Positions 1 through 33,401 of a stretch of DNA of 33,401 nt are shown here, one piece after another. How positions within the stretch are numbered: position 1 is the first letter of the stretch; the number at the start of each line of letters is the position of its first letter. The stretch lies in the IMG/VR virus record IMGVR_UViG_2724679239_000006; one strand, written 5' to 3'. The DNA is from a virus (Duplodnaviria > Heunggongvirae > Uroviricota > Caudoviricetes). The notes beneath the pieces were generated by a model, which saw only the letters and a list, made by a program, of their open reading frames with translations, did not search any database and had not been told where the DNA came from. Position numbers and translations under genes: made by a program.

Positions 1-1002
1 TTACCCTCTATTGTCAAAAGGGTTCAATTCAACTGCAGCCTCTAAATGACCTGGAGCAAAATGCGCATAACGCATAGTCATTTTTATATCGCTATGCCCC
101 AGTATTTTTTGCAACACAAGAATATTTCCTCCCCGCATCATAAAATGACTGGCAAACGTGTGACGTAGCACATGAGTTAATTGCCCATCAGGAAGCTCGA
201 TCTTCGCTCTCTTAATTGCAGCGTCAAAAGCCTCATAACATGGTGAAAATAACGCTCCTCGTTTTTTAGGAAGCATAGCCTGCAATTGAGGTGAAATCGG
301 TACAGTGCGGTTCTTCTTTCCTTTAGTTTTAACAAATGTGATTCGACCGGGCAGCACTTGAGATTGCTTTAATCCTTCAGCTTCACTCCACCGAGCACCA
401 GTCGCAAGCCCAATACGGACAACAACCCCCAAATCTTTATTCCGTGACTCATCACACGCAATCAGAAGGCGTTCAATCTCATCTACATACAGAAACGCCA
501 ATTCCTTTTCTTCCTCACGAAACTTGCGAATGCCAGTCAGGGGGTTTTCACCAGACCACTCCCCAAGGCGCTTCAGTTCGGCAAAAACAGCATGTAGATA
601 TGACTGCTCGCGATTAACGGTTGCTTCACTAAGTTTTTTCTTCCCCTTGGGATTCCATTCTCCTGATAACCTCCTTTCCCGATAAGTAGCAAACATATTT
701 TTGTCAAACTGAGAAGCAAATGGATCTCCCAGCCTGGAACAAATAGACTCAAGTTTGACTTTGCGCTCTGCACCAGAGGACAAGGTTTTACCGTACATCT
801 CAAACCAACGAGCAACCAACTCAGAAAGACGAGGACCAGAACCATCTTGAAACTCGTCTCCAACTCTACTATTCATTAAACGGCGCTCATAAGAGAGCGC
901 CTCACTTTTTGTCGCAAACTGTTTACGAATACGTTTTCCCGATGCCCCGTAAGGATAACATTCGCAAAGCCATTTACCTGATGGAATCTTACGAACCGAC
1001 AT
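1..1002 (-). CDS. int: Phage tyrosine integrase (P2 Int-like)
   Basis: 333-aa ORF ending at window position 1; C-terminal catalytic region with HVLRHTFASH...LGHSDIKMTMRYAHF (R-H-R-Y type motifs); sits at the prophage end next to the repressor as in P2. Confidence 0.9.
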   Translation of the reverse strand: MSVRKIPSGKWLCECYPYGASGKRIRKQFATKSEALSYERRLMNSRVGDEFQDGSGPRLSELVARWFEMYGKTLSSGAERKVKLESICSRLGDPFASQFDKNMFATYRERRLSGEWNPKGKKKLSEATVNREQSYLHAVFAELKRLGEWSGENPLTGIRKFREEEKELAFLYVDEIERLLIACDESRNKDLGVVVRIGLATGARWSEAEGLKQSQVLPGRITFVKTKGKKNRTVPISPQLQAMLPKKRGALFSPCYEAFDAAIKRAKIELPDGQLTHVLRHTFASHFMMRGGNILVLQKILGHSDIKMTMRYAHFAPGHLEAAVELNPFDNRG

Positions 1003-1007
1003 TTTAG

Positions 1008-1355
1008 TTACTTATCACATAAATCAAATGCAGCCTTAGTGACATCTCCCAGATTCTTTTTTAACCCTGGGGCGGCATCATTATCCAGCCAAAATGGATT
1101 ATTGTTATCTAACGGTAACGCACCAAATGTTTTACCTTTTATTCGAGCCAAACCTGTAAGCGCATATAACTTATTATCGTCAAAATTCATCACATAAGGA
1201 TTACCATCTAGACACTGTAACTGAACCTCATCAGTATTAAATGGCCATACCCCATTGAAACTCTCACGTTCAATATTTTTAAAAGGCATTGCGACGGCAG
1301 AAAAAGAAAACATAGATAAAAAAGTAACTAATAGTTGAACATTTTTTACTTTCAT
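1008..1355 (-). CDS. Hypothetical secreted protein (N-terminal signal peptide), lysogeny-side accessory gene
   Basis: 115-aa ORF; N-terminus MKVKNVQLLVTFLSMFSFSAVA looks like a Sec signal peptide; lies between the repressor operon and int. Confidence 0.55.
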   Translation of the reverse strand: MKVKNVQLLVTFLSMFSFSAVAMPFKNIERESFNGVWPFNTDEVQLQCLDGNPYVMNFDDNKLYALTGLARIKGKTFGALPLDNNNPFWLDNDAAPGLKKNLGDVTKAAFDLCDK

Positions 1356-1384
1356 ACCATTACCTCAATTTAGCTCAAGTAAGA

Positions 1385-2035
1385 TTACAAATTAAAAAAC
1401 ATCCTAGAAATGGCACCACCTACCACCCCCCCTACGCAGATAAAGAATATTATTTCTTTTGGATAAAGTCGGATTAATTCTGAAGCACGAAGTCGGACTT
1501 CTGGTAAGGTCGAATTCTCTGTGTTGCTTGATACCGATTGTTGCTCTAACCACGACAATGCAGACTGCAACTGAGAACGAGTAAGATCGTTTAAACGTCC
1601 TGTACCGAAATTGATATGGCAATACCGCAGAAGTTTTTGTCGAAGTCCACAGTCTTCACTGTTACGTAGTAATAAACTTACAAGAGCCTTACAGGCATCA
1701 TGATCTTTACATCGCTCAAGCATTGCATGCAGAAAACTCTCCGCTGTTTTATATTGATTTACTGTCATATCATCAATACCAGCTACACCAATCTCCGCAT
1801 GTACTTTTTGCCAAATAATAAACGCTTCAGTATTGCTAGCTTCTGCAATCGCAGCAACCAAGCTATTTAGCTCCTTACGCTGAGCCTTAAGCAAAGGGCG
1901 ATCGTCATCATCATTATTCGAAGGGATTGCGATATTGACGGTATGAGAACCATCATATCGCCCTATCTGAATATTCTTTTCGTGAAAATCACGCCCAGCA
2001 ACGCGATTGTTTGAACCGTTTGAGTTGACGGCCAT
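1385..2035 (-). CDS. Hypothetical protein with C-terminal transmembrane anchor, lysogeny-side accessory gene
   Basis: 216-aa ORF with its own RBS (GGAGGTGAC before ATG); hydrophobic C-terminus IIFFICVGGVVGGAISRMFF; N-terminal motif NNRVAGRDF mirrors the C-terminus of the upstream repressor. Confidence 0.6.
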   Translation of the reverse strand: MAVNSNGSNNRVAGRDFHEKNIQIGRYDGSHTVNIAIPSNNDDDDRPLLKAQRKELNSLVAAIAEASNTEAFIIWQKVHAEIGVAGIDDMTVNQYKTAESFLHAMLERCKDHDACKALVSLLLRNSEDCGLRQKLLRYCHINFGTGRLNDLTRSQLQSALSWLEQQSVSSNTENSTLPEVRLRASELIRLYPKEIIFFICVGGVVGGAISRMFFNL

Positions 2036-2050
2036 GTCACCTCCCTACTA

Positions 2051-2455
2051 TCACCTACCCTTAGTTTCGTTATAGTCACGCCCAGCGATACGGTTATTAC
2101 CGCCAGAAATATTTAACTCACGTCCTGATGGCTGAGTTTCCTTTTCACTGGCCGCACCTTTTAAAGCCCCGATCACCGCGTTTTTCACATCTAACGAAGC
2201 TGCTCGAAAGCGAGTAATCAACTCCTGCTCATCATCGTTATAAGTTTCAGGTGAGTGAATTCCCAACACAACATACTGAACATCAAGGCCAAAACGAGAC
2301 AGCGCTGCCAAATACGCAGCATCAGGAAAGCTATCTCCTTTCTCATATCTAAGCTGAGTTAGCTTTTTGACTCCACCAATGTCGCTCATAGCAACTTGAC
2401 TAAGTCCCAATCTTTCCCTTTCCTCACGCAACCTCTGACCAATATCATTTTTCAT
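2051..2455 (-). CDS. Prophage immunity repressor, HTH XRE/Cro-C1 family (P2 C analogue)
   Basis: 134 aa; N-terminal helix-turn-helix QRLREERERLGLSQVAMSDIGGVKKLTQLRYEKG; divergent from the early operon and co-oriented with int as in P2. Confidence 0.75.
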   Translation of the reverse strand: MKNDIGQRLREERERLGLSQVAMSDIGGVKKLTQLRYEKGDSFPDAAYLAALSRFGLDVQYVVLGIHSPETYNDDEQELITRFRAASLDVKNAVIGALKGAASEKETQPSGRELNISGGNNRIAGRDYNETKGR

Positions 2456-2464
2456 ACAAAAACC

Positions 2465-2493
2465 TTGACAGGTATCTTTTTTGATACCAAAAT
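2465..2493 (+). promoter_or_regulatory. Candidate early promoter (-35 TTGACA at 2465..2470) with 18-bp operator palindrome GGTATC-N6-GATACC (2471..2488)
   Basis: Consensus -35 hexamer followed directly by a perfect inverted repeat in the divergent repressor/early-operon intergenic region; -10 element weak (CAAAAT) and uncertain. Confidence 0.35.
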
Positions 2494-2530
2494 GATTTCA
2501 CGAGCTATTAGATGATCACAATATATCACT

Positions 2531-2737
2531 ATGAAACAAGTTCTTCACGATACCAGATCACGCATTCCGCGTAACACCGCCACAGGTCCAAGACTGGCAC
2601 TTCGGCTGTCCCTCGAGGAGCGAGCCGTCATTGATGAAATGGCAGCTAAAGAACAACGCTCATCCTCTAACATGGCGCGCATGATCTTCCTTCGCGGCCT
2701 AGAGCTAACCCAGAAAGAACAAAACAAATCTTCCTGA
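2531..2737 (+). CDS. Ribbon-helix-helix DNA-binding protein, first gene of early operon (Cro/Cox-role candidate)
   Basis: 68 aa; beta-strand plus two helices pattern PRLALRLSLEERAVIDEMAAKEQRSSSNMARMIFLRGLE typical of Arc/CopG/ParD-type RHH proteins. Confidence 0.5.
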   Translation: MKQVLHDTRSRIPRNTATGPRLALRLSLEERAVIDEMAAKEQRSSSNMARMIFLRGLELTQKEQNKSS

Positions 2738-2753
2738 TCAGGAGGCTAATGGG

Positions 2754-2957
2754 ATGTCAGGTATAACCATCAATATCAATGTGAATGCCCCCTATGTATC
2801 CCTGCAGAAATATGCAGAGATAACAGGTATCCCTCTTAATACATGCAAAAAGATGTTGGCTGACGGTCGAATTATTATCCGACCCAAACGCGCCAAAATG
2901 GAAAAGCCTGAAGTAAACCTTGTGGCGATGTTAAAAGACGCTTTGGCTAACAGCTAA
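2754..2957 (+). CDS. Small HTH protein, excisionase/AlpA-Cox-like
   Basis: 67 aa; YVSLQKYAEITGIPLNTCKKMLADGRIIIRP resembles excisionase/AlpA-type HTH; RBS AGGAGG upstream. Confidence 0.45.
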   Translation: MSGITININVNAPYVSLQKYAEITGIPLNTCKKMLADGRIIIRPKRAKMEKPEVNLVAMLKDALANS

Positions 2958-2978
2958 AACAATGAACAGAGCATCATC

Positions 2979-3329
2979 ATGAAAAAAAACACTAATATTC
3001 CATACTCCAAATTTCGTAATGGCGTAGAACGCCACGCTAACCGTTTCGCTATCAGTACATCACGTAGCAACACTCGCTACAGCCTGAGCGAAACACACGC
3101 TACACCTGATGGCCATCCCGTAAAACAAATTGGTGAACACACCTGGCTGATTGAGAAAGCTGGAATCGTGGTTCACAGATGCCAACGCAACCCATTTACC
3201 GGAAACCGCATTTTTGCTCTGAGCAACGGCGACAATCAGTTTGGACAGGATTTCACGTTGTACGAAGCTCTGCGCACGGTTGATCGTCTGCTGCGTGGAC
3301 AGAATTTCATTAAACAGGCTGATTTATAA
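2979..3329 (+). CDS. Hypothetical early protein
   Basis: 116-aa ORF in early operon; no recognisable motif. Confidence 0.45.
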   Translation: MKKNTNIPYSKFRNGVERHANRFAISTSRSNTRYSLSETHATPDGHPVKQIGEHTWLIEKAGIVVHRCQRNPFTGNRIFALSNGDNQFGQDFTLYEALRTVDRLLRGQNFIKQADL

Positions 3330-3339
3330 CAGGTGCTTT

Positions 3340-3618
3340 ATGACCAAAGACCATGCTCAGGGTGTATTTATCCGCTTTATTGATTTTCGCGGTGAGCTGT
3401 TGTTGCGCGCATCAGCTATTGATGGAGTGGTTCCGGTAGATAAAAGCACGGCCACTTACATTTATCTGAACGGCACACGCCTGACCGTAGAGATTCCATA
3501 TCAACCCGTATGCGAAATTATTAGAGAAGCTGAAAAAGCACGTCAGGTTAATAGCGATAAACCCTATCTCGAAATTATCTGCATGGATTCAGAAGCTGAA
3601 ATTCAGAAGGCAGATTAA
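3340..3618 (+). CDS. Hypothetical early protein
   Basis: ATG at 3340 (MTKDHAQ...) chosen within track ORF 3241..3618 to avoid overlap with upstream gene; 92 aa. Confidence 0.45.
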   Translation: MTKDHAQGVFIRFIDFRGELLLRASAIDGVVPVDKSTATYIYLNGTRLTVEIPYQPVCEIIREAEKARQVNSDKPYLEIICMDSEAEIQKAD

Positions 3619-3629
3619 AGGGCGTTGCG

Positions 3630-3872
3630 ATGGATAAAGAATATAAAACTCTCGTCAATAAAGCACTTGAGCGCTTTCATTTTCGCTTAAACGCATCAGG
3701 CGCTCATGCTGAACGCGCAGCCCGAGAGTCATTGACCAGAGCTATCAAGAGTATATACGACACGGCTTTTTACGTTGACGACCCGGACGCGCTCGACGAG
3801 CTTTCCGTACTCGTCTGCGCCGCAGAAAACGGGGACCATATTGAGCCATATAAACTGGGAAATATTGCATGA
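3630..3872 (+). CDS. Hypothetical early protein
   Basis: 80-aa ORF, compact spacing in early operon. Confidence 0.45.
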   Translation: MDKEYKTLVNKALERFHFRLNASGAHAERAARESLTRAIKSIYDTAFYVDDPDALDELSVLVCAAENGDHIEPYKLGNIA

Positions 3873-3982
3873 GTATATTTATCTCATGGCTTGTTCTGAT
3901 TATTTCGGTGGCCTGCGCTATTGGGATTATGCGAATTATTAATTCAGTAAAAAAGATTGAACGCTTTTTCACTGAAGAATAA
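3869..3982 (+). CDS. Small hydrophobic membrane peptide (37 aa)
   Basis: ATGA start/stop overlap with upstream ORF; translation MSIFISWLVLIISVACAIGIMRIINSVKKIERFFTEE is a single predicted TM helix; below the 60-aa cutoff of the ORF track. Confidence 0.3.
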   Translation: MSIFISWLVLIISVACAIGIMRIINSVKKIERFFTEE

Positions 3983-4068
3983 CCGCGCAAATAAGACTCC
4001 AGGTTAAATAAGAAAATGTGAAAACAATCCGCATTCGCGGAGGTATTCGCACACGCCAAGGAGGCGTA

Positions 4069-4272
4069 ATGGCAATTAAGCATTTTCCTGTCGTTCGTTT
4101 CACCTCCAGAGGACGTGAATACGAAGTTGACGAACGCCTGATTACCACAATCGACAAACACCGTTCAGAAAAGGATGCACATCACATCTATCTCACTGAC
4201 GGTACTTACTTCTGCGCCACCAACGTGGTGCAGGTGAATCTTATCAGACAGGTACAGGAGTCACGCAGATGA
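4069..4272 (+). CDS. Hypothetical early protein
   Basis: Strong RBS AAGGAGG 5 nt before ATG at 4069; 67 aa. Confidence 0.5.
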   Translation: MAIKHFPVVRFTSRGREYEVDERLITTIDKHRSEKDAHHIYLTDGTYFCATNVVQVNLIRQVQESRR

Positions 4273-4514
4273 CCATTCTGGACTACATCGCTGCCAATCC
4301 GGGTTGTAGCGGTGGAGAAATCGCCGCAGCACTGAATACACCAACCACAACCATTAATGCGGAGCTACGCCGTCTCTGGCGCAGCGGTTCAGTCATAAGA
4401 AAAGAGCGCAAAACAGGCGGTCGCTTTTCTTATCAGGTAAACCCGATGCCGTTTGGGTGTAGCAACCCTCTAACCCAGATGTTCAACCAGCTACTGAGAG
4501 AAATCAGAGCATGA
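4269..4514 (+). CDS. Putative winged-helix DNA-binding protein
   Basis: ATGA overlap with upstream ORF; 81 aa; GEIAAALNTPTTTINAELRRLWRSGSV resembles a wHTH recognition helix region. Confidence 0.45.
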   Translation: MTILDYIAANPGCSGGEIAAALNTPTTTINAELRRLWRSGSVIRKERKTGGRFSYQVNPMPFGCSNPLTQMFNQLLREIRA

Positions 4515-4655
4515 GCACCTCCAACTGCCGGAAACCACGTCGGGCTTCAGCAGCTCATCCGGCAGCAAAACAAACTCCGTTAATTCCTGTTCCGGGCCTT
4601 TCCTGCACCTTGCGGCAAGAGGCCTTCGCACATCTGCAACAAGAGGATTGCCGCA

Positions 4656-5021
4656 ATGATTCTCGCCGAAGACTTTTTTGATTACCTGCTGAAAACCGAG
4701 CGCGATTTTGGTATTCGCGTTCTCGACCGCTATGCAATGTATCTGAAATCACTGCCGGAACAGCAGCTCCCGGACGGCCAGATTGTTATTGACGGGCGCT
4801 ACATGGTTGGTAGCTGCCAGGAGGATTACACACTTTCCCGCATCGAAAGCGGCACGCCTTCCGTACTGGGTATTTACCAGCGAACTTCATCTCTGATTGC
4901 TGATGTAATTGCTGACAGCATTCGCATAACACACCGTTATGCCAGCACAGAGAGCACCATGCAGGAAATCCAGCGGCTGGCTACCGTCTGCCACAATGCA
5001 CTGAGCGGAAAGGCGGAGTAG
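4656..5021 (+). CDS. Hypothetical early protein
   Basis: 121-aa ORF immediately upstream of replication gene A. Confidence 0.45.
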   Translation: MILAEDFFDYLLKTERDFGIRVLDRYAMYLKSLPEQQLPDGQIVIDGRYMVGSCQEDYTLSRIESGTPSVLGIYQRTSSLIADVIADSIRITHRYASTESTMQEIQRLATVCHNALSGKAE

Positions 5022-5026
5022 TCGGC

Positions 5027-7810
5027 GTGGCAACGGAGTACATCAGAGACTGGCAACAACCACGCCATGCAGTCGGTCGCGAGGGAACGGGGGAGCCTGT
5101 CCGCCCCTCCCTTCTTTCTTCCTGGCTGGATGCCTACCGGGCAGAGAACGAGCGCCGCCAGGAAATGGCTGATGCGGCGTTCTCCGCTGCACCACTGGGC
5201 AATCTGATTAATAAAAGCCTGGACGCACAGGAAAAACAGGACAAAGTCATCACACTGGCAAGAGAAGCCAGAAAGCAGGCACGCGGTGCGGTGGATGAAG
5301 CCATGGCCTCGCTGCGTCTGCTGCCGTCCTATCTGCGTGATCCGCTTATCCGCCATCTCTCTTTCCTGCGCAAAAAACAGGAATCTGGCCACCAGAAAGG
5401 CAAAAAGAACCAGCAGGCGGAACGCTATGCGAGCGGAACCCTGCGCAAAATATTCGAACGCCTGGCCCGCACCGACCGTCGCTGGCTGACTCCGGGTTAT
5501 CGCTCCCTTGCCGGACGTGAACGTCTGGACGATTTGCTGTACCTGCCACAGCTCAACAAGCACCAGATACAGACGCTGGCCGTCATGACGGCGGCAATGT
5601 TCAGCAGCACCTTCGAAAAACTCTGCGATGGCTGTGGCGCGACCGACGGCGAGCTGACCATGGATATAACGCTGAAGGCGTATCAGATGCTGGCCCGCAT
5701 GGCGTTACATCTGCACACAGTGCCGCCGCATTATGACGCACTGACAACAGACAAAGACCGGAAGAACGAACCGGACACGGAACTGCTGCCGGGTGCAATC
5801 CTCCGCCTGACCTGTGCGGACTGGTGGAAACGCAAACTGTGGCTTTTACGTTGCGAATGGAGAGAGGAACAACTCCGCGCTGCCTGTCTGGTTTCCAGAA
5901 AAACATCACCCTATCTGAGTCAGGACGCATTAAGTGAATTTCGCGCACAGCGCGAGAAAACACGCGATTTCCTGAAAAGTTTCATGCTGGAAAATGAAGA
6001 CGGGTTCACGATTGATCTCGAGACAGTGTATTACGCGGGAGTAAGTAACCCGGTCCACCGTAAGGCAGAAATGATGGCCACCATGAAGGGACTGGAACTT
6101 CTGGCCGAAGCCCGTGGCGACAGAGCGGTGTTTCTGACTGTCACCTGCCCGTCAAAATACCACGCTACAACAGAGAACGGTCATCCGAATCCCAAATGGA
6201 ACGGCGCCACCATGCGCGATTCCAGTGATTACCTGGTTAACACTTTTTTTAAGGCGGTCCGCAAAAAACTGAATCGCGACGGCCTGCGCTGGTATGGCAT
6301 CCGCACGGTGGAGCCACACCATGACGGCACCGTGCACTGGCACATGATGGTCTTTGCACATCCTGAAGAAATCGACAGCATCGTGGACATCACCCGTGAT
6401 ATTGCCATTCGCGAAGACCGCCACGAGCTGGGCAATGACATAACTCCGCGCTTTAAGGCAGAGTACGTCGACGGTTCGAAAGGTACGCCGACCAGCTACA
6501 TCGCCACCTACATCGGAAAGAACCTGGACAGCCGCGCCGTGGATGGCATTGACCCGAAAACAGGCAAGCCACGCGTTGATCACGAAACCGGAAAATCAAT
6601 GGCCGAGAGCGTGGAACGCGCCATCGGCTGGGCGCGCCTTCACCGCGTCCGCCAGTTCCAGTTCTTTGGTATCCCCTCCCGTCAGGTATGGCGTGAACTC
6701 CGCCGCCTTGCCAGTCAGATGGCCCGCAACCCGGAAGGTCCACAACGTCTGGAAAATGACGCAATGGATGCGGTACTCGCTGCCGCTGATGCCGGGTGTT
6801 TTGCCACCTACATTGAGAAACAGGGTGGCGTACTTGTTCCACGCAAGGATTACCTGATTCGCACCGCCTACGACCTCGCAGAAGAGCTGAACGATTACGG
6901 CGAGCAAAGCGTACAGATTTACGGGATCTGGTCGCCACAAATCGGGGAATCTTCCCGCGTGTGCACGCACCCGGATAACTGGAAGCTGGTAAGACGTAAA
7001 CCGGAAGCGGAAGACAGCGCCCGCGAAAATGGTTTTGACCTTCAGGGCGGCCCTGCCGCCCCTTGGACTCGTGGCAATAACTGTCCCCGTGTACAGGAAA
7101 CGGACAACAACGGGACAGAACGGCCAGCACCGTGGCCGCAGCTTCCTGACGGCGTTGATGTGGATGAATGGATGCGCTCACTGAAACGGCACGAAAGCCG
7201 GGCGCTGATGCGTTCGCTGCGTGACAAACAGGCAAAAAACAACAGTGATGAAATGCAGAACTGGACACAGAGCCGCAAACAGCCGCGGCCTTTGCCTGAT
7301 AACCACGAGTTACTCGCTAAAGAATGGCGGGAGTCTGCCGAATCTCTCGGCCTGCATATCGGTGAACAACAGATGCAGCACCTGTTACGGGGCGGCAGTC
7401 TGTACGTTGACGGCAGCATCATTGCACCGCAGGGATTTGAAATTGTACGTAAACCGGATACCCGACCGGACAGCCGAATCACACAACTCTGGCAGCGCCT
7501 GAGCCGTAATCACGGCGTAAACAGCACGGAAATCCGCCATAACCCGGTTTCCAGCTATCTGAAACAGCTCGGGGCATCAGACCCAGAAGCCGCCGCACGC
7601 CTGGCATCCACAATTCAGCAGGACCAGAACACCATGAAAACACCCGTTACCGTACTTTCTGACATGCTGCGCACCATCCGTGACGCAGAGCACGCACAGA
7701 GAATCAGTGAAACCACTGAACGCGCCCGCCGCAAAGCAGACCTGCTGCGGTGGCCTGACCAGCGAAAACAAAAAACAGACAGAAACGGGATTCACAAATC
7801 CCGTAAATGA
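5027..7810 (+). CDS. A: Rolling-circle replication initiation protein (P2 gpA-like)
   Basis: 927-aa ORF (GTG start at 5027; true start uncertain); HUH-type motif GTVHWHMMVFAH and tyrosine-rich motif SYIATYIGKN typical of P2 A/phiX A-type relaxases. Confidence 0.85.
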   Translation: MATEYIRDWQQPRHAVGREGTGEPVRPSLLSSWLDAYRAENERRQEMADAAFSAAPLGNLINKSLDAQEKQDKVITLAREARKQARGAVDEAMASLRLLPSYLRDPLIRHLSFLRKKQESGHQKGKKNQQAERYASGTLRKIFERLARTDRRWLTPGYRSLAGRERLDDLLYLPQLNKHQIQTLAVMTAAMFSSTFEKLCDGCGATDGELTMDITLKAYQMLARMALHLHTVPPHYDALTTDKDRKNEPDTELLPGAILRLTCADWWKRKLWLLRCEWREEQLRAACLVSRKTSPYLSQDALSEFRAQREKTRDFLKSFMLENEDGFTIDLETVYYAGVSNPVHRKAEMMATMKGLELLAEARGDRAVFLTVTCPSKYHATTENGHPNPKWNGATMRDSSDYLVNTFFKAVRKKLNRDGLRWYGIRTVEPHHDGTVHWHMMVFAHPEEIDSIVDITRDIAIREDRHELGNDITPRFKAEYVDGSKGTPTSYIATYIGKNLDSRAVDGIDPKTGKPRVDHETGKSMAESVERAIGWARLHRVRQFQFFGIPSRQVWRELRRLASQMARNPEGPQRLENDAMDAVLAAADAGCFATYIEKQGGVLVPRKDYLIRTAYDLAEELNDYGEQSVQIYGIWSPQIGESSRVCTHPDNWKLVRRKPEAEDSARENGFDLQGGPAAPWTRGNNCPRVQETDNNGTERPAPWPQLPDGVDVDEWMRSLKRHESRALMRSLRDKQAKNNSDEMQNWTQSRKQPRPLPDNHELLAKEWRESAESLGLHIGEQQMQHLLRGGSLYVDGSIIAPQGFEIVRKPDTRPDSRITQLWQRLSRNHGVNSTEIRHNPVSSYLKQLGASDPEAAARLASTIQQDQNTMKTPVTVLSDMLRTIRDAEHAQRISETTERARRKADLLRWPDQRKQKTDRNGIHKSRK

Positions 7811-7880
7811 GCGAAAAACACGCCGCGATATATGAAACGCGCACAAAACAGGCAAAAGCGGGATTTCAGAATCCCGTAAA
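7785..7880. promoter_or_regulatory. Two copies of a 23-bp motif CGGGATT-N5-AATCCCGTAAA (7785..7807 and 7858..7880) bracketing the probable parM promoter
   Basis: Direct repeat of an internally palindromic motif; first copy overlaps the 3' end of gene A, second lies about 30 bp upstream of the parM start. Confidence 0.35.
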
Positions 7881-7911
7881 CGATTAATTAATCAACATAA
7901 GGAAAATCGAC

Positions 7912-8871
7912 ATGAAAATTTGCATCGACGACGGCTCCACCAACATCAAGCTGGCATGGACTGAGAACGGCGAACGCCGCAACGCCATCAGCCCGAACAG
8001 CTTCAAGTCGGAATGGTCTGCGCCGTTCGGTGGCACGCAGCCCGCGAACTACATGCTTGATGGCGTGCGCTATGGTTTTGATCCGGTCAGCGATCGCTTT
8101 GTCCAGACGACCGACACGCAATACCAGTACAGCGATGTGAATGTCATTGCCATTCATCACGCGCTGGTCAAATCAGGTATCACACCACAGGAAGTGGACG
8201 TGGTTGTCACTCTGCCACTGAGCGAGTATTTCGATACAAACGCACAGCCGGACATGGCCAACATCAACCGCAAAAAAGCGAATGTCCTGCGCCCTGTGGA
8301 GTACCAGAACGGTGAAGCATTCACTATCCGCAACGTGCGGGTTATGCCTGAATCCATTCCGGCTGGCTTTAAGGCACTGGCTGACATGAGTCCGTTTGAA
8401 TCTCTGCTGATTGTGGATTTAGGCGGAACAACGCTGGATGTGGCAAAGGTTCAGGGGCAACTGGCAGGCATCAGCCAGGTATTTTGCGATCCACATGTGG
8501 GCGTTTCCCTGATGACCGATGCCGTGTTGTCGGTGATGGCCGCCAACGGCATGCGTACCAGTCACCACGTCGCCAGTACCGTTATTGAACATCGTCACGA
8601 TGAAGCCTGGCTGCGCCGGCACATCCACAATGACGCGCATTACAACAGCCTGATGGCAGTTATTCGTGAAAAGGAGGAGACACTAAAACAACGCGTGATC
8701 CGCGCACTCGCGGGCTTTTCGGGTTACGGGCGGGTGCTGGTTGTCGGTGGAGGAGCGGAGATTGTGGCACCCGCAGTCCATGAAGTCTATGGAGTCAATG
8801 CGAATTTCATCACAGACGGGGTGCCACAGTTTGCTCTGGTTAACGGTCTGTACGCTATGGATAAGGAGTAA
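7912..8871 (+). CDS. parM: Actin-like segregation ATPase ParM/StbA
   Basis: 319 aa; N-terminus MKICIDDGSTNIKLAW and colinear conserved blocks (YSDVNVIAIHHAL, VMPESIPAG, LIVDLGGTTLD, VVGGGAE, LVNGLY) match plasmid R1 ParM as remembered. Confidence 0.85.
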   Translation: MKICIDDGSTNIKLAWTENGERRNAISPNSFKSEWSAPFGGTQPANYMLDGVRYGFDPVSDRFVQTTDTQYQYSDVNVIAIHHALVKSGITPQEVDVVVTLPLSEYFDTNAQPDMANINRKKANVLRPVEYQNGEAFTIRNVRVMPESIPAGFKALADMSPFESLLIVDLGGTTLDVAKVQGQLAGISQVFCDPHVGVSLMTDAVLSVMAANGMRTSHHVASTVIEHRHDEAWLRRHIHNDAHYNSLMAVIREKEETLKQRVIRALAGFSGYGRVLVVGGGAEIVAPAVHEVYGVNANFITDGVPQFALVNGLYAMDKE

Positions 8872-8877
8872 CCCTCC

Positions 8878-9189
8878 ATGGCGACATTAACCAGAAGAAT
8901 AAGTTTCTATCTGAAGCCAGCCGCCGTCAAGAACGAAGGCAAAGCATGCGACTGGCTGGACAGCCTTACACCAGAAGCCCGCAAAAGCGGCCAACGCGTG
9001 GCTTTTCTGGCCGGGCTGGCACTTCTGAAAATGAATCCGGCAGAGGCTTACCGACTGTCTGCATGGGCTGATGATGAGGCGTTATCAGTGACACAAACCA
9101 GGGCAGAACGCCACATGTTACAGCCAGCGCCCACCGCACAGATAACCAGTCAGATAGCCGGAAATATCCGGGCGTTATTTCCCGAATAA
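8878..9189 (+). CDS. parR: ParR-like centromere-binding adaptor (RHH)
   Basis: 103 aa directly downstream of parM; RRISFYLKPAAV...CDWLDSLTPEARKSGQRVAFLAGLAL parallels the R1 ParR N-terminal region. Confidence 0.7.
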   Translation: MATLTRRISFYLKPAAVKNEGKACDWLDSLTPEARKSGQRVAFLAGLALLKMNPAEAYRLSAWADDEALSVTQTRAERHMLQPAPTAQITSQIAGNIRALFPE

Positions 9190-9240
9190 CACAACATCAG
9201 GGCGCTGGCCAGTAGGGGCAAGGCTATAAATAGATGAGCA

Positions 9241-9263
9241 AAACGCCCTCCTCCAGGGCGTTT
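9241..9263 (+). terminator. Rho-independent terminator downstream of parR
   Basis: 9-bp stem AAACGCCCT/AGGGCGTTT with 5-nt loop followed by a T-rich tract. Confidence 0.5.
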
Positions 9264-9270
9264 ATTTCAA

Positions 9271-9300
9271 TGCACAATAGTGCACAAATTTGCACAATTT
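9271..9300. repeat. Three tandem 10-bp iterons TGCACAAWWW
   Basis: TGCACAATAG TGCACAAATT TGCACAATTT in helical phase; a fourth GTGCACAAA near 9362 and a GGATCCGT direct repeat at about 9341..9360. Confidence 0.4.
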
Positions 9301-9552
9301 TTTTGAACGACTTTTTACCCTTCCGGCCCGCGTGGTGGCTGGATCCGTCAAGGATCCGTGCGTGCACAAAAAAACGCGTTTTTTCTGCGCGCAGGTGACG
9401 GGGGAACAGCCCGCGTTTCAGGGGGTAAATAGCATTCCCCGAGCGATGTCGCAGCGACACAACAGAATGGCTGTATTTCTCACGCTGAGCGTGAAAAAGA
9501 CGTAAGGGTTTTTGATTTGATGGGTTGAAAGGTAAGGCCGTCAAAATCGCAC

Positions 9553-9575
9553 TGAGGCGGCGAGAACATACAGTC
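9553..9575. other. Candidate cos (cohesive end) site
   Basis: GAGGCGGCGAGAACA resembles the remembered P2 cohesive-end sequence GGCGAGGCGGGGAAAGCAC (12 of 15 positions) and lies about 150 bp beyond the portal gene 3' end, as in P2. Confidence 0.25.
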
Positions 9576-9671
9576 AACGCGGTGGGATTGCGTAAGAGTC
9601 TGACCGTCGATGGTGGCGATAAACTGGAAGGCGTCGTGAAATTATCTGACTGATACAGGAGCTGGAGAGTC

Positions 9672-9694
9672 GGGGCATAAATTTTTTATGCCCC
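9672..9694. terminator. Strong hairpin terminator between the cos region and the portal gene 3' end
   Basis: 10-bp stem GGGGCATAAA/TTTATGCCCC with 3-nt loop, A/T tracts on both sides. Confidence 0.5.
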
Positions 9695-9721
9695 GGCGAA
9701 GCAGCAGACAAGCGAAGCGCG

Positions 9722-10768
9722 TCAGGCTGTGGGCTGGGTGTCTAACAGTGCGTAAGGGTTAAAGCGGATCACCTCTTCGCCCAGCCAGTCATTGATGTGC
9801 TTCATGGCCTCCATGACGGGCATCAGCTCGTTAATTGCGTAAACCCGCGCGGCCTTCTCCACATCACCAAACGCACTTTTTTCACCCGGCATCGCCCCCA
9901 TCAGTTGCGGCGGAACGCGGTGCGCAGCCAGCACATCATCACGGGATGCCGCCTTAACATTCATGAACTCATCCTTTGCGGTGATCTGCTGGAACGGCAA
10001 AATTTGCCCCCCCTCTTTGCCCCCGTTGGGCGCATGAATGAGCACGTTTTTAAACGCACCACCACCACGTGCACCCTGTAGCGTTTCTTTCAGGGAGTCC
10101 ATGCTTTCGCGGTTTACCTGCGCTGCACCGATGTAGATGATGCACCCGGCGTGGGATCCGTTGTCGTAATACAGTTTTCTGAACATGTCCGCCGAATGAG
10201 ACAGGCTGGCCGAGAGTAATGCGCCGAGATATTCCGGCATGCCGTAGATTTCCTGGTTAATGTCAGGATTCATCAGGTGGCACACTTTACCAGGGCGAAA
10301 CTGAAACGCGTCCTTACCATCCTGCACATACCACCATGATTCAAGATCGCTTCCGCGTCGCATGTATTTCGCCAGGGCGTGCCGTAATTTAAGCGGTTCG
10401 CCGAGCATATTGCTTCGAAGCTCAAGGAATGCGTTACCGAACACAAACCAGTCCAGCGCCAGCGCCGAGAAATCCTGCCGGGAAAGCAACGGGTGCGGGA
10501 TGTAGCAACCGAGTAATACATTGCGCTTAAAGTAAAGCGCAGACTGATGCCAGGACGTTTGCCGGGCAGCTCTTGCCAGACCGTACCAGTCCACCGGGGT
10601 TTCATACCACCGCCCGTTATCAGCACAGTACATATTGTCCAGCAGGTCATGCCCAGTCAGGCGATAAGGACCATCAAATGTGAATGCACTGAGCGACGAT
10701 TCTTTCCTGAGCACATCAGCGAGATCAATGCGTGAACTCATGCGCACTTTTTTATTTTTTCTGCTCAT
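9722..10768 (-). CDS. Q: Portal protein (gpQ)
   Basis: 348 aa; position, size and orientation match P2 Q; ATGA overlap with the terminase gene stop. Confidence 0.9.
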   Translation of the reverse strand: MSRKNKKVRMSSRIDLADVLRKESSLSAFTFDGPYRLTGHDLLDNMYCADNGRWYETPVDWYGLARAARQTSWHQSALYFKRNVLLGCYIPHPLLSRQDFSALALDWFVFGNAFLELRSNMLGEPLKLRHALAKYMRRGSDLESWWYVQDGKDAFQFRPGKVCHLMNPDINQEIYGMPEYLGALLSASLSHSADMFRKLYYDNGSHAGCIIYIGAAQVNRESMDSLKETLQGARGGGAFKNVLIHAPNGGKEGGQILPFQQITAKDEFMNVKAASRDDVLAAHRVPPQLMGAMPGEKSAFGDVEKAARVYAINELMPVMEAMKHINDWLGEEVIRFNPYALLDTQPTA

Positions 10769-12519
10769 CAGAACTCCATAACCGTGAAACGCTCGTTTTC
10801 TCCTTCGCCGCCAATCGGTTCGTTAATGACTGCAAGCATGGTTGCCCACGCAAGGTCGCCGTGGCTGATCCCCCTAGCACGGTCCGTTTCGTAAGTAATG
10901 AAACCACCCGCCGTTTTTACCTTACGCACGGCGTTAAAGGCCGCAACCAGCTCACGTTCAGCGCGATCGTATTCCCACCGTCCGGCACGCATTATTTGCA
11001 GCATTTTCAGTACCAGCGACCGTTTTGATGACAGCGTGAAGGTGTACGGGATAGCCGCAGGGAAAAACCGTTTCACTATCTGATAAACAGCCTCCCCGTT
11101 CCCGCCCGTCACATCAATGCCGATGTGTTCCACGTTGTAGCGATACGTGAACTCTTCAATGACTCTGGCCTGTTCTTCAAATTCCAGCCCCTGAACGCGT
11201 CGCGTCTCCACCGTTCGAAAACGGCCACCAGGAACAGCCGGAGGAACCACCACGGACACAGCGCCGCTGTCGCCGTTGCCACTGCTGCCGTTTGCGTCAT
11301 ACCCAATCCATACCGGGCGATTCCCCATCGGGCGGGGAGCAAAAGGTTTCCAGTCTTTCCAGTCGTCGTATCCGTCAACACCGCAGCCAATCAGGATATT
11401 CAGGTTAAATGCCGATTCCCCTTCGCGAACAAATTCACACATATAGAGATTGCGGAACTCGTCTTCAGTGTTATTGCGTCGGATTTTGTCAATGCTGGTT
11501 AACGTCCATCCCTGATTGACCACATCTTCCAGCGTCACAATTTGCCGCCAGATGTAGTCAGGGCAGATAAGGCCGTTATGAAGTGCATTCCAGCTCACAT
11601 CAAAATGCTGACGTTTATGAGCACGAAGCCCTTCATTCCAGCGATCACCATTCCAGTATGCATACGCCTCATGTGTTTCACTTGATGGCGTGGAAAAATA
11701 GGTACACCGCAAACCATCCAGCGTTGCCATAGCAGCGGCCACCTTGCGCAGCTCTGTGAAACGCCCCGTCCAGAAAAACTCATCAAAATACAGATTCCCC
11801 GTGTACGATTGCGCGGTGGCCGCAGAAGTGCCGAGAAAATGCATCTCTGCGCCGTTGGAGAGGATAATTTTATCGCCCCCTTTCAGCTCCACATCAACTT
11901 CAGATGCAGCCTTCTGAATGATGTTTTTAAACTGGAACGCCTGACGACGCGACGCTGACAAAAAAATCTGGTTACGCTGGTAAGGTTGTGCCACATCGTC
12001 ACGTAACGCCATCAGCAGTGCTTCCTGTGCAAAATACCAGGTCGCCCCAATCTGTCGGGATTTCAGAATCATCCTGTCAGTAACTCCGGCACGCTCACAG
12101 GCACCGATAGCCTCAAACCATTTGCGCTGATGTCCGGCCAGCCTGCTGGTAATTTTTTCCCGCAGTGCGGCAATCTGTTCCGGCGTGAAATGATTTTTAA
12201 GTTTTTTCGCCCGGCCTTTCTTTCCTGTGGCCTTCGCATCCGGCTGGCCATCATGCAGTTTTTTAAGCTGCCGGGTCAGCAGGTCTATTTCCTTGAAGTC
12301 ACCACCTGTTTTATTCTGTTTTTCAGTAAGCTGGATAAGGCGCGCATCGATGGACTGCGTGACACGCTGCACGGGTGGCGTTTCATCCCACTGGTCGCGT
12401 TTTTTCCACGCATAAATCGTGTTCGGGTTTATTCCCATCAGACGTGATATTTCTGCGGGCGGGTAACCCTGCCAGTAAAGTTGTCGCGCACGCTGGCGCA
12501 CAAAAGCGTCCTGAATCAT
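10768..12519 (-). CDS. P: Terminase large (ATPase) subunit (gpP)
   Basis: 583 aa; divergent from the scaffold gene as in the P2 P/O arrangement. Confidence 0.9.
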   Translation of the reverse strand: MIQDAFVRQRARQLYWQGYPPAEISRLMGINPNTIYAWKKRDQWDETPPVQRVTQSIDARLIQLTEKQNKTGGDFKEIDLLTRQLKKLHDGQPDAKATGKKGRAKKLKNHFTPEQIAALREKITSRLAGHQRKWFEAIGACERAGVTDRMILKSRQIGATWYFAQEALLMALRDDVAQPYQRNQIFLSASRRQAFQFKNIIQKAASEVDVELKGGDKIILSNGAEMHFLGTSAATAQSYTGNLYFDEFFWTGRFTELRKVAAAMATLDGLRCTYFSTPSSETHEAYAYWNGDRWNEGLRAHKRQHFDVSWNALHNGLICPDYIWRQIVTLEDVVNQGWTLTSIDKIRRNNTEDEFRNLYMCEFVREGESAFNLNILIGCGVDGYDDWKDWKPFAPRPMGNRPVWIGYDANGSSGNGDSGAVSVVVPPAVPGGRFRTVETRRVQGLEFEEQARVIEEFTYRYNVEHIGIDVTGGNGEAVYQIVKRFFPAAIPYTFTLSSKRSLVLKMLQIMRAGRWEYDRAERELVAAFNAVRKVKTAGGFITYETDRARGISHGDLAWATMLAVINEPIGGEGENERFTVMEF

Positions 12520-12673
12520 TGCTCCCCCTGAGTAATTACAGGAAGATTACCCGCGCGCGAAACCGTTCTCCTTAACCCCCTGTTCTGGCCGTTTTCTTAC
12601 AACAAAAGCCCTTTGTATCAGCCTGTTACGCTTTGCCATCATGACTGAAGGACCAGTCAGAGGGGCAAAAACT
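12520..12673. promoter_or_regulatory. Divergent late promoter region (P-Q leftward, O-N-M-L rightward)
   Basis: Intergenic interval between divergent P and O genes, equivalent to the P2 PP/PO region; no clean TGT-N12-ACA Ogr site identified. Confidence 0.35.
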
Positions 12674-13510
12674 ATGGCTAATGAAAAATCAACAACCCGC
12701 AAAAAGTTTCGCGTGGCTGTCTCCGGTGTAACGGCAGACGGGCGCGAAATCAACGGCGACATGCTGAAAGCTGCCGCCACCAGTTATAACCCGTCCGTTT
12801 ATGGTGCACGTGTGAATATTGAGCACATCCTGTCACCACTCCCCGGTAGCGAGTTTTCCGCTATGGGCGATGTTGTGGGGTTGAGCACCGAAGACATAAC
12901 CGATGGCCCGCTGGCAGGTCGCACGGCACTGTATGCCGAAATTGAGCCGACCGCTCGCATGATGTCCCTGCTTAACGATGGTAAAAAAATTTACTCCAGT
13001 ATTGAGCTGGAGCCACAGTCAACCATCACGGGAGGCCCTTACCTGCGCGGGCTGGCAATGACCGACACCCCCGCCAGCCTGGGCACGGAACGTCTGGCCT
13101 TTGCGGCACAACAACGTATGCAACTGATGACATTCAACTGTCAGCAGGGAGACGTGGCGATGTTTACCGCCGCTATGGAGTCAGAACTTATCGAACTCAC
13201 CGAACAACGTCAGGAAGAAGGTACCCAGTGGTTTAACCGCGTTATGGGGATTATTGGCCGTGGCCGCAAAGCGGATGACGCCAGTTTCTCCCGTATTCAG
13301 GAAGCGGTGGAAGGTGTCGCAACGTCACAGGCCGACATTATCGACCGTTTTAATGTGCTGGAAACCCGCCATCAGCAGGACAGCCAGAAAATCACTTTAC
13401 TGACCACAGAGCTGGCAGCACTGAAGGAAAAACTGCGCACGCAGGACGGCGATCCGCAGAACCGGTTCACCGCAACGGGCGCAGCCTCCGACCAGCTGGC
13501 TGACTTCTGA
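12674..13510 (+). CDS. O: Capsid scaffolding protein (gpO)
   Basis: ATG at 12674 (MANEKSTT...) with RBS GAGGGG; about 278 aa; position before the major capsid gene. Confidence 0.85.
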   Translation: MANEKSTTRKKFRVAVSGVTADGREINGDMLKAAATSYNPSVYGARVNIEHILSPLPGSEFSAMGDVVGLSTEDITDGPLAGRTALYAEIEPTARMMSLLNDGKKIYSSIELEPQSTITGGPYLRGLAMTDTPASLGTERLAFAAQQRMQLMTFNCQQGDVAMFTAAMESELIELTEQRQEEGTQWFNRVMGIIGRGRKADDASFSRIQEAVEGVATSQADIIDRFNVLETRHQQDSQKITLLTTELAALKEKLRTQDGDPQNRFTATGAASDQLADF

Positions 13511-13533
13511 TAAGACAAAGGAGCAAATTTTTT

Positions 13534-14586
13534 ATGAATCTGGTGATGTCAGATATTACCCGCAACAAGCTGGGTTGCTATATGGCGCAGCAGGCGTCGC
13601 TTAATAATATCCCGGTTTCCGCACTGGTATCGCGATTTACCGTAGACCCCTCGGTGCAGCAGCGTTTTGAAAACGCCTCAAAGGAAAGCACCGAATTTAC
13701 AAAAAGAATTAACGTGATCGGAGTGACCGACCAGAAAGGCGAAAAAATCCTCCTGGACACCACCGGGCCAATTGCACGCACGAATACCAGTTATGACGGC
13801 ACAAAACGCCGTAACCCGAATAACGTGGTTGATCTGAAAAACCGCAAATACCAGTGCGAACAGGTGAACTACGACACGTTTATTTCATATCCGCAGCTTG
13901 ATGCCTGGGCGGCACACACTGATTTTCAGTCCCGCATCAGCGCACAGATTGCCCGGCAGGTGGCACTTGACCGCATCATGATCGGTTTCAACGGCACGTC
14001 TCACGCGGATGAGTCCAACTTCAGCACCAACCAGCTGCTTCAGGACGTTAACGTGGGCTGGCTGGAGCACATCAGAACCGACGCCAGCGAGCGCGTTATG
14101 AATGACGTGACGCTGACCTCCCGCAACATGGACAACACCGTGGCGCACGCGGGTAAGTATGCGAACGCTGATGCACTGGTACAGGACGCACGCTCATCCC
14201 TGCTGGATGAATGGCACAAGGAAGCTGACGACCTTGTGGTGATTATGGGGCGCAACCTGTTTAACTCGCTGCGTCTGCCCGTACTGAACAGTATCAGCGG
14301 CCAGAATCCCAATGCGGAATTACTTGCCGGGCAGCTCATTCTGTCATCGCGCACCATTGGCGGGCTGGGCGTGTTCCTTGCGCCGTTCTTCCCGGATTCA
14401 ACGATGCTGATCACCTCGTTCAACAACCTGTCGATTTACTGGCAGAAAGGTTCAATGCGTCGTCTGATGAAAGACGAACCGGAATACAACCGCATCGCCA
14501 CCTACCAGTCCATCAATGACGCTTATGTCGTTGAAGACTATGGCAAGTGCGCGATGGTCACTGGCCTGAAGTTCGCCGACAGCTAA
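13534..14586 (+). CDS. N: Major capsid protein (gpN)
   Basis: 350 aa; blocks FTVDPSV, DLVVIMGR and VVEDY match the P2 N protein pattern; RBS AAAGGAG. Confidence 0.9.
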   Translation: MNLVMSDITRNKLGCYMAQQASLNNIPVSALVSRFTVDPSVQQRFENASKESTEFTKRINVIGVTDQKGEKILLDTTGPIARTNTSYDGTKRRNPNNVVDLKNRKYQCEQVNYDTFISYPQLDAWAAHTDFQSRISAQIARQVALDRIMIGFNGTSHADESNFSTNQLLQDVNVGWLEHIRTDASERVMNDVTLTSRNMDNTVAHAGKYANADALVQDARSSLLDEWHKEADDLVVIMGRNLFNSLRLPVLNSISGQNPNAELLAGQLILSSRTIGGLGVFLAPFFPDSTMLITSFNNLSIYWQKGSMRRLMKDEPEYNRIATYQSINDAYVVEDYGKCAMVTGLKFADS

Positions 14587-14595
14587 TCAACTCAC

Positions 14596-14614
14596 GGCGG
14601 GCATCATGCCCGCC
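14596..14614 (+). other. Stem-loop immediately downstream of the major capsid gene
   Basis: 8-bp GC-rich stem GGCGGGCA/TGCCCGCC with 3-nt loop, no U-tract; possible mRNA stabiliser or attenuator. Confidence 0.35.
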
Positions 14615-14631
14615 TGTAACGGAGAGAAAAA

Positions 14632-15429
14632 ATGATTACTCCTGCACAGCAACACTGGCAGAACGTGATGGCACAGCGCGCAGGCCGGGCGAATGAAGGC
14701 GTGGACCACGCCGCGCGTACCGCGCATGAAGAGGTGCTGTATCGTCTGCGTCTGGCACAGGCCCGGCTTAAGGGCGTACAGGCCAGAAGCGCGAAAGCCG
14801 CCATCAAAAAAGAGTTGTTACCGGACTTTTCCGGCTGGATTGAGGGAACGCTGGAGGCTGACGGCGGGCAGCAGGATGAAGTGATTGCCACGCTGATGGT
14901 GTGGGCGATTGACTGCGGCGATCTTCCGCTTGCGCTGCGTATTGGTGCGTATGTGGTCCGTCACAACCTCATCATGCCGGATAACTTTGGCCGTACTGCT
15001 GCCACAGTGCTGACCGAAGAAATCTGCAACCCGGTATTGACGCAGGCCGGGACGGATGCCGACGCGGATTTGTCCACCTTTATCGAACCACTGGACACAC
15101 TTTGGGAAATTGTCGCCAACCAGGATATGCCGGACGAAGTGCGCGCCAAATTATGCAAGGCGTGCGCCTTTGCCCGCCGTGGCCTGAGCGATGCGGACAG
15201 CATGGCCTCATCACTGAAGCTGCTGCGCGAAGCGATGCACCTGAACCCGAACGCAGGTGTGAAACGCGAGATTGCAACCCTTTCCCGCGCCCTGAAAAAA
15301 GCCGATTCCGCAGCCGCACCAGTTGCCAGCGCACAGCAGGCGCAGGACGAAAGCAGCAAAAGTAAAAAGACAACGCGGAAGCCTGCAACACGAAAAACCA
15401 CCGCGACGCAGAAGGCGAAGCGCGGTTAA
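14632..15429 (+). CDS. M: Terminase small/endonuclease subunit (gpM)
   Basis: 265 aa; position after N; RBS GGAGAG. Confidence 0.85.
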   Translation: MITPAQQHWQNVMAQRAGRANEGVDHAARTAHEEVLYRLRLAQARLKGVQARSAKAAIKKELLPDFSGWIEGTLEADGGQQDEVIATLMVWAIDCGDLPLALRIGAYVVRHNLIMPDNFGRTAATVLTEEICNPVLTQAGTDADADLSTFIEPLDTLWEIVANQDMPDEVRAKLCKACAFARRGLSDADSMASSLKLLREAMHLNPNAGVKREIATLSRALKKADSAAAPVASAQQAQDESSKSKKTTRKPATRKTTATQKAKRG

Positions 15430-15530
15430 CGACTGACCCCGTCAGCGGGCGGCGTGCGCGGTGTTCCGGTTTGACTCCGTGACCGTTTACACCACGCACC
15501 CACCGCCCGATTTTTTCAGGAGTGAACCCC

Positions 15531-16025
15531 ATGAGTATGGTTGCCAGAACCGAAACCCGCCCCGCAGAGGATGACATCACTGATACCGATGATGGCGATA
15601 CCCGTATTTCTGCGGGGGCATTCTGGCCGGATATTGTGCTGCGTGAGCTGCGTCTGGCGGTACGACTGCCGGGCCGCGTGACCACCTCCCGCCTGCTGCA
15701 TACCGCCACCGGGGCGGTGGCCCACGTTACCCGTGAGCTGGAAGCGTGGCAGCAGGAACAGCAGGCAGCCGGACACGAAACACTGGCCGATGTCCCGGCG
15801 CCATTAATTAACGGAGAAAGCGTCAATCTCTGGCACTGGCGCAATGCGGTTTATACCGCCACCCGTGCCCTGATTCTGGAGCGTTACCGCGATGCGGACA
15901 CAACGGATAAGGGCGAGCGCCGGGCAGATGCACTGGACGCACAGGCTGCGGACCTGTGGCGCGATGTGAGCTGGGCCATCTCTGACATTCTGGGAAGACC
16001 ACGAATGTTTGCGGAGCTGTGCTGA
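15531..16025 (+). CDS. L: Head completion/stabilisation protein (gpL)
   Basis: ATG at 15531 with RBS AGGAG; 164 aa. Confidence 0.85.
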   Translation: MSMVARTETRPAEDDITDTDDGDTRISAGAFWPDIVLRELRLAVRLPGRVTTSRLLHTATGAVAHVTRELEAWQQEQQAAGHETLADVPAPLINGESVNLWHWRNAVYTATRALILERYRDADTTDKGERRADALDAQAADLWRDVSWAISDILGRPRMFAELC

Positions 16026-16225
16026 TGAAAGTGAAGGCACTGGCAGGCGACACCGTGGATTCGCTCTGTTTCCGCTACTACGGCATGACGCAGGGCGTCA
16101 CCGAAAAGGTGCTGGATGCCAACCCAGGACTCTGTCAGCAGGTATTTCTGAACGCCGGGCAGGAAGTGGAGATGCCGGAGCCGGAGAAGAAGAAACGAGA
16201 AATGATTCAGTTGTGGGGAGAGTAG
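16025..16225 (+). CDS. X: Tail protein X (gpX)
   Basis: 66 aa; YYGMTQGVTEKVLDANPGL resembles the P2 gpX pattern; start overlaps the L stop. Confidence 0.8.
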   Translation: MKVKALAGDTVDSLCFRYYGMTQGVTEKVLDANPGLCQQVFLNAGQEVEMPEPEKKKREMIQLWGE

Positions 16226-16227
16226 CG

Positions 16228-16551
16228 GTGAGCACCATTCAAACAGGGATCACAGAGCAGGTTATTGCGTGGCTCCTTGACCACCTGCCAACGGTGTATG
16301 CAGTAGGCGCGGCGGTCAGCATTTCCGCGCTGATGAGTCTTTATGACGGACGAACACTGGTTCAGACCGTAACGGGATCGCTGGCGTGCGGCGTTCTTGC
16401 CATGGCCGTGGCCGGGTCGTTGCGCTTCTTCGGTTTTCCTGAAGATGCCGTGACGTTTATCGGCGCATCAATCGGTTTTATGGGGGCAGAAAAAGCACGC
16501 GACAAGGTTATTGCGGCCTTTAATCGCAGGGTGAAGGAGAAGGACGAATGA
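16228..16551 (+). CDS. Holin
   Basis: GTG start after the X stop; about 107 aa with three hydrophobic segments; located upstream of the endolysin. Confidence 0.55.
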   Translation: MSTIQTGITEQVIAWLLDHLPTVYAVGAAVSISALMSLYDGRTLVQTVTGSLACGVLAMAVAGSLRFFGFPEDAVTFIGASIGFMGAEKARDKVIAAFNRRVKEKDE

Positions 16552-16940
16552 GCAACACATTTAAATTCAGCAGCCGGAGCGAAAAGAATTTGCAGGGCGT
16601 AAATCCTGATCTGGTGAAAGTGACCCGACGGGCACTGGAAATCTCGGAAGTGGATTTTGGTATCACCGAAGGGTTGCGCAGCCGTTACCGCCAGAAGCAA
16701 CTGGTGGCCACGGGTAAGAGCCAGACCATGAACAGCCGCCACCTTACGGGGCATGCCGTGGATGTTGTGGCTTATATCGGCAGCCAGGTGTCATGGGAAT
16801 GGCCGCTGTACGAAAAAATCGCAGCAGCATTCAGACAGGCCAGCCGGGAACTGAATATTCCGGTGGAATGGGGCGGCGACTGGAAGACCCTGAAAGACGG
16901 ACCACATTTTCAGTTACCACACGGAGCCTATCCGGCATGA
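16548..16940 (+). CDS. Endolysin, zinc peptidase M15 family
   Basis: 130 aa; SRHLTGHAVDVV and WGGDWKTLKDGPHFQL are characteristic of M15/VanY-type peptidoglycan peptidases; ATGA overlap with the holin. Confidence 0.7.
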   Translation: MSNTFKFSSRSEKNLQGVNPDLVKVTRRALEISEVDFGITEGLRSRYRQKQLVATGKSQTMNSRHLTGHAVDVVAYIGSQVSWEWPLYEKIAAAFRQASRELNIPVEWGGDWKTLKDGPHFQLPHGAYPA

Positions 16941-17344
16941 AGCTCTGGCCCACGCTGGGTGTCGCTTTCCTTCTGATTGCCGCATGGGGAACATCCATGC
17001 GTCTGTCGTGGTCGCTGGGCCGGGAGAACGCCAGAAACGAAGCGCAGGCCAGCGCCCTGAAAAGCACCGTCGACACCCTGAATATCATCAGCACCGGGGT
17101 ACAGGATATGCAGCAGGTGCTGGCGCAACTCCGCGTGGAAAATCAACAGCGAAATCAGGACGGAGAGGCCAGACGTGAACAGCTACGCAACGATATTGCA
17201 AAAGATGAATGCGCCCACGCTTTGCCTGACGCTCGTTTTACTGACAGGTTGCGCAGGCACGCAGAACGCGCCACGGCCAGCGCCGTCAGTCCGGCTTATA
17301 CCGCAGACGCTGACCATACCGGTAACGCCTCCCCCCTTCCCTGA
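16937..17344 (+). CDS. lysB: i-spanin (LysB/Rz-like)
   Basis: ATG at 16937 overlapping the endolysin stop; N-terminal TM LWPTLGVAFLLIAAWG followed by a charged coiled-coil-like region. Confidence 0.6.
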   Translation: MKLWPTLGVAFLLIAAWGTSMRLSWSLGRENARNEAQASALKSTVDTLNIISTGVQDMQQVLAQLRVENQQRNQDGEARREQLRNDIAKDECAHALPDARFTDRLRRHAERATASAVSPAYTADADHTGNASPLP

Positions 17345-17495
17345 CACTCCCACATGGGGAAATCTCGGTATATGGGGCGACCGCCTTCTGGATGCACTGG
17401 AAACCTGTAACGCGGATAAACGGGCCATTGAATTACTGGAGCAGCGCAGACTGCAACGACTGAACAACGAGGACAACAGCCATGCTGAAAACTGA
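17175..17495 (+). CDS. lysC: o-spanin lipoprotein (LysC/Rz1-like), overlapping lysB in the +1 frame
   Basis: Lipobox LLTGCAG after a short signal sequence; proline-rich segment TIPVTPPPFPDTP; start is either GTG 17175 or ATG 17205. Confidence 0.6.
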   Translation: MNSYATILQKMNAPTLCLTLVLLTGCAGTQNAPRPAPSVRLIPQTLTIPVTPPPFPDTPTWGNLGIWGDRLLDALETCNADKRAIELLEQRRLQRLNNEDNSHAEN

Positions 17496-17949
17496 TTCCC
17501 TGCGTGAAGCCATGACCCGTTCATGTCGATGGTGTCACGCCAACCCGGAGAAATTCACCATTTTCGTGGAGAGCGGCAACATTGAAACGACCGGAGAAAC
17601 TCCCTCGTTTGCTTACCGCTATCAGATGGTGATGTTTGTCATGGATTACGCCGGGGAGCTGGACGACCTGACTCTGCCGCTGCTGGCGTGGTTGTCGGAG
17701 AATCAGCCGCAGTTGTTGCTCAACCCTGAGCGTAATCAGGACATCAAATTTTCTGCCGTTATTAATGACGATGACAGCGCCGATATCCTGTTTACACTGC
17801 CCCTGCGGGAGCGCGTTCGCGTCACGCGCAGCAGTCAGGGCACACCACAGGCAGAACACCTGCCGGAGCCAAAACCCCGCCTGCCATCTTCCGAAGGCGA
17901 CTGGTCACATGTATTCCAGGATGTGACGTGGGGCGAAAGCGATGGATAA
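17482..17949 (+). CDS. R: Tail completion protein (gpR)
   Basis: 155 aa, size and position as P2 R. Confidence 0.8.
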   Translation: MLKTDSLREAMTRSCRWCHANPEKFTIFVESGNIETTGETPSFAYRYQMVMFVMDYAGELDDLTLPLLAWLSENQPQLLLNPERNQDIKFSAVINDDDSADILFTLPLRERVRVTRSSQGTPQAEHLPEPKPRLPSSEGDWSHVFQDVTWGESDG

Positions 17950-18577
17950 GGCATTCACCCGCGCGGATGAAACCTTCGAGGCTATCCGCGACAGCCTGAA
18001 TCAGCAGGCCATCAATAACATCGCCAGAAAGCTGGCACAGGATTTACGCCGCGCCCAGCAGGCACGTATCCGGTCACAGAAAGCGCCGGACGGGACCGCA
18101 TGGACACCACGCAGACGCCGCGTAACCCGGATACAGGAGCGCATTCGCTTTATCTGGAATAACGAAACACGCACGCTGAAAAACTGGCATCACGACACAG
18201 GGAAATACGGGCGAACCATTACCGGGTGGGATGAGGATAAAAACAATATCCGCACGTTTTACCGGGATGACATCGACCGTTTTCTGGAAATACGCACCCG
18301 ACGTATCAACCAGGACAGCACAAAGCACGTCCCCATGTTCGTAAAACTGCGCACCGCCCGTTACCTGAAAGCCCGCGCGGATGCCTCCGGTGTGACAGTG
18401 GGTTACAGCGGCGTGGCCGCACGTATTGCACGCGTTCATCAGTTCGGTGAACGCGATCAGGTTGCGCCGGGTATTTTCACCAATTATCCGGTACGTGAGC
18501 TGCTGGGTATCAGTCAGGCGGATGAGCGCCTGATTTATAACACGGTGCTGGGCCGGATTGCGGAGGCAGTACAGTGA
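17942..18577 (+). CDS. S: Tail completion/virion morphogenesis protein (gpS-like)
   Basis: 211 aa; position between R and V. Confidence 0.75.
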   Translation: MDKAFTRADETFEAIRDSLNQQAINNIARKLAQDLRRAQQARIRSQKAPDGTAWTPRRRRVTRIQERIRFIWNNETRTLKNWHHDTGKYGRTITGWDEDKNNIRTFYRDDIDRFLEIRTRRINQDSTKHVPMFVKLRTARYLKARADASGVTVGYSGVAARIARVHQFGERDQVAPGIFTNYPVRELLGISQADERLIYNTVLGRIAEAVQ

Positions 18578-19155
18578 ACGCAGAACTTATGAGACTGCTG
18601 AGCAATATCATCCGCACCGGGATCATCTCTGAAATTGATGAGAAATCCTGGTGCGTGCGGGTCCTCAGCGGCGGACTGGAAACAGGCTGGTTGCGCTGGA
18701 ACACCACGCGCGCGGGAGCCTTCAATGTGTGGCTGCCGCCATCAGTGGGCGAACAGGTGGCAATTGCCTGCATCGGCGGCAACCCGGAAACAGCCATGAT
18801 AATTGGCAGCCTGTGGAGCGATGACATTCCGGCCCCCGGAAAAAGCCTGAAAGAAATCGTGGTCAGCGCGCCGGATGGCGCGGTGTTCTGCTACGACGCG
18901 GACGCAGGCGCACTGAGCGCCAGCGGCGTGCAAACGGCCACCCTGCAGGCATCCGTCAGCGTGAAACTGGACACACCTGTCGTGGAGTGCACAAACCTAC
19001 TGAAAACAGCCGAGATTGACGTCACAAAAGGGGGAAAGATGAGCGGCAATATCACGCACAGCGGCGGCAATTTCACCTCAAACGGCATCACTGTGCATAC
19101 GCATAAACACGGTGGCGTTAAAGGTGGCAGCGATTCGACAGGAGGACCGCAGTGA
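18574..19155 (+). CDS. V: Baseplate spike/assembly protein (gpV)
   Basis: 193 aa; ATGA overlap with S; position as in P2. Confidence 0.8.
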   Translation: MNAELMRLLSNIIRTGIISEIDEKSWCVRVLSGGLETGWLRWNTTRAGAFNVWLPPSVGEQVAIACIGGNPETAMIIGSLWSDDIPAPGKSLKEIVVSAPDGAVFCYDADAGALSASGVQTATLQASVSVKLDTPVVECTNLLKTAEIDVTKGGKMSGNITHSGGNFTSNGITVHTHKHGGVKGGSDSTGGPQ

Positions 19156-19502
19156 CAACCCGCTACACAGGAATGAACCCGGACGGGACGGGAAACCTGA
19201 ACGATATGGAGCACCTGAAACAGTCAGTCAGGGACATCCTGACCACCCCGCTGGCAAGCCGGGTTATGCGACGGGAATATGGCAGTCTTGTCCCTGATTT
19301 GATTGACGAACCCATGAATAACACCACGCGTCTGCAATGCATGAGCGCTGCTGTGATTGCACTGACACGATGGGAGCCACGCATTGCCCTGAGCGCCATT
19401 GATGTTGTCTGGAAGGCGGGAGGCCGCGCCGGGGTGACACTATCGGGTACTGTCATTCAGACCATGCAGAATGTTGAATTAACCATCACGCTGAGGGAGT
19501 AA
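19152..19502 (+). CDS. W: Baseplate protein (gpW, GPW/gp25 family)
   Basis: 116 aa; GTG start with RBS GGAGGA; MTTRYTGMN...SRVMRREYGS matches the P2 gpW pattern. Confidence 0.85.
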   Translation: MTTRYTGMNPDGTGNLNDMEHLKQSVRDILTTPLASRVMRREYGSLVPDLIDEPMNNTTRLQCMSAAVIALTRWEPRIALSAIDVVWKAGGRAGVTLSGTVIQTMQNVELTITLRE

Positions 19503-19505
19503 ATC

Positions 19506-20402
19506 ATGCCTGCCGTTGACCTTTCACAGTTACCGGAACCCGCCATCATCGCGGAGCCTGATTTTGAGGCAATTCTGGCTGACACAAAGGCCATGATGAT
19601 TGCGGCTTATCCCGCCGAACAGCGTGAAGCCGTTTCCGCCGCGCTGGAGCTGGAATCAGAACCCCTGAACGTTATCGCTCAAACCATGTCGTTTCGTGAA
19701 ATGCTGTTACGCCAGCGGGTTAACGAGGGCGCACGCGCCTGCATGTTAAGCCACGGTTCAGGGACAAACCTGGACAACCTCGCGGGCAATATGAACACAA
19801 AGCGCCTGGTTATCACTCCGGCAACGGATACCACCGACGCGGTGATGGAGAGCGACACCTCGCTGAGACTGCGGGCGCAGCGGGCGTACGACGGCCTGAG
19901 TGTTGCTGGCCCGTCAGGTGCATACGAGTATTTTGCCCGCAGCGCCAGCGGTCTGGTGCGTGATGCGCGGGCTATCAGTCCGTCTCCGGCAAATGTGACG
20001 GTTTCCATCCTGTCCACTGAAGGCGACGGCACGGCAACGGAGGCGTTGCTTAATACCGTTCGCGCCGTTCTGAATGCAGAGGATACCCGCCCGGTGGCAG
20101 ACCGCCTGACCGTACAGAGCGCCAGAATCGTGACATGGCGGCTGAATGCAAAACTGTACTTTTACCCCGGCCCGGAATCCGAACCTATTCTGGCCGCTGC
20201 GGAATCGTCGTTCAGGAAGTGGCTGTCTGAGCAGGGACTTATCGGTCAGGACGTGGCGCTGTCAGCCATTGCTGCCGCACTTCATGTGCACGGCGTGCAA
20301 CGCGTGGAGATAATCGAACCCACCCAGAATATAGCCATCAGCGACATACAGGCGGCGCGTTGTGAGTCATTCACCATCAGCGAAGGTGGGCGCAATGAGT
20401 AA
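19506..20402 (+). CDS. J: Baseplate protein (gpJ)
   Basis: 298 aa; position after W. Confidence 0.85.
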   Translation: MPAVDLSQLPEPAIIAEPDFEAILADTKAMMIAAYPAEQREAVSAALELESEPLNVIAQTMSFREMLLRQRVNEGARACMLSHGSGTNLDNLAGNMNTKRLVITPATDTTDAVMESDTSLRLRAQRAYDGLSVAGPSGAYEYFARSASGLVRDARAISPSPANVTVSILSTEGDGTATEALLNTVRAVLNAEDTRPVADRLTVQSARIVTWRLNAKLYFYPGPESEPILAAAESSFRKWLSEQGLIGQDVALSAIAAALHVHGVQRVEIIEPTQNIAISDIQAARCESFTISEGGRNE

Positions 20403-20925
20403 TTCACTGTTACCACCATCAGCCAGCAATTTCATGCGTTGTGCCGAAGCCGTCGGAACGCGCATTACAGACATTCCGGTAGACCTCAACACGCTGTGGT
20501 CGCCGGACACATGCCCGGTGCATCTGCTGCCTTATCTCGCCTGGGCGTTTTCCGTTGACCGCTGGGACCGCAACTGGCCGGAGGAAACAAAGCGCCAGGT
20601 GATTCGCGATGCGTGGCTGATACACCGACACAAGGGGACCATCAGCGCACTGCGCCGGGCCATTGAGCCGCTGGGATACCTCATTCGCGTGTCTGAGTGG
20701 TGGGAGTTCGGCGGAGAACCGGGAACATTTACCGTTGAAGTCGGCACGCTGGACAGCGGTGTGACGGAGGAAATGTATCTGGAAATGGAGCGGTTGATTG
20801 CTGATGCCCGCCCGGTCAGCCGCCACATGACAGGACTGAATATCATTCAGGAAATCCCGGGGGATATTTTCGCAGCGGCGGCAACTTATGACGGTGAAGT
20901 TATCACCATTTATCCAGGCGATTAA
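20395..20925 (+). CDS. I: Baseplate/tail protein (gpI)
   Basis: ATG at 20395 overlapping the J stop; 176 aa. Confidence 0.8.
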   Translation: MSNSLLPPSASNFMRCAEAVGTRITDIPVDLNTLWSPDTCPVHLLPYLAWAFSVDRWDRNWPEETKRQVIRDAWLIHRHKGTISALRRAIEPLGYLIRVSEWWEFGGEPGTFTVEVGTLDSGVTEEMYLEMERLIADARPVSRHMTGLNIIQEIPGDIFAAAATYDGEVITIYPGD

Positions 20926-20927
20926 GC

Positions 20928-23156
20928 ATGAGTACCACAACACGAAAATTTAAAACCGTTATCACTGATACGGGTGCAAAAAAATTAGCACAGGCAGCCG
21001 CACCAGATGGCAAACCCGTCCGCCTGACACATATGGCCGTGGGTGACGGCGGCGGTACTTTACCCACGCCAGACAGTAAGCAGACCCGTCTTGTGCATGA
21101 GGTGTGGCGACATACCGTTAATCGCGTCTTCCTGGACGCAACACATCAGAACCGCATTATTGCGGAGCTGGTTATTCCTCCAGAAACGGGCGGATTCTGG
21201 ATCCGGGAAATTGGTGTGTTTGATGAGCACGGCGATTTAATCGCGGTGGGAAATACTGCCGAAAGTTACAAGCCAGCCGTTGCCGAAGGGTCCGGGCGTG
21301 CGCAAACATTTCGCACCATCCTGACCGTATCCAGCACGGCCACCGTGGCGCTTACCGTGGATAACACCATGGTGATGGCCACGGTGGATTACGTGGATGA
21401 CAAACTAAAAGAGCATGAACAGTCACGACGTCACCCGGATGCCTCGCTGACCGCAAAAGGCTTTACTCAGTTAAGCAGTGCGACCAACAGCACGTCTGAA
21501 GCACTGGCCGCAACGCCGAAAGCGGTAAAGGCTGCATATGACCTTGCTAACAGGAAATATACCGCACAGGATGCCACCACAGAGCAAAAAGGCCTTGTCC
21601 AGCTCAGTAGCGCCACTAACAGCGTGTCTGAAATGATGGCGGCAACGCCGAAAGCGGTAAAGGCCGCCTATGACCTTGCTAACGGGAAATATACTGCACA
21701 GGACGCCACCACAGCGCGAAAAGGCCTTGTCCAGCTCAGTAGTGCAACCAACAGCCCGTCTGAAACGCTGGCTGCGACGCCAAAAGCTGTTAAGGCGGTA
21801 ATGGATGAAACGAACAAGAAAGCGCCGCTGTCGAGTCCGGCACTCACCGGAACGCCAACCGCACCAACTGCGCCAAAGGGTACTAACAATACTCAGATAG
21901 CAAACACGGCGTTCGTTATGGCCGCGATTGCCGCACTTGTAGACTCATCACCTGACGCACTGAATACGCTGAACGAGCTGGCTGCGGCATTGGGCAATGA
22001 CCCGAACTTTGCGACTACTATGACCAACGCGCTTGCGGGCAAGCAGCCGAAAGACGCCACCCTGACGGCGCTGGCCGGGCTTGCTACTGCGGCAGACAGG
22101 TTTCCGTATTTTACAGGGAATGACACCGCCAGCCTGGCAACTCTGACAAAAGTCGGGCGGGATATTCTGGCTAAAGCGACCGTTGCCGCCGTTATCGAAT
22201 ACCTCGGTTTGCAGGAAACGGTAAATCAGGCCGCTGGCGCATTGCAGAAAGACCAGAACGGCGCAGATATTCCAAACAAAGATAAATTTACGCAAACAAT
22301 AGGTGCTTGCCGCTCTTTTCATGGTTCTATTAGCACAGGTGCAGGAAACTGGACGACGGCGCAATTTATTGAATGGCTGGAATCTCAGTGGGCCTTCAAT
22401 CATCCATACTGGCTGTGTAAATGCTCATGGTCATACGGCAATAATAAAATTATTACTGACACCGGATGTGGACTTATTCACCTTGCGGGTTGCGTTATTG
22501 AAGTTATGGGCAATAAAGGCGCCATGACCATTCGTATAACCACACCGAGTACCTCTAGCAGTGGTGGCACCACTAATGCGCAATTTATATATATTAACCA
22601 CGGTTCAGAGTATTTACCTGGCTGGCGACGTGACTACAACACGAAAAATCAGCAGGCCGCTTTTGCTTTAGGGCAAACAGGAAGCACTGTCGGAAATGAT
22701 AAAGCTGTTGGCTGGAACTGGAATAGCGGGGTATATAACGCAAATATTGGTGGCGCATCGACATTAATCCTCCACTTCAATATGAACGCGGGTAGCTGCC
22801 CTGCTGTACAGTTCCGCGTAAATTATAAGAACGGTGGTATTTATTATCGTTCAGCGCGTGATGGTTATGGCTTCGAGGCTGACTGGTCAGAGTTTTACAC
22901 CACAACCCGAAAACCTTCAGCAGCAGATGTTGGGGCATATACTAAAGCGGAATGTAATTCACAATTTATTACAGGTATTCGATTAGGTACAAAATCATCA
23001 GCGCAAACATGGAATGGTCCTGGCTGGGGCGATAAATCTGGTTACGTTGTTACAGGTTCCGTTAACTCAAACAAAGATGAACTTATTGATACAACACAGG
23101 CAAGGCCAGTGCAATATTGTATCAATGGCACCTGGTATAATGCGGGAAGTATTTAA
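20928..23156 (+). CDS. H: Tail fibre protein (gpH) in current orientation; C-terminal 310 aa encoded inside the invertible segment
   Basis: 742 aa; three tandem 44-aa fibre repeats; C-terminal motif QYCINGTWYN; crossover site inside the ORF at 22201..22225. Confidence 0.9.
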   Translation: MSTTTRKFKTVITDTGAKKLAQAAAPDGKPVRLTHMAVGDGGGTLPTPDSKQTRLVHEVWRHTVNRVFLDATHQNRIIAELVIPPETGGFWIREIGVFDEHGDLIAVGNTAESYKPAVAEGSGRAQTFRTILTVSSTATVALTVDNTMVMATVDYVDDKLKEHEQSRRHPDASLTAKGFTQLSSATNSTSEALAATPKAVKAAYDLANRKYTAQDATTEQKGLVQLSSATNSVSEMMAATPKAVKAAYDLANGKYTAQDATTARKGLVQLSSATNSPSETLAATPKAVKAVMDETNKKAPLSSPALTGTPTAPTAPKGTNNTQIANTAFVMAAIAALVDSSPDALNTLNELAAALGNDPNFATTMTNALAGKQPKDATLTALAGLATAADRFPYFTGNDTASLATLTKVGRDILAKATVAAVIEYLGLQETVNQAAGALQKDQNGADIPNKDKFTQTIGACRSFHGSISTGAGNWTTAQFIEWLESQWAFNHPYWLCKCSWSYGNNKIITDTGCGLIHLAGCVIEVMGNKGAMTIRITTPSTSSSGGTTNAQFIYINHGSEYLPGWRRDYNTKNQQAAFALGQTGSTVGNDKAVGWNWNSGVYNANIGGASTLILHFNMNAGSCPAVQFRVNYKNGGIYYRSARDGYGFEADWSEFYTTTRKPSAADVGAYTKAECNSQFITGIRLGTKSSAQTWNGPGWGDKSGYVVTGSVNSNKDELIDTTQARPVQYCINGTWYNAGSI
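21456..21810 (+). repeat. Three tandem 132-bp repeats (third partial) inside the tail fibre gene
   Basis: Repeating peptide KG(F/L)(T/V)QLSSATNS.SE..AATPKAVKAAYDLAN.KYTAQDATT read three times. Confidence 0.6.
22201..22225 (+). other. Invertase crossover site (left inverted repeat, gix/cix-like)
   Basis: ACCTCGGTTTGCAGGAAACGGTAAA; its exact reverse complement occurs at 25218..25242. Confidence 0.65.
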
Positions 23157-23158
23157 TT

Positions 23159-23692
23159 ATGATGCATTTAAAAAATATTAAAGCAGGAAACCCCAAAACC
23201 GTAGAACAATATAAATTAACACGACAATTTGGCGTTGTCTGGTTGTATTCTGATGACGATAAAAACTGGTATGAGGAACAGAAAAACTTTCAGGAAGATA
23301 CAATAAAATTTGCTTACACTGCCGATGGAATCATTGTGGCTGTAGATAAGGATGTATCGACAATTAATCCCGAAGGTTTAAGCGTTGTTGAGGTTCCTGA
23401 TATTACAGCCAATAGGCGGGTCGATATTTCTGGTAACTGGATGTTCAAAGATGGCGCAGTGATAAAGCGGGAATATACCGAAGAAGAACAGAGACAACAG
23501 GCGGAAAATGAGAAGCAAAACCTGTTACAACTCGTCAGGGATAAAACTCAGCTATGGGATTCTCAGCTACGACTTGGAATTATTTCTGCTGAGAATAAAC
23601 AAAAATTGACCGAGTGGCTGCTCTACGCGCAGAAAGTAGAGTCTACGGATACCTCCGTCCTGCCAGTCACGTTCCCCGAACAACCAGAATGA
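23159..23692 (+). CDS. G: Tail fibre assembly chaperone (gpG)
   Basis: 177 aa; N-terminus [21 protein letters not shown]; directly after H. Confidence 0.85.
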   Translation: MMHLKNIKAGNPKTVEQYKLTRQFGVVWLYSDDDKNWYEEQKNFQEDTIKFAYTADGIIVAVDKDVSTINPEGLSVVEVPDITANRRVDISGNWMFKDGAVIKREYTEEEQRQQAENEKQNLLQLVRDKTQLWDSQLRLGIISAENKQKLTEWLLYAQKVESTDTSVLPVTFPEQPE

Positions 23693-23695
23693 GAG

Positions 23696-23720
23696 AAGGC
23701 CCGTTCGGGCCTTATTTTTT
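23696..23720 (+). terminator. Hairpin terminator between convergent chaperone genes
   Basis: AAGGCCC-GTTC-GGGCCTT followed by a T-run. Confidence 0.5.
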
Positions 23721-24255
23721 ATTCAGGCTTTTGTGGCCATTCAGGATTTGCCGTATCCACGCGGCTGAGCAGAACGCTGTAGCGTTCCCAGCCATCCAGC
23801 CGTGTACGTTCCTCATCTGTTGCCAGATTCATCCTGACGGCACGTTCCAGCAGCCGGATGACTGATTCAGCTTCGGAAAGCAAAGCTGCTTTTTGTGATT
23901 CAGCCTGCTGTTGTAATTCATCTTCTGTATAGACTCTTTTAATTACAGCACCATCCTTAATCATCCAGTTGCCGGAAATATCAGCGCGTCGGTTTACCGT
24001 AATATTGGGTAACTCAATAACACTCATTCCCTCTGGATTAATCAGGGATGCGTCTTTCTCTATGCAGCAAATAATACCCTCCTGGTTATATGCCACTTTT
24101 AACGTGTCTGGCTGGAAGTTTTTTTGTTCCTCATACCAGTTCTTACCTTCTTCCGACCATAACCAGACAACATCAAATTCTTTTGTAAGTTGATACTGTT
24201 CGATAGTTTTTGGATTTCCTGCTTTAATATTTTTTAAATGCTGCATATTAAGCAC
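23719..24255 (-). CDS. Alternative tail fibre assembly chaperone (G-prime), inverted orientation
   Basis: 178 aa; clearly paralogous to gpG ([21 protein letters not shown] versus [21 protein letters not shown]). Confidence 0.85.
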
Positions 24256-25217
24256 GTCCTACATTGTACCACTGACCATTAATATATTTCTGAACAGGCG
24301 CATAGACAGGCCACTCCCAGTCGTCATCAAAGTTACCACCTGTAAGAACACACCCCGCAGGGAGTGTTCCACCTTCGCCACCCCATTTTATTCCGCTCTG
24401 GTTAGCTCCCATGCGAACGTCACGCACATAGCGGGAATCAAAATTTCCATAATTTCCGGGAATAATTTGTGAACCACAAAGCCAGTTCCCGTTATTGTCC
24501 ATATACGCCTGACCGTCAGTACCATTGGCTGTCCTTGAGTTATTAATCATGTAGATGCCAAATTGCTTGTTCCCCAGTCCACCTATCATGAACTTGCGGT
24601 CAGCGTGATTCTGGCGAAGCAACGCCTGAGCGCTATCAGTGTTAACTATATTTTTCCCAAAGATAGCGTTGTTATCGCGCATCTGAATCCACATACCATT
24701 ACTGCTGTTAATAGCAAAACGGTCTGAAAGCGTCTCCCCTGAAACATTAAGGCCACGCCCCATCGAAACAGCGCCAGTAGCGTTATTAATCCATAATGGC
24801 CTTAATCCGTTATAAGTCCCCATGTTGTCACCGGAGTTTGTCAACATGAAGTATGTGTTTGAACCATCATTACGAATAAAGAATCCGTAATTACCATAAG
24901 CAATACGAAGGCCGTTTGCTGATTTTGATATGACTTCGCCATTTACAATGGCATTAACAAGAATATTTAGCGCATCCCATTTCAGCGTCATCAGGTCTTT
25001 TGTTGTTGTGCTTTGTTTGCTTCTCCATTTGAAATATTCATTGCCGTTATCTCCCGTTTCAAACCACATGAATGAATCAGTGTCACCATCGGCATCATTT
25101 TTAAATCCAATCTTCGCCCAGTCAGAATTCCGAATCCAGGCAAGGATTGAGTCGTATTCAAAAGTAAGCCCACCGGACAAGGTATCGCCTGTCTTTTGGA
25201 CGGCGTTACCAGCCTTG
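24248..25217 (-). CDS. Alternative tail fibre C-terminal segment (H-prime), promoterless and startless until inversion
   Basis: Open frame runs through the right crossover site (track ORF 24248..25276); contains [10 protein letters not shown] matching [10 protein letters not shown] at the H crossover; C-terminal motif [10 protein letters not shown]. Confidence 0.8.
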
Positions 25218-25242
25218 TTTACCGTTTCCTGCAAACCGAGGT
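25218..25242 (-). other. Invertase crossover site (right inverted repeat)
   Basis: Exact reverse complement of 22201..22225. Confidence 0.65.
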
Positions 25243-25305
25243 TTTTGATAATGGTCGTTTCTGGCCCACATGGCATGATTTGTGCTTTTGAGCGGGAGAT
25301 TCAAT

Positions 25306-25905
25306 GTGCTGATTGGCTATGTACGCGTGTCAACAAATGACCAGAACACGGATTTGCAACGCAATGCGCTCAATAGCGCAGGATGTGAACTGATTTTTGA
25401 AGATAAAATCAGCGGAACAAAGTCAGCCAGACCGGGATTGAAAAAACTGCTCAGAACACTGTCAGAAGGCGATACGCTCGTTGTCTGGAAACTGGACAGG
25501 CTGGGCAGAAGCATGAAACACCTGATCACACTGATTGAGGAATTACGGGAAAAAGGTGTCAATTTTCGTAGTCTGACGGACAGCATTGACACATCAACAC
25601 CCATGGGGCGCTTCTTTTTTCACGTCATGGGGGCTTTAGCTGAAATGGAACGCGAACTGATAGTTGAACGTACCAGAGCAGGACTGGCAGCAGCCCGCGC
25701 ACAGGGGCGCATTGGTGGGCGTCGTCCGAAACTGACAAAAGAGCAACATGAGCAAATAGCAAGGCTGATTAAAAACGGCCATGACAGAAAACAACTGGCC
25801 ATAATTTACGGCGTTGGTATATCGACGATTTATCGTTACCACCCCGTGGGAGAATCAACCGGGACAACTGAGAAGACCAGAGGAAACAAAAAACCGCTAA
25901 TCTGA
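25306..25905 (+). CDS. Serine DNA invertase, Gin/Cin/Pin/Hin family
   Basis: GTG start giving MLIGYVRVSTNDQNTDLQRNAL; catalytic serine motif, GDTLVVWKLDRLGRSMKHL, and C-terminal HTH; near-identical in pattern to Gin/Pin as remembered. Confidence 0.9.
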   Translation: MLIGYVRVSTNDQNTDLQRNALNSAGCELIFEDKISGTKSARPGLKKLLRTLSEGDTLVVWKLDRLGRSMKHLITLIEELREKGVNFRSLTDSIDTSTPMGRFFFHVMGALAEMERELIVERTRAGLAAARAQGRIGGRRPKLTKEQHEQIARLIKNGHDRKQLAIIYGVGISTIYRYHPVGESTGTTEKTRGNKKPLI

Positions 25906-25917
25906 TCATTAGCGGTT
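25892..25917. terminator. Bidirectional hairpin terminator between the invertase and gpU
   Basis: 10-bp stem AACCGCTAAT/ATTAGCGGTT with 6-nt loop, flanked by A-run and T-run; overlaps the invertase stop codon. Confidence 0.5.
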
Positions 25918-25927
25918 TTGCGTTAAA

Positions 25928-26422
25928 TCAAAACAGCCCTTTAACTGAGCTGACTGCATTGTTAAGGGATGATGTTACCTTATCTTTAAGGCCGGACAGC
26001 ATATCGCTGAACGATGAGGATTGCAGGCGTTCCCGCAAATCCTCATCACAGCGTTCAAGGGTCAGGGAAAACTCTATCTTTTTCGCTTTCCCGTAGCGAT
26101 CCAGTTCAGAGCGGGTCGTGCTCGTTTCGGTCAGAACATACATGCCGTAAATCTGCCCGACGCCATCAATCAGAGGCCACGGGCGCCCCATATACGCCTG
26201 CGTGGTCAGCAGCGACAGCGACACTTCGCCGCCTGTAATCTCAGGATAAAGCACGCCGGAAAGAACGATGCGATCATCACCTGCACCGATATACTGCCAG
26301 CTTGCGGAACGGTTAACGCGCTCGTTTTTCACATGTCGCCAGCTTTTGTTTTGCTGTAACTGCTGATGCGGCAACGTGCGCAGCTCAAAAACAAACATGC
26401 CGTAGATCATCATCATGGCCAT
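25928..26422 (-). CDS. U: Tail protein U (gpU)
   Basis: 164 aa; pattern WRH...VVLSG..YPE..GG..SL...GK.WPLIDG.G.IYGMYV matches P2 gpU as remembered. Confidence 0.8.
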   Translation of the reverse strand: MAMMMIYGMFVFELRTLPHQQLQQNKSWRHVKNERVNRSASWQYIGAGDDRIVLSGVLYPEITGGEVSLSLLTTQAYMGRPWPLIDGVGQIYGMYVLTETSTTRSELDRYGKAKKIEFSLTLERCDEDLRERLQSSSFSDMLSGLKDKVTSSLNNAVSSVKGLF

Positions 26423-26428
26423 GACTCC

Positions 26429-29266
26429 TCAATCTTTATCGTAAAAACTGCCACGCCCGGCACGGGTACGCCGCTCCAGTTCTGCCCTGACCATTTCGCC
26501 GACCAGTTTCGCCAGTTCGCGGGGATTCTGCGTAACAACGTTATGCAGATGGACATGAATTTCACCACCAAATCCGGGGGTCGCAGCCTCCCGGCTGCGG
26601 GAAGATGCGGAAACGGGCGCAACTGGCGCACGTGCGGCCTCCACGACCGGACGGGAGCTTGCTGCAACAACAGGGGGCAGCGCCGGAGATAACGGAGCCG
26701 GGGGCGCGGGAGTGATATTGATTGCAGGAAGAGCCTTGTTGCTCTGCGCAACCTTTCGCTCCTGCCACTCCCCACGAACAGCAAGCGCACGGGGCAGGTT
26801 CTTAAAGACAATATCACCGGGGCCGATACGCTTTTTCGTCTCATCAACCAGCTTGCCCGTATTATCTGCAATTTTGCTGAGCCTGCGTAGCGTGCCAGTG
26901 TTGTTGTCCGTGAGCGGCTTATTGTCTTTAGGCTTATCGCCTCCGGTCCCTGTTTCCGCAGACTTCGGCGGATTGATTTTTGCCAGGTCCCCCTGAAGCA
27001 AAGCAACCTTGTCCTGAAGAATGGCCGCACGCTGCGCGTCTTCGATTTTCTTTCTCGCCCTTTCCGCTTCATCTGGAAGGACACCAAGTTTTTCAAGTAT
27101 CCATGCCAGCGTATCCAGCAGCATTTTGGCAGGCGTCAGGACAAGCTGTAACGCACCGCCAAGAACGTTGCCGAATACCTCGCCAGCACTGGTGCATTTA
27201 TCCAGCGTTTCCTTGCTGGATTCCATCGGTGACAGCAGCGATGTAAACCAGTTAAAGACCTGAATCACGCCATCACGAACCAGTTCGAAAACAGGGCCAA
27301 ACCGTTCAAAGGTTTCGCGTAACGGGGCCAGCCGCTCCATAATCCCGCTGAACACCCCGGCAAAAAATGCCCTGATTGGGTCCCAGTATTTCCAGATGAG
27401 AACGGCAGCTCCGGCAAGCGCAGCTACGATAAGACCGACCGGGCTGAACAACGCCCCGATAGCACCTCCCAGTAAAGAGACGGAACCCGTCACCATTCCC
27501 CATAGTGCTGGCAGGACCCTGACAGCATTCATTGAACCGGTCAGGAGGGAAAAGCCAAGACGCAGTTTTGCCAGCGGGCCAGCAAGCACACCAATAGCCA
27601 GCGACAACGAGCCAACCGTTGCAGTCATTGCCAGCAACGCACCGCCTGCTATCAGTAGCTGGCGCGTCAGTACCGGATGGGCCTGCGCCAGCGCCGTCAC
27701 CCTTGATACCACCCGCGTGAGCCACTGCGTGACAGAACGCAGCGGACCGTCAATCAGATCTGCAATGCGGATGCGCAACCCTTCCCATGCACTGTCGAGT
27801 GATTTCAGATCGCCGTCAAGGTTGTTGGCCATAACCTTTGCTGTGCGTTCAGCCTCACCGCGCGCGCCTTCAAGTTCTTTTCTCAGTTTAGGTAAGGAAC
27901 CGTCACCTGCCGCATCAACGAGGGCCATAAATGACGTGAAGGCCTCTTCTCCGGCTATGTCCTTAAAGAACGATACCCGGTCAACTTCCCCGTATTTGCG
28001 GGTGGCTTTATAAAGGTCGGCCAGCACATCCTCCATCGGGCGCATTTTGCCGTTCGCATCAGAGACAGCCACACCAAGCTCTTTCAGCGCCTCTGCCGCC
28101 GCCTTTGGCGGTGATGCCAGACGAGCAAGGCTGGCACGCATTGCCGTCCCGGCATCACTCCCTCTGATACCCATATTCGCCAGCACGCCCGCCATCGCTG
28201 CGGCCTGCTCCAGCGATATTCCCAGCTTACCCGCCACCGGACCTGCATATTTCATGGTTTCGCCCAGCGCGCGAAGGTCGGTGTTAGTACGGGTAAACGC
28301 CGCAGTAAGTGTGTCGCCGACCCGATCCATCTGGTCAGCAGAGAGGCCGAACTGCGTCAGGATATTTGAGCCAATATCCGCCGTCTCGCCAAGGTCCATA
28401 CCGCCAGCCGTTGCCATGCTCAGCACGCCGGGAAGCGCAGCCTGAATGGCTTCTGGTGTGAAGCCAGCCATAGCAAGAAATGCCTGCCCACTGGCGGCAT
28501 CACTCGCAGTAAACTGCGTTTCAGAGCCGAGCTTTAGCGCCTGCTCACGCAGCGCCTTAAACTGCGGGCTGTTCTGGTCAATTCGCGTCAGCGCCTGCAC
28601 ACGGGACATCTCTTTCCCGAATCCGATAGCGGGCTGCAAAAAACGCCCGGCAGCATAGCCGCCAGCCGCTGCCGCACCAGTTGCCAGCGCACCACCCGTT
28701 TTCAGTTTTCCCGCTGTTTCCTGCGCGCGTGAATACTGCTCACGCGCCCGCGTTACACGCGCAAGCGCCTGTCGTTCGAGTTCAAGCTGGTTGTTGTACT
28801 GTTCGGTGCGTCTGATGGCCTGCTGGATGGTGTTATCGCTGCCTGTCAGGGAAATACCGTGGCGTTTAAGCTCTCCGCCAAGCTCCCGCATTTTCTGAAT
28901 TTCCCGTGTGCGCGATTCATTCAGGCGTTCAAGCCGGGTGCTTAACTGCTGCATCAGCTTTTGTTGTTTTTCGCTGAGCACCGTACCCGTGCGTTGTAAC
29001 TGATGAAGGGCGTTAAGCTGGCGTCGTGCTTTCACGATGCCAGCATCCGCTTTACTGACAGCATCGCGGGCGCGCTCAAATGAACGCGCCTGACGCTCGA
29101 GATTTTTGATCGCCCCCTGCGTTCGCTGGATGGAGTCACCAAGCTGTCCCATCAGGCGGCGGGCGTTTTCGGCTGGCCGGGTCAGCCTGTCAACAGCACT
29201 GAAGGCGACCCGAATGTCAAGAGTCTTCATCGTCTGCATTCCCACTGCGAAGTGCCGCCCGCTCAC
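26429..29266 (-). CDS. T: Tail tape measure protein (gpT)
   Basis: 945-aa ORF, helical/alanine-glycine-rich with hydrophobic core segments; start uncertain (possible later starts at 29239 or 29230, after the E' stop). Confidence 0.85.
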   Translation of the reverse strand: MSGRHFAVGMQTMKTLDIRVAFSAVDRLTRPAENARRLMGQLGDSIQRTQGAIKNLERQARSFERARDAVSKADAGIVKARRQLNALHQLQRTGTVLSEKQQKLMQQLSTRLERLNESRTREIQKMRELGGELKRHGISLTGSDNTIQQAIRRTEQYNNQLELERQALARVTRAREQYSRAQETAGKLKTGGALATGAAAAGGYAAGRFLQPAIGFGKEMSRVQALTRIDQNSPQFKALREQALKLGSETQFTASDAASGQAFLAMAGFTPEAIQAALPGVLSMATAGGMDLGETADIGSNILTQFGLSADQMDRVGDTLTAAFTRTNTDLRALGETMKYAGPVAGKLGISLEQAAAMAGVLANMGIRGSDAGTAMRASLARLASPPKAAAEALKELGVAVSDANGKMRPMEDVLADLYKATRKYGEVDRVSFFKDIAGEEAFTSFMALVDAAGDGSLPKLRKELEGARGEAERTAKVMANNLDGDLKSLDSAWEGLRIRIADLIDGPLRSVTQWLTRVVSRVTALAQAHPVLTRQLLIAGGALLAMTATVGSLSLAIGVLAGPLAKLRLGFSLLTGSMNAVRVLPALWGMVTGSVSLLGGAIGALFSPVGLIVAALAGAAVLIWKYWDPIRAFFAGVFSGIMERLAPLRETFERFGPVFELVRDGVIQVFNWFTSLLSPMESSKETLDKCTSAGEVFGNVLGGALQLVLTPAKMLLDTLAWILEKLGVLPDEAERARKKIEDAQRAAILQDKVALLQGDLAKINPPKSAETGTGGDKPKDNKPLTDNNTGTLRRLSKIADNTGKLVDETKKRIGPGDIVFKNLPRALAVRGEWQERKVAQSNKALPAINITPAPPAPLSPALPPVVAASSRPVVEAARAPVAPVSASSRSREAATPGFGGEIHVHLHNVVTQNPRELAKLVGEMVRAELERRTRAGRGSFYDKD

Positions 29267-29749
29267 GCCAGCTAACCACTTCGCCGGGCGTCATCATGAA
29301 GATTTCGGCGGGCGACCAGTTAAAAATAACGGCAATATCTGCCACAAAGTCTTCTATGTGCTCAAAGCACACAACCGTGATCAGGCTTCCGTCGCCTGTT
29401 CGTTCTTCCCGCCAGAGTCCGCACCGCTCAAAAAATTTACGGCAACCACACATAACTGAATAAAGTCACGGGATGCCATTTTTTTGATCGTCACTTCATC
29501 CAGTCGCGGTGATGTCACGCGTGACAACAGCGTAAACATGGATTCCGCTTTCAGACTCAGCACATCAGACAGCGACAGACCACGCAGGGATCCAGCCTGC
29601 TCAATAGCCCCGGTAATCTCCACATACGTGATTTTTTCGTCGCCTCGCTCAATTGGCTGGGTAAGTTTTACGCCGCGCTCGCCGGTTTCTTTCGCAGTAT
29701 CAGCAACCACCACAGCGTTTTCAGTATCGGTATTTTTCGTCTCTTTCAT
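29217..29749 (-). CDS. gpE+E' fusion chaperone made by programmed -1 ribosomal frameshift
   Basis: Slippery site T_TTT_TTG at plus-strand coordinates 29429..29435 (minus-strand mRNA); the -1 frame is open from there to a stop at 29217. Confidence 0.6.
29381..29749 (-). CDS. E: Tail assembly chaperone (gpE)
   Basis: 122 aa; PIERGD...LRG pattern as in P2 E; contains the slippery heptamer TTTTTTG near its 3' end. Confidence 0.8.
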   Translation of the reverse strand: MKETKNTDTENAVVVADTAKETGERGVKLTQPIERGDEKITYVEITGAIEQAGSLRGLSLSDVLSLKAESMFTLLSRVTSPRLDEVTIKKMASRDFIQLCVVAVNFLSGADSGGKNEQATEA

Positions 29750-29803
29750 CAGAAAACTCCTTTCAGTCAGGGGCGACGCACTGCGCCGCCTGCATATTAC
29801 ATA

Positions 29804-30316
29804 TCAGCCGAGCCCGAGCGCGGAACGGATGCGGTCGGGTACAATGTCCTTGCCATCCTTCCGGTAGATGTGGTTCACCAGGTCAATTTCCCACACCGGA
29901 CGATCGTTAATACTCAGCTTGTAGTAGGTGTTTTTGACAGCGTAAGTGTGTGACGTGGCTTCGCCCTGTTTGGCCTCCCCCATATCAATTTCCGTCACAC
30001 GCCCGCGCATCTCGATTTCATACAGGTCGCTTTCTGCATCGGTGTAGTATTCACCCGCAAAACGCAGCAGCGTGCCGTCCATTGTTCCGCCATATTTAAG
30101 GAACAGCGCACGAACGGCGCCCCCCATGACAAAACTCGCATCAAGCGCGGAATCGTCCAGGCCGAGGTCGATACTCACCGCTCCCAGCATGCCACCACCA
30201 CGATAGCTGTCGGTTTTACGCGTCAGTTTAGGCGGGGTGACAGACGTCACCTTACCCACTTCATTTTCACCATCCACAAACAGCGTAAAAAAACGAAGAT
30301 GTTTTGGTACGGCCAT
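29804..30316 (-). CDS. FII: Tail tube protein (gpFII)
   Basis: 170 aa; SVTPPKLTRKTDSYRGGGM..DLGLDD pattern matches P2 FII. Confidence 0.9.
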   Translation of the reverse strand: MAVPKHLRFFTLFVDGENEVGKVTSVTPPKLTRKTDSYRGGGMLGAVSIDLGLDDSALDASFVMGGAVRALFLKYGGTMDGTLLRFAGEYYTDAESDLYEIEMRGRVTEIDMGEAKQGEATSHTYAVKNTYYKLSINDRPVWEIDLVNHIYRKDGKDIVPDRIRSALGLG

Positions 30317-31500
30317 TAAGCACCTCCAAGCACTGCAAATGCAGGACCAAAGAACTCATCAGTGAACGCCTGGTAAAGCTCCATATCTTCCAGCGGAGGA
30401 ACGGGCGTATATTTATAGCGAATACGCACGCGCCCCTGTCGTAATTCTGTGGTGCTGTTATCCACGATGTCATACCAGCACGATGCGCCAATCAGTTTCC
30501 CGGCAGTAACCAGCGAATCCAGTTTTGCCCTGATGGCACTGATGACGTCCTTCACGTTCGCAGGCGTCAGTGGACTGTCGATGGTTTCAAACTGCGCTTC
30601 CGCAACCGTGTCAGCCAGCACCTGTGCGGTTCGGGTATACACCTCAAAAATGTAGGCGTTCGTTTCCGGCGTACGGTTACCCCAGAAGCGGAACCCGTTG
30701 CGGCGAATGATGGTTGTGATTTCTTTGTTGTTGAGGCTGTTGGCATCGCTGTCTTCGGCCTGCAACGACCAGAACACATGCCTGGACATCCCCAGCACAT
30801 TTTTGACCGGAACGTTGGACAGCGATTTGTGCCAGCCCTGCTCATGGTCAATGTACGCACGAAGGCCGCACGCATAGGCTGGCGCGGGGAAAACCTCATT
30901 CTCGCCACTTTTCGGGTTGTAAGCGATGAAGTCCGGCCACAGGAGCATCAGCTCGCGTTCGTTGAATTTTTCACGGTATGCAATGGCTTCAGCCATCGTG
31001 TTACAGCCATGACAGGAGGCATACACAAACGCGCGCAGTTTACCTGCAATCACGCACAGGGATTTTGTCACCGCCTCCGTGTCCAGCCCCGGCGCGGCCA
31101 GAATACGCGGACGGTATCCGATGCTTTCATCCTGCTCTGCAACAAGCAGCGCATACATCCCCGTATAGCTGCCGTCGGATTCAGAACCACCGATAACCAG
31201 TTGATCCTGTGTTTTTCCGTCTTCTTCTTTGTGTTCAGCCACGCGAACGACGATCACCTTTGTGCTCACCTGGTCTGCAATGGGTTTCAGCGCACGGTAC
31301 AGCGTCCCCGTTGTCCCGCATTTTCCCAGCACGTCATTGACGCGGGTCACTAATGCAGGCTTGTTCAGCGGGAACAGCTTCGCGTCCGCATCGTCCGCCG
31401 TTGCCACGATACCGATAACGCTGGAATCAACGTCGTTAATTGCTGTTACCAGGTCGGTACTTTCCGTAACGCGGGCGCCATGAAAGCGAGTTTCACTCAT
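30316..31500 (-). CDS. FI: Tail sheath protein (gpFI)
   Basis: 394 aa; FPLNKP, PRILAAPGLDT, RELMLLWPDF, GFRFWGNRT and YTPVPPLE blocks match P2 FI. Confidence 0.9.
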   Translation of the reverse strand: MSETRFHGARVTESTDLVTAINDVDSSVIGIVATADDADAKLFPLNKPALVTRVNDVLGKCGTTGTLYRALKPIADQVSTKVIVVRVAEHKEEDGKTQDQLVIGGSESDGSYTGMYALLVAEQDESIGYRPRILAAPGLDTEAVTKSLCVIAGKLRAFVYASCHGCNTMAEAIAYREKFNERELMLLWPDFIAYNPKSGENEVFPAPAYACGLRAYIDHEQGWHKSLSNVPVKNVLGMSRHVFWSLQAEDSDANSLNNKEITTIIRRNGFRFWGNRTPETNAYIFEVYTRTAQVLADTVAEAQFETIDSPLTPANVKDVISAIRAKLDSLVTAGKLIGASCWYDIVDNSTTELRQGRVRIRYKYTPVPPLEDMELYQAFTDEFFGPAFAVLGGA

Positions 31501-31657
31501 AGTTCCAGCCCCTTGTATCCGTTAAATGATTCGGCAACAATCATCACCCACCACGCGCGTAATCTCATCCCTGCGCCGTTCTTGCCGCCCGGCGACAACA
31601 AAAAGCAGTAACCCCGCCCGCACACACATGCGACCATGCTGCACAGGGAGGGAGCCG
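31501..31657. promoter_or_regulatory. Divergent intergenic region between FI (leftward) and D (rightward), with 19-bp palindrome ATGATT-N7-AATCAT at 31526..31544
   Basis: Only non-coding interval available to drive both the tail operon and D in this arrangement; palindrome seen directly. Confidence 0.3.
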
Positions 31658-32767
31658 ATGATTGACACCACCATGCAACTGTTCAACCAGAGTACTGACC
31701 CCGTGAAGATGCCTGATTTTGATATTCTCGCGGAGGGGAAAACGCTGTCCGGTGTGACAGAACGCCTGATGAGCCTGTCACTGACCGACAACCGGGGATT
31801 TGAAGCAGACCAGCTAACCATCACGCTGGATGATGCTGATGGTCAGTTGCAGTTGCCGCCACGGGGCGCTCGCCTGACGGTTCTCATTGGCTGGAAAGGC
31901 GAACCGCTGACAGAAAAAGGCACTTACATTGTTGATGAAATTGCTCATGAAGGACCGCCCGACAGACTGACCATTTCAGCCAGAAGCGCAGATTTTCGGG
32001 ATGAATTTAACGTCAAGCGCGAAGTATCCTGGCATGATGTGACCGTTGAACGCGTGGTGTCTGCAATTGCTCACCGATACGGCCTGAAACCGCAAATCAG
32101 CGAAATGCTGATGGATATTGAAATCGACCACGCTGACCAGACCGAAGAAAGCGACATGTCCTTCCTTACACGCATGGCGGAAATGCTGGGCGCAATCACC
32201 ACGGTAAAAAGCGGTAATCTGTTATTCATCATGCCAGGTGGTGGCGTGAACGCGCAGGGAAAACCATTACCATCGTTTGCCATCACACGCAGCAGCGGCG
32301 ATCGCCATCAGTTTCGCATTGCTGACCGCGAGGCGTATACGGGGGTACGCGCTTACTGGCTTGATCTTAATTACGGGAAAAAGAAAAAAGTCAGCGTGAA
32401 ACGCCGCAAACCGCCAAAACCCAAAAAGGAGAAAAGCAGCAGCCGTGAAGGTGACTATATGGAAGGTGCGGAAGGCAACGTGTTTGTGTTACGCAAGACT
32501 TATCAGAACGAGCAGGCAGCAAGACGCGCAGCGGCGGCAAAGTGGCAGCAGCTACAACGCGGAGCCGCATCATTCTCCATCACGCTGGCGCGTGGACGCG
32601 CAGAACTCTACCCCGAAATGCATGGCACGGTAACAGGATTTAAAAGCGAGATTGATAATCAGGACTGGATTATTGCAAAAGCCGAGCACTCCATTGATAA
32701 CAGCGGCTTTACCACGCAGCTTGAGCTTGAGGCAAAAATCCCGGAATGGATAGCAGAAACAGAGTGA
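31658..32767 (+). CDS. D: Tail protein D (gpD)
   Basis: ATG at 31658 with RBS GGGAGGGAG; 369 aa; position before ogr. Confidence 0.85.
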   Translation: MIDTTMQLFNQSTDPVKMPDFDILAEGKTLSGVTERLMSLSLTDNRGFEADQLTITLDDADGQLQLPPRGARLTVLIGWKGEPLTEKGTYIVDEIAHEGPPDRLTISARSADFRDEFNVKREVSWHDVTVERVVSAIAHRYGLKPQISEMLMDIEIDHADQTEESDMSFLTRMAEMLGAITTVKSGNLLFIMPGGGVNAQGKPLPSFAITRSSGDRHQFRIADREAYTGVRAYWLDLNYGKKKKVSVKRRKPPKPKKEKSSSREGDYMEGAEGNVFVLRKTYQNEQAARRAAAAKWQQLQRGAASFSITLARGRAELYPEMHGTVTGFKSEIDNQDWIIAKAEHSIDNSGFTTQLELEAKIPEWIAETE

Positions 32768-32809
32768 GCAACTTAGAATAGCGGCAGCACCACGTTAAGG
32801 GAGGTCGCT

Positions 32810-33070
32810 ATGTTCCGTTGTCCGCTTTGTGGCGCATCTGCCCGAATCCGCACCAGTCGTTCGGAAAATGATTCAGATACCGTACGGAAAAAATATTACC
32901 AGTGTAACAACCTGGAATGCGGCGTATGCTTCTCAACACTGGAGGCTTTCCATAAATTCACATCGAAACACGCCCCCGGCGTTCACTCTTCAGAGGGCAT
33001 CCCGTGGAATGAGCTACCAGCTTCGCACAGGGGAAACAACCAGATGAGTTTGCCATTACCTCAGAATTAA
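32810..33070 (+). CDS. ogr: Ogr/Delta-family zinc-finger late transcription activator
   Basis: 86 aa; MFRCPLCG...YYQCNNLEC C4 zinc finger as in P2 Ogr; RBS GGGAGG. Confidence 0.85.
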   Translation: MFRCPLCGASARIRTSRSENDSDTVRKKYYQCNNLECGVCFSTLEAFHKFTSKHAPGVHSSEGIPWNELPASHRGNNQMSLPLPQN

Positions 33071-33130
33071 CAGGCTGAATTGCCGGAGTAACAAAAAAGC
33101 GATAGATTACGCGCGGGTGCCTTTCGGCTG

Positions 33131-33343
33131 ATGGCTGGAGGGAATACCCGAAGGCCGGATGTGGAAAGGCCCCGGAAAACATCTCTGTTTAACCGAGGCC
33201 CTGACCATCTAACCTTAGCAAGTGATAGGTTAGCGCCTCCCCAAAAAAGGAGCAAGCGCTATGTCGCAAAAATCGCTTATGGCCATCACGTTCTGCGTGA
33301 CGGTAATCCTCATCATCTGGATGCTGCACGGTTCGCTGTGTGA
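33131..33343 (+). CDS. Mok-like overlapping reading frame of the hok locus
   Basis: 70-aa ORF starting upstream of and overlapping the hok-like gene in another frame, as expected for mok. Confidence 0.3.
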   Translation: MAGGNTRRPDVERPRKTSLFNRGPDHLTLASDRLAPPQKRSKRYVAKIAYGHHVLRDGNPHHLDAARFAV

Positions 33344-33401
33344 AATACGGATGAGCTTCTGGGGAGCGGAGTTTGCGGCGTTCTTACAGTGTAAGCAGTA
33401 A
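33261..33401 (+). CDS. Hok/Gef-family type I toxin (46 aa)
   Basis: RBS AAGGAG 8 nt upstream; translation MSQKSLMAITFCVTVILIIWMLHGSLCEIRMSFWGAEFAAFLQCKQ has an N-terminal TM helix and the conserved SLCE(I/L)R...E.AAF..C core of Hok proteins; stop codon is the last triplet of the window. Confidence 0.6.
   Translation: MSQKSLMAITFCVTVILIIWMLHGSLCEIRMSFWGAEFAAFLQCKQ

Follow-up and report, generated by a model that had tools for sequence, protein, structure and literature searches.

A P2-family prophage with an HP1-type integrase in the leuZ gene of Escherichia albertii

The attachment core of phage P2 is short and is not known to lie in a tRNA gene. In Haemophilus phage HP1, strand exchange has reportedly been mapped by Hauser and Scocca to the anticodon loop. 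The annotated attP of HP1 (Peduoviridae, Hpunavirus; NC_001697) spans positions 251-694 and adjoins its integrase gene at 698-1711. P88 (Xuanwuvirus; KP063541 / NC_026014) can be induced from its host and has a reported 14-bp attP core, GCCACCCGAAGGTG (PMC5285337). Tyrosine integrases more widely are described, for Islander-type elements (PMC4383910), as splitting a tRNA gene that the incoming island restores, while the displaced fragment remains. The anticodon loop is a recognised sublocation for crossover (bioRxiv 10.1101/2020.11.02.365908, citing Williams 2002), and duplications of tRNA targets of up to 121 bp have been reported by Phage_Finder (PMC1635311).

Here we analyze a 33,401-bp stretch of DNA, called the window below, together with the sequence on both sides of it. 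With a probability of about 0.92, the window is most of a 34.6-kb temperate prophage of the P2 family, with a P88-like (Xuanwuvirus-like) backbone, integrated in leuZ between yecA and pgsA on the Escherichia albertii chromosome.

Chromosomal flanks and empty sites

The window is 100% identical, as an exact string match, to positions 415142-448542 of BBWA01000006.1, a 506-kb chromosomal contig of E. albertii. An earlier note, made from the window alone, had held that an integrated prophage and an episome could not be told apart from these letters, and had proposed to extend the sequence on both sides and search for a direct repeat. That limit was real, and the flanking sequence decides for integration: in the source contig the element is bracketed by a perfect direct repeat of 126 bp, at extrapolated window positions -231..-106 (attL) and 34343..34468 (attR). 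Perfect copies of this length 34.5 kb apart cannot be chance. Chromosomal genes lie on either side, with yecA directly adjoining attL and followed by tyrP, and with leuZ adjoining attR as part of leuZ-cysT-glyW, beyond which come pgsA, uvrC, and uvrY. The insertion thus delimited is 34,574 bp long, of which the window covers 96.6%; it begins 106 bp to the left of base 1 and ends 1,067 bp past base 33401. The right boundary had previously been set at 33070, with ogr as the far end of the element, and this was wrong.

Comparison with an empty site, also proposed earlier, gave the same picture. When the 34,574-bp insert was removed, the joined flanks aligned without gaps over 6,078 bp (99.64%) to the E. 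albertii type strain NBRC 107761, and the reconstructed empty site matched E. coli K-12 in a single gapless piece, such that both strains carry the site unoccupied. Of 5,426 complete E. coli genomes, 3,782 have one place that accounts for 80% or more of the reconstructed empty site. The junctions speak for site specificity: the attL junction is identical in 19 related lysogens, every fetched locus with an identical Int has the same attL junction, every fetched locus with an identical Ogr has the same attR junction, and a backbone relative with a different int (locus L030) occupies a different site.

The joined form of the attachment site is present in an IMG/VR contig, UViG_2548876853_000002, in which the order is ogr, hok, ORF93, block, int. 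Its length is 34,888 bp, where 34,574 bp would be predicted for the excised element, and it aligned to our reconstructed 1,699-bp attP in one HSP (96.2%) with a single copy of the block (126/126 identical). This attP form belongs to a relative that is 92-96% identical, rather than to the window's own strain, and the same junction would appear in that contig if assembly had collapsed a head-to-tail tandem lysogen into one copy. In the phage collection, no sequenced virion genome combined this int with its attP; among the 'phage' records that have the int, the closest, phage 520873, is a decayed prophage that was cut out with yecA attached.

The flanking chromosome, the att repeats, the empty site, and the joined attP in a relative together identify the element as an integrated prophage. 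From this insertion, the order of parts is attL, a 106-bp P' arm, int, immunity genes and cox, early genes, gpA, parMR, structural genes, gpD, ogr, hok, ORF93, a decayed hok locus, the P arm, and attR.

Attachment blocks, leuZ, and the ends of the element

The 126-bp block consists of the 3' 55 nt of leuZ, which begin with the first base of the anticodon loop, and of the next 71 bp, which include the operon terminator; leuZ is the last gene of the glyW-cysT-leuZ operon. The block begins at tRNA nucleotide 33, two bases ahead of the anticodon, and it is long because the terminator is duplicated too. At attL (positions 4743-4868 of the fetched locus L037), the 55-nt 3' part of tRNA-Leu(UAA) is displaced and is followed by the 71 bp with the terminator hairpin, and no tRNA was called on this side. 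At attR (4763-4888 of locus L025), which starts 942 bp past the end of the window, the block is overlapped by the intact tRNA-Leu(UAA) gene (leuZ, extrapolated 34414-34500, minus strand), which overlaps this copy only and after which come tRNA-Cys, tRNA-Gly, and pgsA.

On our reading, the phage attP carries a 126-bp copy of host sequence that opens with the leuZ anticodon loop, covers the remaining 3' part of the tRNA, and continues for 71 bp with the terminator, and an HP1-type integrase would recombine attP with attB within the block. After integration, the original 3' half of leuZ is left as a dead fragment beside int, at attL, and at the far end, at attR, the phage-borne copy makes leuZ whole again and supplies its terminator. 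Excision, which would restore the circular attP form, is expected to need both Int and a Cox-like protein.

Natural variation narrows the position of the crossover. In E. coli H3, the two copies open differently, with GC (host type) at attL and AT (phage type) at attR; polymorphisms of this kind bound the exchange to block positions 3-126, to the right of position 2. Within these limits, and by analogy with HP1, the crossover most likely falls at the block's int-proximal edge, in the anticodon loop of 7 nt.

The integrase gene (int, 1..1002, minus strand) encodes 333 aa from an ATG start and is a tyrosine integrase of the HP1/P2 type (Pfam Int_N, E=8.5e-32; Phage_integrase, E=2.5e-22; phrog_1). 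Bases 1-3 of the window, TTA, are the reverse complement of TAA, and base 1 is the last base of the stop codon, as the earlier note had read it. The same note had placed the int-proximal att site just outside the window, which agrees with a block ending 106 bp to the left of base 1; its failure to find an att site within the window is also borne out, because the block gives only chance matches of 12 nt or less there and the two window ends share just one 10-mer.

The 106 bp between the attL block and base 1 form the P' arm, in which ATTGTCAC (-23..-16) and ATCGCCAC (-10..-3) are candidate arm-type sites. Read from the sequence, a 9-mer, CTATTGTCA, lies at extrapolated -25..-17 in the P' arm and again at 7..15 (plus strand), and the motif is kept in the attP-form relative (locus L042); with the copy at 7..15 as its innermost part, the attP P' arm may extend into the 3' end of int. 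On the other side, comparison with the HP1 attP points to three tandem candidate arm-type Int sites, ATCGCCACACC, ATCGCCACTCC, and ACCGCCATTGC (extrapolated 34299-34331), likewise kept in L042, for a motif that is fairly frequent elsewhere in the element (41 matches in 44 kb, both strands).

The right end begins with ogr (32810..33070, plus strand), which encodes a late-gene activator with a zinc finger (Ogr_Delta, E=2.4e-14). Exactly 190 bp (33071-33260) separate it from hok, where about 190 bp had been estimated before. The hok gene (33261..33401, plus strand) encodes a 46-aa Hok/Gef toxin (HOK_GEF, E=3.1e-7, above the Pfam cut-off), and the window ends with its stop codon. Upstream is a hok leader region (33115..33249, plus strand) overlapped by a mok-like ORF of 70 aa (33131-33343, plus strand, from the ORF call), which also overlaps hok. 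The leader has a weak Rfam match to sok (RF01794; 40.9 bits, under the gathering score of 59; E=1.6e-7), and at gathering thresholds no sok match was found in it. Past the window end are ORF93 (93 aa; extrapolated 33593-33874, minus strand; phrog_27544) and a decayed second hok locus (extrapolated 34107-34243). The interval from ogr to attR, with hok, ORF93, and about 470 bp of non-coding P arm, is missing from the empty sites; in the attP-form contig, hok is again placed between ogr and attP. Both hok loci, the second one decayed, and ORF93 are thus within the att boundaries and belong to the phage as cargo. Clear chromosomal genes and att repeats with hok outside them had been named as the outcome that would speak against the earlier placement of the ends; the genes and the repeats were indeed found, but hok lies inside the repeats.

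Gene content and competing explanations

Between int and the repressor are two cargo genes on the minus strand (phrog_2950 / phrog_5825 for the pair): a DUF2511/YebY-like gene (1008-1355; Pfam) and a gene for a 216-aa membrane-protein-like product (1385-2035). The candidate immunity repressor (2051..2455, minus strand) is an HTH protein matching HTH_31 and HTH_3, both under the Pfam curated cut-offs, as well as the transcriptional repressor families phrog_8, phrog_4, and phrog_3. A Cox-like excisionase/repressor (2754..2957, plus strand; phrog_575, E=1.2e-27) is the candidate recombination directionality factor, the role assigned to it in the excision step above. For replication, the only module recognised among the called genes is a P2-type gpA rolling-circle endonuclease. 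The P2-type gene set and order are present, with portal and terminase divergent from scaffold, capsid, and small terminase, and with lysis genes, baseplate V-W-J-I, tail fibre, FI, FII, E, T, U, D, ogr, and gpA. Pfam families assigned to identical proteins are Phage_portal, Terminase_6, Phage_GPO_N, Phage_cap_P2, Phage_term_smal, Phage_GPL, Phage_tail_X, P2_Phage_GpR, Phage_tail_S, Phage_base_V, GPW_gp25, Baseplate_J, Tail_P2_I, Phage_sheath_1, Phage_tube, Phage_P2_GpE, PhageMin_Tail, Phage_P2_GpU, Phage_GPD, Ogr_Delta, and Phage_GPA.

This gene content bears on whether the prophage can still move. It might instead be a defective, immobile remnant, with the 126-bp repeats as a historical scar and neither excision nor particles to be expected. 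Decay does occur at this site, as in phage 520873 with its IS100 insertion and split genes, in locus L020 with a large deletion, and in several loci with a shortened gpD; here gpA is 4 aa shorter than in the closest relatives, but the difference is in frame. Moreover, the P2-type morphogenesis, lysis, replication, and control genes are all full-length ORFs in the expected order, and both att blocks are 100% identical. The tail-fibre segment is inverted between near-identical prophages, which implies recent invertase activity. We regard a remnant as unlikely, and the prophage may still be active.

The idea of a phage-plasmid, with a lifestyle like that of P1, N15, or SSU5, arose from plasmid-type functions, namely a ParM-like partition gene (7912-8871, plus strand; Pfam StbA_N/ParM_N on identical proteins) and a ParR/StbB-like one (8878-9189, plus strand; Pfam Plasmid_stab_B on identical proteins; phrog_691 / phrog_2515 for the pair). 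Together with the hok locus, these genes (7912-9189) could hold a circular low-copy replicon through partition and hok/sok killing, and the window would then be a linearised circle. A backbone relative has in fact been deposited as a 34,461-bp circular plasmid, pZ1323PEC0009-2, and the attP-form contig in IMG/VR is of unit length, but circular unit-length records fit spontaneous induction or tandem lysogens equally well. The element also has the full set of integrase, Cox-like protein, and attP. All fetched loci with an identical Int or Ogr are chromosomal at the same leuZ site; int is present in 599 of the 5,426 complete E. coli genomes, where its end lies on chromosomes at 600 of 601 places. 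For the window itself, embedded in the 506-kb contig with att repeats and with yecA and leuZ-pgsA-uvrC at its sides, the chromosomal flanks and the empty sites rule the plasmid reading out, and as an account of the element it is highly improbable.

A related proposal concerns P88-like phages with ParM/ParR and hok as a group. These might have two lysogenic modes, either integration through a swappable int/attP cassette (here of the HP1 type, at leuZ) or a stable circular episome maintained by partition and hok. If true, this could account for the unit-length attP-form contigs and for the 34.5-kb 'plasmid' record of the backbone relative, but we consider it a long shot.

A composite, in which the repeat came from an unrelated element, the P2-like genome used another site, and two elements stood in tandem, can be dismissed. 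Several elements share leuZ as a hot spot, with the block also present in phages mEp390, Fostie, and ZF40, and in loci L033 and L017 another element with an integrase is found immediately to the left of attL, but the source contig has yecA against attL and leuZ against attR, the window holds one integrase and no third copy of the block, and the attP-form contig is of unit length with the same gene content.

The integrated prophage thus settles a question of bookkeeping, since its ends are exact and the two hok loci and ORF93 are cargo between ogr and attP. The practical value is accurate delimitation of prophages at the yecA-leuZ hot spot, with the caution that hok and parMR near phage genes do not imply a plasmid.

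Comparison with P88, P2, HP1, and tRNA-gene islands

P88 and the element have in common gpA, ParM/ParR, the P2-type head, tail, and lysis genes, ogr, and hok. Identity to P88 is 92.4% over window positions 3027-22230, or 77% of the query (1-25000). The ICTV convention for a genus is about 70% identity over the whole genome; here, identity times coverage is about 71% for the first 25 kb of the window, which the search covered. In contrast, the two phages have unrelated int and immunity modules (window 1 to about 3026 in the element), the tail-fibre and cargo regions differ too, and the P88 attP core differs from the leuZ block of the element.

P2 (Peduovirus) and the element share the map order ogr, attP, int, C, cox, and each has a tyrosine integrase with a Cox-type directionality factor. 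Unlike P2, the element has extra cargo (hok, ORF93) between ogr and attP, and Peduovirus integrases are only about 37-40% identical to its Int.

The integrase is much closer to that of HP1, with 59% identity over the full length (E=7e-140) and a strong match to the HP1 integrase structure (PDB 1AIH, E=4.6e-75); the catalytic motifs ATGARWSE, HVLRHTF, LGHS, and MRYAH are conserved (R...HxxR...H...Y). This likeness provides a ready model for the att sites of the element. In both phages, attP is directly beside the int stop codon and holds the 3' part of tRNA-Leu(UAA), ending at the anticodon loop with GGGATTTTAAA, followed by more host-like sequence; the block of the element aligns with HP1 attP segment 481-536 and has the same GGGATTTTAAA end. 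Tandem WYCGCCAB motifs are found in both attP arms of HP1 and the element alike. The two differ in the downstream part of the block, which is the operon terminator in the element but a complete tRNA-Lys gene in HP1, and in the P' arm, which is 106 bp rather than about 160 bp. They also differ in host (Escherichia vs. Haemophilus), and the rest of the element's genome is P88/P2-like, unlike HP1. A common Escherichia prophage integrase is thus closely related to that of HP1, which has been characterised structurally, with the same targeting of the orthologous tRNA-Leu(UAA) gene.

The prophage is an ordinary member of known biology. Integration into a tRNA gene that is restored in the process is already textbook, so current understanding is unchanged. 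The features given for Islander-type islands and prophages (PMC4383910) are a tyrosine integrase at the end of the element, a split tRNA gene, and a regenerated gene and displaced fragment that mark the ends; all are found here, and on these features there is no essential difference.

Chromosomal setting and ends of the insert

The entire window is an exact string in NCBI assembly GCA_001515005.1, contig BBWA01000006.1 (506 kb; record positions 415142-448542). This contig was reached by searching for exact matches to two proteins, the tape-measure protein and the window's 927-aa gpA, and two fetched stretches of it, joined to 44,204 bp, were searched for the window string. The genes yecA, tyrP and ftnA lie to the left of the prophage, and tRNA-Leu(UAA), tRNA-Cys, tRNA-Gly, pgsA, uvrC and uvrY to its right. 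Escherichia albertii is the host; identity of the flanks is 99.64% with its type strain and about 92% with E. coli, and a 48-mer from the left flank matched that type strain alone among 185,579 species representatives. Escherichia coli H3 was rejected as the source of the window, as its int end is 100% identical but its right half is only ~91% identical and carries extra cargo. A literature search for the accession BBWA01 returned no match. The gpA gene itself (5027-7810, GTG start) is 12 bp shorter, in frame, than in its nearest relatives (931 aa, 99.9% identical DNA); just three contigs in the public collection were found to encode its exact 927-aa product.

The window begins, as the earlier note had read it, with the int stop: bases 1-3, read on the minus strand, give the TAA that ends a 333-aa ORF of that strand (1..1002, ATG start; Pfam Int_N and Phage_integrase). 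At the other end, ogr (32810-33070) and hok (33261-33401) both gave Pfam matches above cut-off, the spacer between them, estimated at about 190 bp, measures exactly 190 bp, and the hok stop codon forms the window's last bases. A single 10-mer is the only sequence common to both window ends.

When the sequence was extended to both sides and searched for direct repeats, as the same note had proposed, a perfect 126-bp repeat was found to bracket the element in the source contig. Its left copy, attL, lies at extrapolated positions -231..-106 and stops 106 bp short of window base 1; its right copy, attR, lies at 34343..34468 and starts 942 bp past the last window base. The insert is therefore 34,574 bp long, and 96.6% of it is inside the window, where the repeated block gives only chance matches of at most 12 nt; no att site lies inside it, and the int-proximal one had rightly been placed just outside. 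According to ARAGORN, only the right copy is overlapped by an intact tRNA-Leu(UAA). The first block base is tRNA nucleotide 33, which opens the 7-nt anticodon loop and stands two bases before the anticodon; the block therefore comprises 55 nt from the 3' end of leuZ and the next 71 bp downstream, in which a terminator hairpin precedes a T run.

The earlier note had also called for comparison with an empty site in a related genome. We rebuilt this site in silico from the left flank, one block copy and the right flank, and the unoccupied E. albertii type strain reproduced it as one gapless HSP of 6,078 bp. E. coli K-12 likewise aligned in a single piece, with yecA directly followed by leuZ-cysT-glyW-pgsA, and in 3,782 of 5,426 complete E. 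coli genomes a single place covers at least 80% of the rebuilt site. In occupied E. coli genomes the match begins exactly at the block's first base. Empty sites lack hok, the 93-aa ORF beyond it (ORF93) and the non-coding DNA that extends to attR, all of which are therefore part of the insert. Thus, of the flanking arrangement that had been envisaged, the chromosomal genes and att repeats are both there, but hok lies within the repeats rather than outside them.

A second, decayed hok-type locus lies outside the window, ~100 bp from the attR block (extrapolated 34107-34243; about 4988-5124, reverse, in the fetched attR-side locus of the source contig, L025). There, 110 bp match the hok leader (33093-33202) at 75% identity, and the 35 bp directly after them match the 3' coding part of hok at 80%; the toxin start and N-terminus are deleted.

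Integrated copy, joined attP and a possible episomal state

Since the flanks are chromosomal, this copy is an integrated prophage and its reading as a phage-plasmid, which had been left undecided, is excluded. P88-like phages might nevertheless have a facultative episomal state. The element does carry classical plasmid functions, namely ParM/ParR-like genes and a hok locus in which a mok-like ORF overlaps hok; an Rfam scan at gathering thresholds returned nothing beyond three tRNAs, and a sok match appeared only below threshold. The ParM-like actin ATPase and ParR/StbB-like adaptor (phrog_691, phrog_2515) lie at 7912-9189, between gpA and the cos/portal region, and are conserved across P88-like relatives. 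The records that speak for an episomal state are those of unit-length circular or attP form, which induction or tandem lysogeny would explain equally well.

One attP-form record was found by a pattern search of IMG/VR in which the junction of the block with the ORF93/hok-side arm (P arm) and that with the int-side arm (P' arm) were required ~126 bp apart. This contig, UViG_2548876853_000002 (34,888 bp), has a single block copy, identical at 126/126 positions, and the gene order int, attP, ORF93, hok, ogr, gpD. Our reconstructed attP (1,699 bp, with ORF93, P arm, block and P' arm, starting at the hok stop and reaching into the 3' part of int) aligned to it as one HSP at 96.2% identity, and the contig's length fits that predicted for the excised element. 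The first 40 bases of the contig, sought at its own far end, gave one match in it among the matches listed (at least 120 relatives). A tandem lysogen collapsed in assembly would give the same picture. The same logic is shown by a backbone relative that has another int, in a 34,461-bp record deposited as circular, where ogr, hok and cargo are followed by int across the record origin.

No record of the phage collection spans P arm, block and P' arm of the reconstructed attP; only attL-type matches and other phages with the same block were returned. The record of Escherichia phage 520873, which shares 95% identity with the window, is an excerpted prophage that includes part of yecA, IS100 and split genes, and is therefore uninformative on attP.

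Backbone, variable regions and the integration cassette

P88, which is inducible (PMC5285337), is 92.4% identical over 77% of the window's first 25 kb. For P88 and many other phages, alignment to the window begins only at about 3012-3027, and a relative with the same backbone (L030, CP117600.1) has a different, 334-aa integrase with a Phage_Cox gene and sits next to pdxB, not leuZ. Window 1-3026 (int, cargo, repressor and cox) is thus a swappable cassette, and the int/immunity cassette sets the integration site. Between int and the repressor, 1008-2035 encodes a DUF2511/YebY-like protein and a 216-aa membrane-type protein (phrog_5825), both conserved along with this int cassette.

The attL junction is the same in every fetched locus with an identical Int, as is the attR junction in every one with an identical Ogr, and in complete E. 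coli genomes the int end is chromosomal in 600 of 601 places. In two fetched loci, the place of yecA directly to the left of the attL block is taken by a second element with its own integrase (L033, BBVU01000028.1, 1-1850; L017, 11100-18000); these are tandem insertions at leuZ. The same tRNA-Leu block occurs in phages mEp390 (there annotated as attP), Fostie and Pectobacterium ZF40, which makes leuZ a shared hot spot; in E. coli O145:H28 it was already listed as a site for integrative elements (PMC7067040).

Other parts of the backbone also vary. The tail-fibre segment (22189-25251, ~3.06 kb), which holds alternative fibre tips and chaperones (23159-25276), has the opposite orientation between collinear flanks in a near-identical prophage (L022), and a Gin/Cin-type invertase gene lies beside it (25282-25905, plus strand). 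This invertible segment within 22189-25905 shares 82-83% identity with the G segment of Mu and the C segment of P1. In relatives, the gpD-ogr junction is a hot spot for cargo (32768-32809 in the window, against 40939-43372 in L001 and 9004-10000 in L002-L010), with TIR-domain and SIR2 genes in E. coli H3 and a 217-aa ORF in many others; in the window the gap is only 42 bp, without cargo. The interval from parR to the portal gene (9190-9721) is short, has no called gene and probably holds cos; in relatives it is variable and carries Ead/Ea22-like, zf-C4_ClpX or AAA plus S8-peptidase genes.

Strand exchange and likeness to HP1

An attempt to map the crossover used polymorphisms in 36 attL, attR and attB copies, among which block positions 1-2 (host GC vs phage AT) were the only informative ones; four singleton variants lacked a partner site from the same genome. 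In E. coli H3, host-type GC starts the attL copy and phage-type AT the attR copy, a pattern that fits attL keeping the original chromosomal copy and attR receiving the phage copy. The H3 polymorphism bounds the crossover only to block positions 3-126. By analogy, strand exchange probably takes place in the TTTTAAA anticodon loop, at the int-proximal block edge; in the Haemophilus phage HP1, the exchange points have reportedly been mapped to that loop. A passage of bioRxiv 10.1101/2020.11.02.365908, citing Williams 2002, gives the anticodon loop as a recognised integration sublocation.

On integration the element restored the split tRNA gene and left the displaced fragment behind, which a passage in PMC4383910 states as a general rule. 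Because leuZ is last in its operon and the phage copy brings a terminator, tRNA expression should be unaffected. Excision is predicted to need Int and the Cox-like protein (2754-2957, phrog_575).

Int is 59% identical to HP1 integrase over its full length; its catalytic domain matches PDB 1AIH (E=4.6e-75), and the alignment shows conserved R, HxxR, H and Y motifs. HP1 attP, annotated at 251-694 directly beside int, holds a tRNA-Lys gene and a tRNA-Leu 3' segment that aligns with the block, has the same GGGATTTTAAA end and then diverges into the P' arm. In both attP sites, tandem WYCGCCAB motifs stand in both arms in one orientation. Those of our element comprise three units spaced 11 bp apart immediately left of the block in the P arm and, in the P' arm, ATCGCCAC and TTGTCAC, the candidate arm-type Int units being ATCGCCAC, ACCGCCAT and TTGTCAC. 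Strict matches in the arms number 4 vs 0.14 expected from the element-wide rate, and the units are conserved in the attP-form relative, in contrast to variable positions nearby. From this pattern, we infer that they are arm-type Int sites. The question of the element's boundaries was real and is now resolved, with an ordinary answer: a P2-family prophage with a P88-like backbone and an HP1-type int/attP cassette aimed at leuZ.

Follow-up and report, generated by a model that had tools for sequence, protein, structure and literature searches.

The window analysed here, i.e., the whole stretch of 33,401 nucleotides from a virus of the Caudoviricetes (IMGVR_UViG_2724679239_000006), carries on its minus strand a tightly packed lysogeny operon in the order repressor, ORF216, ORF115 and integrase, with intergenic gaps of 15, 29 and 5 nt, respectively. 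The repressor gene (2051..2455) encodes a 134-aa HTH protein with matches to Pfam HTH_31/HTH_3 and to PHROG repressor families. It is followed by ORF216 (1385..2035; 216 aa), encoding a predicted tail-anchored inner-membrane protein that proved to be a conserved neighbour of the repressor, and by ORF115 (1008..1355; 115 aa), which encodes a predicted secreted protein of the YebY/DUF2511 family and occupies a variable cargo slot. The last gene of the operon, that of the integrase (1..1002; Pfam Int_N and Phage_integrase), starts 5 nt past the ORF115 stop. This map bears out the gene positions, the strand and the tight spacing given in an earlier sequence-only reading of the same DNA. On the plus strand, a divergent switch region with early genes (2456..2957) comprises an Arc-like RHH gene (2531-2737; match to phrog_3431, Arc-like repressor) and a Cox-like gene (2754-2957), early genes also found in the RefSeq annotation of phage 520873, together with a promoter-like element TTGACA-17-CAAAAT at 2465-2493. 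The presence of these divergent Arc-like and Cox-like genes identifies 2051-2455 as the lysogenic repressor.

ORF216 is preceded by a Shine-Dalgarno sequence, GGAGG, 5 nt ahead of its ATG, and ORF115 by a ribosome-binding site, GAGG, 8 nt upstream of its start. Since no convincing internal promoter or terminator was found in the window sequence between the four operon genes, co-transcription of all four from the repressor promoter is plausible. The operon sits within a complete P2-like (Xuanwuvirus) prophage, which is present in ~9% of complete E. coli genomes, and the same operon was found in O157:H7 genomes, where it adjoins yecA. A LexA box or a Tum-like SOS input was left without support, as the two matches to CTGT-N8-ACAG, both inside coding sequence and with GC-rich spacers, were no better than chance.

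The repressor is composed of an N-terminal HTH (residues ~5-55), a helix (FRAASLDVKNAVIGAL) and a C-terminal tail. The tail peptide, LNISGGNNRIAGRDYNETKGR (2054..2116, minus strand; residues 114-134), is ~20 residues long and rich in G and N, contains a match to the motif AGRD[FY], and has a basic patch (KK, KGR) at its end. Among the repressor homologues, of which 232 were found, the tail peptide was kept in repressors sharing just 32-58% identity in their HTH domains.

ORF216 is a real gene, as indicated by its hundreds of homologues across Enterobacterales (56-97% identity) and by its match to phrog_5825 (E 6e-101). Pfam PF27202 (Flk_N) is annotated on ORF216 homologues and neighbours (a precomputed annotation), and BLASTP aligned the protein with residues 26-146 of E. 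coli Flk (28% identity, E 2e-10). The NCBIfam Flk equivalog NF007987 scored 59.2 bits against a cut-off of 353 and was covered only at profile positions 19-152 of 339; a search of PDB sequences with the family profile of ORF216 gave no significant match. The Flk_N helical domain (1526..1903, minus strand; residues 45-170) is strongly conserved, with invariant W75, H79 and FGTGRLNDL, which implies a further binding target outside the reach of the repressor-coupling model developed below. An RHIM-like tetrad, IQIG, was discarded, its glycine being unique to this variant, with IQID, IQIE or IQIH in relatives.

The sole hydrophobic stretch of ORF216, a putative transmembrane anchor (1394..1459, minus strand; residues 193-214), lies at the extreme C-terminus, where the Kyte-Doolittle 17-residue mean was 2.04 at residues 194-210 of 216. 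The AlphaFold2 (AF2) monomer, in which most of the protein is a soluble helical domain, likewise placed a helix at residues 192-215. A single C-terminal hydrophobic segment together with the lack of a signal peptide classes ORF216 as tail-anchored, and a hydrophobic segment was present at the extreme C-terminus of 49 of its 83 phage-type relatives. For Flk itself (RflH, 'Fluke'), known from Salmonella and E. coli, tail anchoring has been validated (PMC6794478), and the protein shares with ORF216 the Flk_N helical domain, the C-terminal anchor and a cytoplasmic bulk (PMC6794478; PMC13344023). However, Flk is chromosomal, has 330-400 aa with the domain repeated, begins with a Pro-rich MQP... sequence lacking the N-terminal peptide of ORF216 (see below), and acts on the flagellar export switch with no adjoining repressor.

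With regard to the genomic linkage of ORF216, relatives of the locus were searched with four subgroup alignments as queries, a single alignment of 31 sequences being too diverse. A repressor was encoded directly upstream of 220 of the 237 partner ORFs examined; the other 17 were accounted for by the end of a contig, a single inserted gene or a repressor scoring just under the threshold, and even there a tail-bearing repressor lay upstream wherever sequence exists. This order was kept in E. coli, Klebsiella, Erwinia and 13 other species, and it was also found in Mu-like transposable phages (Pectobacterium, Gilliamella, Pseudomonas) and in metagenomes, with gaps between the two genes of -4 to 32 nt in the pairs compared. 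One tail-less repressor homologue had no Flk_N gene downstream, and in the decaying symbiont genome L021, where the partner gene is broken, the tail motif of the repressor had decayed as well. Judging from gene order, ORF216 is not cargo but the conserved second member of a cassette of repressor and partner common to P2-like and Mu-like phages; it is linked to the repressor and not to ORF115.

The two halves of the cassette share a peptide. The first ~20-40 residues of ORF216 repeat the C-terminal peptide of the repressor (NNRIAGRDY vs NNRVAGRDF): within the N-terminal peptide region (1919..2029, minus strand; residues 3-39), the core VNSNGSNNRVAGRDFHE (1979-2029) repeats the tail, and a second, degenerate repeat, IQIGRYDGSHTVNIAI, comes next. 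The motif AGRD[FY] had just two matches in all six frames of the window, namely the repressor tail and ORF216, and no third ORF carried it. The Smith-Waterman score between the N-terminal region and the tail was 62, compared to 19.7 ± 4.3 with shuffled tails. In the family alignment this region has many invariant columns, yet its AF2 pLDDT was 40-45, i.e., disordered in the monomer, a pattern expected of a segment that folds on binding. With respect to background, the composition of the peptides was enriched in N (2.9-3.5x), G (1.6-2.4x) and V/I (1.3-1.4x) and depleted in L (0.2-0.3x), K (0.5-0.6x) and P (0.4-0.75x), without enrichment of Q in the tails.

Tail and N-terminus also co-vary. Across 8 motif subtypes, cognate tail/N-terminus pairs scored a mean of 49 vs 27 for non-cognate pairs, and only 2 of 40,320 permutations matched the observed sum; across 32 clusters, co-variation reached z = 7.0, and none of 200,000 permutations matched the observed value. 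Tail identity correlated with identity in the first 40 residues of the partner (r = 0.77), HTH identity with the latter giving r = -0.39; by these correlations, the tail tracks the partner and not the DNA-binding domain. Few of the identical residues use the same codon (~30-40%, 3-4 of 9-12), and therefore the co-variation is at the protein level, not at the DNA level. With a nucleotide identity of 47-67%, these codon counts ruled out a DNA-level repeat or gene conversion behind the similarity. A read-through fusion of repressor and ORF216 was likewise rejected: the two genes share a reading frame here but have TGA TAG TAG between them, and both frame and gap vary in relatives. Within the AGRD subtype, nearly the same peptide was found across several immunity types, which indicates that the peptide alone gives no insulation between co-resident prophages.

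The match of ORF115 to phrog_2950 (E 5e-39) and a score of 25.7 bits against Pfam PF10709 (DUF2511; gathering score 21) mark it as a real gene, and RefSeq names such proteins 'DUF2511 domain-containing' or 'YebY family protein'. The signal peptide MKVKNVQLLVTFLSMFSFSAVA/M (1290..1355, minus strand; residues 1-22) consists of MKVK, a hydrophobic core (hydropathy 1.84 at residues 6-22) and AVA/M with the AXA motif, and contains no Cys lipobox. Hydropathy thus supported both topologies proposed by the sequence-only reading, a C-terminal transmembrane segment in ORF216 and a signal peptide in ORF115; its statement that neither protein has an assignable motif was wrong, given Flk_N in the former and YebY/DUF2511 in the latter. 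Compared with E. coli YebY (PDB 7N0J; E 0.009, 35% identity over 81 aa) and MlbQ (PDB 2MVO), ORF115 has in common the DUF2511 gathering score, the signal peptide, ~90 mature residues and Cys48 and Cys113, invariant in its subfamily and aligned with the disulfide cysteines of YebY (PMC8689200). The ORF115 structure model, compared with the YebY/MlbQ fold, was of low confidence. In contrast to YebY, of the yobA-yebZ-yebY copper operon, ORF115 has no yobA (CopC) or yebZ (CopD) neighbours, being flanked by ORF216 and the integrase gene, and belongs to a narrow, prophage-borne subfamily of only 17 protein clusters, found in the repressor-integrase operon in all contexts looked at, namely the window and relatives from four further genera. 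Its GC content is 33%, vs 41-46% in neighbouring genes, and in related prophages the slot behind ORF216 is taken by many unrelated genes. On account of this low GC, the paralogy to YebY and the variable slot, ORF115 looks like a moron, i.e., swappable cargo, whose secreted product is distantly paralogous to periplasmic YebY. The earlier view of two accessory cargo genes was therefore upheld for ORF115 and abandoned for ORF216, which is fixed to one repressor type and shares a co-varying peptide with it.

Taken as a whole, we give about an even chance to the reading that the region 1008-2455 belongs to a P2-like lysogeny operon in which ORF216 is the half of an immunity cassette coupled to the repressor by the peptide, and ORF115 is a moron. 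Under this model, the last ~20 residues of ORF216 would hold it in the inner membrane, the remainder of the protein being cytoplasmic, and the two peptide copies would pair, either by β-strand zippering or through competition for a single site on the helical domain. Such pairing would physically couple the repressor to a modulator of the lysogenic switch that is tethered to the membrane, the most likely consequence being that ORF216 controls the amount of free DNA-binding repressor in the lysogen. We favour conditional sequestration or inactivation, with ORF216 as a built-in, membrane-linked antirepressor that would provide a route of induction without RecA-type self-cleavage; the effect may also be of opposite sign, with ORF216 stabilising or assembling the repressor. 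Against this version, an antirepressor made in a fixed ratio to its repressor needs a trigger. ORF115 would be produced in the lysogen, with the periplasm as its site of action. Sp13, the sole P2-like prophage of strain Sakai, is inducible by mitomycin C (MMC) even though its repressor has no peptidase motif, which its authors called 'remarkable' and left unexplained (PMC2669165); we infer that Sp13 is the prophage carrying this operon.

The sequence-only reading had proposed that the two genes are protective cargo expressed in the lysogen, for superinfection exclusion or abortive infection, in the manner of lambda rexAB, with a site of action at the membrane for ORF216 and in the periplasm for ORF115. 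This we consider unlikely. Gene order and tight spacing do put both genes on the repressor transcript, the predicted locations are membrane and periplasm, and the neighbouring slot of relatives holds proteins of weak candidate-defence similarity (PDC-S48, E 1.4e-8, and a BRCT/WYL-like protein). However, neither ORF216 nor ORF115 matched PADLOC 2.0, Rex-like models included, at E ≤ 0.1 (the other odd genes of the window had no match to its defence models either), and ORF216 is not variable cargo, being fixed to one repressor type over two unrelated phage architectures and sharing a co-varying peptide with it. Nor is a single protection module of the two genes supported, since ORF216 goes with the repressor and varied genes fill the slot behind it. 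In lambda, rexA-rexB lies on the maintenance transcript right after cI and is present in the lysogen, RexB being a membrane protein, and the likeness drawn to cI-rexA-rexB, in which further genes share the transcript of the repressor, is valid as an analogy. Phage 434 Hex is a further example of a gene that is co-transcribed with the repressor and modulates the switch (PMC3564112). Both systems resemble the ORF216 operon in being encoded just past the repressor and in affecting repressor inactivation or the lysis-lysogeny transition; they differ in having no sequence or fold relation to ORF216 and no peptide in common with the repressor, and in belonging to other phage families.

With regard to the sequestration of an intact repressor, as proposed for ORF216, precedents are known. 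RstC of CTXphi and Qtip of VP882 are antirepressors that act by sequestration or aggregation, and PtsG sequesters the repressor Mlc at the membrane. As in the mode envisaged here, the intact repressor is removed from DNA by binding or relocation and not by cleavage; in contrast, those proteins are induced on demand or answer a known signal, and none is known to share an operon with its repressor and to carry a terminal peptide that matches.

The arrangement and composition of the shared peptide have the signature of amyloid signalling motif pairs, described for fungal HET-S/NWD2 and, as BASS, for bacterial gene pairs of Bell-domain and NLR proteins (Dyrka et al. 2020, bioRxiv 10.1101/2020.01.06.895854). 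In both cases, a motif of ~20-25 residues is found at the C-terminus of one protein and recurs at the N-terminus of that encoded by the next collinear gene, the two genes overlapping or lying a few bases apart; the motif comes in several families, which are matched within gene pairs; N, G, V and I are enriched and L, K and P depleted; and one of the two partners has a pseudo-repeat. On the other hand, neither an NLR (NB-ARC/NACHT NTPase) nor a Bell or HeLo death domain is present here, the C-terminal motif is on an HTH repressor and the N-terminal one on a small tail-anchored helical protein (Flk_N plus TM), the setting is that of unicellular Proteobacteria with their phages and not of multicellular bacteria, and Q shows no enrichment in the phage repressor tails, the present comparison being one of sequences. 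That the shared peptide is a functional templating motif (amyloid-type, cross-β), such that clustering of the partner upon a membrane or envelope cue would nucleate assembly, recruit the tails and switch the repressor off or on, is in our opinion unlikely. In the literature, we found no paper tying Flk_N proteins or amyloid signalling to phage repressors.

The coupling of ORF216 to the repressor might also be that of a toxin to its antitoxin, in the sense of abortive infection: ORF216 would be a membrane-damaging effector restrained by the repressor tail which, upon loss or titration of the repressor, would self-assemble via its N-terminal peptide and depolarise the cell. An HTH protein with a C-terminal tail followed by its partner recalls type II antitoxin-toxin pairs, the peptide is carried by both proteins, and the degenerate second repeat of the partner could self-associate. 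This is nevertheless distinctly unlikely, as a single short tail anchor makes a poor pore former, the conserved soluble helical domain accounts for most of ORF216, no similarity to known toxins or PADLOC models was found, and in L021 partner gene and repressor tail decayed together and not the toxin alone.

More doubtful still is that a third party, i.e., a host protease, a chaperone or another phage protein, reads both peptides, ORF216 being, for instance, a decoy that shields the repressor tail from degradation. Protease handles are typically terminal unstructured peptides, in line with the disorder of the peptide in the AF2 model and the basic patch that ends the tail, and a third co-evolving phage factor reading both peptides would give co-variation too. 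However, at least 8 co-varying subtypes, several of them within Enterobacterales, are not what a conserved host factor would drive, and no third ORF of the window has the motif. Finally, it is highly improbable that ORF216, as a phage version of Flk, changes the host flagellar type III export switch and brings about a lysogenic conversion of motility, e.g., to avoid flagellotropic phages, since, despite the homology to Flk_N, the partial match to NCBIfam Flk and the common tail-anchored topology, its score is far under the equivalog cut-off (59 vs 353 bits), the family is abundant in Klebsiella, which is non-flagellated (one variant on 754 contigs), and also occurs in Gilliamella, the N-terminal peptide is present in 3 of 31 Flk proper vs 51 of 83 phage-type relatives, and the link to the repressor would be left unexplained.

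Enterobacterales and Pseudomonas commonly carry P2-like and Mu-like prophages; as the repressors of these have no RecA-sensitive peptidase domain, prophage induction is largely unexplained (e.g., Sp13; PMC2669165). A membrane-tethered partner with a co-evolving repressor peptide represents a testable candidate for the missing induction control. For annotation, the true cargo hotspot in such prophages starts past the partner gene, not past the repressor, and the family relationships suggest that the flagellar regulator Flk is a member of a mainly phage-borne protein family. If coupling of repressor and partner holds true, the lysis-lysogeny switch would be linked to the cell envelope, and the logic of matching terminal motifs, so far that of NLR immune pairs of multicellular microbes, would extend to virus gene regulation. 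Should the motif in addition act by templating, it would constitute an amyloid-signalling-like lysogeny relay without an NLR in phages of unicellular Proteobacteria, one that would occur widely among P2-like and Mu-like prophages, that of E. coli O157:H7 among them.

The prophage was complete and P2-like, spanning 33.4 kb from int to ogr, and it shared 99% identity with Escherichia phage 520873 (Peduoviridae, Xuanwuvirus) over the 2.8 kb tested. Its left end was present, adjoining yecA, in 516 of 5,426 complete E. coli genomes, and many of these carriers were O157, O26, O103, O111 and O121 strains. The lysogeny operon comprised four minus-strand genes, i.e., an HTH repressor (2051-2455), a 216-aa ORF (ORF216; 1385-2035), a 115-aa ORF (ORF115; 1008-1355) and the integrase (1-1002), with intergenic gaps of 15, 29 and 5 nt, and with Arc-like and Cox-like genes divergent from the repressor. 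Gene order and strand were as the sequence-only reading had described them, namely a P2 arrangement with two inserted genes, and hydropathy agreed with the C-terminal transmembrane anchor it had assigned to ORF216 (one hydrophobic segment at the extreme C-terminus) and with a cleavable signal peptide in ORF115. Since consensus scans found no excess of promoter-like or terminator-like sites in the operon over shuffled sequence, a single transcript across the four genes is plausible. The repressor and ORF216 were in one reading frame, and the spacer between them (2036-2053, minus strand; TGA TAG TAG GGA GGT GAC ATG) held three successive stop codons and a ribosome-binding site; read-through was rejected, given that frame and spacing vary among relatives. 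Opposite the Arc-like gene, RefSeq has a 45-aa hypothetical ORF (2545-2682, minus strand), instead of which the phage record has a plus-strand 68-aa Arc-like gene, and a PHROG match (E 1e-28) favours the latter.

Homologues of ORF216 carried Pfam PF27202 (Flk_N), and residues 45-165 of ORF216 aligned with residues 26-146 of E. coli Flk (28% identity, E 2e-10). Because it scored 59 bits against the Flk equivalog, far short of the cut-off of 353, sequence comparison places ORF216 as a relative of Flk and not as an Flk. The Flk_N family was small, with 135 representatives at 50% identity among 1.84 billion proteins; among those with at least 170 aa (114), the phage type of ~200 aa accounted for 83 and the Flk type for 31. 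AlphaFold2 predicted a helical domain in ORF216 (residues 47-172, pLDDT about 73-84) and a terminal helix (192-215), with residues 1-43 disordered. The nearest solved folds were small helical modules of the phage recombination proteins NinB, Sak and the Red-beta C-terminal domain, a likeness of the predicted model that we take as a lead only.

The gene for the ORF216-type partner came after the repressor in all relatives examined, from E. coli, Klebsiella, Erwinia and 13 further species. In Mu-like transposable phages (Pectobacterium, Gilliamella, Pseudomonas and metagenomic), the pair also occupied the c-repressor position, with a ner-like gene and the transposase diverging from it. Across all loci collected, a repressor-like ORF ended 20-230 nt upstream of 220 of 237 partner ORFs, and the remaining 17 traced to contig ends, a single inserted gene or a repressor slightly below threshold; a tail-bearing repressor, i.e., one with the C-terminal peptide described below, was found upstream of these partners wherever upstream sequence existed. 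Downstream of a tail-less repressor homologue, the single control examined, there was no Flk_N gene. In the degenerating symbiont genome of Candidatus Symbiopectobacterium (L021, 3605-4631), the partner gene was split by a frameshift, the repressor tail motif was altered (AGNNF in place of AGRDF) and the integrase was also broken, and therefore the cassette decays as a unit. The sequence-only reading had proposed both inserted genes as candidate protection or conversion cargo; the cargo part of this holds for ORF115, AT-rich and in a variable slot, but not for ORF216, which follows the repressor in every relative examined and is not cargo.

ORF115 was above the Pfam gathering score for DUF2511/YebY and shared 35% identity over 81 residues with the sequence of the E. 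coli YebY crystal structure, a comparison resting on the aligned structure-derived part, with the YebY signal peptide outside the alignment. Both cysteines of the YebY disulfide (PMC8689200) were kept. With 33% GC, compared to 41-46% in the flanking sequence, the ORF115 gene had the highest AT content in the region. Its subfamily was narrow (17 protein clusters), and an ORF115-type gene was in the same operon in all contexts examined, i.e., the window, Erwinia, Rosenbergiella, Scandinavium and Citrobacter. In related prophages, this position held very different genes or none, the occupants being an acidic DUF8087 protein, a BRCT/WYL-like protein of 288-292 aa, a 291-aa protein partially matching PDC-S48 (E 1.4e-8), itself a candidate defence protein, membrane proteins, and a Zn-ribbon and XhlA-like pair (slot between partner gene and int at 5647-6513 in L003, 4635-5513 in L016, 4663-5538 in L018, 5840-6097 in L008, 4653-5387 in L014 and 4609-5257 in L025). 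This slot is a hypervariable cargo hotspot, with ORF115 as a moron in it, and may be an uncharted cargo/defence hotspot of this P2-like clade. As copper delivery has been associated with YebY, and lantibiotic self-resistance with its relative MlbQ (PMC8689200), it is a reasonable guess by analogy that ORF115 binds a ligand in the periplasm or a component of a phage or bacteriocin entering the cell, and a conversion/protection moron of known family is plausible.

Elsewhere in the prophage, a ParM/StbA actin-like segregation ATPase (7912-8871, plus strand; Pfam E 7e-82) and a StbB-type "plasmid stability protein" (8878-9189, plus strand) were placed between replication gene A and the portal gene. 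These genes (7912-9189) form a partition pair of plasmid type within a P2-like prophage and occupy a site known as a cargo hotspot in P2; a PADLOC search gave no match for them. Fibre and assembly genes (20928-23692, plus strand) preceded a second tail-fibre C-terminus and assembly gene in opposite orientation (23719-25276, minus strand), which adjoined a serine invertase (Resolvase and HTH_7; 25282-25905); the whole (20928-25905) looks like a Gin/Cin-type invertible host-range segment.

The repressor ended in ...LNISGGNNRIAGRDYNETKGR and ORF216 started with MAVNSNGSNNRVAGRDFHEKNIQI..., and the core motif had only two matches in the six-frame translation of the whole window, namely this repressor tail and the ORF216 start. 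The N-terminal peptide was absent from Flk proper. Across genera, the peptide was kept in both repressor and partner, and in other lineages a different peptide was substituted in both simultaneously, with repressor tail and partner N-terminus reading, respectively, QIFNGDISGQFAGNQIIN and QEFNGTAQGQFSSRDIIN in Pectobacterium (L026), QQFNGPVGTVTSGDVVN and QQFHDRVHQVAAGDIKN in Pseudomonas (L030), and QTFHGSVGQSVAGSITN and QDFHGEVGQAAGGDINN (L032) and QVFHGAVSGGVAARDIINN and QEFQGNVDGGVAGRDIVNQ (L035) in metagenomic loci. In two Mu-like phages (L033, 2917-3684; L035, 2911-3723), the matching N-terminal peptide was on proteins of 255-270 aa that are not Flk_N by Pfam; their coiled coil, mid-protein transmembrane segment and Cys-containing, presumably periplasmic, C-terminal part make up a layout that would suit an envelope-side sensor.

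Among eight pairs, one per subtype, the mean local-alignment score was 49 for cognate compared to 27 for non-cognate combinations, and the observed cognate sum was reached by 2 of 40,320 permutations. In a larger co-variation test on 32 clusters at 60% identity, where the partner segment was set by a fixed rule blind to the tail (40 codons before the Flk_N core), the cognate sum was 7.0 SD over the permuted mean and none of 200,000 permutations was as high. Within the AGRD subtype (AGRD[FY] core), HTH domains were 32-58% and tails 57-86% identical; tail identity went with partner identity over residues 1-40 (r = 0.77) rather than with HTH identity (r = -0.39), both values being descriptive (five loci, ten non-independent pairs). 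The likeness is kept at the protein level: the DNA of tail and partner peptide was 47-67% identical, with the same codon at only about one in three of the identical residues, which argues against gene conversion as its source. In composition, the peptide regions showed an excess of N, G, V and I and a deficit of L, K, P, M and W.

A DNA-binding repressor and an adjacent, probably co-translated protein on the cytoplasmic face of the inner membrane have a matching, co-evolving terminal peptide. We infer that the two copies would mediate a direct, specific contact between repressor and ORF216, by strand-to-strand pairing or by competing for one site on the helical domain, and either mode would tie part of the repressor pool to the membrane protein. 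We commit to ORF216 as a modulator of repressor availability, most likely a conditional, membrane-linked antirepressor, since these repressors are without a self-cleavage domain and their induction route is unexplained. In O157 Sakai, mitomycin C was reported to induce the sole P2-like prophage, Sp13, although its repressor has no peptidase motif, a finding that the authors described as "remarkable" (PMC2669165). The same four-gene operon adjoined yecA in O157:H7 and other STEC genomes (2081-4535 in L038, O157:H7 F7508), and we infer that the yecA-linked O157:H7 prophage with this operon is Sp13. ORF216 may, with the opposite sign, stabilise or assemble the repressor.

The pair also resembled the amyloid signalling pairs of fungi (HET-S/NWD2) and bacteria (Bell/NLR), which were discovered by such a motif signature (Dyrka et al. 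2020): a motif that ends one protein also begins its neighbour, the genes are collinear with a gap of a few bases, there are several motif families, with both members of a pair drawing on the same one, and the composition is high in G, N, V and I and low in L, K and P. Unlike those pairs, it had neither an NLR nor a death-effector domain, two defining features; it is therefore not classed as a BASS system, and amyloid-type templating by the peptide is a possible but improbable reading. Reading of the peptide by a conserved host factor is argued against by the many co-varying subtypes, several of them within one host order. A flagellum-specific role is likewise argued against by the abundance of the ORF216 family in Klebsiella, which is non-flagellated; Flk itself has such a role (PMC13344023).

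As an antirepressor, ORF216 would by analogy resemble proteins that sequester repressors. In the literature searched, phage repressors were linked neither to Flk_N proteins nor to amyloid signalling, an absence that is no proof of novelty. RstC and Qtip are sequestering antirepressors, and Mlc is captured at the membrane by PtsG; the proposed function would be similar to either. In position, ORF216 is like lambda rexAB, which lies on the repressor transcript and influences the switch. The same is true of 434 Hex (PMC3564112), and ORF216 has homology to neither. The repressor tail and ORF216 constitute a widespread repressor-partner cassette, for which we found no published description and for which the comparative signal is strong.

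What the first reader, a model, noticed from the sequence alone, without database searches (positions are those of the whole stretch)
1988..2102. Repressor C-terminus and downstream protein N-terminus share an NNR(I/V)AGRD(Y/F) motif, separated by three in-frame stops
The repressor ends ...ISGGNNRIAGRDYNETKGR and the next protein begins MAVNSNGSNNRVAGRDFHEKNIQIG. The underlying DNA is also similar (about 30 nt at 2073..2102 versus 1988..2017). The two ORFs are in the same frame but separated by TGA TAG TAG and a new RBS. This suggests a local duplication that gave a membrane protein a repressor-like tail, possibly a shared interaction or degradation tag, or a membrane-tethered repressor mimic modulating the lysis-lysogeny switch.
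Basis: seen in the sequence. Interest (0 to 1): 0.45.

Follow-up and report, generated by a model that had tools for sequence, protein, structure and literature searches.

The report
Repressor tail copied on neighbouring membrane protein
A prophage repressor and the membrane-anchored protein encoded right after it carry the same ~17-residue peptide at their facing ends, and this "matching tag" co-varies across many unrelated prophages, which points to an undescribed way of physically coupling a lysogeny repressor to membrane proteins.

Summary
The repressor (R, 2051..2455, minus strand) ends LNISGGNNRIAGRDYNE. The next protein (D, 1385..2035, minus strand) begins VNSNGSNNRVAGRDFHE. The local alignment scores 62, against 29±4.6 for shuffles (0 of 5000 reach it).

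It is not a recent duplication. DNA similarity is marginal, and synonymous codons match at chance level (67 of 133 observed, 59.8 expected). The in-frame TGA-TAG-TAG arrangement is not conserved in other lineages.

R is an XRE-type HTH repressor sitting where P2-like phages keep their immunity repressor. D has a disordered N-terminus, a helical domain like the N-terminal domain of Flk, and a C-terminal membrane anchor.

- In 13 of 14 lineage pairs tested, the R tail and the N-terminus of a neighbouring protein share a lineage-specific motif. These come from P2-like and Mu-like prophages of Enterobacterales, Gilliamella, Pseudomonas-type hosts and Ralstonia.
- The match holds when the neighbour's body is an unrelated protein, when the genes are convergent, and when R cores are 95-98% identical.
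- Two tail-less R homologues have no such partner.

Best reading: a co-evolving, like-with-like interaction tag that couples the repressor to membrane partners. The closest analogies are amyloid-signalling motif pairs and SinR/SinI. Binding and function were not tested. No description was found in the searched papers or family libraries.

The parts
2051..2455 (-). R: 134-aa XRE-type HTH repressor, in the position where P2-like phages keep their immunity repressor (divergent from the Arc/Cox early operon, same strand as int)
   Evidence: ORF. PHROG 8/4/3 'transcriptional repressor', E 3e-14. Profile hit to the P22 C2 repressor N-terminal domain, E 7e-7. Pfam HTH_31/HTH_3 below gathering score.
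2264..2455 (-). HTH DNA-binding domain of R (residues 1-64)
   Evidence: AF2 pLDDT 79-95, five helices. PDB sequence matches cover residues 5-66.
2150..2236 (-). Two-helix segment of R (residues 74-102, DDEQELITRFRAASLDVKNAVIGALKGAA), conserved across all tail classes; presumed dimerisation element (inferred)
   Evidence: AF2 helices 74-85 and 88-102. Alignment A4.
2066..2116 (-). R-tail motif LNISGGNNRIAGRDYNE (residues 114-130), inside a tail predicted disordered (residues 105-134, nt 2054..2143) that ends with basic residues
   Evidence: dN/dS 0.12 within class A.
2036..2050 (-). 15-nt intergenic spacer: TAG TAG after the TGA stop, then a GGAGG Shine-Dalgarno sequence 4 nt before the D ATG; no terminator, so R and D are probably co-transcribed
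1385..2035 (-). D: 216-aa tail-anchored protein of the phage-type Flk_N family (PHROG 5825, unknown function)
   Evidence: PHROG 5825 E 6e-101. Precomputed PF27202 Flk_N. hhalign to E. coli Flk, probability 94.5%.
1979..2029 (-). D N-terminal motif VNSNGSNNRVAGRDFHE (residues 3-19), the copy of the R-tail motif
   Evidence: Nearly invariant in 120 homologues. dN/dS 0.15. pLDDT below 50 in the monomer model.
1922..1978 (-). Second strand-like segment KNIQIGRYDGSHTVNIAIP (residues 20-38); MAFFT aligns it with the single N-terminal motif of distant D homologues, so it may be a second motif repeat
   Evidence: Alignment A1. Conserved. Disordered in the monomer model.
1520..1897 (-). Helical Flk_N-like domain of D (residues 47-172)
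   Evidence: AF2 pLDDT 78-92. hhalign D 37-168 against Flk 20-149, E 8e-8. NCBIfam Flk E 4e-16.
1391..1462 (-). C-terminal hydrophobic helix of D (residues 192-215): predicted membrane anchor with almost nothing beyond it, as in Flk
   Evidence: AF2 helix 192-215. Hydrophobic run in homologues. Flk topology from PMC13344023.
1008..1355 (-). Context: DUF2511 protein with a signal-peptide-like N-terminus, between D and int (accessory gene)
   Evidence: Pfam DUF2511 E 1.6e-5; PHROG 2950.
1..1002 (-). Context: tyrosine integrase at the end of the R-D-DUF2511-int gene string
   Evidence: ORF. Annotated integrase in NC_049344.
2531..2957 (+). Context: divergent early genes, Arc-like repressor (2531..2737) and Cox-like excisionase/repressor (2754..2957)
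   Evidence: PHROG 3431 and 575. Promoter-like site at 2465..2493.

Best explanation
The two peptides are the halves of a co-evolving, like-with-like interaction tag.

Shown here:
- R is the prophage's HTH repressor. It carries a flexible C-terminal tail that ends in a ~17-28-residue G/N/Q-rich strand-turn-strand motif followed by basic residues.
- D is expressed from the same lysogenic gene string. It carries the same motif, in the same polarity, at its extreme N-terminus. An acidic linker, a cytoplasmic Flk_N-like helical domain and a C-terminal membrane anchor follow.
- Both motif segments are predicted disordered on their own.
- Both are under purifying selection.
- Both change together from lineage to lineage.

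Inferred:
- The R tail and the D N-terminus bind each other directly by motif-to-motif (beta-strand) pairing.
- Part of the repressor pool is thereby tethered to the inner membrane, or D's state is gated by the repressor.
- The tag works as a portable connector. Near-identical repressors are wired to different membrane partners simply by matching the tag.
- The most likely output is modulation of the lysis-lysogeny switch by titrating or sequestering repressor. Second most likely is repressor-gated control of a membrane exclusion or abortive-infection effector.
For: 1. The similarity is significant in the window and unique within it.

2. Family-wide conservation. 120 D homologues keep 'NS.G..NR.[AS]GRD[FY].E' at the N-terminus. 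Most close R homologues keep 'NVSG.GNR[IV]AGRD[YF][NH]E.KK' at the C-terminus.

3. Covariation.
- Ten lineage classes (A-J) were compared. Each R tail matches its own neighbour's N-terminus (0-18 of 2000 shuffles reach the observed score). The cognate assignment beats all of 200,000 permutations (an earlier test gave 36 of 100,000).
- Two Ralstonia phages add two more classes.

4. The match does not depend on the partner's body.
- Partners include Flk_N plus TM, coiled coil plus TM, multi-TM and small soluble proteins.
- One Ralstonia phage has two tagged membrane proteins in a row.

5. Gilliamella prophages whose R cores are 95-98% identical carry different tails. Each sits next to a different partner whose N-terminus follows the tail.

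6. The match does not depend on gene arrangement: the genes are convergent in Ralstonia phage YO077_2.

7. Selection acts on the peptide, not the DNA. Synonymous codon identity is at chance level. dN/dS is 0.12 for the R motif and 0.15 for the D motif, with dS about 1.2.

8. Tail-less R homologues (L129, L133) have no tagged neighbour. All 67 non-redundant D loci with upstream sequence have an upstream ORF whose C-terminal tail carries the lineage's motif.

9. AF2 monomer models leave R 105-132 and D 1-43 unstructured and do not dock either onto its own folded domain. This fits folding upon binding.

10. Different motif classes occur in one host genus: Pectobacterium has classes A and C. That argues against a host-encoded partner.
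Against: - No physical interaction was tested or modelled. No complex prediction was available.
- Co-linear similarity is also what mimicry or competition for a common site would produce.
- One pair (L141) is not significant by the alignment test (1070 of 3000 shuffles reach its score). Within related classes, non-cognate scores can equal or exceed cognate ones.
- Class A motifs are rich in charged residues (R, D, E), which is not typical of strongly self-pairing strands.
- The tail-less controls number only two.
- The functional output (sequestration or effector gating) is pure inference.
Confidence: 0.55

Rival explanations
1. Amyloid-like (prion-type) signalling. Clustering of repressor tails, for example on operator arrays or on loss of DNA binding, nucleates a cross-beta fold. 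That fold templates the identical motif on D and on other tagged membrane proteins, switching them into an oligomeric active state for exclusion, abortive infection or lysis control. This would parallel NLR/HET-s and Bell/BASS gene pairs. It is a special case of motif-to-motif pairing.
For: - The genomic signature is the one used to discover amyloid signalling motifs: neighbouring genes whose termini share at least 15 aa at a score of at least 40 (criteria read). This is met by 9 of the 14 pairs tested.
- The motifs are G/N/Q-rich, lie next to flexible linkers and are disordered as monomers.
- One 'sensor' is wired to variable, mostly membrane-targeted 'effectors'.
- Same-polarity similarity is what in-register parallel stacking requires.
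- The Ralstonia pair shares NVQIG and the window's D has NIQIG, resembling the RHIM/BASS3 phi-Q-phi-G core.
Against: - There is no NLR/STAND partner and no Bell/HeLo domain.
- The motif sits at the effector's N-terminus rather than its C-terminus.
- Class A is highly charged.
- Known BASS pairs were reported in multicellular bacteria and are rare in Proteobacteria.
- A repressor that aggregates irreversibly seems risky for stable lysogeny.
- Fibril formation was not tested.
Confidence: 0.15
2. SinI-like mimicry. The R tail normally docks onto R itself (in cis, or between R dimers for cooperative repression). D's N-terminal copy competes for that site, so D acts as a membrane-tethered anti-repressor or repressor buffer.
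For: - The similarity is co-linear, as mimicry needs.
- It matches the SinR/SinI precedent of an adjacent antagonist sharing the repressor's C-terminal oligomerisation segment (established knowledge).
- D residues 49-110 give weak PHROG hits to anti-repressor Ant families (E 0.004-0.045).
Against: - R cores that are 95-98% identical carry clearly different tails. Across classes the R core is conserved while the motifs diverge. That is hard to reconcile with a specific docking site on the core.
- AF2 does not dock the tail on the core.
- Tail-less homologues exist as apparent repressors.
Confidence: 0.18
3. Both motifs are recognised by a third factor, such as a protease, adaptor, chaperone or other host protein. 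R and D would then be degraded or handled together (a shared degron or tag).
For: - Short, disordered terminal peptides are typical recognition tags.
- Mu-type repressors are known to be controlled through their C-termini by ClpXP (established knowledge, not tested here).
Against: - Motif classes differ sharply within one host genus and are shared across distant hosts only with the phage module.
- No third motif-bearing or conserved partner gene exists in the window or the loci.
- The same-polarity motif sits near a C-terminus in one protein and at the N-terminus in the other, which is unusual for terminal degrons.
Confidence: 0.08
4. A neutral remnant of a local duplication or gene conversion, or a chance or compositional similarity, with no function.
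For: - The genes are adjacent and in the same frame in this window.
- DNA similarity is marginal (25 of 2000 shuffles reach it).
Against: - Synonymous codons match at chance level.
- There is strong purifying selection.
- Covariation is seen in 13 of 14 lineage pairs tested.
- The pair persists between convergent genes.
- 0 of 5000 shuffles reach the peptide score.
Confidence: 0.02

Closest known systems
Amyloid signalling motif gene pairs (fungal NWD2/HET-S; bacterial NLR/Bell BASS1-10; Dyrka et al. 2020, bioRxiv 10.1101/2020.01.06.895854)
   Same: - Neighbouring genes whose facing protein termini share a short (15-30 aa), lineage-specific, G/N/Q-rich motif next to flexible linkers.
- One partner is usually membrane-targeted.
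- The effectors are variable.
- The window pair meets the operational discovery criterion (at least 15 aa, score at least 40).
   Different: - The 'sensor' is a phage XRE-HTH repressor, not a STAND/NLR NTPase.
- The partners are tail-anchored Flk_N or other TM proteins, not Bell/HeLo.
- The motif is N-terminal on the effector.
- The hosts are unicellular Proteobacteria.
- Amyloid formation is untested.
SinR/SinI of Bacillus subtilis (repressor plus adjacent antagonist sharing its C-terminal oligomerisation segment)
   Same: An XRE-type HTH repressor whose C-terminal segment is copied in the protein of an adjacent gene, which implies heteromeric pairing.
   Different: - The Sin segment is a helical hook; here the segment is a disordered, strand-like motif.
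- No Sin-family Pfam hit.
- The partner is membrane-anchored and carries a large extra domain.
Flk (Fluke/RflH), the tail-anchored regulator of the flagellar type III secretion-specificity switch (PMC13344023)
   Same: D shares the Flk N-terminal helical domain (hhalign probability 94.5%; PF27202) and the architecture of a cytoplasmic domain plus C-terminal membrane anchor.
   Different: - D scores 59 bits against a cutoff of 353 for the Flk equivalog.
- D is 216 aa rather than 331 aa, and is prophage-borne.
- D has the N-terminal motif, which chromosomal Flk proteins lack.
Lysogeny-operon accessory proteins: lambda cI-rexA-rexB (RexA binds CI; bioRxiv 10.1101/2021.04.19.439022), and Sie proteins encoded between repressor and integrase genes in lactococcal phages
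   Same: A membrane-associated protein expressed with the repressor in the lysogen, from the repressor-integrase interval, with possible feedback on the switch or on exclusion.
   Different: - No sequence or fold relationship.
- None of these share a peptide motif with their repressor.
Effector-associated (Death-like) adaptor domain pairs of NTP-dependent conflict systems (Kaur et al. 2020, cited from memory)
   Same: The logic of a homotypic adaptor present once on the sensor and once on each neighbouring effector.
   Different: Those are folded ~90-aa helical domains on NTPases. Here the connector is a ~20-aa linear motif on a repressor.

Membership tests
Amyloid signalling motif (ASM/BASS-type) gene pair | Neighbouring genes whose protein termini share a locally conserved segment of at least 15 aa with a score of at least 40 (criterion of Dyrka et al.) | tested here: met
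   Window pair: 17 aa, score 62. 9 of the 14 pairs tested reach 40. Criterion read.
Amyloid signalling motif (ASM/BASS-type) gene pair | The sensor partner is an NLR/STAND NTPase (NACHT or NB-ARC plus repeats) | tested here: not met
   R is a 134-aa XRE HTH protein with no NTPase domain.
Amyloid signalling motif (ASM/BASS-type) gene pair | The effector partner is a Bell/HeLo-type membrane-disrupting domain with the motif at its C-terminus | tested here: not met
   D is an Flk_N-like domain plus tail anchor, with the motif at its N-terminus. Other lineages use other TM proteins.
Amyloid signalling motif (ASM/BASS-type) gene pair | The motif forms cross-beta fibrils and templates its partner (prion-like seeding) | not testable with these tools
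   The only indirect evidence is disorder in the monomers, G/N/Q-rich composition, and a phi-Q-phi-G core in some pairs.
SinR/SinI-type repressor-antagonist pair | An adjacent-gene product shares the repressor's C-terminal segment | tested here: met
SinR/SinI-type repressor-antagonist pair | The shared segment is the helical Sin multimerisation domain | tested here: not met
   No Sin-family Pfam hit. The shared segment is non-helical with low pLDDT in the AF2 models.
SinR/SinI-type repressor-antagonist pair | The antagonist blocks DNA binding by forming a heterodimer | not testable with these tools
   Needs EMSA or two-hybrid experiments.
Flk (flagella biosynthesis regulator, NCBIfam NF007987) | Whole-protein score above the curated cutoff (353 bits) | tested here: not met
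   59.2 bits, E 4e-16, covering only D 36-169.
Flk (flagella biosynthesis regulator, NCBIfam NF007987) | Flk N-terminal domain (PF27202) plus a C-terminal membrane anchor | tested here: met
   Precomputed PF27202 in homologues. hhalign probability 94.5%. AF2 C-terminal helix 192-215.
P2-type immunity repressor (by position) / XRE HTH family | An HTH repressor gene divergent from the cox-type early operon and co-oriented with int | tested here: met
   Gene order int - DUF2511 - D - R, then divergent Arc - Cox. HTH supported by PHROG 8 (E 3e-14) and P22 C2 (E 7e-7). The Pfam HTH scores are below the gathering cutoffs.
P2-type immunity repressor (by position) / XRE HTH family | Represses the early promoter and confers immunity | not testable with these tools
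   Inferred from position and family only.
Known anti-phage defence systems (PADLOC-DB v2) | A match of D to any defence-system model | tested here: not met
   No hit for D. R gives only weak HTH-level hits.

The most novel reading that the evidence does not exclude
Temperate phages of Proteobacteria use their immunity repressor as the sensor of an amyloid-like, prion-type signalling relay. The repressor's C-terminal motif templates the identical N-terminal motif on tail-anchored or other membrane proteins. These then execute superinfection exclusion, abortive infection or switch control. This would extend NLR-style amyloid signalling to unicellular bacteria, to phages and to a transcription factor.
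Probability: 0.15. Interest if true: 0.92.

Novelty: new variant of a known kind. Interest (0 to 1): 0.72.

Why it matters
- **Induction of these prophages.** They lack a LexA-like self-cleaving repressor domain, so how they sense induction signals is open. A portable peptide tag that wires the repressor to membrane proteins would be a new regulatory layer of the lysis-lysogeny switch.
- **Prevalence.** The module sits in about 10% of complete E. coli genomes (520 of 5426), including O157:H7. It also occurs in Klebsiella, Salmonella, Yersinia, Pectobacterium, Gilliamella, Pseudomonas-type and Ralstonia prophages. It is annotated only as 'hypothetical protein', and in the reference phage record D is not annotated at all.
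- **Testability.** The lineage-specific tags are a ready-made specificity code that motif swaps can test directly.
- **Wider significance.** If the pairing proves to be amyloid-like, it would be the first such signalling pair outside NLR systems and outside multicellular microbes.
- **Flk.** The finding also gives a first functional handle on the phage branch of the Flk_N family.

Tried and rejected
**Ideas tested and rejected**
- Readthrough or fusion of R and D across the in-frame stops. The spacing and frame are not conserved: gaps run from -4 to 35 nt, and the genes are convergent in one phage.
- Recent duplication or gene conversion. Synonymous codon identity is 67/133 against 59.8 expected.
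- A third motif-bearing protein, such as an anti-repressor, elsewhere in the prophage. None was found in six frames of the window or the loci.

**Searches that found nothing useful**
- Known defence system: no PADLOC hit.
- Solved-structure relatives of D by sequence: none at E ≤ 1.
- Pfam on D: only spurious sub-threshold hits (ELYS, zf-P11). The local Pfam copy lacks PF27202.
- Literature searches for the motif strings, for Flk with prophage repressor, for tail-anchored with repressor, and for BcepMu or P88 immunity found nothing relevant.

**Searches that under-delivered**
- The third homologue search, run with the mixed alignment, returned only close Enterobacterales relatives and added no diversity.
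- The genome-contig scan gave 10 loci and the metagenome scan gave 3, so diversity came mainly from viral contigs and from per-protein look-ups.

**Limits and weak points**
- No complex (multimer) prediction was possible. The monomer AF2 models leave both motifs unstructured.
- Generic aggregation scales were considered but not used, because amyloid signalling motifs are known to escape them (abstract of PMC8086366).
- One pair (L141) fails the alignment significance test.
Full report
**What is in the window**

The window is a P2-like prophage of E. coli. It is 98.8% identical over the tested 1.8 kb to Escherichia phage 520873 (Peduoviridae, Xuanwuvirus).

On the minus strand the gene order is:
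- int (1..1002)
- a DUF2511 gene (1008..1355)
- a 216-aa ORF, here called D (1385..2035)
- a 134-aa XRE-type HTH protein, here called R (2051..2455)

Arc-like and Cox-like early genes lie divergent to R. R therefore sits where P2-type phages keep their immunity repressor. It hits PHROG repressor families (E 3e-14), and as a profile it hits the P22 C2 DNA-binding domain (E 7e-7). Its repressor role is inferred from family and position, not shown.

**Checking the observation**

R residues 114-130 (LNISGGNNRIAGRDYNE, nt 2066..2116) align without gaps to D residues 3-19 (VNSNGSNNRVAGRDFHE, nt 1979..2029).
- The alignment has 10 identities and a BLOSUM62 score of 62.
- Shuffles give 29.0±4.6, and 0 of 5000 reach 62.
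- Across all six frames of the 33.4-kb window, the D N-terminus is the only good non-self match to the R tail. The next best scores 32.
- TGA TAG TAG, the GGAGG ribosome-binding site and the shared frame are all present.

The DNA-level claim is weak.
- The best local nucleotide match is 22 nt and borderline (25 of 2000 codon shuffles reach it).
- In-register identity is 59%.

**Not a recent duplication and not a readthrough device**

Across 14 lineage representatives, identical aligned residues use the same codon 67 times out of 133. Codon usage alone predicts 59.8.

Within the enterobacterial class, the motif codons have saturated synonymous divergence (dS about 1.2). Yet dN/dS is 0.12 on the R side and 0.15 on the D side. 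So the similarity is held at the peptide level by selection.

The gap between the two genes varies between lineages: -4, 1, 2, 3, 8, 9, 11, 13, 15, 18, 19 and 31-35 nt. In one Ralstonia phage the two genes are convergent. The in-frame triple stop in this window therefore has no special meaning.

**Anatomy of the two proteins**

AlphaFold2 with family alignments gave these models.
- R: a confident HTH domain (1-64), two helices (74-85 and 88-102), and an unstructured tail (105-132, pLDDT below 50).
- D: an unstructured N-terminus (1-43), a confident helical domain (47-172, pLDDT about 78-92), a linker, and a C-terminal hydrophobic helix (192-215).

D's helical domain is homologous to the N-terminal domain of Flk.
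- Precomputed Pfam assignment is PF27202 Flk_N.
- hhalign against E. coli Flk residues 20-149 gives probability 94.5% and E 8e-8.
- NCBIfam Flk gives E 4e-16, but 59 bits against a cutoff of 353.

Flk is a cytoplasm-facing, C-terminally anchored regulator of the flagellar secretion switch (PMC13344023). D shares that architecture but is not an Flk orthologue.

Chromosomal Flk proteins ('MQP.SGPG...', about 330 aa) lack the N-terminal motif. Most of the short, phage-type members of this small family carry one. The family has 139 representatives at 50% identity among 1.84 billion proteins.

No solved structure or known defence family matches D.

The R tail ends in basic residues: the mean net charge of the last 8 residues is +1.5. 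The D motif is followed by an acidic linker with mean charge -1.5. This is a modest but consistent regularity.

**The key result: lineage-specific covariation**

All 120 listed D homologues keep 'NS.G..NR.[AS]GRD[FY].E..[IV].I..[FY]DG.HT[IV]NI'. Most close R homologues end '[IV]NVSG.GNR[IV]AGRD[YF][NH]E.KK'.

More distant R homologues have different tails. In each case the protein encoded next door begins with the same variant.

| Lineage | R tail | Partner N-terminus |
|---|---|---|
| Brenneria/Pectobacterium, Mu-like prophages | QIFNGDISGQFAGNQIINNG | MRQEFNGTAQGQFSSRDIINIH |
| Gilliamella | NTIRGEGQIAGGNIYTT | LQDNTAEQIAGRDIYNIT |
| Pseudomonas-type | GVGQQFNGPVGTVTSGDVVN | M..QQFNG.V.QVAAGDIKNF |
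| Metagenomic lineage (L104) | QTFHGAVGQSVAGNVTNKAGVTFNFG | SQDFHGDVGQAAAGDINNYGININL |

These prophages carry an rve transposase, a MuB-like ATPase and an SLT endolysin. The R-D module is therefore shared between P2-like and Mu/BcepMu-like prophages.

For ten lineage classes:
- every cognate pair is individually significant (0 to 18 of 2000 shuffles reach its score);
- the cognate assignment beats all 200,000 random re-pairings;
- the mean cognate score is 47.3, against 26.6 for non-cognate pairs.

**The tag is independent of the partner's body**

Four R homologues with further tail variants are followed by proteins that are not Flk_N-like by sequence score or Pfam record. Each nevertheless starts with a copy of the R tail.

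| Locus | Partner | R tail | Partner N-terminus |
|---|---|---|---|
| L134 | 205 aa, no TM | INVSAPHGNAAGRDM | VNVEAPEGQAAGRDV |
| L135 | 272 aa, coiled coil plus TM | QVFHGAVSGGVAARDIINN | QEFQGNVDGGVAGRDIVNQ |
| L136 | 116 aa, soluble | not listed | not listed |
| L137 | 169 aa, multi-TM | not listed | not listed |

Further cases point the same way.
- In Ralstonia phage YO107_2, R (tail QVFHQAPTGDIFGRDLV) is followed by two tagged membrane proteins with unrelated bodies (KQEFSGPVGDVAGRDIINH and RQDFHGPVGQVAGRDIINI).
- In Ralstonia phage YO077_2, R and the Flk_N-type protein are convergent. They still share QVINGGSNNVQIGSV / QSITDGNGNVQIGKV (score 42; 1 of 5000 shuffles reaches it).
- In Gilliamella prophages with R cores 95-98% identical, one tail variant goes with an Flk_N-type partner. 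Another (NGKVVGQVSSQNIYN) goes with an unrelated two-TM protein that begins NNNVVGQVAANNIYN (score 54; 0 of 3000 shuffles reach it).
- A third Gilliamella pair (L141) looks similar by eye but is not significant by this test.

Conversely, two R homologues without a motif tail (L129 in an E. coli 186-like prophage, and L133) have no tagged neighbour.

A Salmonella salamae locus has three tandem HTH genes before D. Two of them have AGRD tails, and one of those has an unrelated HTH domain.

**Interpretation**

Shown by the data:
- a short, disordered, selected peptide is present in the same polarity on the repressor's C-terminus and on the N-terminus of neighbouring, mostly membrane-anchored proteins;
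- the two copies change together;
- the tag behaves as a portable connector, independent of the partner's fold, of gene orientation and of the repressor's core.

Inferred: the two copies bind each other directly.

Three arguments favour motif-to-motif pairing over the alternatives.
1. The only components common to all of these modules are R and the tagged partner.
2. Different motif classes coexist in one host genus, for example Pectobacterium classes A and C. That argues against a host receptor or protease.
3. The R core stays nearly constant while tails diverge, and AF2 does not dock the tail on the core. Both argue against a specific docking site on R itself.

Same-polarity similarity is what in-register parallel strand stacking, or mimicry, would require. 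Ordinary complementary interfaces do not require it.

The likely consequence is that part of the repressor pool is tethered to the membrane or buffered by D, or that D's activity is gated by the repressor. I rank switch modulation first and repressor-gated exclusion or abortive infection second. Neither was tested.

**Comparison with known systems**

The genomic signature is the one used to discover amyloid signalling motifs: NLR/Bell BASS pairs and fungal HET-s-type pairs. The criterion is that neighbouring genes share at least 15 aa at their termini with a score of at least 40 (Dyrka et al.).
- The window pair (17 aa, score 62) meets it, as do 9 of the 14 pairs tested.
- Some pairs carry a RHIM/BASS3-like phi-Q-phi-G core: NVQIG in Ralstonia and NIQIG in this window's D.
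- The defining partners (a STAND NTPase and a Bell/HeLo effector) are absent, the motif sits at the other end of the effector, and fibril formation is untested.

So this is an analogy, not membership.

SinR/SinI is the closest repressor precedent: an adjacent antagonist copies the repressor's C-terminal segment. The Sin helical domain is absent here.

Lambda rexAB and lactococcal Sie genes are positional and functional analogues only. Flk is the closest relative of D's folded domain.

I found no description of this motif pair. The motif strings occur in no relevant paper. D is PHROG 'unknown function' and 'hypothetical protein' in RefSeq. It is unannotated, and frameshifted into four pieces, in the reference phage record.

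**Prevalence**

The R-D segment is present in 520 of 5426 complete E. coli genomes, including O157:H7. Among 50,697 GenBank phage records, D homologues occur only in phage 520873 and in three Ralstonia phages. This probably explains why the module has not been studied.

**Verdict**

- Confidence that the tag mediates direct R-partner pairing is about 0.55.
- The amyloid-like version is about 0.15, and would be the most consequential reading.

Noticed in passing
window 1008..1355 (-): A 115-aa DUF2511 protein (PHROG 2950) with a signal-peptide-like N-terminus sits between D and int. It is probably a lysogen-expressed accessory (moron) gene. Gilliamella loci have small lipoprotein-like genes (MKK...GCD) at the equivalent position after the tagged partner.
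   Followed up: partly
L127 (NC_049344.1 1-6829): In the reference record of phage 520873, neither D nor the DUF2511 gene is annotated. tblastn recovers D in four pieces, and the integrase is split into two CDS. That assembly appears to carry frameshifts in this region.
   Followed up: partly
L131 767..2801: A Salmonella salamae P2-like prophage has three tandem HTH genes before the Flk_N-type gene. Two end in ...NRVAGRDYNEKK, and one of those has an unrelated HTH domain. The third has a degenerate tail. So several repressor-like proteins may share one tagged partner.
   Followed up: partly
window 1955..1972 (-), D residues 22-27; L138 R and D motifs: D contains NIQIGRY, and the Ralstonia YO077_2 pair shares NVQIG. 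Both resemble the (I/V)Q(I/V)G core of RHIM/BASS3 amyloid motifs. Most enterobacterial D proteins have IQID instead, so in this window it may be coincidence.
   Followed up: partly
R residues 127-134 and D residues 36-46 in the window; 67 related pairs: R tails end in a basic cluster (mean net charge +1.5 over the last 8 aa, up to +5). The D motif is followed by an acidic linker (mean -1.5, down to -4). This possible electrostatic complementarity is unexplained.
   Followed up: partly
[not shown]
   Followed up: no
L004 4001..7641 and L001/L002 equivalents: In the Mu/BcepMu-like prophages, R and the tagged partner lie directly upstream of the holin-SLT endolysin lysis cassette and in the same orientation. 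A link between the tagged membrane protein and lysis control was not examined.
   Followed up: no
L138 1952..2305 (-): In Ralstonia phage YO077_2, a 117-aa zinc-ribbon plus TM protein is encoded directly after R and overlaps the 3' end of the convergent D gene. A similar zinc-ribbon/TM protein follows the partner in L134 (1368..2054).
   Followed up: no

Follow-up and report, generated by a model that had tools for sequence, protein, structure and literature searches.

What are the small genes packed between a Cox-like gene and the replication gene A of a P2-family prophage that carries no recognizable P2-type B? To approach this question we analyzed one strand of a 33,401-nucleotide stretch of DNA, which as a whole we call the window. 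Judged by its gene order, which is that of phage P88, and by its identity to the chromosome of E. coli F2_407_2_2 (99.9%) and to phage 520873 (98%), the window is a P88-like prophage of the genus Xuanwuvirus (Peduoviridae), integrated beside yecA/tyrP. Its early block (2979-5021) is of the ordinary kind for the P88-like prophages of the P2 family, which are very common in E. coli. Of 5426 complete E. coli genomes, 1385 contain matching DNA; homologs of the ORFs also occur in Salmonella, Citrobacter, Cronobacter and E. albertii, although the families are narrow in taxonomic range. These homologs, and the Pfam and PHROG families to which the ORFs belong, contradict an earlier reading of the sequence alone (hereafter, the sequence-only reading), which had called the genes ORFans. 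We consider it fairly probable that this region represents an early lytic operon of Pe type in a P88-like prophage, in which a lineage-specific backbone of accessory and regulatory genes is joined to a replication module made of the gene before A (pre-A, here ORF8) and A. The gene families are catalogued, and the small genes are conserved and real; the single observation that goes beyond annotation is the swapping of pre-A together with the start of A.

Eight ORFs on the same strand separate the Cox-like gene from A (Table 1). A promoter-like site separates the divergent repressor gene from the first early gene, and the 20-nt direct repeats around it are probably operators; P2 has the same layout in Pe, O1 and O2. 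The Cox-like protein resembles 186 Apl (phmmer E 7e-5). ATGA overlaps are found at 3869-3872, 4269-4272 and, as a third, 4511-4514, and a fourth at 4656-4659 links a pseudogene frame to ORF8. The remaining intergenic gaps measure 5-21 nt, with the single exception of 86 nt between ORF4 and ORF5, and no plus-strand terminator is predicted. Such short gaps and ATGA overlaps argue for translational coupling. The sequence-only reading had described a compact early operon ahead of A, with coupled translation of some of its genes, and the common strand, short gaps and overlaps bear this out; the ORF coordinates and the overlaps at 3869 and 4269 were all found as it gave them. The Arc-like gene falls outside the 2979-5021 region to which that reading applied. 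Going by pattern scans, relief of the divergent repressor would probably release one message from about 2465-2493, carrying the Arc-like and Cox-like genes, ORF1-ORF6, ORF8 and then A.

Table 1. Features of the early region and its surroundings, in window coordinates.
Feature	Position	Strand	Basis or remark
Divergent repressor gene	2051-2455	-	Upstream of early genes
20-nt direct repeats	2438-2457 and 2468-2487		Flank promoter-like site
Promoter-like site TTGACA-17-CAAAAT, putative Pe analog	2465-2493	+	Consensus scan, 10/12 matches
Arc-like ribbon-helix-helix gene, 68 aa, first gene of operon	2531-2737	+	phrog_3431 Arc-like repressor, E 1e-28; weak RHH_1 match
Cox-like excisionase/repressor, 67 aa	2754-2957	+	phrog_575, E 1e-27
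ORF1, DUF4761 protein, 116 aa, pI 10.1	2979-3329	+	Pfam DUF4761
ORF2, 92 aa, acidic	3340-3618	+	phrog_3800, E 2e-52
ORF3, DUF4754 protein, 80 aa, acidic	3630-3872	+	Pfam DUF4754
ORF4, 37-aa single-pass membrane peptide	3869-3982	+	Start overlaps ORF3 stop (ATGA)
Cargo slot B, 86-nt spacer	3983-4068	+	Locus architectures compared
ORF5, 67 aa	4069-4272	+	phrog_3459, E 1e-45; stop overlaps ORF6 start
ORF6, 81-aa stand-alone winged helix-turn-helix protein	4269-4514	+	MarR_2, HTH_24 matches
ORF7, 56 aa, deletion scar, not a gene	4511-4681	+	Alignments
ORF8, pre-A gene, 121 aa, acidic	4656-5021	+	phrog_3237, E 2e-36
Exchangeable cassette, ORF8 plus first 38-98 codons of A	4661-5320	+	Conserved flanks
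Gene A, rolling-circle replication endonuclease, 927 aa, GTG start	5027-7810	+	Pfam Phage_GPA, E 4e-129

None of the small ORFs had been thought to match a recognizable motif. Profile searches show otherwise, as ORF1 and ORF3 are members of DUF4761 and DUF4754, ORF6 is a winged-helix protein, and PHROG families cover ORF2, ORF5 and ORF8. Both Pfam matches cover the complete model, namely positions 1-105 of 105 for ORF1 (E 8e-67, 222.3 bits) and 1-80 of 80 for ORF3 (E 2e-53, 178.8 bits), with a gathering threshold of 27 in each case. ORF1, which is found in 51 of 54 related loci, has a basic, disordered N-terminus (residues 1-31) followed by a folded domain of five strands and a C-terminal helix. 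ORF2 (48 of 54 loci, pN/pS 0.26) represents a lineage-restricted family, for which 1.84 billion proteins yield only 20 cluster representatives; an exhaustive phmmer search with it returned this tiny family and no informative fusion, and it has no PDB relative. ORF3 (52 of 54 loci, pN/pS 0.23) looks helical by its composition. The membrane peptide described in the sequence-only reading is present as ORF4, whose one strongly hydrophobic stretch reaches 2.68 on the Kyte-Doolittle scale (maximum over 19 residues); the peptide is conserved at 81-100% in 58 related loci (pN/pS 0.33), carries the UniProt name ‘Prophage membrane protein’ and occurs on at least 998 contigs. Sequence and profile searches of the PDB with ORFs 1, 2, 3, 5, 6 and 8 gave nothing meaningful, and our literature search found no paper that mentions DUF4761, DUF4754 or DUF5405 and, in the literature on Xuanwuvirus, P88 and CP-933T, no statement on the early-block genes.

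ORF5 (53 of 54 loci, pN/pS 0.16) is preceded by a strong Shine-Dalgarno sequence, AAGGAGG, and is limited, among deposited genomes, to Xuanwuvirus-like phages. ORF6 (43 of 54 loci, pN/pS 0.15) passes the cut-offs of MarR_2 (28.7 bits, cut-off 27) and HTH_24 (27.6 bits, cut-off 21.9). In a full MarR architecture of some 140-160 aa, dimerization helices at both termini surround the winged helix. ORF6, at 81 aa and with a match to the winged-helix core alone, is more aptly called a stand-alone winged-helix protein than a full MarR-family regulator, and its nearest PDB sequences are YhgG/FeoC proteins of 78-85 aa (E 0.012). A single PHROG model, phrog_19053, holds both ORF5-like and ORF6-like segments. 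ORF6, probably with the coupled ORF5, may form a small DNA-binding regulator. Separately, ORF2 and ORF5 had by eye seemed to share a pattern, and we considered them as paralogs; they give no BLASTP alignment, and hhalign assigns them a probability of 0.6%.

If the block were a host-takeover or anti-defense island, then its small proteins would inhibit division or replication, or else restriction-modification, CRISPR or other defenses. In keeping with this, the genes are early, and their small products are acidic or basic and carry no enzymatic domain, one of them being a small membrane peptide, and ORF2 is now and then exchanged for an unrelated gene (of 84-85 aa, in 3 of 54 loci). In SEN5 and phiT5282H, moreover, the DUF4761 gene stands directly upstream of homologs of Fil and Dhr, which are host-directed in 186, and ORF2-ORF4 fill that place here. 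However, neither Pfam nor NCBIfam scans of the ORFs reveal a relevant defense or anti-defense family, and PADLOC, whose models describe defense and which is a weak test for this purpose, returns weak winged-helix-type noise for ORF6 and a match of ORF3 to PbeC at E 0.009. The fold of ORF1 resembles no known inhibitor. No ORF matches Phage_186_Fil, on which 186 Fil itself scores 84 bits, and neither phmmer nor hhalign links any of them to Fil or Dhr. The presence and order of the backbone genes are also nearly invariant over the 54 loci, under purifying selection, which is unusual for counter-defense genes, and this stability next to the turnover in neighboring cargo slots argues against classic anti-defense cargo. 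We think it rather unlikely that the block is such an island. On our preferred reading as an early lytic operon, ORF1-ORF4 would be accessory early proteins at the place that fil and dhr take in related phages, so a host-directed role is most likely for ORF2-ORF4, by a weak positional analogy, because other Peduoviridae have fil/dhr homologs right after the DUF4761 gene.

When the ORFs were compared with the early proteins of P2, 186 and Fels-2-type phages, a single link emerged, that of ORF8 to DUF5405. ORF8 scores 18.6 bits on this Pfam model (E 0.0027), which is under the gathering threshold of 21.6; the P88-type pre-A allele scores 13.9 bits and a 129-aa allele gives no hit, as compared to 119.5 bits for P2 Orf81, 50 bits for P2 Orf83 and 64.6 bits for 186 CP83. 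A profile of the pre-A family aligns with Orf83/CP83 over residues 42-117 versus 4-87 (hhalign probability 70%, E 4e-5) and, run by hmmsearch against a small set of some 35 sequences, finds 186 CP83 at E 1e-5. Relative to DUF5405, ORF8 is extended at its N-terminus by about 40 aa of helical sequence. One of its cluster-mates, with an identity of 90% or more, carries the NCBI name ‘DUF5405 family protein’, and the AF2 model of ORF8 (pLDDT 56) is too poor for a fold-similarity search. Position is comparable as well: the stop codon of ORF8 lies 5 nt ahead of the A start, P2 orf83 overlaps the A start, and CP83 is one gene upstream of A in 186, with CP84 between. ORF8 is thus probably a divergent member of the DUF5405 family of P2 Orf81/Orf83 and 186 CP83. 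The sequence-only reading had named clear homology to characterized P2 orf78-83 or B proteins of known housekeeping function as evidence against it; with ORF8 as a probable distant relative of Orf81/Orf83 in a syntenic position this is partly the case, although no role is known for those two P2 proteins.

ORF8 does not vary on its own. In sliding comparisons, identity falls to 70-77% over 4661-5140 against P88 and to 34-50% over 4661-5320 against the type-3 locus, with flanks at 77-95%. Across loci, the type of pre-A allele tracks the identity of A residues 1-175 (92-99%, 86-90% or 46-62%), whereas residues 176-927 are 91-100% identical whatever the allele. These alignments indicate that ORF8 and the N-terminal segment of A, some 40-100 codons long, are exchanged between phages as one unit. 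Their co-inheritance could be plain physical linkage. The record of 186, for its part, states that translation of A requires translation through the gene upstream of it, and the DUF5405-type ORF8 may cooperate with the N-terminal part of A or control its expression, the two acting as one replication module. A more far-reaching version would make ORF8 the cognate partner of the A N-terminus, an exchangeable specificity module for initiation control or for recruitment of host replisome components in P2-family phages that lack B, and ORF2-ORF5 a non-homologous equivalent of the Fil/Dhr shut-off of 186; we hold this combination to be decidedly unlikely. The swap offers a handle on the role of DUF5405, a family conserved beside A in P2, in 186 and in P88-like phages.

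The absence of B stood up to sequence and profile comparison, as the sequence-only reading had claimed. No ORF of the window hits phrog_235, the P2 B family, at E <= 0.01 (P2 B itself does so at E 4e-104), and comparison of P2 B with the window ORFs by phmmer, blastp, hhalign and hmmsearch gave noise, with a best probability of 1.5%. B is restricted to the genus Peduovirus, where it occurs in 76 phage records, all at least 85% identical, and it is also missing from phage 186 and Fels-2-like phages. As homologs of A are found in 384 phage records, the missing B is unremarkable. Both the absent B, which is normal for this phage family, and the ORFan label invited over-interpretation. Replication of 186 reportedly depends on DnaC and needs A alone. 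By analogy, B would be dispensable here too, with A and the host DnaB loading pathway sufficing, presumably with the same DnaC dependence.

Alternatively, P2 B might have a single non-homologous replacement in the backbone, with ORF8 and ORF1 as the most plausible candidates, which would bring in or load DnaB for synthesis of the lagging strand. In favor of this, ORF8 forms a fixed cassette with the A N-terminus at the DUF5405 site of P2 and 186, ORF1 is basic with a disordered tail, and phage helicase loaders are small and often non-homologously replaced, to go by the title of one paper (PMC11087808). However, most phages with an A homolog have no B, profile comparisons reveal nothing B-like among the ORFs, and the 186 record lists CP83, a DUF5405 protein, as not essential. 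P2 has B and two DUF5405 genes, so DUF5405 is no substitute for B in P2. A replacement of this kind is, in our judgment, highly improbable, and we continue with the early lytic operon.

The backbone of this operon (ORF1-ORF6 and ORF8) is stable, lineage-specific and interrupted by cargo slots. Over the 54 loci, variable cargo is confined to these separate slots: Ead/Ea22, membrane, SPFH lipoprotein, HTH and derepression genes vary in presence and keep fixed positions, and a PHROG scan finds genes of 105-136 aa (phrog_9338, phrog_26764, phrog_16975) in cargo slot B of relatives. In the window copy the slots are empty. ORF7 marks one of them. Over its first ~30 nt it aligns with the beginning of the P88 Ead/Ea22-like gene, and from ~4541 it continues into the 3' end of the derepression gene, out of frame, and then into the conserved segment before ORF8; PGAP calls an ‘ash family’ pseudogene at 4540-4659, in a frame other than that of ORF7. 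The scar form occurs in 14 of the 54 loci, Ead in 40 and the derepression gene in 32. ORF7 matches no Pfam, PHROG or NCBIfam family, its exact peptide is missing from a collection of 15 billion proteins, and its pN/pS is 0.5, on little divergence. The alignments identify it as the junction left by deletion of the Ead/Ea22-to-derepression cargo. An RNA element in the conserved segment 4515-4660 was considered and rejected: the fold z-score is -0.54, and Rfam gives no hit in the window.

Of the seven or eight small genes initially counted, seven are accordingly real, being under purifying selection (pN/pS 0.14-0.33 against up to 43 distinct homologs), and ORF7 is a deletion junction. A reading of the ORFs as frames open by chance, or as pseudogenes decaying in a defective prophage, fits ORF7, a scar without family and absent from protein collections, but is refuted for the other seven by their selection, their strong family matches and a gene order kept in inducible phages such as P88, and retains next to no probability. 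These seven early genes are carried by about one quarter of complete E. coli genomes, O157:H7 and ST131 lineages included, and are worthwhile yet conventional targets for deletion and expression.

Compared with known systems, the backbone would be a non-homologous substitute for cII/fil/dhr/orf80-82 of 186 and for orf78/B/orf80-82 of P2. The P2 operon (cox-orf78-B-orf80-orf81-orf82-orf83-A) has the same overall architecture, with a DUF5405 gene, orf83, just before A; its B (phrog_235), a DnaB-interacting protein, has nothing similar in the window, and orf78, orf80 and orf82 are without counterparts. The A protein of the window is 32% identical to both P2 A and 186 A. Like the window, 186 (apl-cII-fil-dhr-CP80-CP84-A) has a polycistronic operon of the Pe/pR type that begins with a Cox/Apl-type gene, ends with A and lacks a P2-type B, and it too has small non-essential genes in mid-operon, a DUF5405 gene near A and translation coupled into A; no homology was detected between ORF1-ORF6 and cII, fil, dhr or CP80-82. 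The closest relatives of A beyond the genus (42% identity) have a 186-type early operon, in which ORF1-ORF6 find no profile hit, and a scan of genome contigs with A yielded only four close loci. Salmonella SEN4/SEN5 and Enterobacter phiT5282H resemble the window in having a DUF4761 gene soon after cox (hmmsearch E 2e-14); their protein is just 68 aa, without the basic N-terminal tail of ORF1, and is followed by Fil/Dhr homologs and Dam methylases instead of ORF2-ORF6. The closest likeness is to the Xuanwuvirus phages P88 and 520873, which share the order DUF4761, phrog_3800, DUF4754, 37-aa membrane peptide, phrog_3459, winged-helix protein, pre-A and A, at 69-100% amino-acid identity across the early operon; the ORF8 allele is 69% identical to that of P88. 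The immunity modules differ, with an Arc-like protein and a 67-aa Cox in the window and a 141-aa Cox in P88. Where P88 carries Ead/Ea22, a membrane protein, an SPFH lipoprotein and derepression cargo, the window presents the minimal form of the same operon, with the ORF7 scar.

Eight plus-strand ORFs, ORF1 to ORF8, span the interval between the Cox-like gene and gene A, which encodes the rolling-circle replication endonuclease. The ATGA overlaps claimed by the sequence-only reading at 3869 and 4269 are both present, and there is an additional one at 4511; the remaining intergenic gaps are 5-21 nt, with the exception of 86 nt between ORF4 and ORF5. Upstream of the first early gene, in the gap that separates it from the divergent HTH repressor gene, there is a sigma-70-like site; 20-nt direct repeats with 30-nt spacing (ACAGGTATC...GATAC) flank this site and overlap its -35 region. 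By analogy with O1/O2 of P2, in which the annotated Pe/operator arrangement is the same, these repeats are likely repressor operators. No plus-strand terminator was predicted in the early region down to A. The Arc-like gene was not called by PGAP in a 99.9% identical genome, where a 45-aa minus-strand ORF is annotated inside it instead, probably a mis-annotation.

Features of the early region and its neighbours. pN/pS was calculated against at most 43 distinct homologues, drawn from 58 IMG/VR loci; the last column gives presence among 54 comparable loci.
Feature	Coordinates	Strand	Length	Family match or remark	pN/pS	Loci
DUF2511 protein gene	1008-1355	-		signal-like N-terminus; between integrase and repressor		
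216-aa protein gene	1385-2035	-	216 aa	hydrophobic C-terminus, no family; between integrase and repressor		
HTH repressor gene	2051-2455	-		divergent from early operon		
Direct repeats	2438-2487					
Sigma-70-like site	2465-2493			TTGACA-17-CAAAAT		
Arc-like gene	2531-2737			phrog_3431, E 1e-28		
Cox-like gene	2754-2957					
ORF1	2979-3329	+	116 aa	Pfam DUF4761, 222 bits	0.14	51/54
ORF2	3340-3618	+	92 aa	phrog_3800, E 2e-52	0.26	48/54
ORF3	3630-3872	+	80 aa	Pfam DUF4754, 179 bits	0.23	52/54
ORF4	3869-3982	+	37 aa	single hydrophobic span	0.33	nearly all
ORF5	4069-4272	+	67 aa	phrog_3459, E 1e-45; AAGGAGG Shine-Dalgarno sequence	0.16	53/54
ORF6	4269-4514	+	81 aa	MarR_2 + HTH_24, scores barely over threshold	0.15	43/54
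ORF7	4511-4681	+	56 aa		0.5 (little divergence behind figure)	
Segment upstream of ORF8	4541-4655		115 nt			
ORF8	4656-5021	+	121 aa	phrog_3237, E 2e-36	0.32	54/54 (pre-A gene)
A	5027-7810		927 aa			
Partition genes	7912-9189			ParM (StbA_N + ParM C-terminal domain); Plasmid_stab_B		

The E. coli F2_407_2_2 chromosome carries the block at 99.9% identity, in a prophage that adjoins yecA/tyrP. Escherichia phage 520873 matches the block at 98%; for P88, P884B11 and further members of Xuanwuvirus the match covers parts of it, at 84-88%. Of 5426 complete E. coli genomes, 1385 contain matching DNA, and in 361 of these the match extends over 80% or more of the 2.7-kb query. The early operon in this region has thus been catalogued before, and the prophage type to which it belongs is very common. 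Named 'Prophage membrane protein' in UniProt, ORF4 is 81-100% conserved and present on at least 998 contigs. Because of this conservation and the family matches of the others, seven of the ORFs are conserved, catalogued genes. Most of the sequence-only observation holds; the label 'ORFan' was wrong. The families are taxonomically narrow (chiefly Escherichia, some Salmonella, Citrobacter and Cronobacter), and ORF2, used as the query of an exhaustive phmmer search of 1.84 billion proteins, retrieved no more than 20 cluster representatives.

ORF7 is a different matter. The initial ~30 nt correspond to the beginning of the P88 Ead/Ea22-like gene, which there follows the winged-helix gene. The remainder, from ~4541 on, can be aligned to the 3'-terminal part of a 'derepression protein' gene and to the stretch that precedes the pre-A gene, as we call ORF8 and its counterparts directly upstream of A. 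The ORF7 frame differs from that of the derepression gene and reads past the ancestral stop; in two genomes, PGAP annotates 4540-4659 in yet another frame, as a pseudogene of the 'ash family' whose N-terminus is truncated. ORF7 matched no family in Pfam and PHROG profile searches, and its exact peptide was not found in a collection of 15 billion proteins. Among the 54 loci, the compact scar form occurs in 14, the Ead/Ea22-like gene in 40 and the derepression gene in 32. Thus, of the eight genes originally counted, seven are real, and ORF7, judged by these alignments, the missing family and the absent peptide, is a scar. The segment at 4541-4655, which contains the derepression-gene tail and the 'ash family' frame (its TGA overlaps the ORF8 ATG), is conserved at 92-95% identity between phages that share only ~75% identity in ORF8. 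Its RNA fold was not significant (z -0.54), and it may be a recombination linker at a module boundary.

We clustered all plus-strand ORFs from the switch region to A in the 54 loci. Alongside a stable backbone (ORF1-ORF6 and ORF8), gene turnover is seen in three slots: from the Cox-type gene to ORF1; from ORF4 to ORF5, with 105-136-aa genes; and from ORF6 to the pre-A gene, with the Ead/Ea22-like gene, a 67-aa membrane protein, an SPFH/Band-7 lipoprotein, an HTH protein, ash remnants and a derepression-family protein. The window is the minimal form, the latter two slots both being empty. ORF2 is the only backbone gene with allelic replacement, an unrelated 84-85-aa gene standing in its place in three loci. 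No recognised anti-defence gene was found among the cargo of the 54 loci; the anti-defence reading is without positive support and, for the invariant backbone, somewhat disfavoured.

The ORF1 model has a disordered basic N-terminus and a domain of five strands and one helix (pLDDT 82-91, residues 41-100), with no significant structural neighbours in PDB or BFVD. Senquatrovirus SEN4/SEN5 and Novemvirus phiT5282H have a 68-aa version of DUF4761, flanked on one side by cox and on the other by homologues of 186 Fil/Dhr. This gene order places DUF4761 in a host-directed early-gene neighbourhood and gives ORF2-ORF4 the place of fil/dhr; by position only, these three could plausibly have a host-directed role. 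Searches for relatives of known structure or function found none for ORF2, ORF3 or ORF5. ORF6 is a stand-alone winged helix, not a full-length MarR protein, and is nearest in size and sequence to YhgG/FeoC. Because ORF5 is coupled to ORF6 and both match a single PHROG model (phrog_19053), there is a hint that they act together.

Pfam DUF5405, whose members include P2 Orf81, P2 Orf83 and 186 CP83, gives ORF8 a score of 18.6 bits (threshold 21.6). Three pre-A alleles, all phrog_3237, occur in related loci: that of the window, that of P88 (69% aa identity) and a 129-aa type. Combined into one profile, they align with Orf83/CP83 along the entire DUF5405 domain (probability 70% in hhalign, E 4e-5); the profile also finds CP83 by hmmsearch (E 1e-5, small database). 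Given these scores, the NCBI name 'DUF5405 family protein' of a cluster-mate at least 90% identical, and the position beside A that ORF8 shares with the DUF5405 genes of P2 and 186, ORF8 is probably a divergent member with an extra N-terminal region of ~40 aa, despite its sub-threshold Pfam score. With Orf81 (119.5 bits) and Orf83 (50 bits) both in DUF5405, P2 has two paralogues; the RefSeq label 'replication initiation protein' on Orf81 apparently lacks an experimental basis.

The most useful lead, and a new point, is that ORF8 and the A N-terminus form a cassette. In the 115 nt preceding ORF8, nucleotide identity to P88 is 93-95%; over ORF8, start codon included, and the first 38 codons of A it is 70-77%, and beyond that 92-95% again. 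In the comparison with a locus of the 129-aa allele, everything between the ORF8 start and ~codon 98 of A is unalignable (34-50%). Across loci, how similar A residues 1-175 are can be predicted from the pre-A allele type (92-99%, 86-90% or 46-62% identity), whereas residues 176-505 and 506-927 are 91-100% identical whatever the allele. ORF8 and the A N-terminus thus travel together, a pattern that fits a functional unit, although simple linkage could also account for it. Such a functional unit could be a protein partnership or, as the 186 record gives for orf84/A, an arrangement in cis that couples translation into A. Phage_GPA matches only A residues 178-502, so that ~175 residues at the N-terminus and ~425 at the C-terminus have no domain match. 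A is annotated at 2823 nt (~940 aa) in the 99.9%-identical genome, which appears to reflect a C-terminal difference or an indel outside the compared segment.

Directly downstream of A lie the partition genes, in a prophage that also bears an integrase, and NZ_CP148288, a complete P88-like genome that shares the early operon, was deposited as a 34,461-bp circular 'plasmid'. Together these suggest an episomal/phage-plasmid state, or capture of an excised form. The two genes on the lysogenic strand between integrase and repressor are candidates for lysogenic conversion or exclusion.

That the operon has no recognisable homologue of P2 B, the helicase loader, was confirmed: phmmer, BLASTP, hhalign and hmmsearch found no likeness to B in the window ORFs. 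B itself matches phrog_235 and has no Pfam family. By tblastn it occurs in only 76 phage records, every one at least 85% identical (genus Peduovirus), and the window A has homologues in 384; on these counts, absence of B is the rule, not an oddity. The 186 record also has no B-type gene and flags CP80-CP84 as non-essential, and 186 replication reportedly needs A alone and depends on host DnaC. The nearest A relatives outside the genus, at 42% identity, are Fels-2-like and Kapieceevirus phages, which carry a 186-type operon (cII, fil, DUF5347, DUF2732, DksA-like, Dam). Since that operon shares nothing with ORF1-ORF6, we infer that the P88-type backbone is a lineage-specific, non-homologous replacement of accessory early genes.

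Follow-up and report, generated by a model that had tools for sequence, protein, structure and literature searches.

Described actin-type partition systems

The ParMRC cassettes of plasmids R1 and R100 (the parA or stb locus) are arranged in the order repeats, parM, parR, and the repeats form two blocks. In R1 these blocks are two sets of five direct 11-bp iterons that flank the promoter. Actin-type partition also has precedents on the excised circle of integrated elements. The srpMRC system of the SXT/R391 ICEs, whose function was demonstrated experimentally, belongs to an integrase-bearing integrated element whose excised circle is replicated by a rolling-circle initiator and stabilised by actin-type partition together with a toxin–antitoxin module (Carraro et al, 2015, PMC4489591). 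In its centromere, srpC, four direct/inverted repeats are bound pairwise, and the system is expressed solely upon activation of the element (PMC4489591). The second precedent is AlpC/AlpA/alpS of the Corynebacterium glutamicum prophage CGP3 (Donovan et al, 2015, PMC4446434). This integrated prophage of a Gram-positive host encodes an actin-like filament former and a co-transcribed DNA-binding adaptor, which binds in front of the operon that encodes it; the system is induced early and acts on circular phage DNA. AlpC belongs to another actin-like family, and the role demonstrated for this system is efficient replication, not partition (PMC4446434).

Closest to the locus analysed here are phage P88 (NC_026014, gp17/gp18), Citrobacter phage PhiSM and other Xuanwuvirus/Peduoviridae records, which carry, after gpA, a parMR pair that is approximately 93% identical in nucleotides and encodes a 95% identical ParM. 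The first-pass annotation had regarded an actin-type segrosome as undescribed in this family. This does not hold, as P88 and its relatives are annotated with a “plasmid segregation protein ParM”, and the tables of Rousset et al (2022) list “StbA + Plasmid_stab_B” at the gpA–cos locus. The presence of parMR in P88-like phages is thus already annotated and mentioned in print and is not new. Our analysis adds its fixation in one lineage, the empty cargo site, the selection acting on it, the ParR tail, the reassignment of one repeat set and a candidate centromere.

Phage identity and gene context

The window analysed is a 33,401-nt stretch of phage DNA. The genes that frame the partition locus, and one at the opposite phage end, are as follows.

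5027..7810, plus strand: gpA, replication gene A, 927 aa, PF05840 at 4.2e-129 (context gene)
9722-10768, minus strand: portal gene, flanking the parMR interval
33261..33401, plus strand: Hok/Gef-family toxin gene, 46 aa, PF01848 at 3.1e-7

The phage is a P88-like (Xuanwuvirus) member of Peduoviridae with P2-type synteny. Its identity to P88 is 92–97% over gpA, parMR, cos and portal, and the gene order is that of the P88 annotation; the identity of its gpA to that of P2 is approximately 31.6%. The coordinates of gpA and portal bear out the initial placement of parMR between replication gene A and cos/portal, as does the intact integrase the description of the host element as an integrase-bearing P2-like phage. 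Pfam returned no family matches for any other ORF on either strand of 7577–9577, and Rfam returned none anywhere in the window. The Hok/Gef-family gene is found at the equivalent position in P88 (gp52) and in pZ1323PEC0009-2. The latter is a circular, complete P88-like sequence of 34,461 bp that includes int, gpA, parMR and hok and was deposited with a complete E. coli genome as a plasmid. The Hok/Gef-family gene is a second plasmid-type stability determinant and possibly has a functional tie to parMR.

ParM is a full-length member of the R1 family

7912..8871, plus strand: parM, actin-like partition ATPase, 319 aa, protein start MKICIDDGSTNIKLAW

Both domains typical of ParM were identified in this protein, the StbA N-terminal domain (PF06406 at 6.7e-82, residues 1–157) and the C-terminal domain (PF21523 at 4.1e-65, residues 159–316), along with a match to the “partition protein” family phrog_691 (7.3e-87). 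A phmmer comparison with R1 ParM (1mwk) aligned the two proteins end to end over residues 2–316 (E=1.6e-91). In this alignment the nucleotide-binding and hydrolysis motifs IDDGSTNIK, MPESIPAG, DLGGTTLD and GGGAE are identical or nearly so. Based on these matches, ORF 7912–8871 is confirmed as a full-length R1-family ParM, as first proposed. The phage protein is nevertheless set apart from its plasmid counterparts: it shares 46% identity with R100 ParM, no true plasmid ParM exceeds 52.6%, and the range between 53% and 90% identity contains no plasmid ParM. The sole other phage ParM match in the phage collection is the StbA-type ParM of the P1-like phage-plasmid D6 (46.5% identity), which is a 91-kb plasmid prophage and not an integrating P2-like phage.

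The parM gene is under strong purifying selection. Its dN/dS is 0.09–0.12 (dS ~0.25), lower than the 0.16–0.25 of gpA; its diversity at codon positions 1, 2 and 3 is 0.010, 0.006 and 0.068, respectively; and it is intact and full length in 85 of the 86 loci sampled. These values strongly disfavour a decaying, currently functionless relic of an old plasmid capture. We regard such a relic as the most improbable of the readings considered here.

ParR is a short adaptor with a conserved C-terminal tail

8878..9189, plus strand: parR, 103 aa, candidate centromere-binding adaptor

The parR gene starts 6 nt past the parM stop codon, with an AAGGAG within the parM 3′ end. Its product matches PF10784 (Plasmid_stab_B; 3.6e-24, residues 6–75), the family that also holds the R1/R100 ParR, as well as phrog_2515 (5.7e-54). 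ORF 8878–9189 is confirmed by these family matches as a short ParR/StbB of the R1 family, in agreement with its initial description as a small ParR-like protein; the family searches thus place both ORFs in the ParM/StbA and ParR families. No match was found among PDB sequences.

Alignment with 29 family members shows the three-part anatomy expected of a ParR, with a conserved N-terminal domain (R6, R7, I8, F10, Y11, L12, K13 and P14 invariant), a variable linker (residues 68–89) and a conserved C-terminal tail. The tail carries the motif N96-I97-R-A-L100-F-P, conserved in 30 family members, in which N96, I97 and P102 are invariant. N96 and L100 are also common to the ParR proteins of R100, IncI-gamma/K and IncL/M plasmids in the alignment, and R1/R100 ParR likewise has an RR-I-F-L segment at the N-terminus and a K/R-N-x-x-x-L tail at the C-terminus. 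AF2 secondary structure places a helix at residues 87–100, in a monomer model whose pLDDT of 57.5 leaves the ribbon-helix-helix fold putative. Plasmid ParRs are longer, at 116–147 residues, and the phage ParR is without approximately 35–45 of their central residues; identity to them is just 25–29%.

Two palindromes upstream of parM form a candidate centromere

7769..7810, plus strand: repeat block 1, with palindrome CGGGATTCACAAATCCCG at 7786–7803; overlaps the last gene A codons
7842..7883, plus strand: repeat block 2, with palindrome CGGGATTTCAGAATCCCG at 7859–7876; 36 nt upstream of the parM ATG

The repeats that had been suggested as a centromere at 7785..7880 are real and credible as a candidate. 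They correspond to a 42-nt direct repeat, each copy of which contains one CGGGATT-N4-AATCCCG palindrome; these are the only two exact copies in the window. Four half-sites are present in 213 nt, whereas shuffled sequence has 1.9 on average and never more than 3. A copy with at most three mismatches is found in 85/85 scorable loci, 84 of these 85 keep the two blocks 73 bp apart, and the palindromes precede parM in every locus. The two-block layout and the 73-bp spacing are identical to those of IncL/M plasmid parC. We found no other repeat candidates near the par operon. Judged by sequence and position, the two palindromes, 73 bp apart, are likely to be the centromere. With four half-sites in two palindromes, this site would be unlike the R1 array of ten iterons, and the region between the phage blocks is without a consensus promoter.

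Both palindromes also resemble intrinsic terminators on the minus strand, and they could be tandem leftward (antisense) terminators, with the true parC elsewhere or absent. They are called as such with T-rich tails, their hairpin energies are approximately −10 kcal/mol on either strand, and some of the phages have minus-strand cargo genes downstream of parR. Many loci have palindromes altered in one arm, and the intergenic diversity of 0.058 is just modestly below the 0.081 at parM four-fold sites; both observations weigh against a functional partition cassette as well. However, the changes in one arm are uncompensated, and a frequent variant, AATCCTG, makes the minus-strand stem weaker. With their constant 73-bp phasing and two blocks around a variable core, the repeats resemble plasmid parC sites, and the vicinity of the operon offers no alternative repeats. 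We therefore consider the terminator explanation improbable.

The downstream repeats belong to the cos-proximal block

9241..9270, plus strand: terminator-like hairpin, stem AAACGCCCT / AGGGCGTTT followed by a T-rich tail
9271..9369, plus strand: TGCACAA repeats, three at 9271, 9281 and 9291 in 10-bp phase (9271–9297) and a fourth at 9363–9369
9396..9414, plus strand: cos-like 19-mer GGTGACGGGGGAACAGCCC

The hairpin has a perfect 9-bp stem, and the whole structure predicted for 9230–9275 folds at −15.2 kcal/mol. Both P88 and pZ1323PEC0009-2 retain it, downstream of their cargo genes, and it probably ends an A–parM–parR transcription unit. Four of the six TGCACAA copies in the window lie at 9271..9369. 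The iterons at 9271..9300 had also been put forward as a centromere. They are real, yet the segment is conserved at 37/38 positions in the ParM-less Enterobacter phage phiT5282H, and the repeats adjoin a cos-like site. TGCACAA marks the start of a block common to all P88-like loci regardless of the upstream cargo. Because a ParM-less phage retains them, we place these repeats outside the par module, where they form the left edge of the conserved block next to cos. The cos-like 19-mer is likewise conserved in phiT5282H, and 12 of its 19 positions are alike in what we take to be the P2 cohesive end.

The variable cargo slot of this region is located between parR and cos and does not include parMR. 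The site is empty in the present phage (81 nt from parR to the terminator/cos region), whereas in most relatives it holds 537–3715 nt; in P88 it is filled by a 705-bp insert with gp19 and gp20.

parMR is a fixed trait of one gpA lineage

All 14 phage records with gpA of at least 80% identity encode ParM, and these are exactly the ParM-bearing records; among records with gpA below 60% identity, which include P2 and 186, none of 364 does. The pair was present in 86/86 sampled loci and is annotated, at approximately 93% identity, in P88 and 13 other Peduoviridae records. Thus, parMR is a fixed backbone trait of one gpA lineage, that of the P88-like phages, and the original view of it as variable cargo of the gpA–cos hotspot is not upheld. 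It shows no presence/absence variation, and PADLOC matched neither ParM nor ParR to any defence family.

These observations bear on the idea that the module acts, through ParR or its centromere, against R1-type plasmids or competing phages, in the manner of the defence cargo of this region. The gpA–gpQ interval is indeed a known defence hotspot. However, the module is fixed, the phage ParR is divergent from plasmid ParRs, and tblastn with ParR at E<=1e-3 retrieved no true R1-type plasmid. In addition, the sequence of the candidate centromere bears no relation to the R100 or IncL/M iterons, and a promoter active in the lysogen is probably absent. The genomic evidence disfavours incompatibility or exclusion, which we consider very unlikely.

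Complete E. coli genomes carry the pair in 1303 of 5426 cases, about a quarter, and 1449 of the 1451 places are chromosomal. ParR matched eight of 72,556 plasmid records, only one of which, pZ1323PEC0009-2, is a phage-sized circular episome; the others range from 228 kb to 1.4 Mb or represent a Shigella fragment and a distant Rahnella plasmid ParR. Rousset et al (2022) suggested a stable plasmid-prophage, in which ParMRC, gpA replication and Hok would maintain a low-copy plasmid over many generations as an alternative to integration. The deposited plasmid agrees with this, and so does the fact that the phage has a homologue of each type of R1 stability locus (parMR and hok). Against it stand the chromosomal location of nearly all copies, the intact integrase and the single episome, which could be excised DNA replicating in culture. 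Gene A, by analogy with P2, would also lie in a repressor-controlled early operon, so that replication in the repressed state would be unexpected. A common stable plasmid state is disfavoured by the genomic evidence, and we view it as rather unlikely; an element that is normally extrachromosomal is not what these records describe.

Expression and proposed function

No plus-strand terminator was found between A and parM, and a crude consensus scan of 7600–9800 found no sigma-70 promoter, although parMR may possess one of its own. Therefore, parMR is probably made with the early replication operon. This points to expression after infection or excision and probably not in the repressed lysogen, a control that would parallel that of srpMRC.

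Such timing would also suit a purely lytic role, in which ParM filaments would place or disperse the monomeric circles that gpA produces, for efficient replication and packaging, and would play no part in inheritance at cell division. P2-type phages use circular monomers as their packaging substrate, the cassette directly follows gene A, and early-induced AlpAC is needed for efficient replication of the excised prophage. But most P2-like phages do without ParM, and a pushing segregation machine offers no obvious gain in a cell about to lyse. We consider an exclusively lytic function unlikely, if conceivable.

We put at about even the chances of the reading we favour, in which parMR with its repeats would be a functional type II (ParMRC-type) cassette, vertically inherited in the P88-like branch and acting on the non-integrated circle. 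ParR dimers would bind the four CGGGATT half-sites on the circular, non-integrated genome, and their conserved C-terminal tails would capture ATP-ParM filaments. The filaments would then elongate and push sister circles apart. Compared with R1/R100, the replicon is an integrating P2-like phage rather than a plasmid. Compared with srpMRC, the host is a phage rather than an ICE and the proteins are clearly of the R1 family, whereas SrpM and SrpR are distant from R1 ParMR and no domain can be recognised in SrpR. The srpMRC system has a demonstrated function, and the phage parMR is known from sequence. By analogy with srpMRC, the most likely role of parMR would be to stabilise or position extrachromosomal circular phage DNA. 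In P88-like phages it would keep the gpA-replicated circle from loss or clumping at division during a transient plasmid-like phase, in which the phage Hok toxin may back it up.

Identity and surroundings of the ParM/ParR pair

The interval between replication gene A and the portal gene contains a real ParM/ParR partition pair (parMR), as the first-pass annotation had proposed. Searches of both ORFs against the ParM/StbA and ParR families gave significant matches.

Features of the parMR region and of the right end of the window
5027-7810, + strand: replication gene A, left flank of parMR
7912-8871, + strand: parM, 319 aa, covered end to end by two ParM/StbA Pfam domains (6.7e-82 and 4.1e-65)
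8878-9189, + strand: parR, 103 aa, ParR/StbB family (PF10784, 3.6e-24; phrog_2515, 5.7e-54)
9190-9270: cargo site, from the parR stop up to the terminator/cos block, empty in the window (81 nt)
9241-9270: stable hairpin with a T-rich tail, 3' of parR
9271-9297: three TGCACAA copies in 10-bp phase, with a fourth at 9363; a real cluster
9271-9414: TGCACAA copies plus the cos-like 19-mer GGTGACGGGGGAACAGCCC, conserved in Enterobacter phage phiT5282H
33261-33401, + strand: Hok/Gef-family toxin gene, 46 aa (PF01848, 3.1e-7), adjoining ogr (32810-33070)

ParM also matched PHROG 691 ("partition protein"), and its alignment to the solved structures of R1 ParM (E = 1.6e-91, residues 2-316) showed that the phosphate-binding and adenosine motifs are kept. 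The two genes are separated by 6 nt and are flanked on the right by the portal and terminase genes on the opposite strand. The window spans from the integrase gene to the hok gene with P2-type synteny all along. On neither strand of the parMR interval did another ORF match a family. Both proteins gave only sub-threshold matches in NCBIfam, and ParR matched no PDB sequence even at E<=1.

Elsewhere in the window, a DNA invertase gene (25282-25905, phrog_125) adjoins an oppositely oriented tail-fibre/assembly cassette (23719-25276, minus strand), an arrangement also present in P88. The region 23719-25905 resembles an invertible host-range switch of the Gin/Cin type.

parMR is a trait of one gpA lineage

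The parMR interval shares ~93% identity with Escherichia phage P88 (genus Xuanwuvirus, Peduoviridae), with Citrobacter phage PhiSM and with a dozen further records of this kind, and records of P88-like phages (P88 and its relatives) already label the pair "plasmid segregation protein ParM" and "partition protein". When phage records were searched by tblastn with gpA, the product of gene A, the 14 matches at >=80% identity were exactly the 14 ParM bearers, and the other 364 P2-like gpA matches, all <60% identical, lacked ParM. The module is a lineage trait and not floating cargo, contrary to its initial reading as the content of a hotspot. Nor is it undescribed in this family, since the supplementary tables of an analysis of the gpA-gpQ locus list "StbA + Plasmid_stab_B" arrangements there (Rousset et al, 2022). 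The PhiSM protein has been listed as a "fitness" gene (Magaziner et al, 2019). The finding is correct in substance, ordinary for the P88-like lineage and already described. Our literature search found no functional study of phage parMR, and nothing specific to parM/parR on CP-933T and partitioning.

Among 5426 complete E. coli genomes, the proposed survey of related prophages identified 1303 that carry the module, with O157:H7, O104:H4 and EPEC E2348/69 in their number, and there a "replication endonuclease" annotation always adjoins it. We further examined 86 loci (80 from IMG/VR, plus phage records and the window), and 85 of these encode a full-length ParM. A ParM scan of genome contigs, whose search patterns are limited to close relatives, returned only 3 loci. 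One of these, a contig labelled Vagococcus sp. (NZ_JBQPOM010000071.1), carries a P88-like prophage segment with a 93% identical ParM, and is most likely enterobacterial DNA contaminating that assembly. Phage 500465-2 (NC_049343.1) was rejected as a control without ParM, as the record contains host genes and a prophage that is truncated and lacks the early region. Its "complete genome" comprises frameshift-split late genes, a transposase and host genes spanning several kb (fabB, mnmC, an MFS transporter), and is unfit as a reference phage.

Old capture and purifying selection

parM is under strong purifying selection, with dN/dS of 0.09-0.12 at dS about 0.25, and nucleotide diversity of 0.010, 0.006 and 0.068 at codon positions 1, 2 and 3 (73 distinct sequences). 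The corresponding dN/dS values were 0.16-0.25 for gpA and 0.23-0.57 for parR. Phage ParM is 53% identical to the ParMs of IncI-gamma/K1 and IncL/M plasmids and 46% identical to that of R100. We found no ParM sequences between 53% and 90% identity to it, and the phage proteins form a clade separate from the plasmid ParMs. This gap, together with the selection values, means that the capture is old and the gene maintained. A role in incompatibility or defence is a rival explanation for the pair. A PADLOC search with ParM and ParR returned nothing.

The window gpA comprises 927 aa and is only about 31.6% identical to P2 gpA, which has 761 aa. Diversity at the 3' end of gene A (7512-7768) was 0.045, 0.047 and 0.086 at codon positions 1, 2 and 3; the C-terminal extension of the long gpA evolves almost neutrally.

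ParR architecture and alleles

We aligned phage ParR with 29 family members and with the ParRs of R100, IncI-gamma/K and IncL/M. The first 67 residues are strongly conserved, and the invariant R6, R7, I8, F10, Y11, L12, K13 and P14 lie where ribbon-helix-helix proteins have their DNA-reading strand. Next comes a variable linker rich in Pro, Gln and Ala (residues 68-89), followed by a conserved C-terminal tail (N96 I97 R A L100 F P E) of which N96 and L100 are common to plasmid ParRs. ParR of plasmid R1 binds ParM through its C-terminal peptide. About 35-45 central residues present in plasmid ParRs are missing from the phage protein. An AlphaFold monomer model placed helices at residues 20-61 and a C-terminal helix at 87-100, joined by a disordered linker; its low confidence (pLDDT 57.5) is expected for an obligate dimer modelled as a monomer.

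Two parR alleles of 103 and 104 aa circulate that are 53% identical and part only after about codon 18 (L003 4679-4993 and L009, two loci of the comparison; window 8932 onward). Both thus share the N-terminal segment as well as the upstream region. The dS between alleles was 1.3-1.8, versus 0.25 for parM. The alleles recombine at about codon 18, with parM, the upstream repeats and the N-terminal segment travelling together. This is a mosaic junction within a 100-codon gene.

Candidate centromere and downstream repeats

Upstream of parM, the half-site CGGGATT occurs four times as two palindromes (7786-7803 and 7859-7876) within a 42-nt direct repeat. It was the sole motif near the operon that exceeded shuffled sequences, and no R1-like iteron array was found in 7700-7912. 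Both palindromes are the sole exact copies in the window, and each examined locus has them upstream of parM, with a 73-bp spacing in 84 of 85 loci. The parC of R100 likewise comprises two blocks, but of 11-bp iterons, and that of IncL/M has two blocks also 73 bp apart, whose units are 10-bp iterons. The experimentally verified centromere srpC, of the srpMRC partition system of SXT/R391 ICEs, features four direct/inverted repeats bound in pairs. The two palindromes are a candidate centromere. Alternatively, they may be terminators, as both also resemble minus-strand terminators; one-arm variants are common, without compensatory changes. Intergenic diversity was 0.058 versus 0.081 at four-fold sites, only modestly more conserved. 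We observed no covariation of parR allele type with palindrome variant, as expected given the invariant ParR N-terminal segment.

The TGCACAA repeats downstream of parR, initially also considered as a possible centromere, were rejected for this role. They form the left edge of a block common to all P88-like phages, whatever their cargo, and are kept at 37 of 38 positions in the otherwise diverged phiT5282H (Novemvirus), which lacks ParM and carries an AAA-ATPase/S8-peptidase pair in its stead. They adjoin the conserved cos-like 19-mer there as well, and therefore belong with the packaging region, where a terminase or host factor probably recognises the stretch.

Across loci, 81 to 3715 nt separate the parR stop from the cos-proximal block (537-3715 nt in most relatives), which identifies the parR-cos interval as the variable hotspot. 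Outside the window, the site is empty only in two IMG/VR contigs, whose ParM is identical to that of the window; in P88 it is filled by two genes on a 705-bp insert. Between the integrase gene and an HTH repressor-like gene, the minus strand of 1008-2035 encodes a DUF2511 ORF (1008-1355) and a phrog_5825 ORF (1385-2035) with weak membrane-protein similarity. No gene separates int from C in P88, and the stretch 1008-2035 looks like a second cargo site.

Expression and the extrachromosomal genome

We found no plus-strand terminator between A and parM and no consensus sigma-70 promoter in 7600-9800. With the hairpin following parR, this suggests that parMR is probably co-transcribed with the early replication operon. 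The pair would then be expressed while the phage genome is extrachromosomal and replicating. A purely lytic role in organising DNA is a rival explanation. The best-supported mechanism is that a working ParMRC would act on the non-integrated circular phage genome, co-expressed with replication.

A complete circular P88-like genome of 34,461 bp, pZ1323PEC0009-2, is filed as a plasmid of E. coli Z1323PEC0009, which bears on the rival of a stable plasmid lifestyle. The remaining plasmid-collection matches were records of 228 kb to 1.4 Mb, a Shigella fragment and a distant Rahnella ParR, and 1449 of the 1451 places of the module in complete E. coli genomes are chromosomal. The PLSDB gene table for pZ1323PEC0009-2 (NZ_CP148288.1) has no CDS at the expected portal, sheath and tape-measure positions; these gaps point to frameshifts, possibly sequencing errors.

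The last base of the window is the end of the hok stop codon, and P88 (gp52) and pZ1323PEC0009-2 each have a gene of the same Hok/Gef family in the matching position. An Rfam search of the whole window gave zero matches, Sok-like RNA included. The two stability loci of plasmid R1 are parMRC and hok/sok; with parMR and a Hok/Gef gene, the phage holds homologues of both kinds.

The closest tested analogues are srpMRC and AlpAC, the actin-like/adaptor pair of prophage CGP3. We consider it unlikely, though conceivable, that P88-like phages lead a dual lifestyle in which, after infection or excision, the gpA-replicated circle persists for generations as a low-copy plasmid, segregated by ParMRC on a minimal four-half-site centromere with Hok policing its loss. 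If so, very common E. coli prophages would be facultative phage-plasmids and, among viruses, the equivalent of SXT/R391 ICEs.

About one in four complete E. coli genomes harbours the module, which is under strong purifying selection. If it stabilises the excised or pre-integration circle, then prophage loss, lysogenisation efficiency and perhaps carrier states would hinge on plasmid-style partition, and the line between prophage, ICE and plasmid would blur in this major prophage family.

Follow-up and report, generated by a model that had tools for sequence, protein, structure and literature searches.

What does a phage that is integrated in the chromosome gain from a plasmid segregation system, and what would such a system use as its centromere? 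Among actin-like machines that segregate DNA, ParMRC is the textbook case, and the centromeres described for it consist of direct-repeat arrays. Upstream of the parM-parR pair in the prophage analyzed here, a pair of palindromic dyads is the sole repeated element. We propose that these two dyads are likely the core of a compact parC of type II (ParMRC) that is bound by ParR, a reading built from sequence and comparative data.

A type II partition module in a P2-family prophage

The window, by which we mean the whole 33,401-nucleotide stretch of viral DNA that was analyzed, is a P88-like (Xuanwuvirus) P2-family prophage with true parM and parR genes. The features that surround the dyads are these:

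5027-7810, plus strand: gene A, P2-type replication endonuclease, 927 aa (Pfam Phage_GPA, 4.2e-129)
7912-8871, plus strand: parM, actin-like segregation ATPase, 319 aa (Pfam StbA_N, 6.7e-82; ParM C-terminal domain, 4.1e-65)
8878-9189, plus strand: parR, short ribbon-helix-helix adaptor, 103 aa (PF10784, 3.6e-24)
9280-9305, plus strand: terminator-like hairpin and T run after parR, GTGCACAAATTTGCAC then AATTTTTTTG (from a consensus scan only)

A first-pass annotation of this DNA had placed the first of two palindromes inside the 3' end of gene A and parM downstream of them. Both placements were borne out, the first by the extent of gene A and the second by the two Pfam domains of ParM, with parR as the next gene, starting 7 nt past the parM stop codon. 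The locus therefore holds an actin-like ParM and, directly after it, a small ribbon-helix-helix ParR, as expected of type II. Window ParM is 46 to 53% identical to the ParM proteins of IncF, IncI, and IncL/M plasmids. A profile search with window ParR recovered the pB171 ParR structure (2JD3, E 5.6e-14); a single-sequence PDB search with ParR gave no match, and an AlphaFold2 model of the ParR monomer (pLDDT 54) was too poor for fold searches. Eight residues are invariant in 28 ParR homologues (R6, R7, I8, F10, Y11, L12, K13, and P14). ParR is predicted to read DNA through its N-terminal strand, TRRISFYLKP, and to bind ParM through its C-terminal tail, NIRALFPE. The hairpin behind parR is the probable end of the parMR transcript.

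Two dyads at the cores of a direct repeat

The pattern first described for the palindromes, CGGGATT-N5-AATCCCGTAAA, has no match in the window even when 2 mismatches are allowed. With the gap corrected to N4, the pattern CGGGATT-N4-AATCCCGTAAA has two exact matches in the 33.4-kb window, 7786-7807 and 7859-7880, and no third; none of 100 dinucleotide shuffles gave a match, so the motif is not a chance occurrence. The two copies therefore stood and the N5 gap did not, while the distance of 73 bp, start to start, and the palindromic character were both upheld. Copy 1 has perfect 8-bp arms (7785-7792 and 7797-7804) and copy 2 perfect 7-bp arms (7859-7865 and 7870-7876), each around a 4-nt center. 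Both palindromes are the cores of 42-nt direct repeats that are 79% identical (7769-7810 versus 7842-7883). Relative to the parM ATG, which lies 35 bp downstream of site 2, the 20-bp dyads start at -127 and -54.

7769-7810, plus strand: unit 1 of the 42-nt direct repeat, made up of A-rich flank CAAAAAACAGACAGAAA, dyad, and TAAATGA (repeat family D1)
7785-7804, no strand: site 1, 20-bp dyad ACGGGATT-CACA-AATCCCGT, an exact palindrome, overlapping the final codons of gene A
7787-7802, no strand: GGG-N10-CCC core of site 1
7811-7841, no strand: variable spacer between the repeat units, including TATAT at 7829-7833 (diversity 0.097)
7842-7883, plus strand: unit 2 of the 42-nt direct repeat, made up of A-rich flank CACAAAACAGGCAAAAG, dyad, and TAAACGA (from the repeat analysis)
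7858-7877, no strand: site 2, 20-bp dyad GCGGGATT-TCAG-AATCCCGT
7860-7875, no strand: GGG-N10-CCC core of site 2, 73 bp 3' of site 1

A repeated cis site, in the form of two 42-nt units with dyad cores, is thus found immediately upstream of parM, and it is not a classical parC array of direct iterons of 10 to 11 bp or 17 to 20 bp, its half-sites being inverted. Autocorrelation over lags 5 to 44 gave no sign of a tandem 10- to 11-bp array (z <2), compared with z of 4.8 at lag 11 for an R1-like parC and 3.9 at lag 10 for an IncL/M parC. Division of the 42-nt unit into four 10.5-bp iterons was rejected because this signal is absent.

Conservation of the dyads and linkage to parMR

Exactly two GGG-N10-CCC dyads precede parM in four lineages, namely E. 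coli, two from Hafnia, and Plesiomonas, with ParM identities to the window of 91% (Hafnia), 63% (Hafnia sp.), and 62% (Plesiomonas). Counted from the parM ATG, they lie at -125 and -52 in the window, -124 and -51 in the Hafnia-91% locus, -128 and -55 in the Hafnia-63% locus, and -131 and -59 in Plesiomonas, at spacings of 73, 73, 73, and 72 bp, respectively. The informative distant relatives came from a ParM protein search with contig look-ups; a genome-contig search with ParM yielded only 3 loci, and a second viral-contig search with the Hafnia ParM as query returned essentially the same loci. About 88 related loci retain the site 1 dyad, its GG/CC being invariant, and the 73-bp spacing recurs in 58 of 59 distinct sequences. 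From repeat unit 2, AAAACAGGCAAAA is identical in the Hafnia-91% locus, and ACAGGCAAAAACGGGA is still recognizable in Serratia loci.

Depending on the locus, three unrelated genes run into site 1. In the window and in locus L184 this is gene A; L060 has a 155-aa ORF there, in another frame, and L183 an unrelated ORF of 167 aa. In L060, homology to the window starts about 17 nt before the dyad. When P2 and a Klebsiella P2-like phage, both without parMR, were searched for the dyad, it was absent. By these comparisons, the dyads travel with parMR rather than with gene A.

Comparative data of this kind describe a protein-type dyad and do not themselves name the protein, which could be another dimeric regulator, of phage or host, with parMR expression or the early operon's end under its control. 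We consider such a regulator unlikely. Outside these two sites the phage genome has no copy of the dyad, which hence belongs to no wider regulon; the dyad goes along with parMR instead of the neighboring genes, and ParR is the sole DNA-binding protein that the module encodes. The motif is also altered in the lineage whose ParR has an altered N-terminal strand: the ParRs of the four dyad lineages have TRR[IV]SFYL in common at an overall identity of only 35 to 38%, and Serratia ParR has NRKISFYL, with different motifs at the corresponding positions, 72 bp apart. This match between reader and site covers five lineages only.

Each copy can also form a stem of 8 bp with a folding energy near -10 kcal/mol, and on the minus strand a T-rich tail after each stem gives a terminator-like score, so that the palindromes might act as nucleic acid hairpins, either as stem-loops that stabilize or process an A-parM mRNA or as minus-strand terminators. 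The comparative pattern makes this improbable. Inner arm bases have decayed in the distant lineages, and the predicted hairpin energy drops to between -3 and -5 kcal/mol in Hafnia-63% and Plesiomonas, two loci in which the GGG/CCC positions and the 73-bp spacing persist; what distant relatives retain is the spaced GGG/CCC dyad, not the hairpin. Among 16 pairs in 55 distinct sequences there were no compensated double changes, and one-sided changes produced wobble pairs without consistently favoring one strand. No T run follows either stem on the plus strand, and a scan of 7500-7912 found no plus-strand terminator-like site between gene A and parM. The combination expected of an intrinsic terminator, a stable stem with a U run and conserved structure, was thus not found. 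Minus-strand transcripts from the portal operon would meet other hairpins, at 9674-9692 and 9243-9261, some 1.4 to 1.9 kb earlier, and a consensus scan of both strands located no promoter. A search of 7500-9750 against Rfam, at E values up to 1, matched no family.

A 42-nt direct repeat with copies only 73 bp apart could also be produced by local duplication and persist as a nonfunctional remnant, but diversity within the P88 clade makes this very improbable. The arms (0.036 to 0.051) and A-rich flanks (0.024 to 0.039, the flank of repeat unit 1 being at 0.024) vary less than third codon positions (0.08 to 0.10), whereas the loops (0.12 to 0.26) and spacer (0.097) vary as much or more, and positions and spacing persist down to 62% ParM identity.

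Finally, the P2 nick site lies within gene A (in P2 itself, 427 nt before the stop codon), as does site 1, but we give almost no credence to the palindromes as part of a P2-type rolling-circle origin and rejected them in that role, because the nick-region homologue, GCGGC..CGCCGC.CCT.GGA.TC.TG.CAATAACTGT, sits not at the palindromes but about 730 bp upstream, at window positions 7046-7084, P2 and the Klebsiella phage are without such a dyad, and another ORF separates the dyads from gene A in L060 and L183. A 62-nt stretch of this nick region was the sole matching part when 7000-9400 was compared with Klebsiella P2-like phages.

Promoter candidates and a possible operator role

The earlier reading of the palindromes was that of operators flanking an AT-rich promoter with a TATAT element, as in autoregulated partition operons. 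TATAT is indeed present between the copies, at 7829-7833. The bracketed stretch is A-rich but hardly AT-rich, having 47% G+C versus 52.5% for the window, which makes it slightly AT-richer. A sigma-70 consensus scan of both strands found no match of at least 9 of 12 positions, and the best candidates in a PWM scan were weak at 1.5 to 2.5 bits, among them ATGAGC-16-TATATG in the spacer at 1.5 bits. With no acceptable sigma-70 promoter from either scan and a spacer that varies like third codon positions, a bracketed promoter at TATAT is not supported. Several close relatives have ATAAAACATG or GAAATATG in place of the TATAT, which is absent from the Hafnia-63% and Plesiomonas loci. What is supported in the likeness to partition operons is the cis site, with its fixed distance, constrained arms, and linkage to parMR.

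A better candidate than the spacer is a conserved box located 3' of site 2 and kept in the window, Hafnia-63%, and Plesiomonas loci:

7884-7911, plus strand: AT box ATTAATCAA (7887-7895) and parM ribosome-binding site AAGGA (7899-7903); diversity 0.033

Here a possible -10 element, ATTAAT (7887-7892), would pair with a possible -35 element, TTCAGA (7865-7870), inside site 2. The score is weak (1.7 bits), and an AT-box promoter is therefore offered as a candidate. Because this best -35/-10 candidate overlaps site 2, ParR bound there would probably repress parMR, and the absence of a convincing promoter leaves the operator role uncertain.

A proposed ParR-parC complex

Taken with its position, the dyad pair is most likely the expected partition element, built unlike the textbook tandem-repeat arrays, and it would probably serve as centromere and also as operator. 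ParR dimers of the ribbon-helix-helix type would enter the major groove with their N-terminal beta ribbon (TRRISFYL), and each 20-bp dyad, composed of two inverted 10-bp half-sites with the consensus A-C-G-G-G-A-T-T, would on that basis take a dimer of dimers. Since 73 bp is about seven helical turns, both ParR complexes would lie on one face of the DNA. Facing sites, together with A residues that are phased at 10.5 bp between the sites in the P88 clade, would allow the DNA to loop and the two complexes to fold into a single U-shaped complex resembling that of R1 ParR and parC. Clustered NIRALFPE tails could then be offered to the growing end of a ParM filament, and such filaments would push sister copies apart. 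A filament-capping ring may need more than two sites and four predicted dimers, which speaks against a parC.

The 10.5-bp phasing of A residues is seen in the window (2 of 1000 shuffles), in the Hafnia-91% locus, and in an R1-like parC. It is missing from the Hafnia-63% and Plesiomonas loci, which speaks against the proposal. A-tract curvature, which holds in the P88 clade and an R1-like parC, is therefore kept as suggestive only.

Comparison with characterized partition systems

In characterized ParMRC loci, parC is always directly upstream of parM (PMC5016525, PMC9426499). All characterized ParRs are stated to bind direct repeats (PMC9426499), which counts against reading the dyads as parC. 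There is precedent in its favor: for ribbon-helix-helix partition proteins such as omega, direct and inverted repeats are equivalent binding sites (PMC5016525), and the 13-bp srpC repeats to which SrpR of SXT/R391 binds are of both kinds (PMC4489591).

A close parallel in layout is with R1, where parC likewise sits directly upstream of parM-parR, ParM is about 46% identical to that of the window, and the ParRs belong to one Pfam family. Each locus has two ParR-binding blocks (predicted in our case), with a spacer of 39 bp in R1 and about 53 bp here, and in both the coding strand is A-rich with 10.5-bp A phasing; for R1 parC, curvature is established (PMC2241845). The two differ in that R1 parC consists of 2 x 5 tandem 11-bp direct iterons instead of two 20-bp dyad-symmetric sites, in that the R1 promoter lies in the spacer, whereas the spacer here is unconstrained and has no good promoter, and in ParR length, as the 103-aa protein of the prophage partly lacks the helical domain of the 117-aa R1 protein.

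The closest solved relative of the prophage ParR is that of pB171 (2JD3), and its binding unit is likewise small, two 10-bp repeats upstream of parM (PMC9426499). Those repeats are direct, whereas the 10-bp half-sites here are inverted and the unit is present twice, 73 bp apart. A 20-bp unit is also shared with pSK41, where two 10-bp repeats take one ribbon-helix-helix dimer per 10 bp (PMC5016525), but pSK41 has a continuous direct-repeat array, a Gram-positive host, and a ParR with no detectable sequence match to window ParR. Omega of pSM19035 and ParG of TP228 are ribbon-helix-helix dimers that bind short repeats equivalently, whether direct or inverted, and are also repressors (PMC5016525); they belong to type Ib systems, with a ParA ATPase and not ParM, and use long arrays of 7-bp heptads or 4-bp boxes.

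In its setting, the module resembles srpMRC of SXT/R391, a type II locus on an element that is likewise normally integrated in the chromosome, with adaptor-bound 13-bp repeats in srpC, direct and inverted (PMC4489591). srpMRC stabilizes the excised circular form of its element (PMC4489591). It differs in its adaptor, as SrpR has no recognizable ParR domain, in being carried by a conjugative element instead of a phage, and in the sequence and layout of its repeats.

A possible minimal centromere beyond plasmid maintenance

ParR on two 20-bp dyads seven turns apart would, if borne out, make a minimal centromere of only four dimers and the first demonstrated case of a ParR that reads inverted half-sites, and it would be useful for asking how few ParR dimers can cap a ParM filament. 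That P88-like prophages maintain two dyads, a truncated 103-aa ParR, and ParM as a working minimal centromere for something beyond ordinary plasmid maintenance is a more speculative idea, which we hold to be doubtful. One form of it is that the module segregates a phage circle that is excised or not yet integrated, in a plasmid-like carrier state comparable to that served by srpMRC in SXT/R391. Alternatively, it may act from the chromosome, for instance by incompatibility with or exclusion of related elements or by moving the chromosomal locus. Literature on P88, Xuanwuvirus, and prophage ParMRC yielded no study of the locus in this window. P88-like prophages carrying the module are integrated in about a quarter (1257 of 5426) of complete E. 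coli genomes.

Setting and features

Comparison across lineages predicts a dyad-symmetric, two-site parC at this locus, for which we found no published study in the literature. The window is a temperate phage or prophage of the P2 family and is P88-like (Xuanwuvirus, Peduoviridae); over 7000-9400 it shares 92-94% identity with phage P88 and relatives of that phage. Its genes run A, parM, parR, followed by portal and terminase genes on the opposite strand:

5027-7810, gene A, P2-type replication endonuclease (Pfam Phage_GPA, 4.2e-129)
7912-8871, parM (StbA_N, 6.7e-82; ParM C-terminal domain, 4.1e-65)
8878-9189, parR (PF10784, 3.6e-24)

These Pfam matches, the match of a profile of ParR homologues to the pB171 ParR structure 2JD3 (E 5.6e-14), and the limited identity of plasmid ParMs (IncI, IncL/M, IncF) to that of the window, about 53% at most, argue that parM and parR are a true R1-type pair forming a separate phage-borne clade. 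P88-clade ParRs are short (101-104 aa; parR 8878-9189, alignments A2 and A4), lacking about 30-40 helical-domain residues found in ParRs of plasmids and of Hafnia (the locus with 63% ParM identity), Plesiomonas, and Serratia phages. They are 51-91% identical, varying mostly past residue 60, and their partner ParMs are 91-96% identical or more; despite this variability, the N-terminal strand and C-terminal NIRALFPE are kept.

The paired dyads

The first-pass annotation described a motif, CGGGATT-N5 and a second arm, occurring twice, 73 bp apart. The repeat is real, but the N5 spacing has no match; a 4-nt center matches exactly, in the 33.4 kb only at 7786-7807 and 7859-7880, with 0 matches in 100 shuffles. 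Both copies are palindromic (perfect arms of 8 bp in copy 1 and 7 bp in copy 2) and lie within 42-nt direct repeats (7769-7810 and 7842-7883, 79% identical) whose starts are indeed 73 bp apart, and the final codons of gene A run into copy 1, as annotated. Perfect palindromes of such size are not rare in the window (19, against an expected 8 or so); the signal is that two have identical arms. Between the copies G+C is 47%, versus 52.5% in the window, and the TATAT occupies 7829-7833.

The left part of site 2, CGGGATTTCAGAATC, recurs as an exact 15-nt copy at 12056-12070 in the terminase large subunit gene (minus-strand ORF 10768-12519), without the right arm AATCATCC. Chance would not be expected to yield an exact 15-mer in 33 kb; this one may be a coding-sequence coincidence or a stray ParR half-site.

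Conservation of the dyads

Both dyads are present in about 88 loci drawn from IMG/VR contigs, three genomes, and metagenome contigs, with the 73-bp spacing in 58 of 59 distinct sequences. Third codon positions served as the neutral yardstick (diversity 0.10 in gene A, 0.08 in parM).

Diversity upstream of parM among close relatives
Dyad arms: 0.051 and 0.036
A-rich 5' flanks: 0.024 and 0.039
Dyad loops: 0.12 and 0.26
Central spacer with TATAT: 0.097
AT box and ribosome-binding site, 7884-7911: 0.033

Among 55 distinct sequences, arm changes were all one-sided, the central GG/CC was invariant, and none of the 16 stem pairs had compensated double changes; the pooled half-site is A-C-G-G-G-A-T-T.

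Distant loci, found by ParM protein search and contig look-ups, included Hafnia sp., Plesiomonas, and Serratia P2-like prophages with the same order (A, an optional orf, parM, parR, portal) and ParMs 58-63% identical to that of the window. Within 300 nt upstream of parM, GGG-N10-CCC occurs exactly twice in each of four lineages.

Positions of GGG-N10-CCC relative to the parM ATG
Window (E. coli): -125 and -52, spacing 73 bp
Hafnia, ParM 91%: -124 and -51, spacing 73 bp
Hafnia sp., ParM 63%: -128 and -55, spacing 73 bp
Plesiomonas, ParM 62%: -131 and -59, spacing 72 bp

In the last two lineages the inner arm bases ATT/AAT have decayed, and the predicted hairpins weaken from about -10/-11 to about -3/-5 kcal/mol. 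A spaced G/C-triplet dyad and the distance between sites are conserved, and a stem-loop is not. This pattern is typical of a binding site for a symmetric protein oligomer and argues against both mRNA hairpins and the minus-strand terminator suggested by a consensus scan.

ParRs of the four dyad lineages are 35-38% identical overall and share the N-terminal strand TRR[IV]SFYL. The Serratia strand is NRKISFYL; GGG-N10-CCC is absent upstream of Serratia parM, where two CAAAAAC-anchored units with different cores lie at the same positions, 72 bp apart. This suggests a modest covariation of ParR strand and site across few lineages.

Linkage to parMR

In related locus L060, gene A ends earlier, an extra 155-aa ORF in another frame crosses site 1, and homology to the window begins about 17 nt upstream of the dyad; in locus L183, an unrelated 167-aa ORF overlaps both sites. 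No such dyad occurs in P2 or in a Klebsiella P2-like phage without parMR, and the sequence homologous to the nick region of the P2 origin, probably the replication origin here, lies at 7046-7084, inside gene A. Klebsiella P2-like phages match only 62 nt of the 7000-9400 query, namely this nick-region homologue. On these grounds, we assign the dyads to the par module rather than to gene A or the origin.

The two accessory ORFs between gene A and parM (L060, 1957-2424; L183, 2953-3456, with no Pfam match recorded) are mutually unrelated, and their 3' ends enter the dyad region as gene A does in the window. The alignment of the 7046-7084 sequence, GCGGCCCTGCCGCCCCTTGGACTCGTGGCAATAACTGT, to the nick region annotated in P2, GCGGCATCGCCGCGCCTCG|GAGTCCTGTCAATAACTGT, is much better than 32% protein identity predicts, and a perfect palindrome, GGGCGGCCCTGCCGCCC (7045-7061), stands at the start of that sequence. 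A deletion in a defective prophage of the E. coli EC7518 chromosome (L100, 2990-3040) joins a DUF4761 gene to 38 nt before parM, removing gene A and both dyads and leaving parM and parR intact, a natural parC-less variant.

Candidate promoters of parMR

A TATAT promoter bracketed by operators, as first proposed, is not supported: a consensus scan found no sigma-70 consensus on either strand, the spacer is as diverse as tabulated, and several relatives carry ATAAAACATG or GAAATATG in place of TATAT. A promoter PWM scan gave weak candidates only. The one best fitting conservation pairs a -35 TTCAGA (7865-7870, inside site 2), across 16 bp, with a -10 ATTAAT (7887-7892) in the constrained ATTAATCAA box kept in the window, Hafnia (63%), and Plesiomonas; ParR at site 2 would occlude this -35. 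Alternatively, parMR may be transcribed by read-through from gene A, since a scan of 7500-9700 found no plus-strand terminator-like site upstream of parM.

Proposed mechanism and known centromeres

Lineage comparison gives good support to the dyads being ParR binding sites, which we consider probable; their service as centromere appears evenly balanced, as does, judged separately, a part in autoregulation. We infer every step of the mechanism. Each 20-bp dyad would present two inverted 10-bp half-sites to two ParR dimers, in agreement with the one dimer per 10-11 bp seen in R1 and pSK41 (PMC2241845, PMC5016525). Two ParR tetramers, on the same DNA face and seven helical turns apart, could form one complex in which the ends of ParM filaments meet the conserved C-terminal ParR tails (NIRALFPE).

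In R1, parC consists of two blocks, each of five 11-bp direct iterons, flanking a 39-bp promoter spacer, and is curved, with a U-shaped fold with ParR (PMC2241845). Tandem periodicity is evident in R1-like (lag-11 z 4.8) and IncL/M (lag-10 z 3.9) loci, whereas no iteron self-similarity was found in the window region (z below 2). Phasing of A at 10.5 bp occurs in the window, the Hafnia locus with 91% ParM identity, and R1-like parC; because it is absent in two distant lineages, curvature here is suggestive only. According to the literature, all characterized ParRs bind direct repeats (PMC9426499); RHH partition proteins such as omega bind repeats of direct and inverted orientation in an equivalent way (PMC5016525), and srpC of SXT/R391 has both (PMC4489591). 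Upstream of parM on IncFIA/FIC plasmid pRHB19-C10_2 (L087, 1030-1170; ParM 40% identical to the window's) are several short palindromes, CTCAAATTGAG/CTCAATTTGAG and GAGACTCTAAAAGAGTC, and no simple iteron array, so dyad elements may be commoner in type II centromeres than the literature summary implies.

Occurrence in E. coli

Since a parC-like region (window 7760-7915) occurs in 1257 of 5426 complete E. coli genomes, about 23% carry an integrated plasmid-type partition module; 1386 places are chromosomal and 2 are on plasmids. NZ_CP148288.1 (L182), a whole P88-like genome with integrase, was deposited as a circular plasmid of 34,461 bp. The slot between parR and portal (window 9190-9720) holds variable cargo among related loci (L091-L098, L100, L183-L186): HicA/HicB, an HTH and Peptidase_M78 pair, a PIN-domain gene, Rrf2, a methyltransferase, or Ogr/Delta.

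Follow-up and report, generated by a model that had tools for sequence, protein, structure and literature searches.

The TGCACAA repeats downstream of parR in the window, the whole 33,401-nucleotide stretch of viral DNA analyzed here, are very likely sub-sites within the cos signal for DNA packaging in a P88-like prophage of the P2 family. Three candidates had been put forward for this array in an earlier note, a ParR centromere, a terminase recognition site near cos and a binding array for a host factor, and it is the second that comparison with relatives favors, through a fixed linkage to cosN and the portal gene and through a geometry that recurs in the P2 family. The window itself is, by its sequence matches, an integrated P88-like (Xuanwuvirus, P2-family) prophage: a 2.1-kb stretch around the array shares 91-97% identity with Escherichia phage P88 and other Xuanwuvirus records, and matches to this stretch are present in 1,442 of 5,426 complete E. 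coli genomes (about a quarter), nearly always in the chromosome. The genes that frame the array are the following.

5027-7810: gpA-type replication endonuclease (PF05840)
7912-8871, + strand: parM (PF06406/PF21523)
8878-9189, + strand: parR (PF10784), forming with parM a type II partition cassette
9722-10768, - strand: portal protein, homologue of P2 gpQ (PF04860)
10768-12519, - strand: large terminase subunit, homologue of P2 gpP, so annotated in P88 and in E. coli relatives
14632-15429, + strand: small terminase subunit gpM, homologue of P2 gpM (PF05944, E = 1e-36)

Beyond the large terminase subunit, the gene order continues with scaffold and capsid before reaching gpM, which is 37% identical to gpM of P2; sequence searches of the PDB with gpM and with ParR returned no relatives. 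The non-coding interval, previously put at about 530 bp, indeed measures 532 bp between the stops of parR (9189) and the portal gene (9722), and its small open reading frames fail conservation tests. The frame at 9290-9505 was rejected as a gene on account of internal stops in 41 of 54 relatives, and the 42-residue frame at 9525-9653, listed as hypothetical in P88 and P884B11, shows no excess of variable sites at the third codon position (22/17/13) and is probably not a gene. An Rfam scan of 9150-9760 gave no match. A sigma-70 promoter scan of 7700-9800 found none, and the array was no longer considered as a promoter or operator. The interval is instead populated by repeats and inverted repeats, as listed here from the parR side to the portal side.

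9242-9267, + strand: terminator-like hairpin AACGCCCT-CCTCC-AGGGCGTT with a T-rich tail, ending the parMR/cargo transcription unit just 5' of the array
9271-9277, 9281-9287 and 9291-9297, + strand: R1, R2 and R3, each TGCACAA, at an exact 10-bp period
9298-9304, + strand: T7 tract directly 3' of R3, which may bend the DNA; a weak R2/R3 hairpin followed by the T run is possible
9341-9348 and 9352-9359, + strand: GGATCCGT direct repeat at an 11-bp period, with a GATC site in each copy
9363-9369, + strand: R4, a TGCACAA unit with an A tract behind it, 72 bp beyond R3, with the cosN-like sequence another 31 bp on
9369-9384: perfect palindrome AAAAAACGCGTTTTTT between R4 and cosN
9394-9412, + strand: cosN-like sequence GGTGACGGGGGAACAGCCC, by homology the putative cohesive end and terminase nick site
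9671-9695: perfect hairpin with 11-bp arms, CGGGGCATAAA-TTT-TTTATGCCCCG, shortly past the portal stop and equivalent to P2 tQ and 186 tW

All four iterons previously reported are present, at 9271, 9281, 9291 and 9363 on the + strand, with the tandem units reading TGCACAATAG, TGCACAAATT and TGCACAATTT; the description of each TGCACAA as followed by three A or T letters holds for the most part and fails at one base, the G at 9280. Outside R1-R4, just two further copies of TGCACAA occur in the 33.4-kb window, and a 7-mer in three copies at an exact 10-bp period occurs in it once. Considering that about 1.3e-4 such three-copy arrays are expected per window and that none appeared in 300 first-order Markov simulations, the array is far beyond chance.

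The assignment to cos draws on the cosN-like sequence. This GC-rich 19-nt stretch aligns ungapped with the annotated P2 cohesive end GGCGAGGCGGGGAAAGCAC (P2 cosL), sharing 13 of 19 positions and differing at 6, and relatives with GGCGAGGCGGGGGAGCAAG at the same offset bridge the two; across 54 distinct relatives, 9394-9412 is among the least variable parts of the interval. In the window type, the array lies 103 bp upstream of this sequence, as counted from R3, and about 430-454 bp from the portal stop. An initial guess for cosN, GGCGGCGAGAACATAC at ~9557, was dropped for the P2-homologous motif at 9394 with its fixed offset. The linear P884B11 record begins between R3 and the spacer (window ~9316), a point that was likewise rejected as a physical end and taken as an arbitrary cut, since no cohesive-end homology is found there.

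To follow the array through its relatives, IMG/VR viral contigs were scanned for the exact pattern, which gave 120 loci, and homologues of gpA, ParM, ParR and the portal protein were then located around them. The cosN-like motif lies 101-104 bp after R3 in 107 of the 120 loci, and R4 stands as TGCACAA at exactly +72 from R3 in at least 99 of these 107. Of the 77 loci whose downstream DNA is long enough, 74 have a portal homologue, which ends 380-1080 bp from the array. Conservation of R1-R3 in this set is partly circular, the loci having been picked by the exact pattern; R4, the GGATCCGT pair and positions 9381-9430, which the search pattern did not include, rank among the least variable positions of the P88-type relatives. 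As a control for ascertainment, 80 loci were collected through the portal protein alone, blind to the repeats, of which 74 were usable. A strict TGCA-N6-TGCA-N68-TGCA arrangement is present in 49 of these, with 5 more under relaxed spacing, and the remaining 20 mostly deviate by a single core base (e.g. CGCACAA) or by 1 bp of spacing. Information content, computed over 42 non-redundant representatives, peaks at R2, at R3 with its T tract, at R4 with its A tract and at cosN; R1 is poorly conserved in the portal-anchored set and the spacers are variable.

The distance to the portal gene falls into more than one class. In L035, L042, L046, L085, L091, L094, L098 and L101, as well as in L120, L122, L127, L110 and L108, the portal stop lies ~900-1080 bp from the array as against ~454 bp, and an insertion of ~450-620 bp is therefore placed between cosN and the portal gene, possibly marking a second small cargo site.

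The bare 7-mer pattern is not diagnostic by itself. When genome_contigs were scanned with TGCACAA-N3-TGCACAA-N3-TGCACAA, 104 of the 120 matches fell in other phyla and lacked a cos module (many in Bryobacteraceae, Bacteroidota, Akkermansia and Verrucomicrobia, within L216-L335), often with variable 3-nt spacers and several arrays per genome, where ~0.3 chance matches are expected in the collection. It is probable that another iteron-type element uses the same 7-mer in those unrelated taxa, and with so many unrelated matches the pattern cannot be used alone to find cos sites. One match of a different kind, L266, is labelled Vagococcus sp. WN89Y, a Firmicute, and its P88-type cos module agrees with the window at all but two positions of the 150-bp array-to-cosN segment; it looks like contamination or mis-binning.

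The same layout is found at the right ends of P2, P4, 186 and PsP3, where TGCAT occurs at about -22 (-22/-23/-19), -10, 0 and +72, with the cohesive end at +101. The cohesive ends are annotated in P2 and 186, and the records of P4 and PsP3 terminate at the corresponding point; the TGCAT at +72 of P2 and of P4 belongs to the segment that the two share beside the cohesive end. When the window is stacked without gaps on eight other lineages and on P2 and P4, the TGCA cores line up, as does cosN, and the DNA between them differs. Since P4 has little in common with P2 apart from its packaging specificity (PMC9122126, PMC9594776), the repeats of P4 at identical spacing are telling. As in the window, these cos sites lie between a variable cargo region and the portal gene, with three phased TGCA-core repeats ~100 bp and a fourth ~30 bp upstream of the cohesive end and, in every case, 72 bp from R3 to R4; 186 shares in addition a terminator just upstream of the repeats. 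The window departs from them in its unit and phasing (TGCACAA at exactly 10/10 bp versus TGCAT(T/G) at 9-13/10 bp), in the GGATCCGT duplication of its spacer, which is specific to the lineage, and in the distance from cosN to the portal stop (~310 bp versus 187 bp in P2). Hairpin 9671-9695 has its positional equivalents in tQ and tW as annotated in P2 and 186.

The module of the P2-family cos extends to satellites, and the same is seen for that of the window. Two contigs, L113 and L128 (array of the latter at 8642, in array orientation), encode an integrase, an 889-residue Toprim primase-like protein, a 449-residue homologue of the P2 capsid protein with an N-terminal extension and a MazF-like toxin; no homologue of portal, TerL, gpM, gpA, ParM or ParR was detected in their contig DNA. 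Both carry R1-R3, R4 and a cosN-like motif around a different spacer. A third contig, L117 (array at 2953), has an integrase and truncated gpO-, gpN- and gpM-like genes directly after cos, with no homologue of portal, TerL, gpA, ParM or ParR in the contig DNA; here R1-R3 and R4 are present, and a divergent GC-rich sequence, outside the cosN pattern used, takes the place of cosN. The three may be capsid-remodelling satellites of P2-like helpers, and we infer that they are packaged by P88-like helpers.

Aggregated, the array occupies the position of a cos site, between the cargo hotspot and portal gene Q, together with a GC-rich homologue of the cohesive end, flanking elements at fixed distances across divergent members and a module common to satellites. 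A functional (deletion) analysis of P2/P4 cos was reportedly made by Ziermann & Calendar in 1990. Outside that work and the Christie & Calendar 2016 review, our literature searches found no description of repeats in P2-family cos sites. A cargo hotspot next to cos has been described in P2-family phages (PMC9122126), and P2 and P4 cos share a 55-bp core, with flanks beyond this core raising cosmid transduction more than 1000-fold (PMC9594776). Thus cos of P2 and P4 is already known, and the repeats of the window are by sequence its counterpart in the P88-like lineage; the new part may be the 3+1 geometry conserved across helpers and satellites.

The spacers hold further elements that vary by lineage. 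The duplication of GGATCCGT noted before is indeed there, at 9341 and 9352, and a third copy at 10154 is unrelated. The pair alone does not exceed chance, as the window has 8 comparable two-copy 8-mer repeats at offsets of 8-15 bp. It is nearly invariant among P88-type relatives, is reduced to a single copy in L209 and L278, and is absent from the phiT5282H-type and L015-type phages, from L113 and L128, and from P2, P4 and 186, while counterparts elsewhere (GGATCGG or GGATCCGT) exist only for the second copy. The comparison identifies the pair as a lineage-specific duplication in the R3-R4 spacer, and it is probably dispensable. At the position of palindrome 9369-9384, the stacked comparison shows different GC-rich inverted repeats in other lineages. 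In the middle of the R3-R4 spacer (window ~9320-9345), a GC-rich inverted repeat with (T)GGCGCGG as its end is seen in most lineages, e.g. CCGCGCC-N6-GGCGCGG in P4 and GCCAGAGCTGGCGCGG in 186, with arms that vary by lineage; the window has a weak version only (CCGGCC...GGCTGG) and P2 none that is obvious. This inverted repeat may represent a further sub-site.

The T tract after R3 is conserved in most TGCACAA-type lineages (as TGCACAATTTTT), and a terminator scan flags 9280-9295 with AATTTTTTTG. Together with the position of the array, always after the hotspot and usually after a stronger terminator, this raises the idea of an element that mainly insulates transcription, where the R2-R3 hairpin and the T7 run act as a back-up terminator barring read-through from the cargo hotspot into cos and the repeats are a by-product of the palindromic TGCA core. 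The R2-R3 stem has however only 5 pairs, P2, P4 and 186 show no T run after R3, and neither R1 and R4 nor the invariant 72-bp and ~30-bp spacings to cosN are explained in this manner, and we give the idea very little credence.

Another reading takes the array as the target of a host protein. Here DnaA or a nucleoid-associated bending protein would bind the repeats, shaping cos or coupling packaging to the state of the host, and the terminase would read cosN only. The relaxed DnaA-box consensus is TTWTNCACA, to which ATTTGCACA at R3 matches at 8 of 9 positions; A/T tracts follow directly after R3 and R4, and in lambda the host factor IHF binds within cosB. On the other hand, R1, R2 and R4 agree with the DnaA box at only 6-7 of 9 positions, matches to TTWTNCACA are not kept across the homologous sites, and a check of the spacer by eye gave no clear IHF consensus. 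The partial DnaA-box resemblance of R3 is thus what stands of the host-factor candidate, while the units of P2, P4, 186 and PsP3 are TGCAT and lack the CACA core with the geometry kept. A binder that co-evolves with the phage consequently fits better than an invariant host protein, and we regard the host-protein explanation as unlikely.

The remaining candidate, a ParR centromere downstream of parR, draws on gene order. As a parC, the array would be bound by ParR, which would coat the 3-4 repeats, capture ParM filaments and segregate an episomal form of the phage. The array starts only 82 bp past the parR stop in the window, ParR is a PF10784 protein and partition proteins of such kind bind tandem direct repeats; moreover, Rousset et al. 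speculated that prophages of this sort could be maintained as plasmids through the par system (PMC9122126). Against this, the terminator-like hairpin 9242-9267 stands between parR and the array, and in 32 of 34 relatives with ParR unrelated cargo of 0.5-1.9 kb is inserted there as well. Over the loci, the array lies anywhere from 86 to 1920 bp past the ParR stop, and the adjacent arrangement of the window is found in two loci only. Among 62 loci with at least 3.3 kb of upstream DNA, ParR is present in 34 and the identical array occurs without it in 28, and the same layout is seen in the satellite-like contigs and in P2, P4, 186 and PsP3, where no par genes were detected in the cos-adjacent stretches examined.

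The loci lacking ParR are not of one kind. A gpA homologue was detectable in 27 of the 28, 11 of which carry the gpA type of the window (86-93% identity), and most of the others belong to a distant lineage (gpA ~33%, portal ~69% identity) exemplified by Enterobacter phage phiT5282H, with an FtsH-like ATPase and an S8 peptidase as cargo. ParR variants of ~48-50%, 86-90% and 96-100% identity lie beside the same array, a comparison weakened by the choice of the loci through the exact array and by the first ~18 codons that the divergent ParRs keep.

The boundaries of homology agree with this independence. P88, E. coli L9 and O26:H11 have 450-850 bp of extra genes between parR and hairpin 9242-9267, which they keep downstream of their cargo genes, and in an alignment of four relatives the whole block from the terminator through the repeats to the portal gene remains together. 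Other relatives have different hairpins in place of 9242-9267, with R1 marking the exact point where homology is regained, and for many phage records the match to the window sets in at this repeat or slightly before it. Phage 186 has the annotated terminator t95b at the equivalent position.

In ParMRC systems, parC is a set of repeats bound by ParR that directly precedes parM and overlaps the par promoter. The array resembles a parC of the R1 type in being made of short tandem direct repeats with roughly helical spacing next to a parMR operon, but it lies on the wrong side of the operon and behind a terminator, has a 10-bp instead of an 11-bp period with only three adjacent copies, and is not co-inherited with parM and parR. 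The centromere proposal thus gives way before the terminator, the ParR-free loci and the par-less phages, and we hold it to be extremely improbable. By these comparisons, the array adjoins parR only by accident of gene order.

A better candidate for the centromere lies on the other side of the cassette, just upstream of parM.

7786-7803: 18-bp palindrome CGGGATTCACAAATCCCG, of the form CGGGATT-N4-AATCCCG
7859-7876: 18-bp palindrome CGGGATTTCAGAATCCCG, of the same form, 73 bp from the first

Each palindrome sits in a 42-bp direct repeat (7769-7883), the first within the last codons of gpA. Their occurrence follows the par cassette strictly, which speaks further against the array as parC: two copies are present in 33 of 33 loci with the gpA type of the window and ParM, and not a single one in the 10 loci that share this gpA type but lack ParM, nor in any of the 64 loci without ParM. 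When plasmids were searched by tblastn with ParR, almost only copies in P88-like prophages were returned. A homologue on a Rahnella plasmid, with a ParR 33% identical to that of the window, carries 11-bp iterons, CTCATATTTAT, in two clusters ahead of parM and no similar repeats behind parR, so that a centromere of this par family is to be expected upstream of parM. Accordingly placed, the palindromes at 7786-7876 appear to be the likelier ParR operator and centromere (parC) than the array.

Several observations concern the history of the cassette. The C-terminal ~35 codons of gpA differ between relatives with and without par, and with the co-occurrence of the palindromes the cassette therefore seems to bring along its own operator/centromere and a new gpA tail. 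In L021, L045, L079, L098, L102, L112, L120 and L127, ParR is just ~48-50% identical to that of the window, with ParM at ~94% (where full) and the upstream palindromes nearly the same; the megablast match to related phages ends ~55 bp into parR. This suggests a mosaic junction inside parR. Finally, one E. coli record entered as a plasmid, NZ_CP148288.1 (34,461 bp), matches the entire parMR-cos stretch and is as long as the genome of a P88-like phage; it may represent an excised or episomal state, with a bearing on why an integrating phage has parMR.

Returning to the repeats as cos sub-sites, the protein that binds R1-R4 is probably the small terminase subunit gpM, as proposed from the position of the repeats and by analogy with other cos phages. 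Identity of gpM is 53-98% among TGCACAA-type phages, at most 39% to P2 and 30% for the gpM-like protein of L117; this identity tracks phylogeny and so provides no independent test of the binder. Counted from R3, the sites stand at -20, -10, 0, +72 and +103 bp, spacings near whole helical turns, so that all of them could face one side of the DNA. The module would then read in order as R1-R3, on one helix face with their 10-bp period, and the T tract; a 72-bp spacer; R4 and the A tract; 31 bp; and cosN. An oligomer of gpM would bind R1-R3 as well as R4 and bend or wrap the 72-bp spacer between them, by which the large subunit gpP would be positioned on cosN and cut there, to start or to finish packaging. 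Satellites that copy the module would in this manner have their DNA packaged by the terminase of the helper.

Such an arrangement calls to mind cosB of lambda, which is built as R3-I1-R2-R1, combining sites for the small terminase subunit gpNu1 with one for IHF. Common to both are several short repeats beside cosN that could assemble terminase and a spacer long enough to need bending. The repeats of the window are however separated by cosN from the terminase and portal genes, a position held by cosQ in lambda, the small subunit belongs to a different family, PF05944, and by eye no IHF site was identified. On these points the array is not a lambda-type cosB, and the resemblance is functional only. 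Because of the location of the repeats opposite the terminase-gene side, they could act in initiation as lambda cosB does, in termination as lambda cosQ does, or in both steps, and termination appears equally possible. P2 packages from monomeric circles, and one cos would consequently serve initiation as well as termination.

Beyond the single site, we tentatively suggest that the 3+1 TGCA-core repeats (R1-R3, 72 bp, R4, ~30 bp, cosN) could constitute a recognition code of the P2-family small terminase (PF05944), with a geometry conserved across Peduoviridae and copied by satellites, and a unit variant (TGCACAA versus TGCAT) that helps decide which helper packages which satellite; this broader proposal is put forward with some reserve. 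For P88-like prophages, the comparison provides a precise map of the cos site and removes a tempting mis-annotation, in which tandem repeats beside parR are read as a centromere. It brings P2, 186, PsP3, P4 and the new satellite-like elements under one recognition-repeat geometry, useful for the design of cosmids and transducing particles of the P2/P4 type, where flanks past the 55-bp core matter, and for predicting the compatibility of helpers and satellites. The array would furthermore offer a defined DNA substrate for a small-terminase family that is without a structure.
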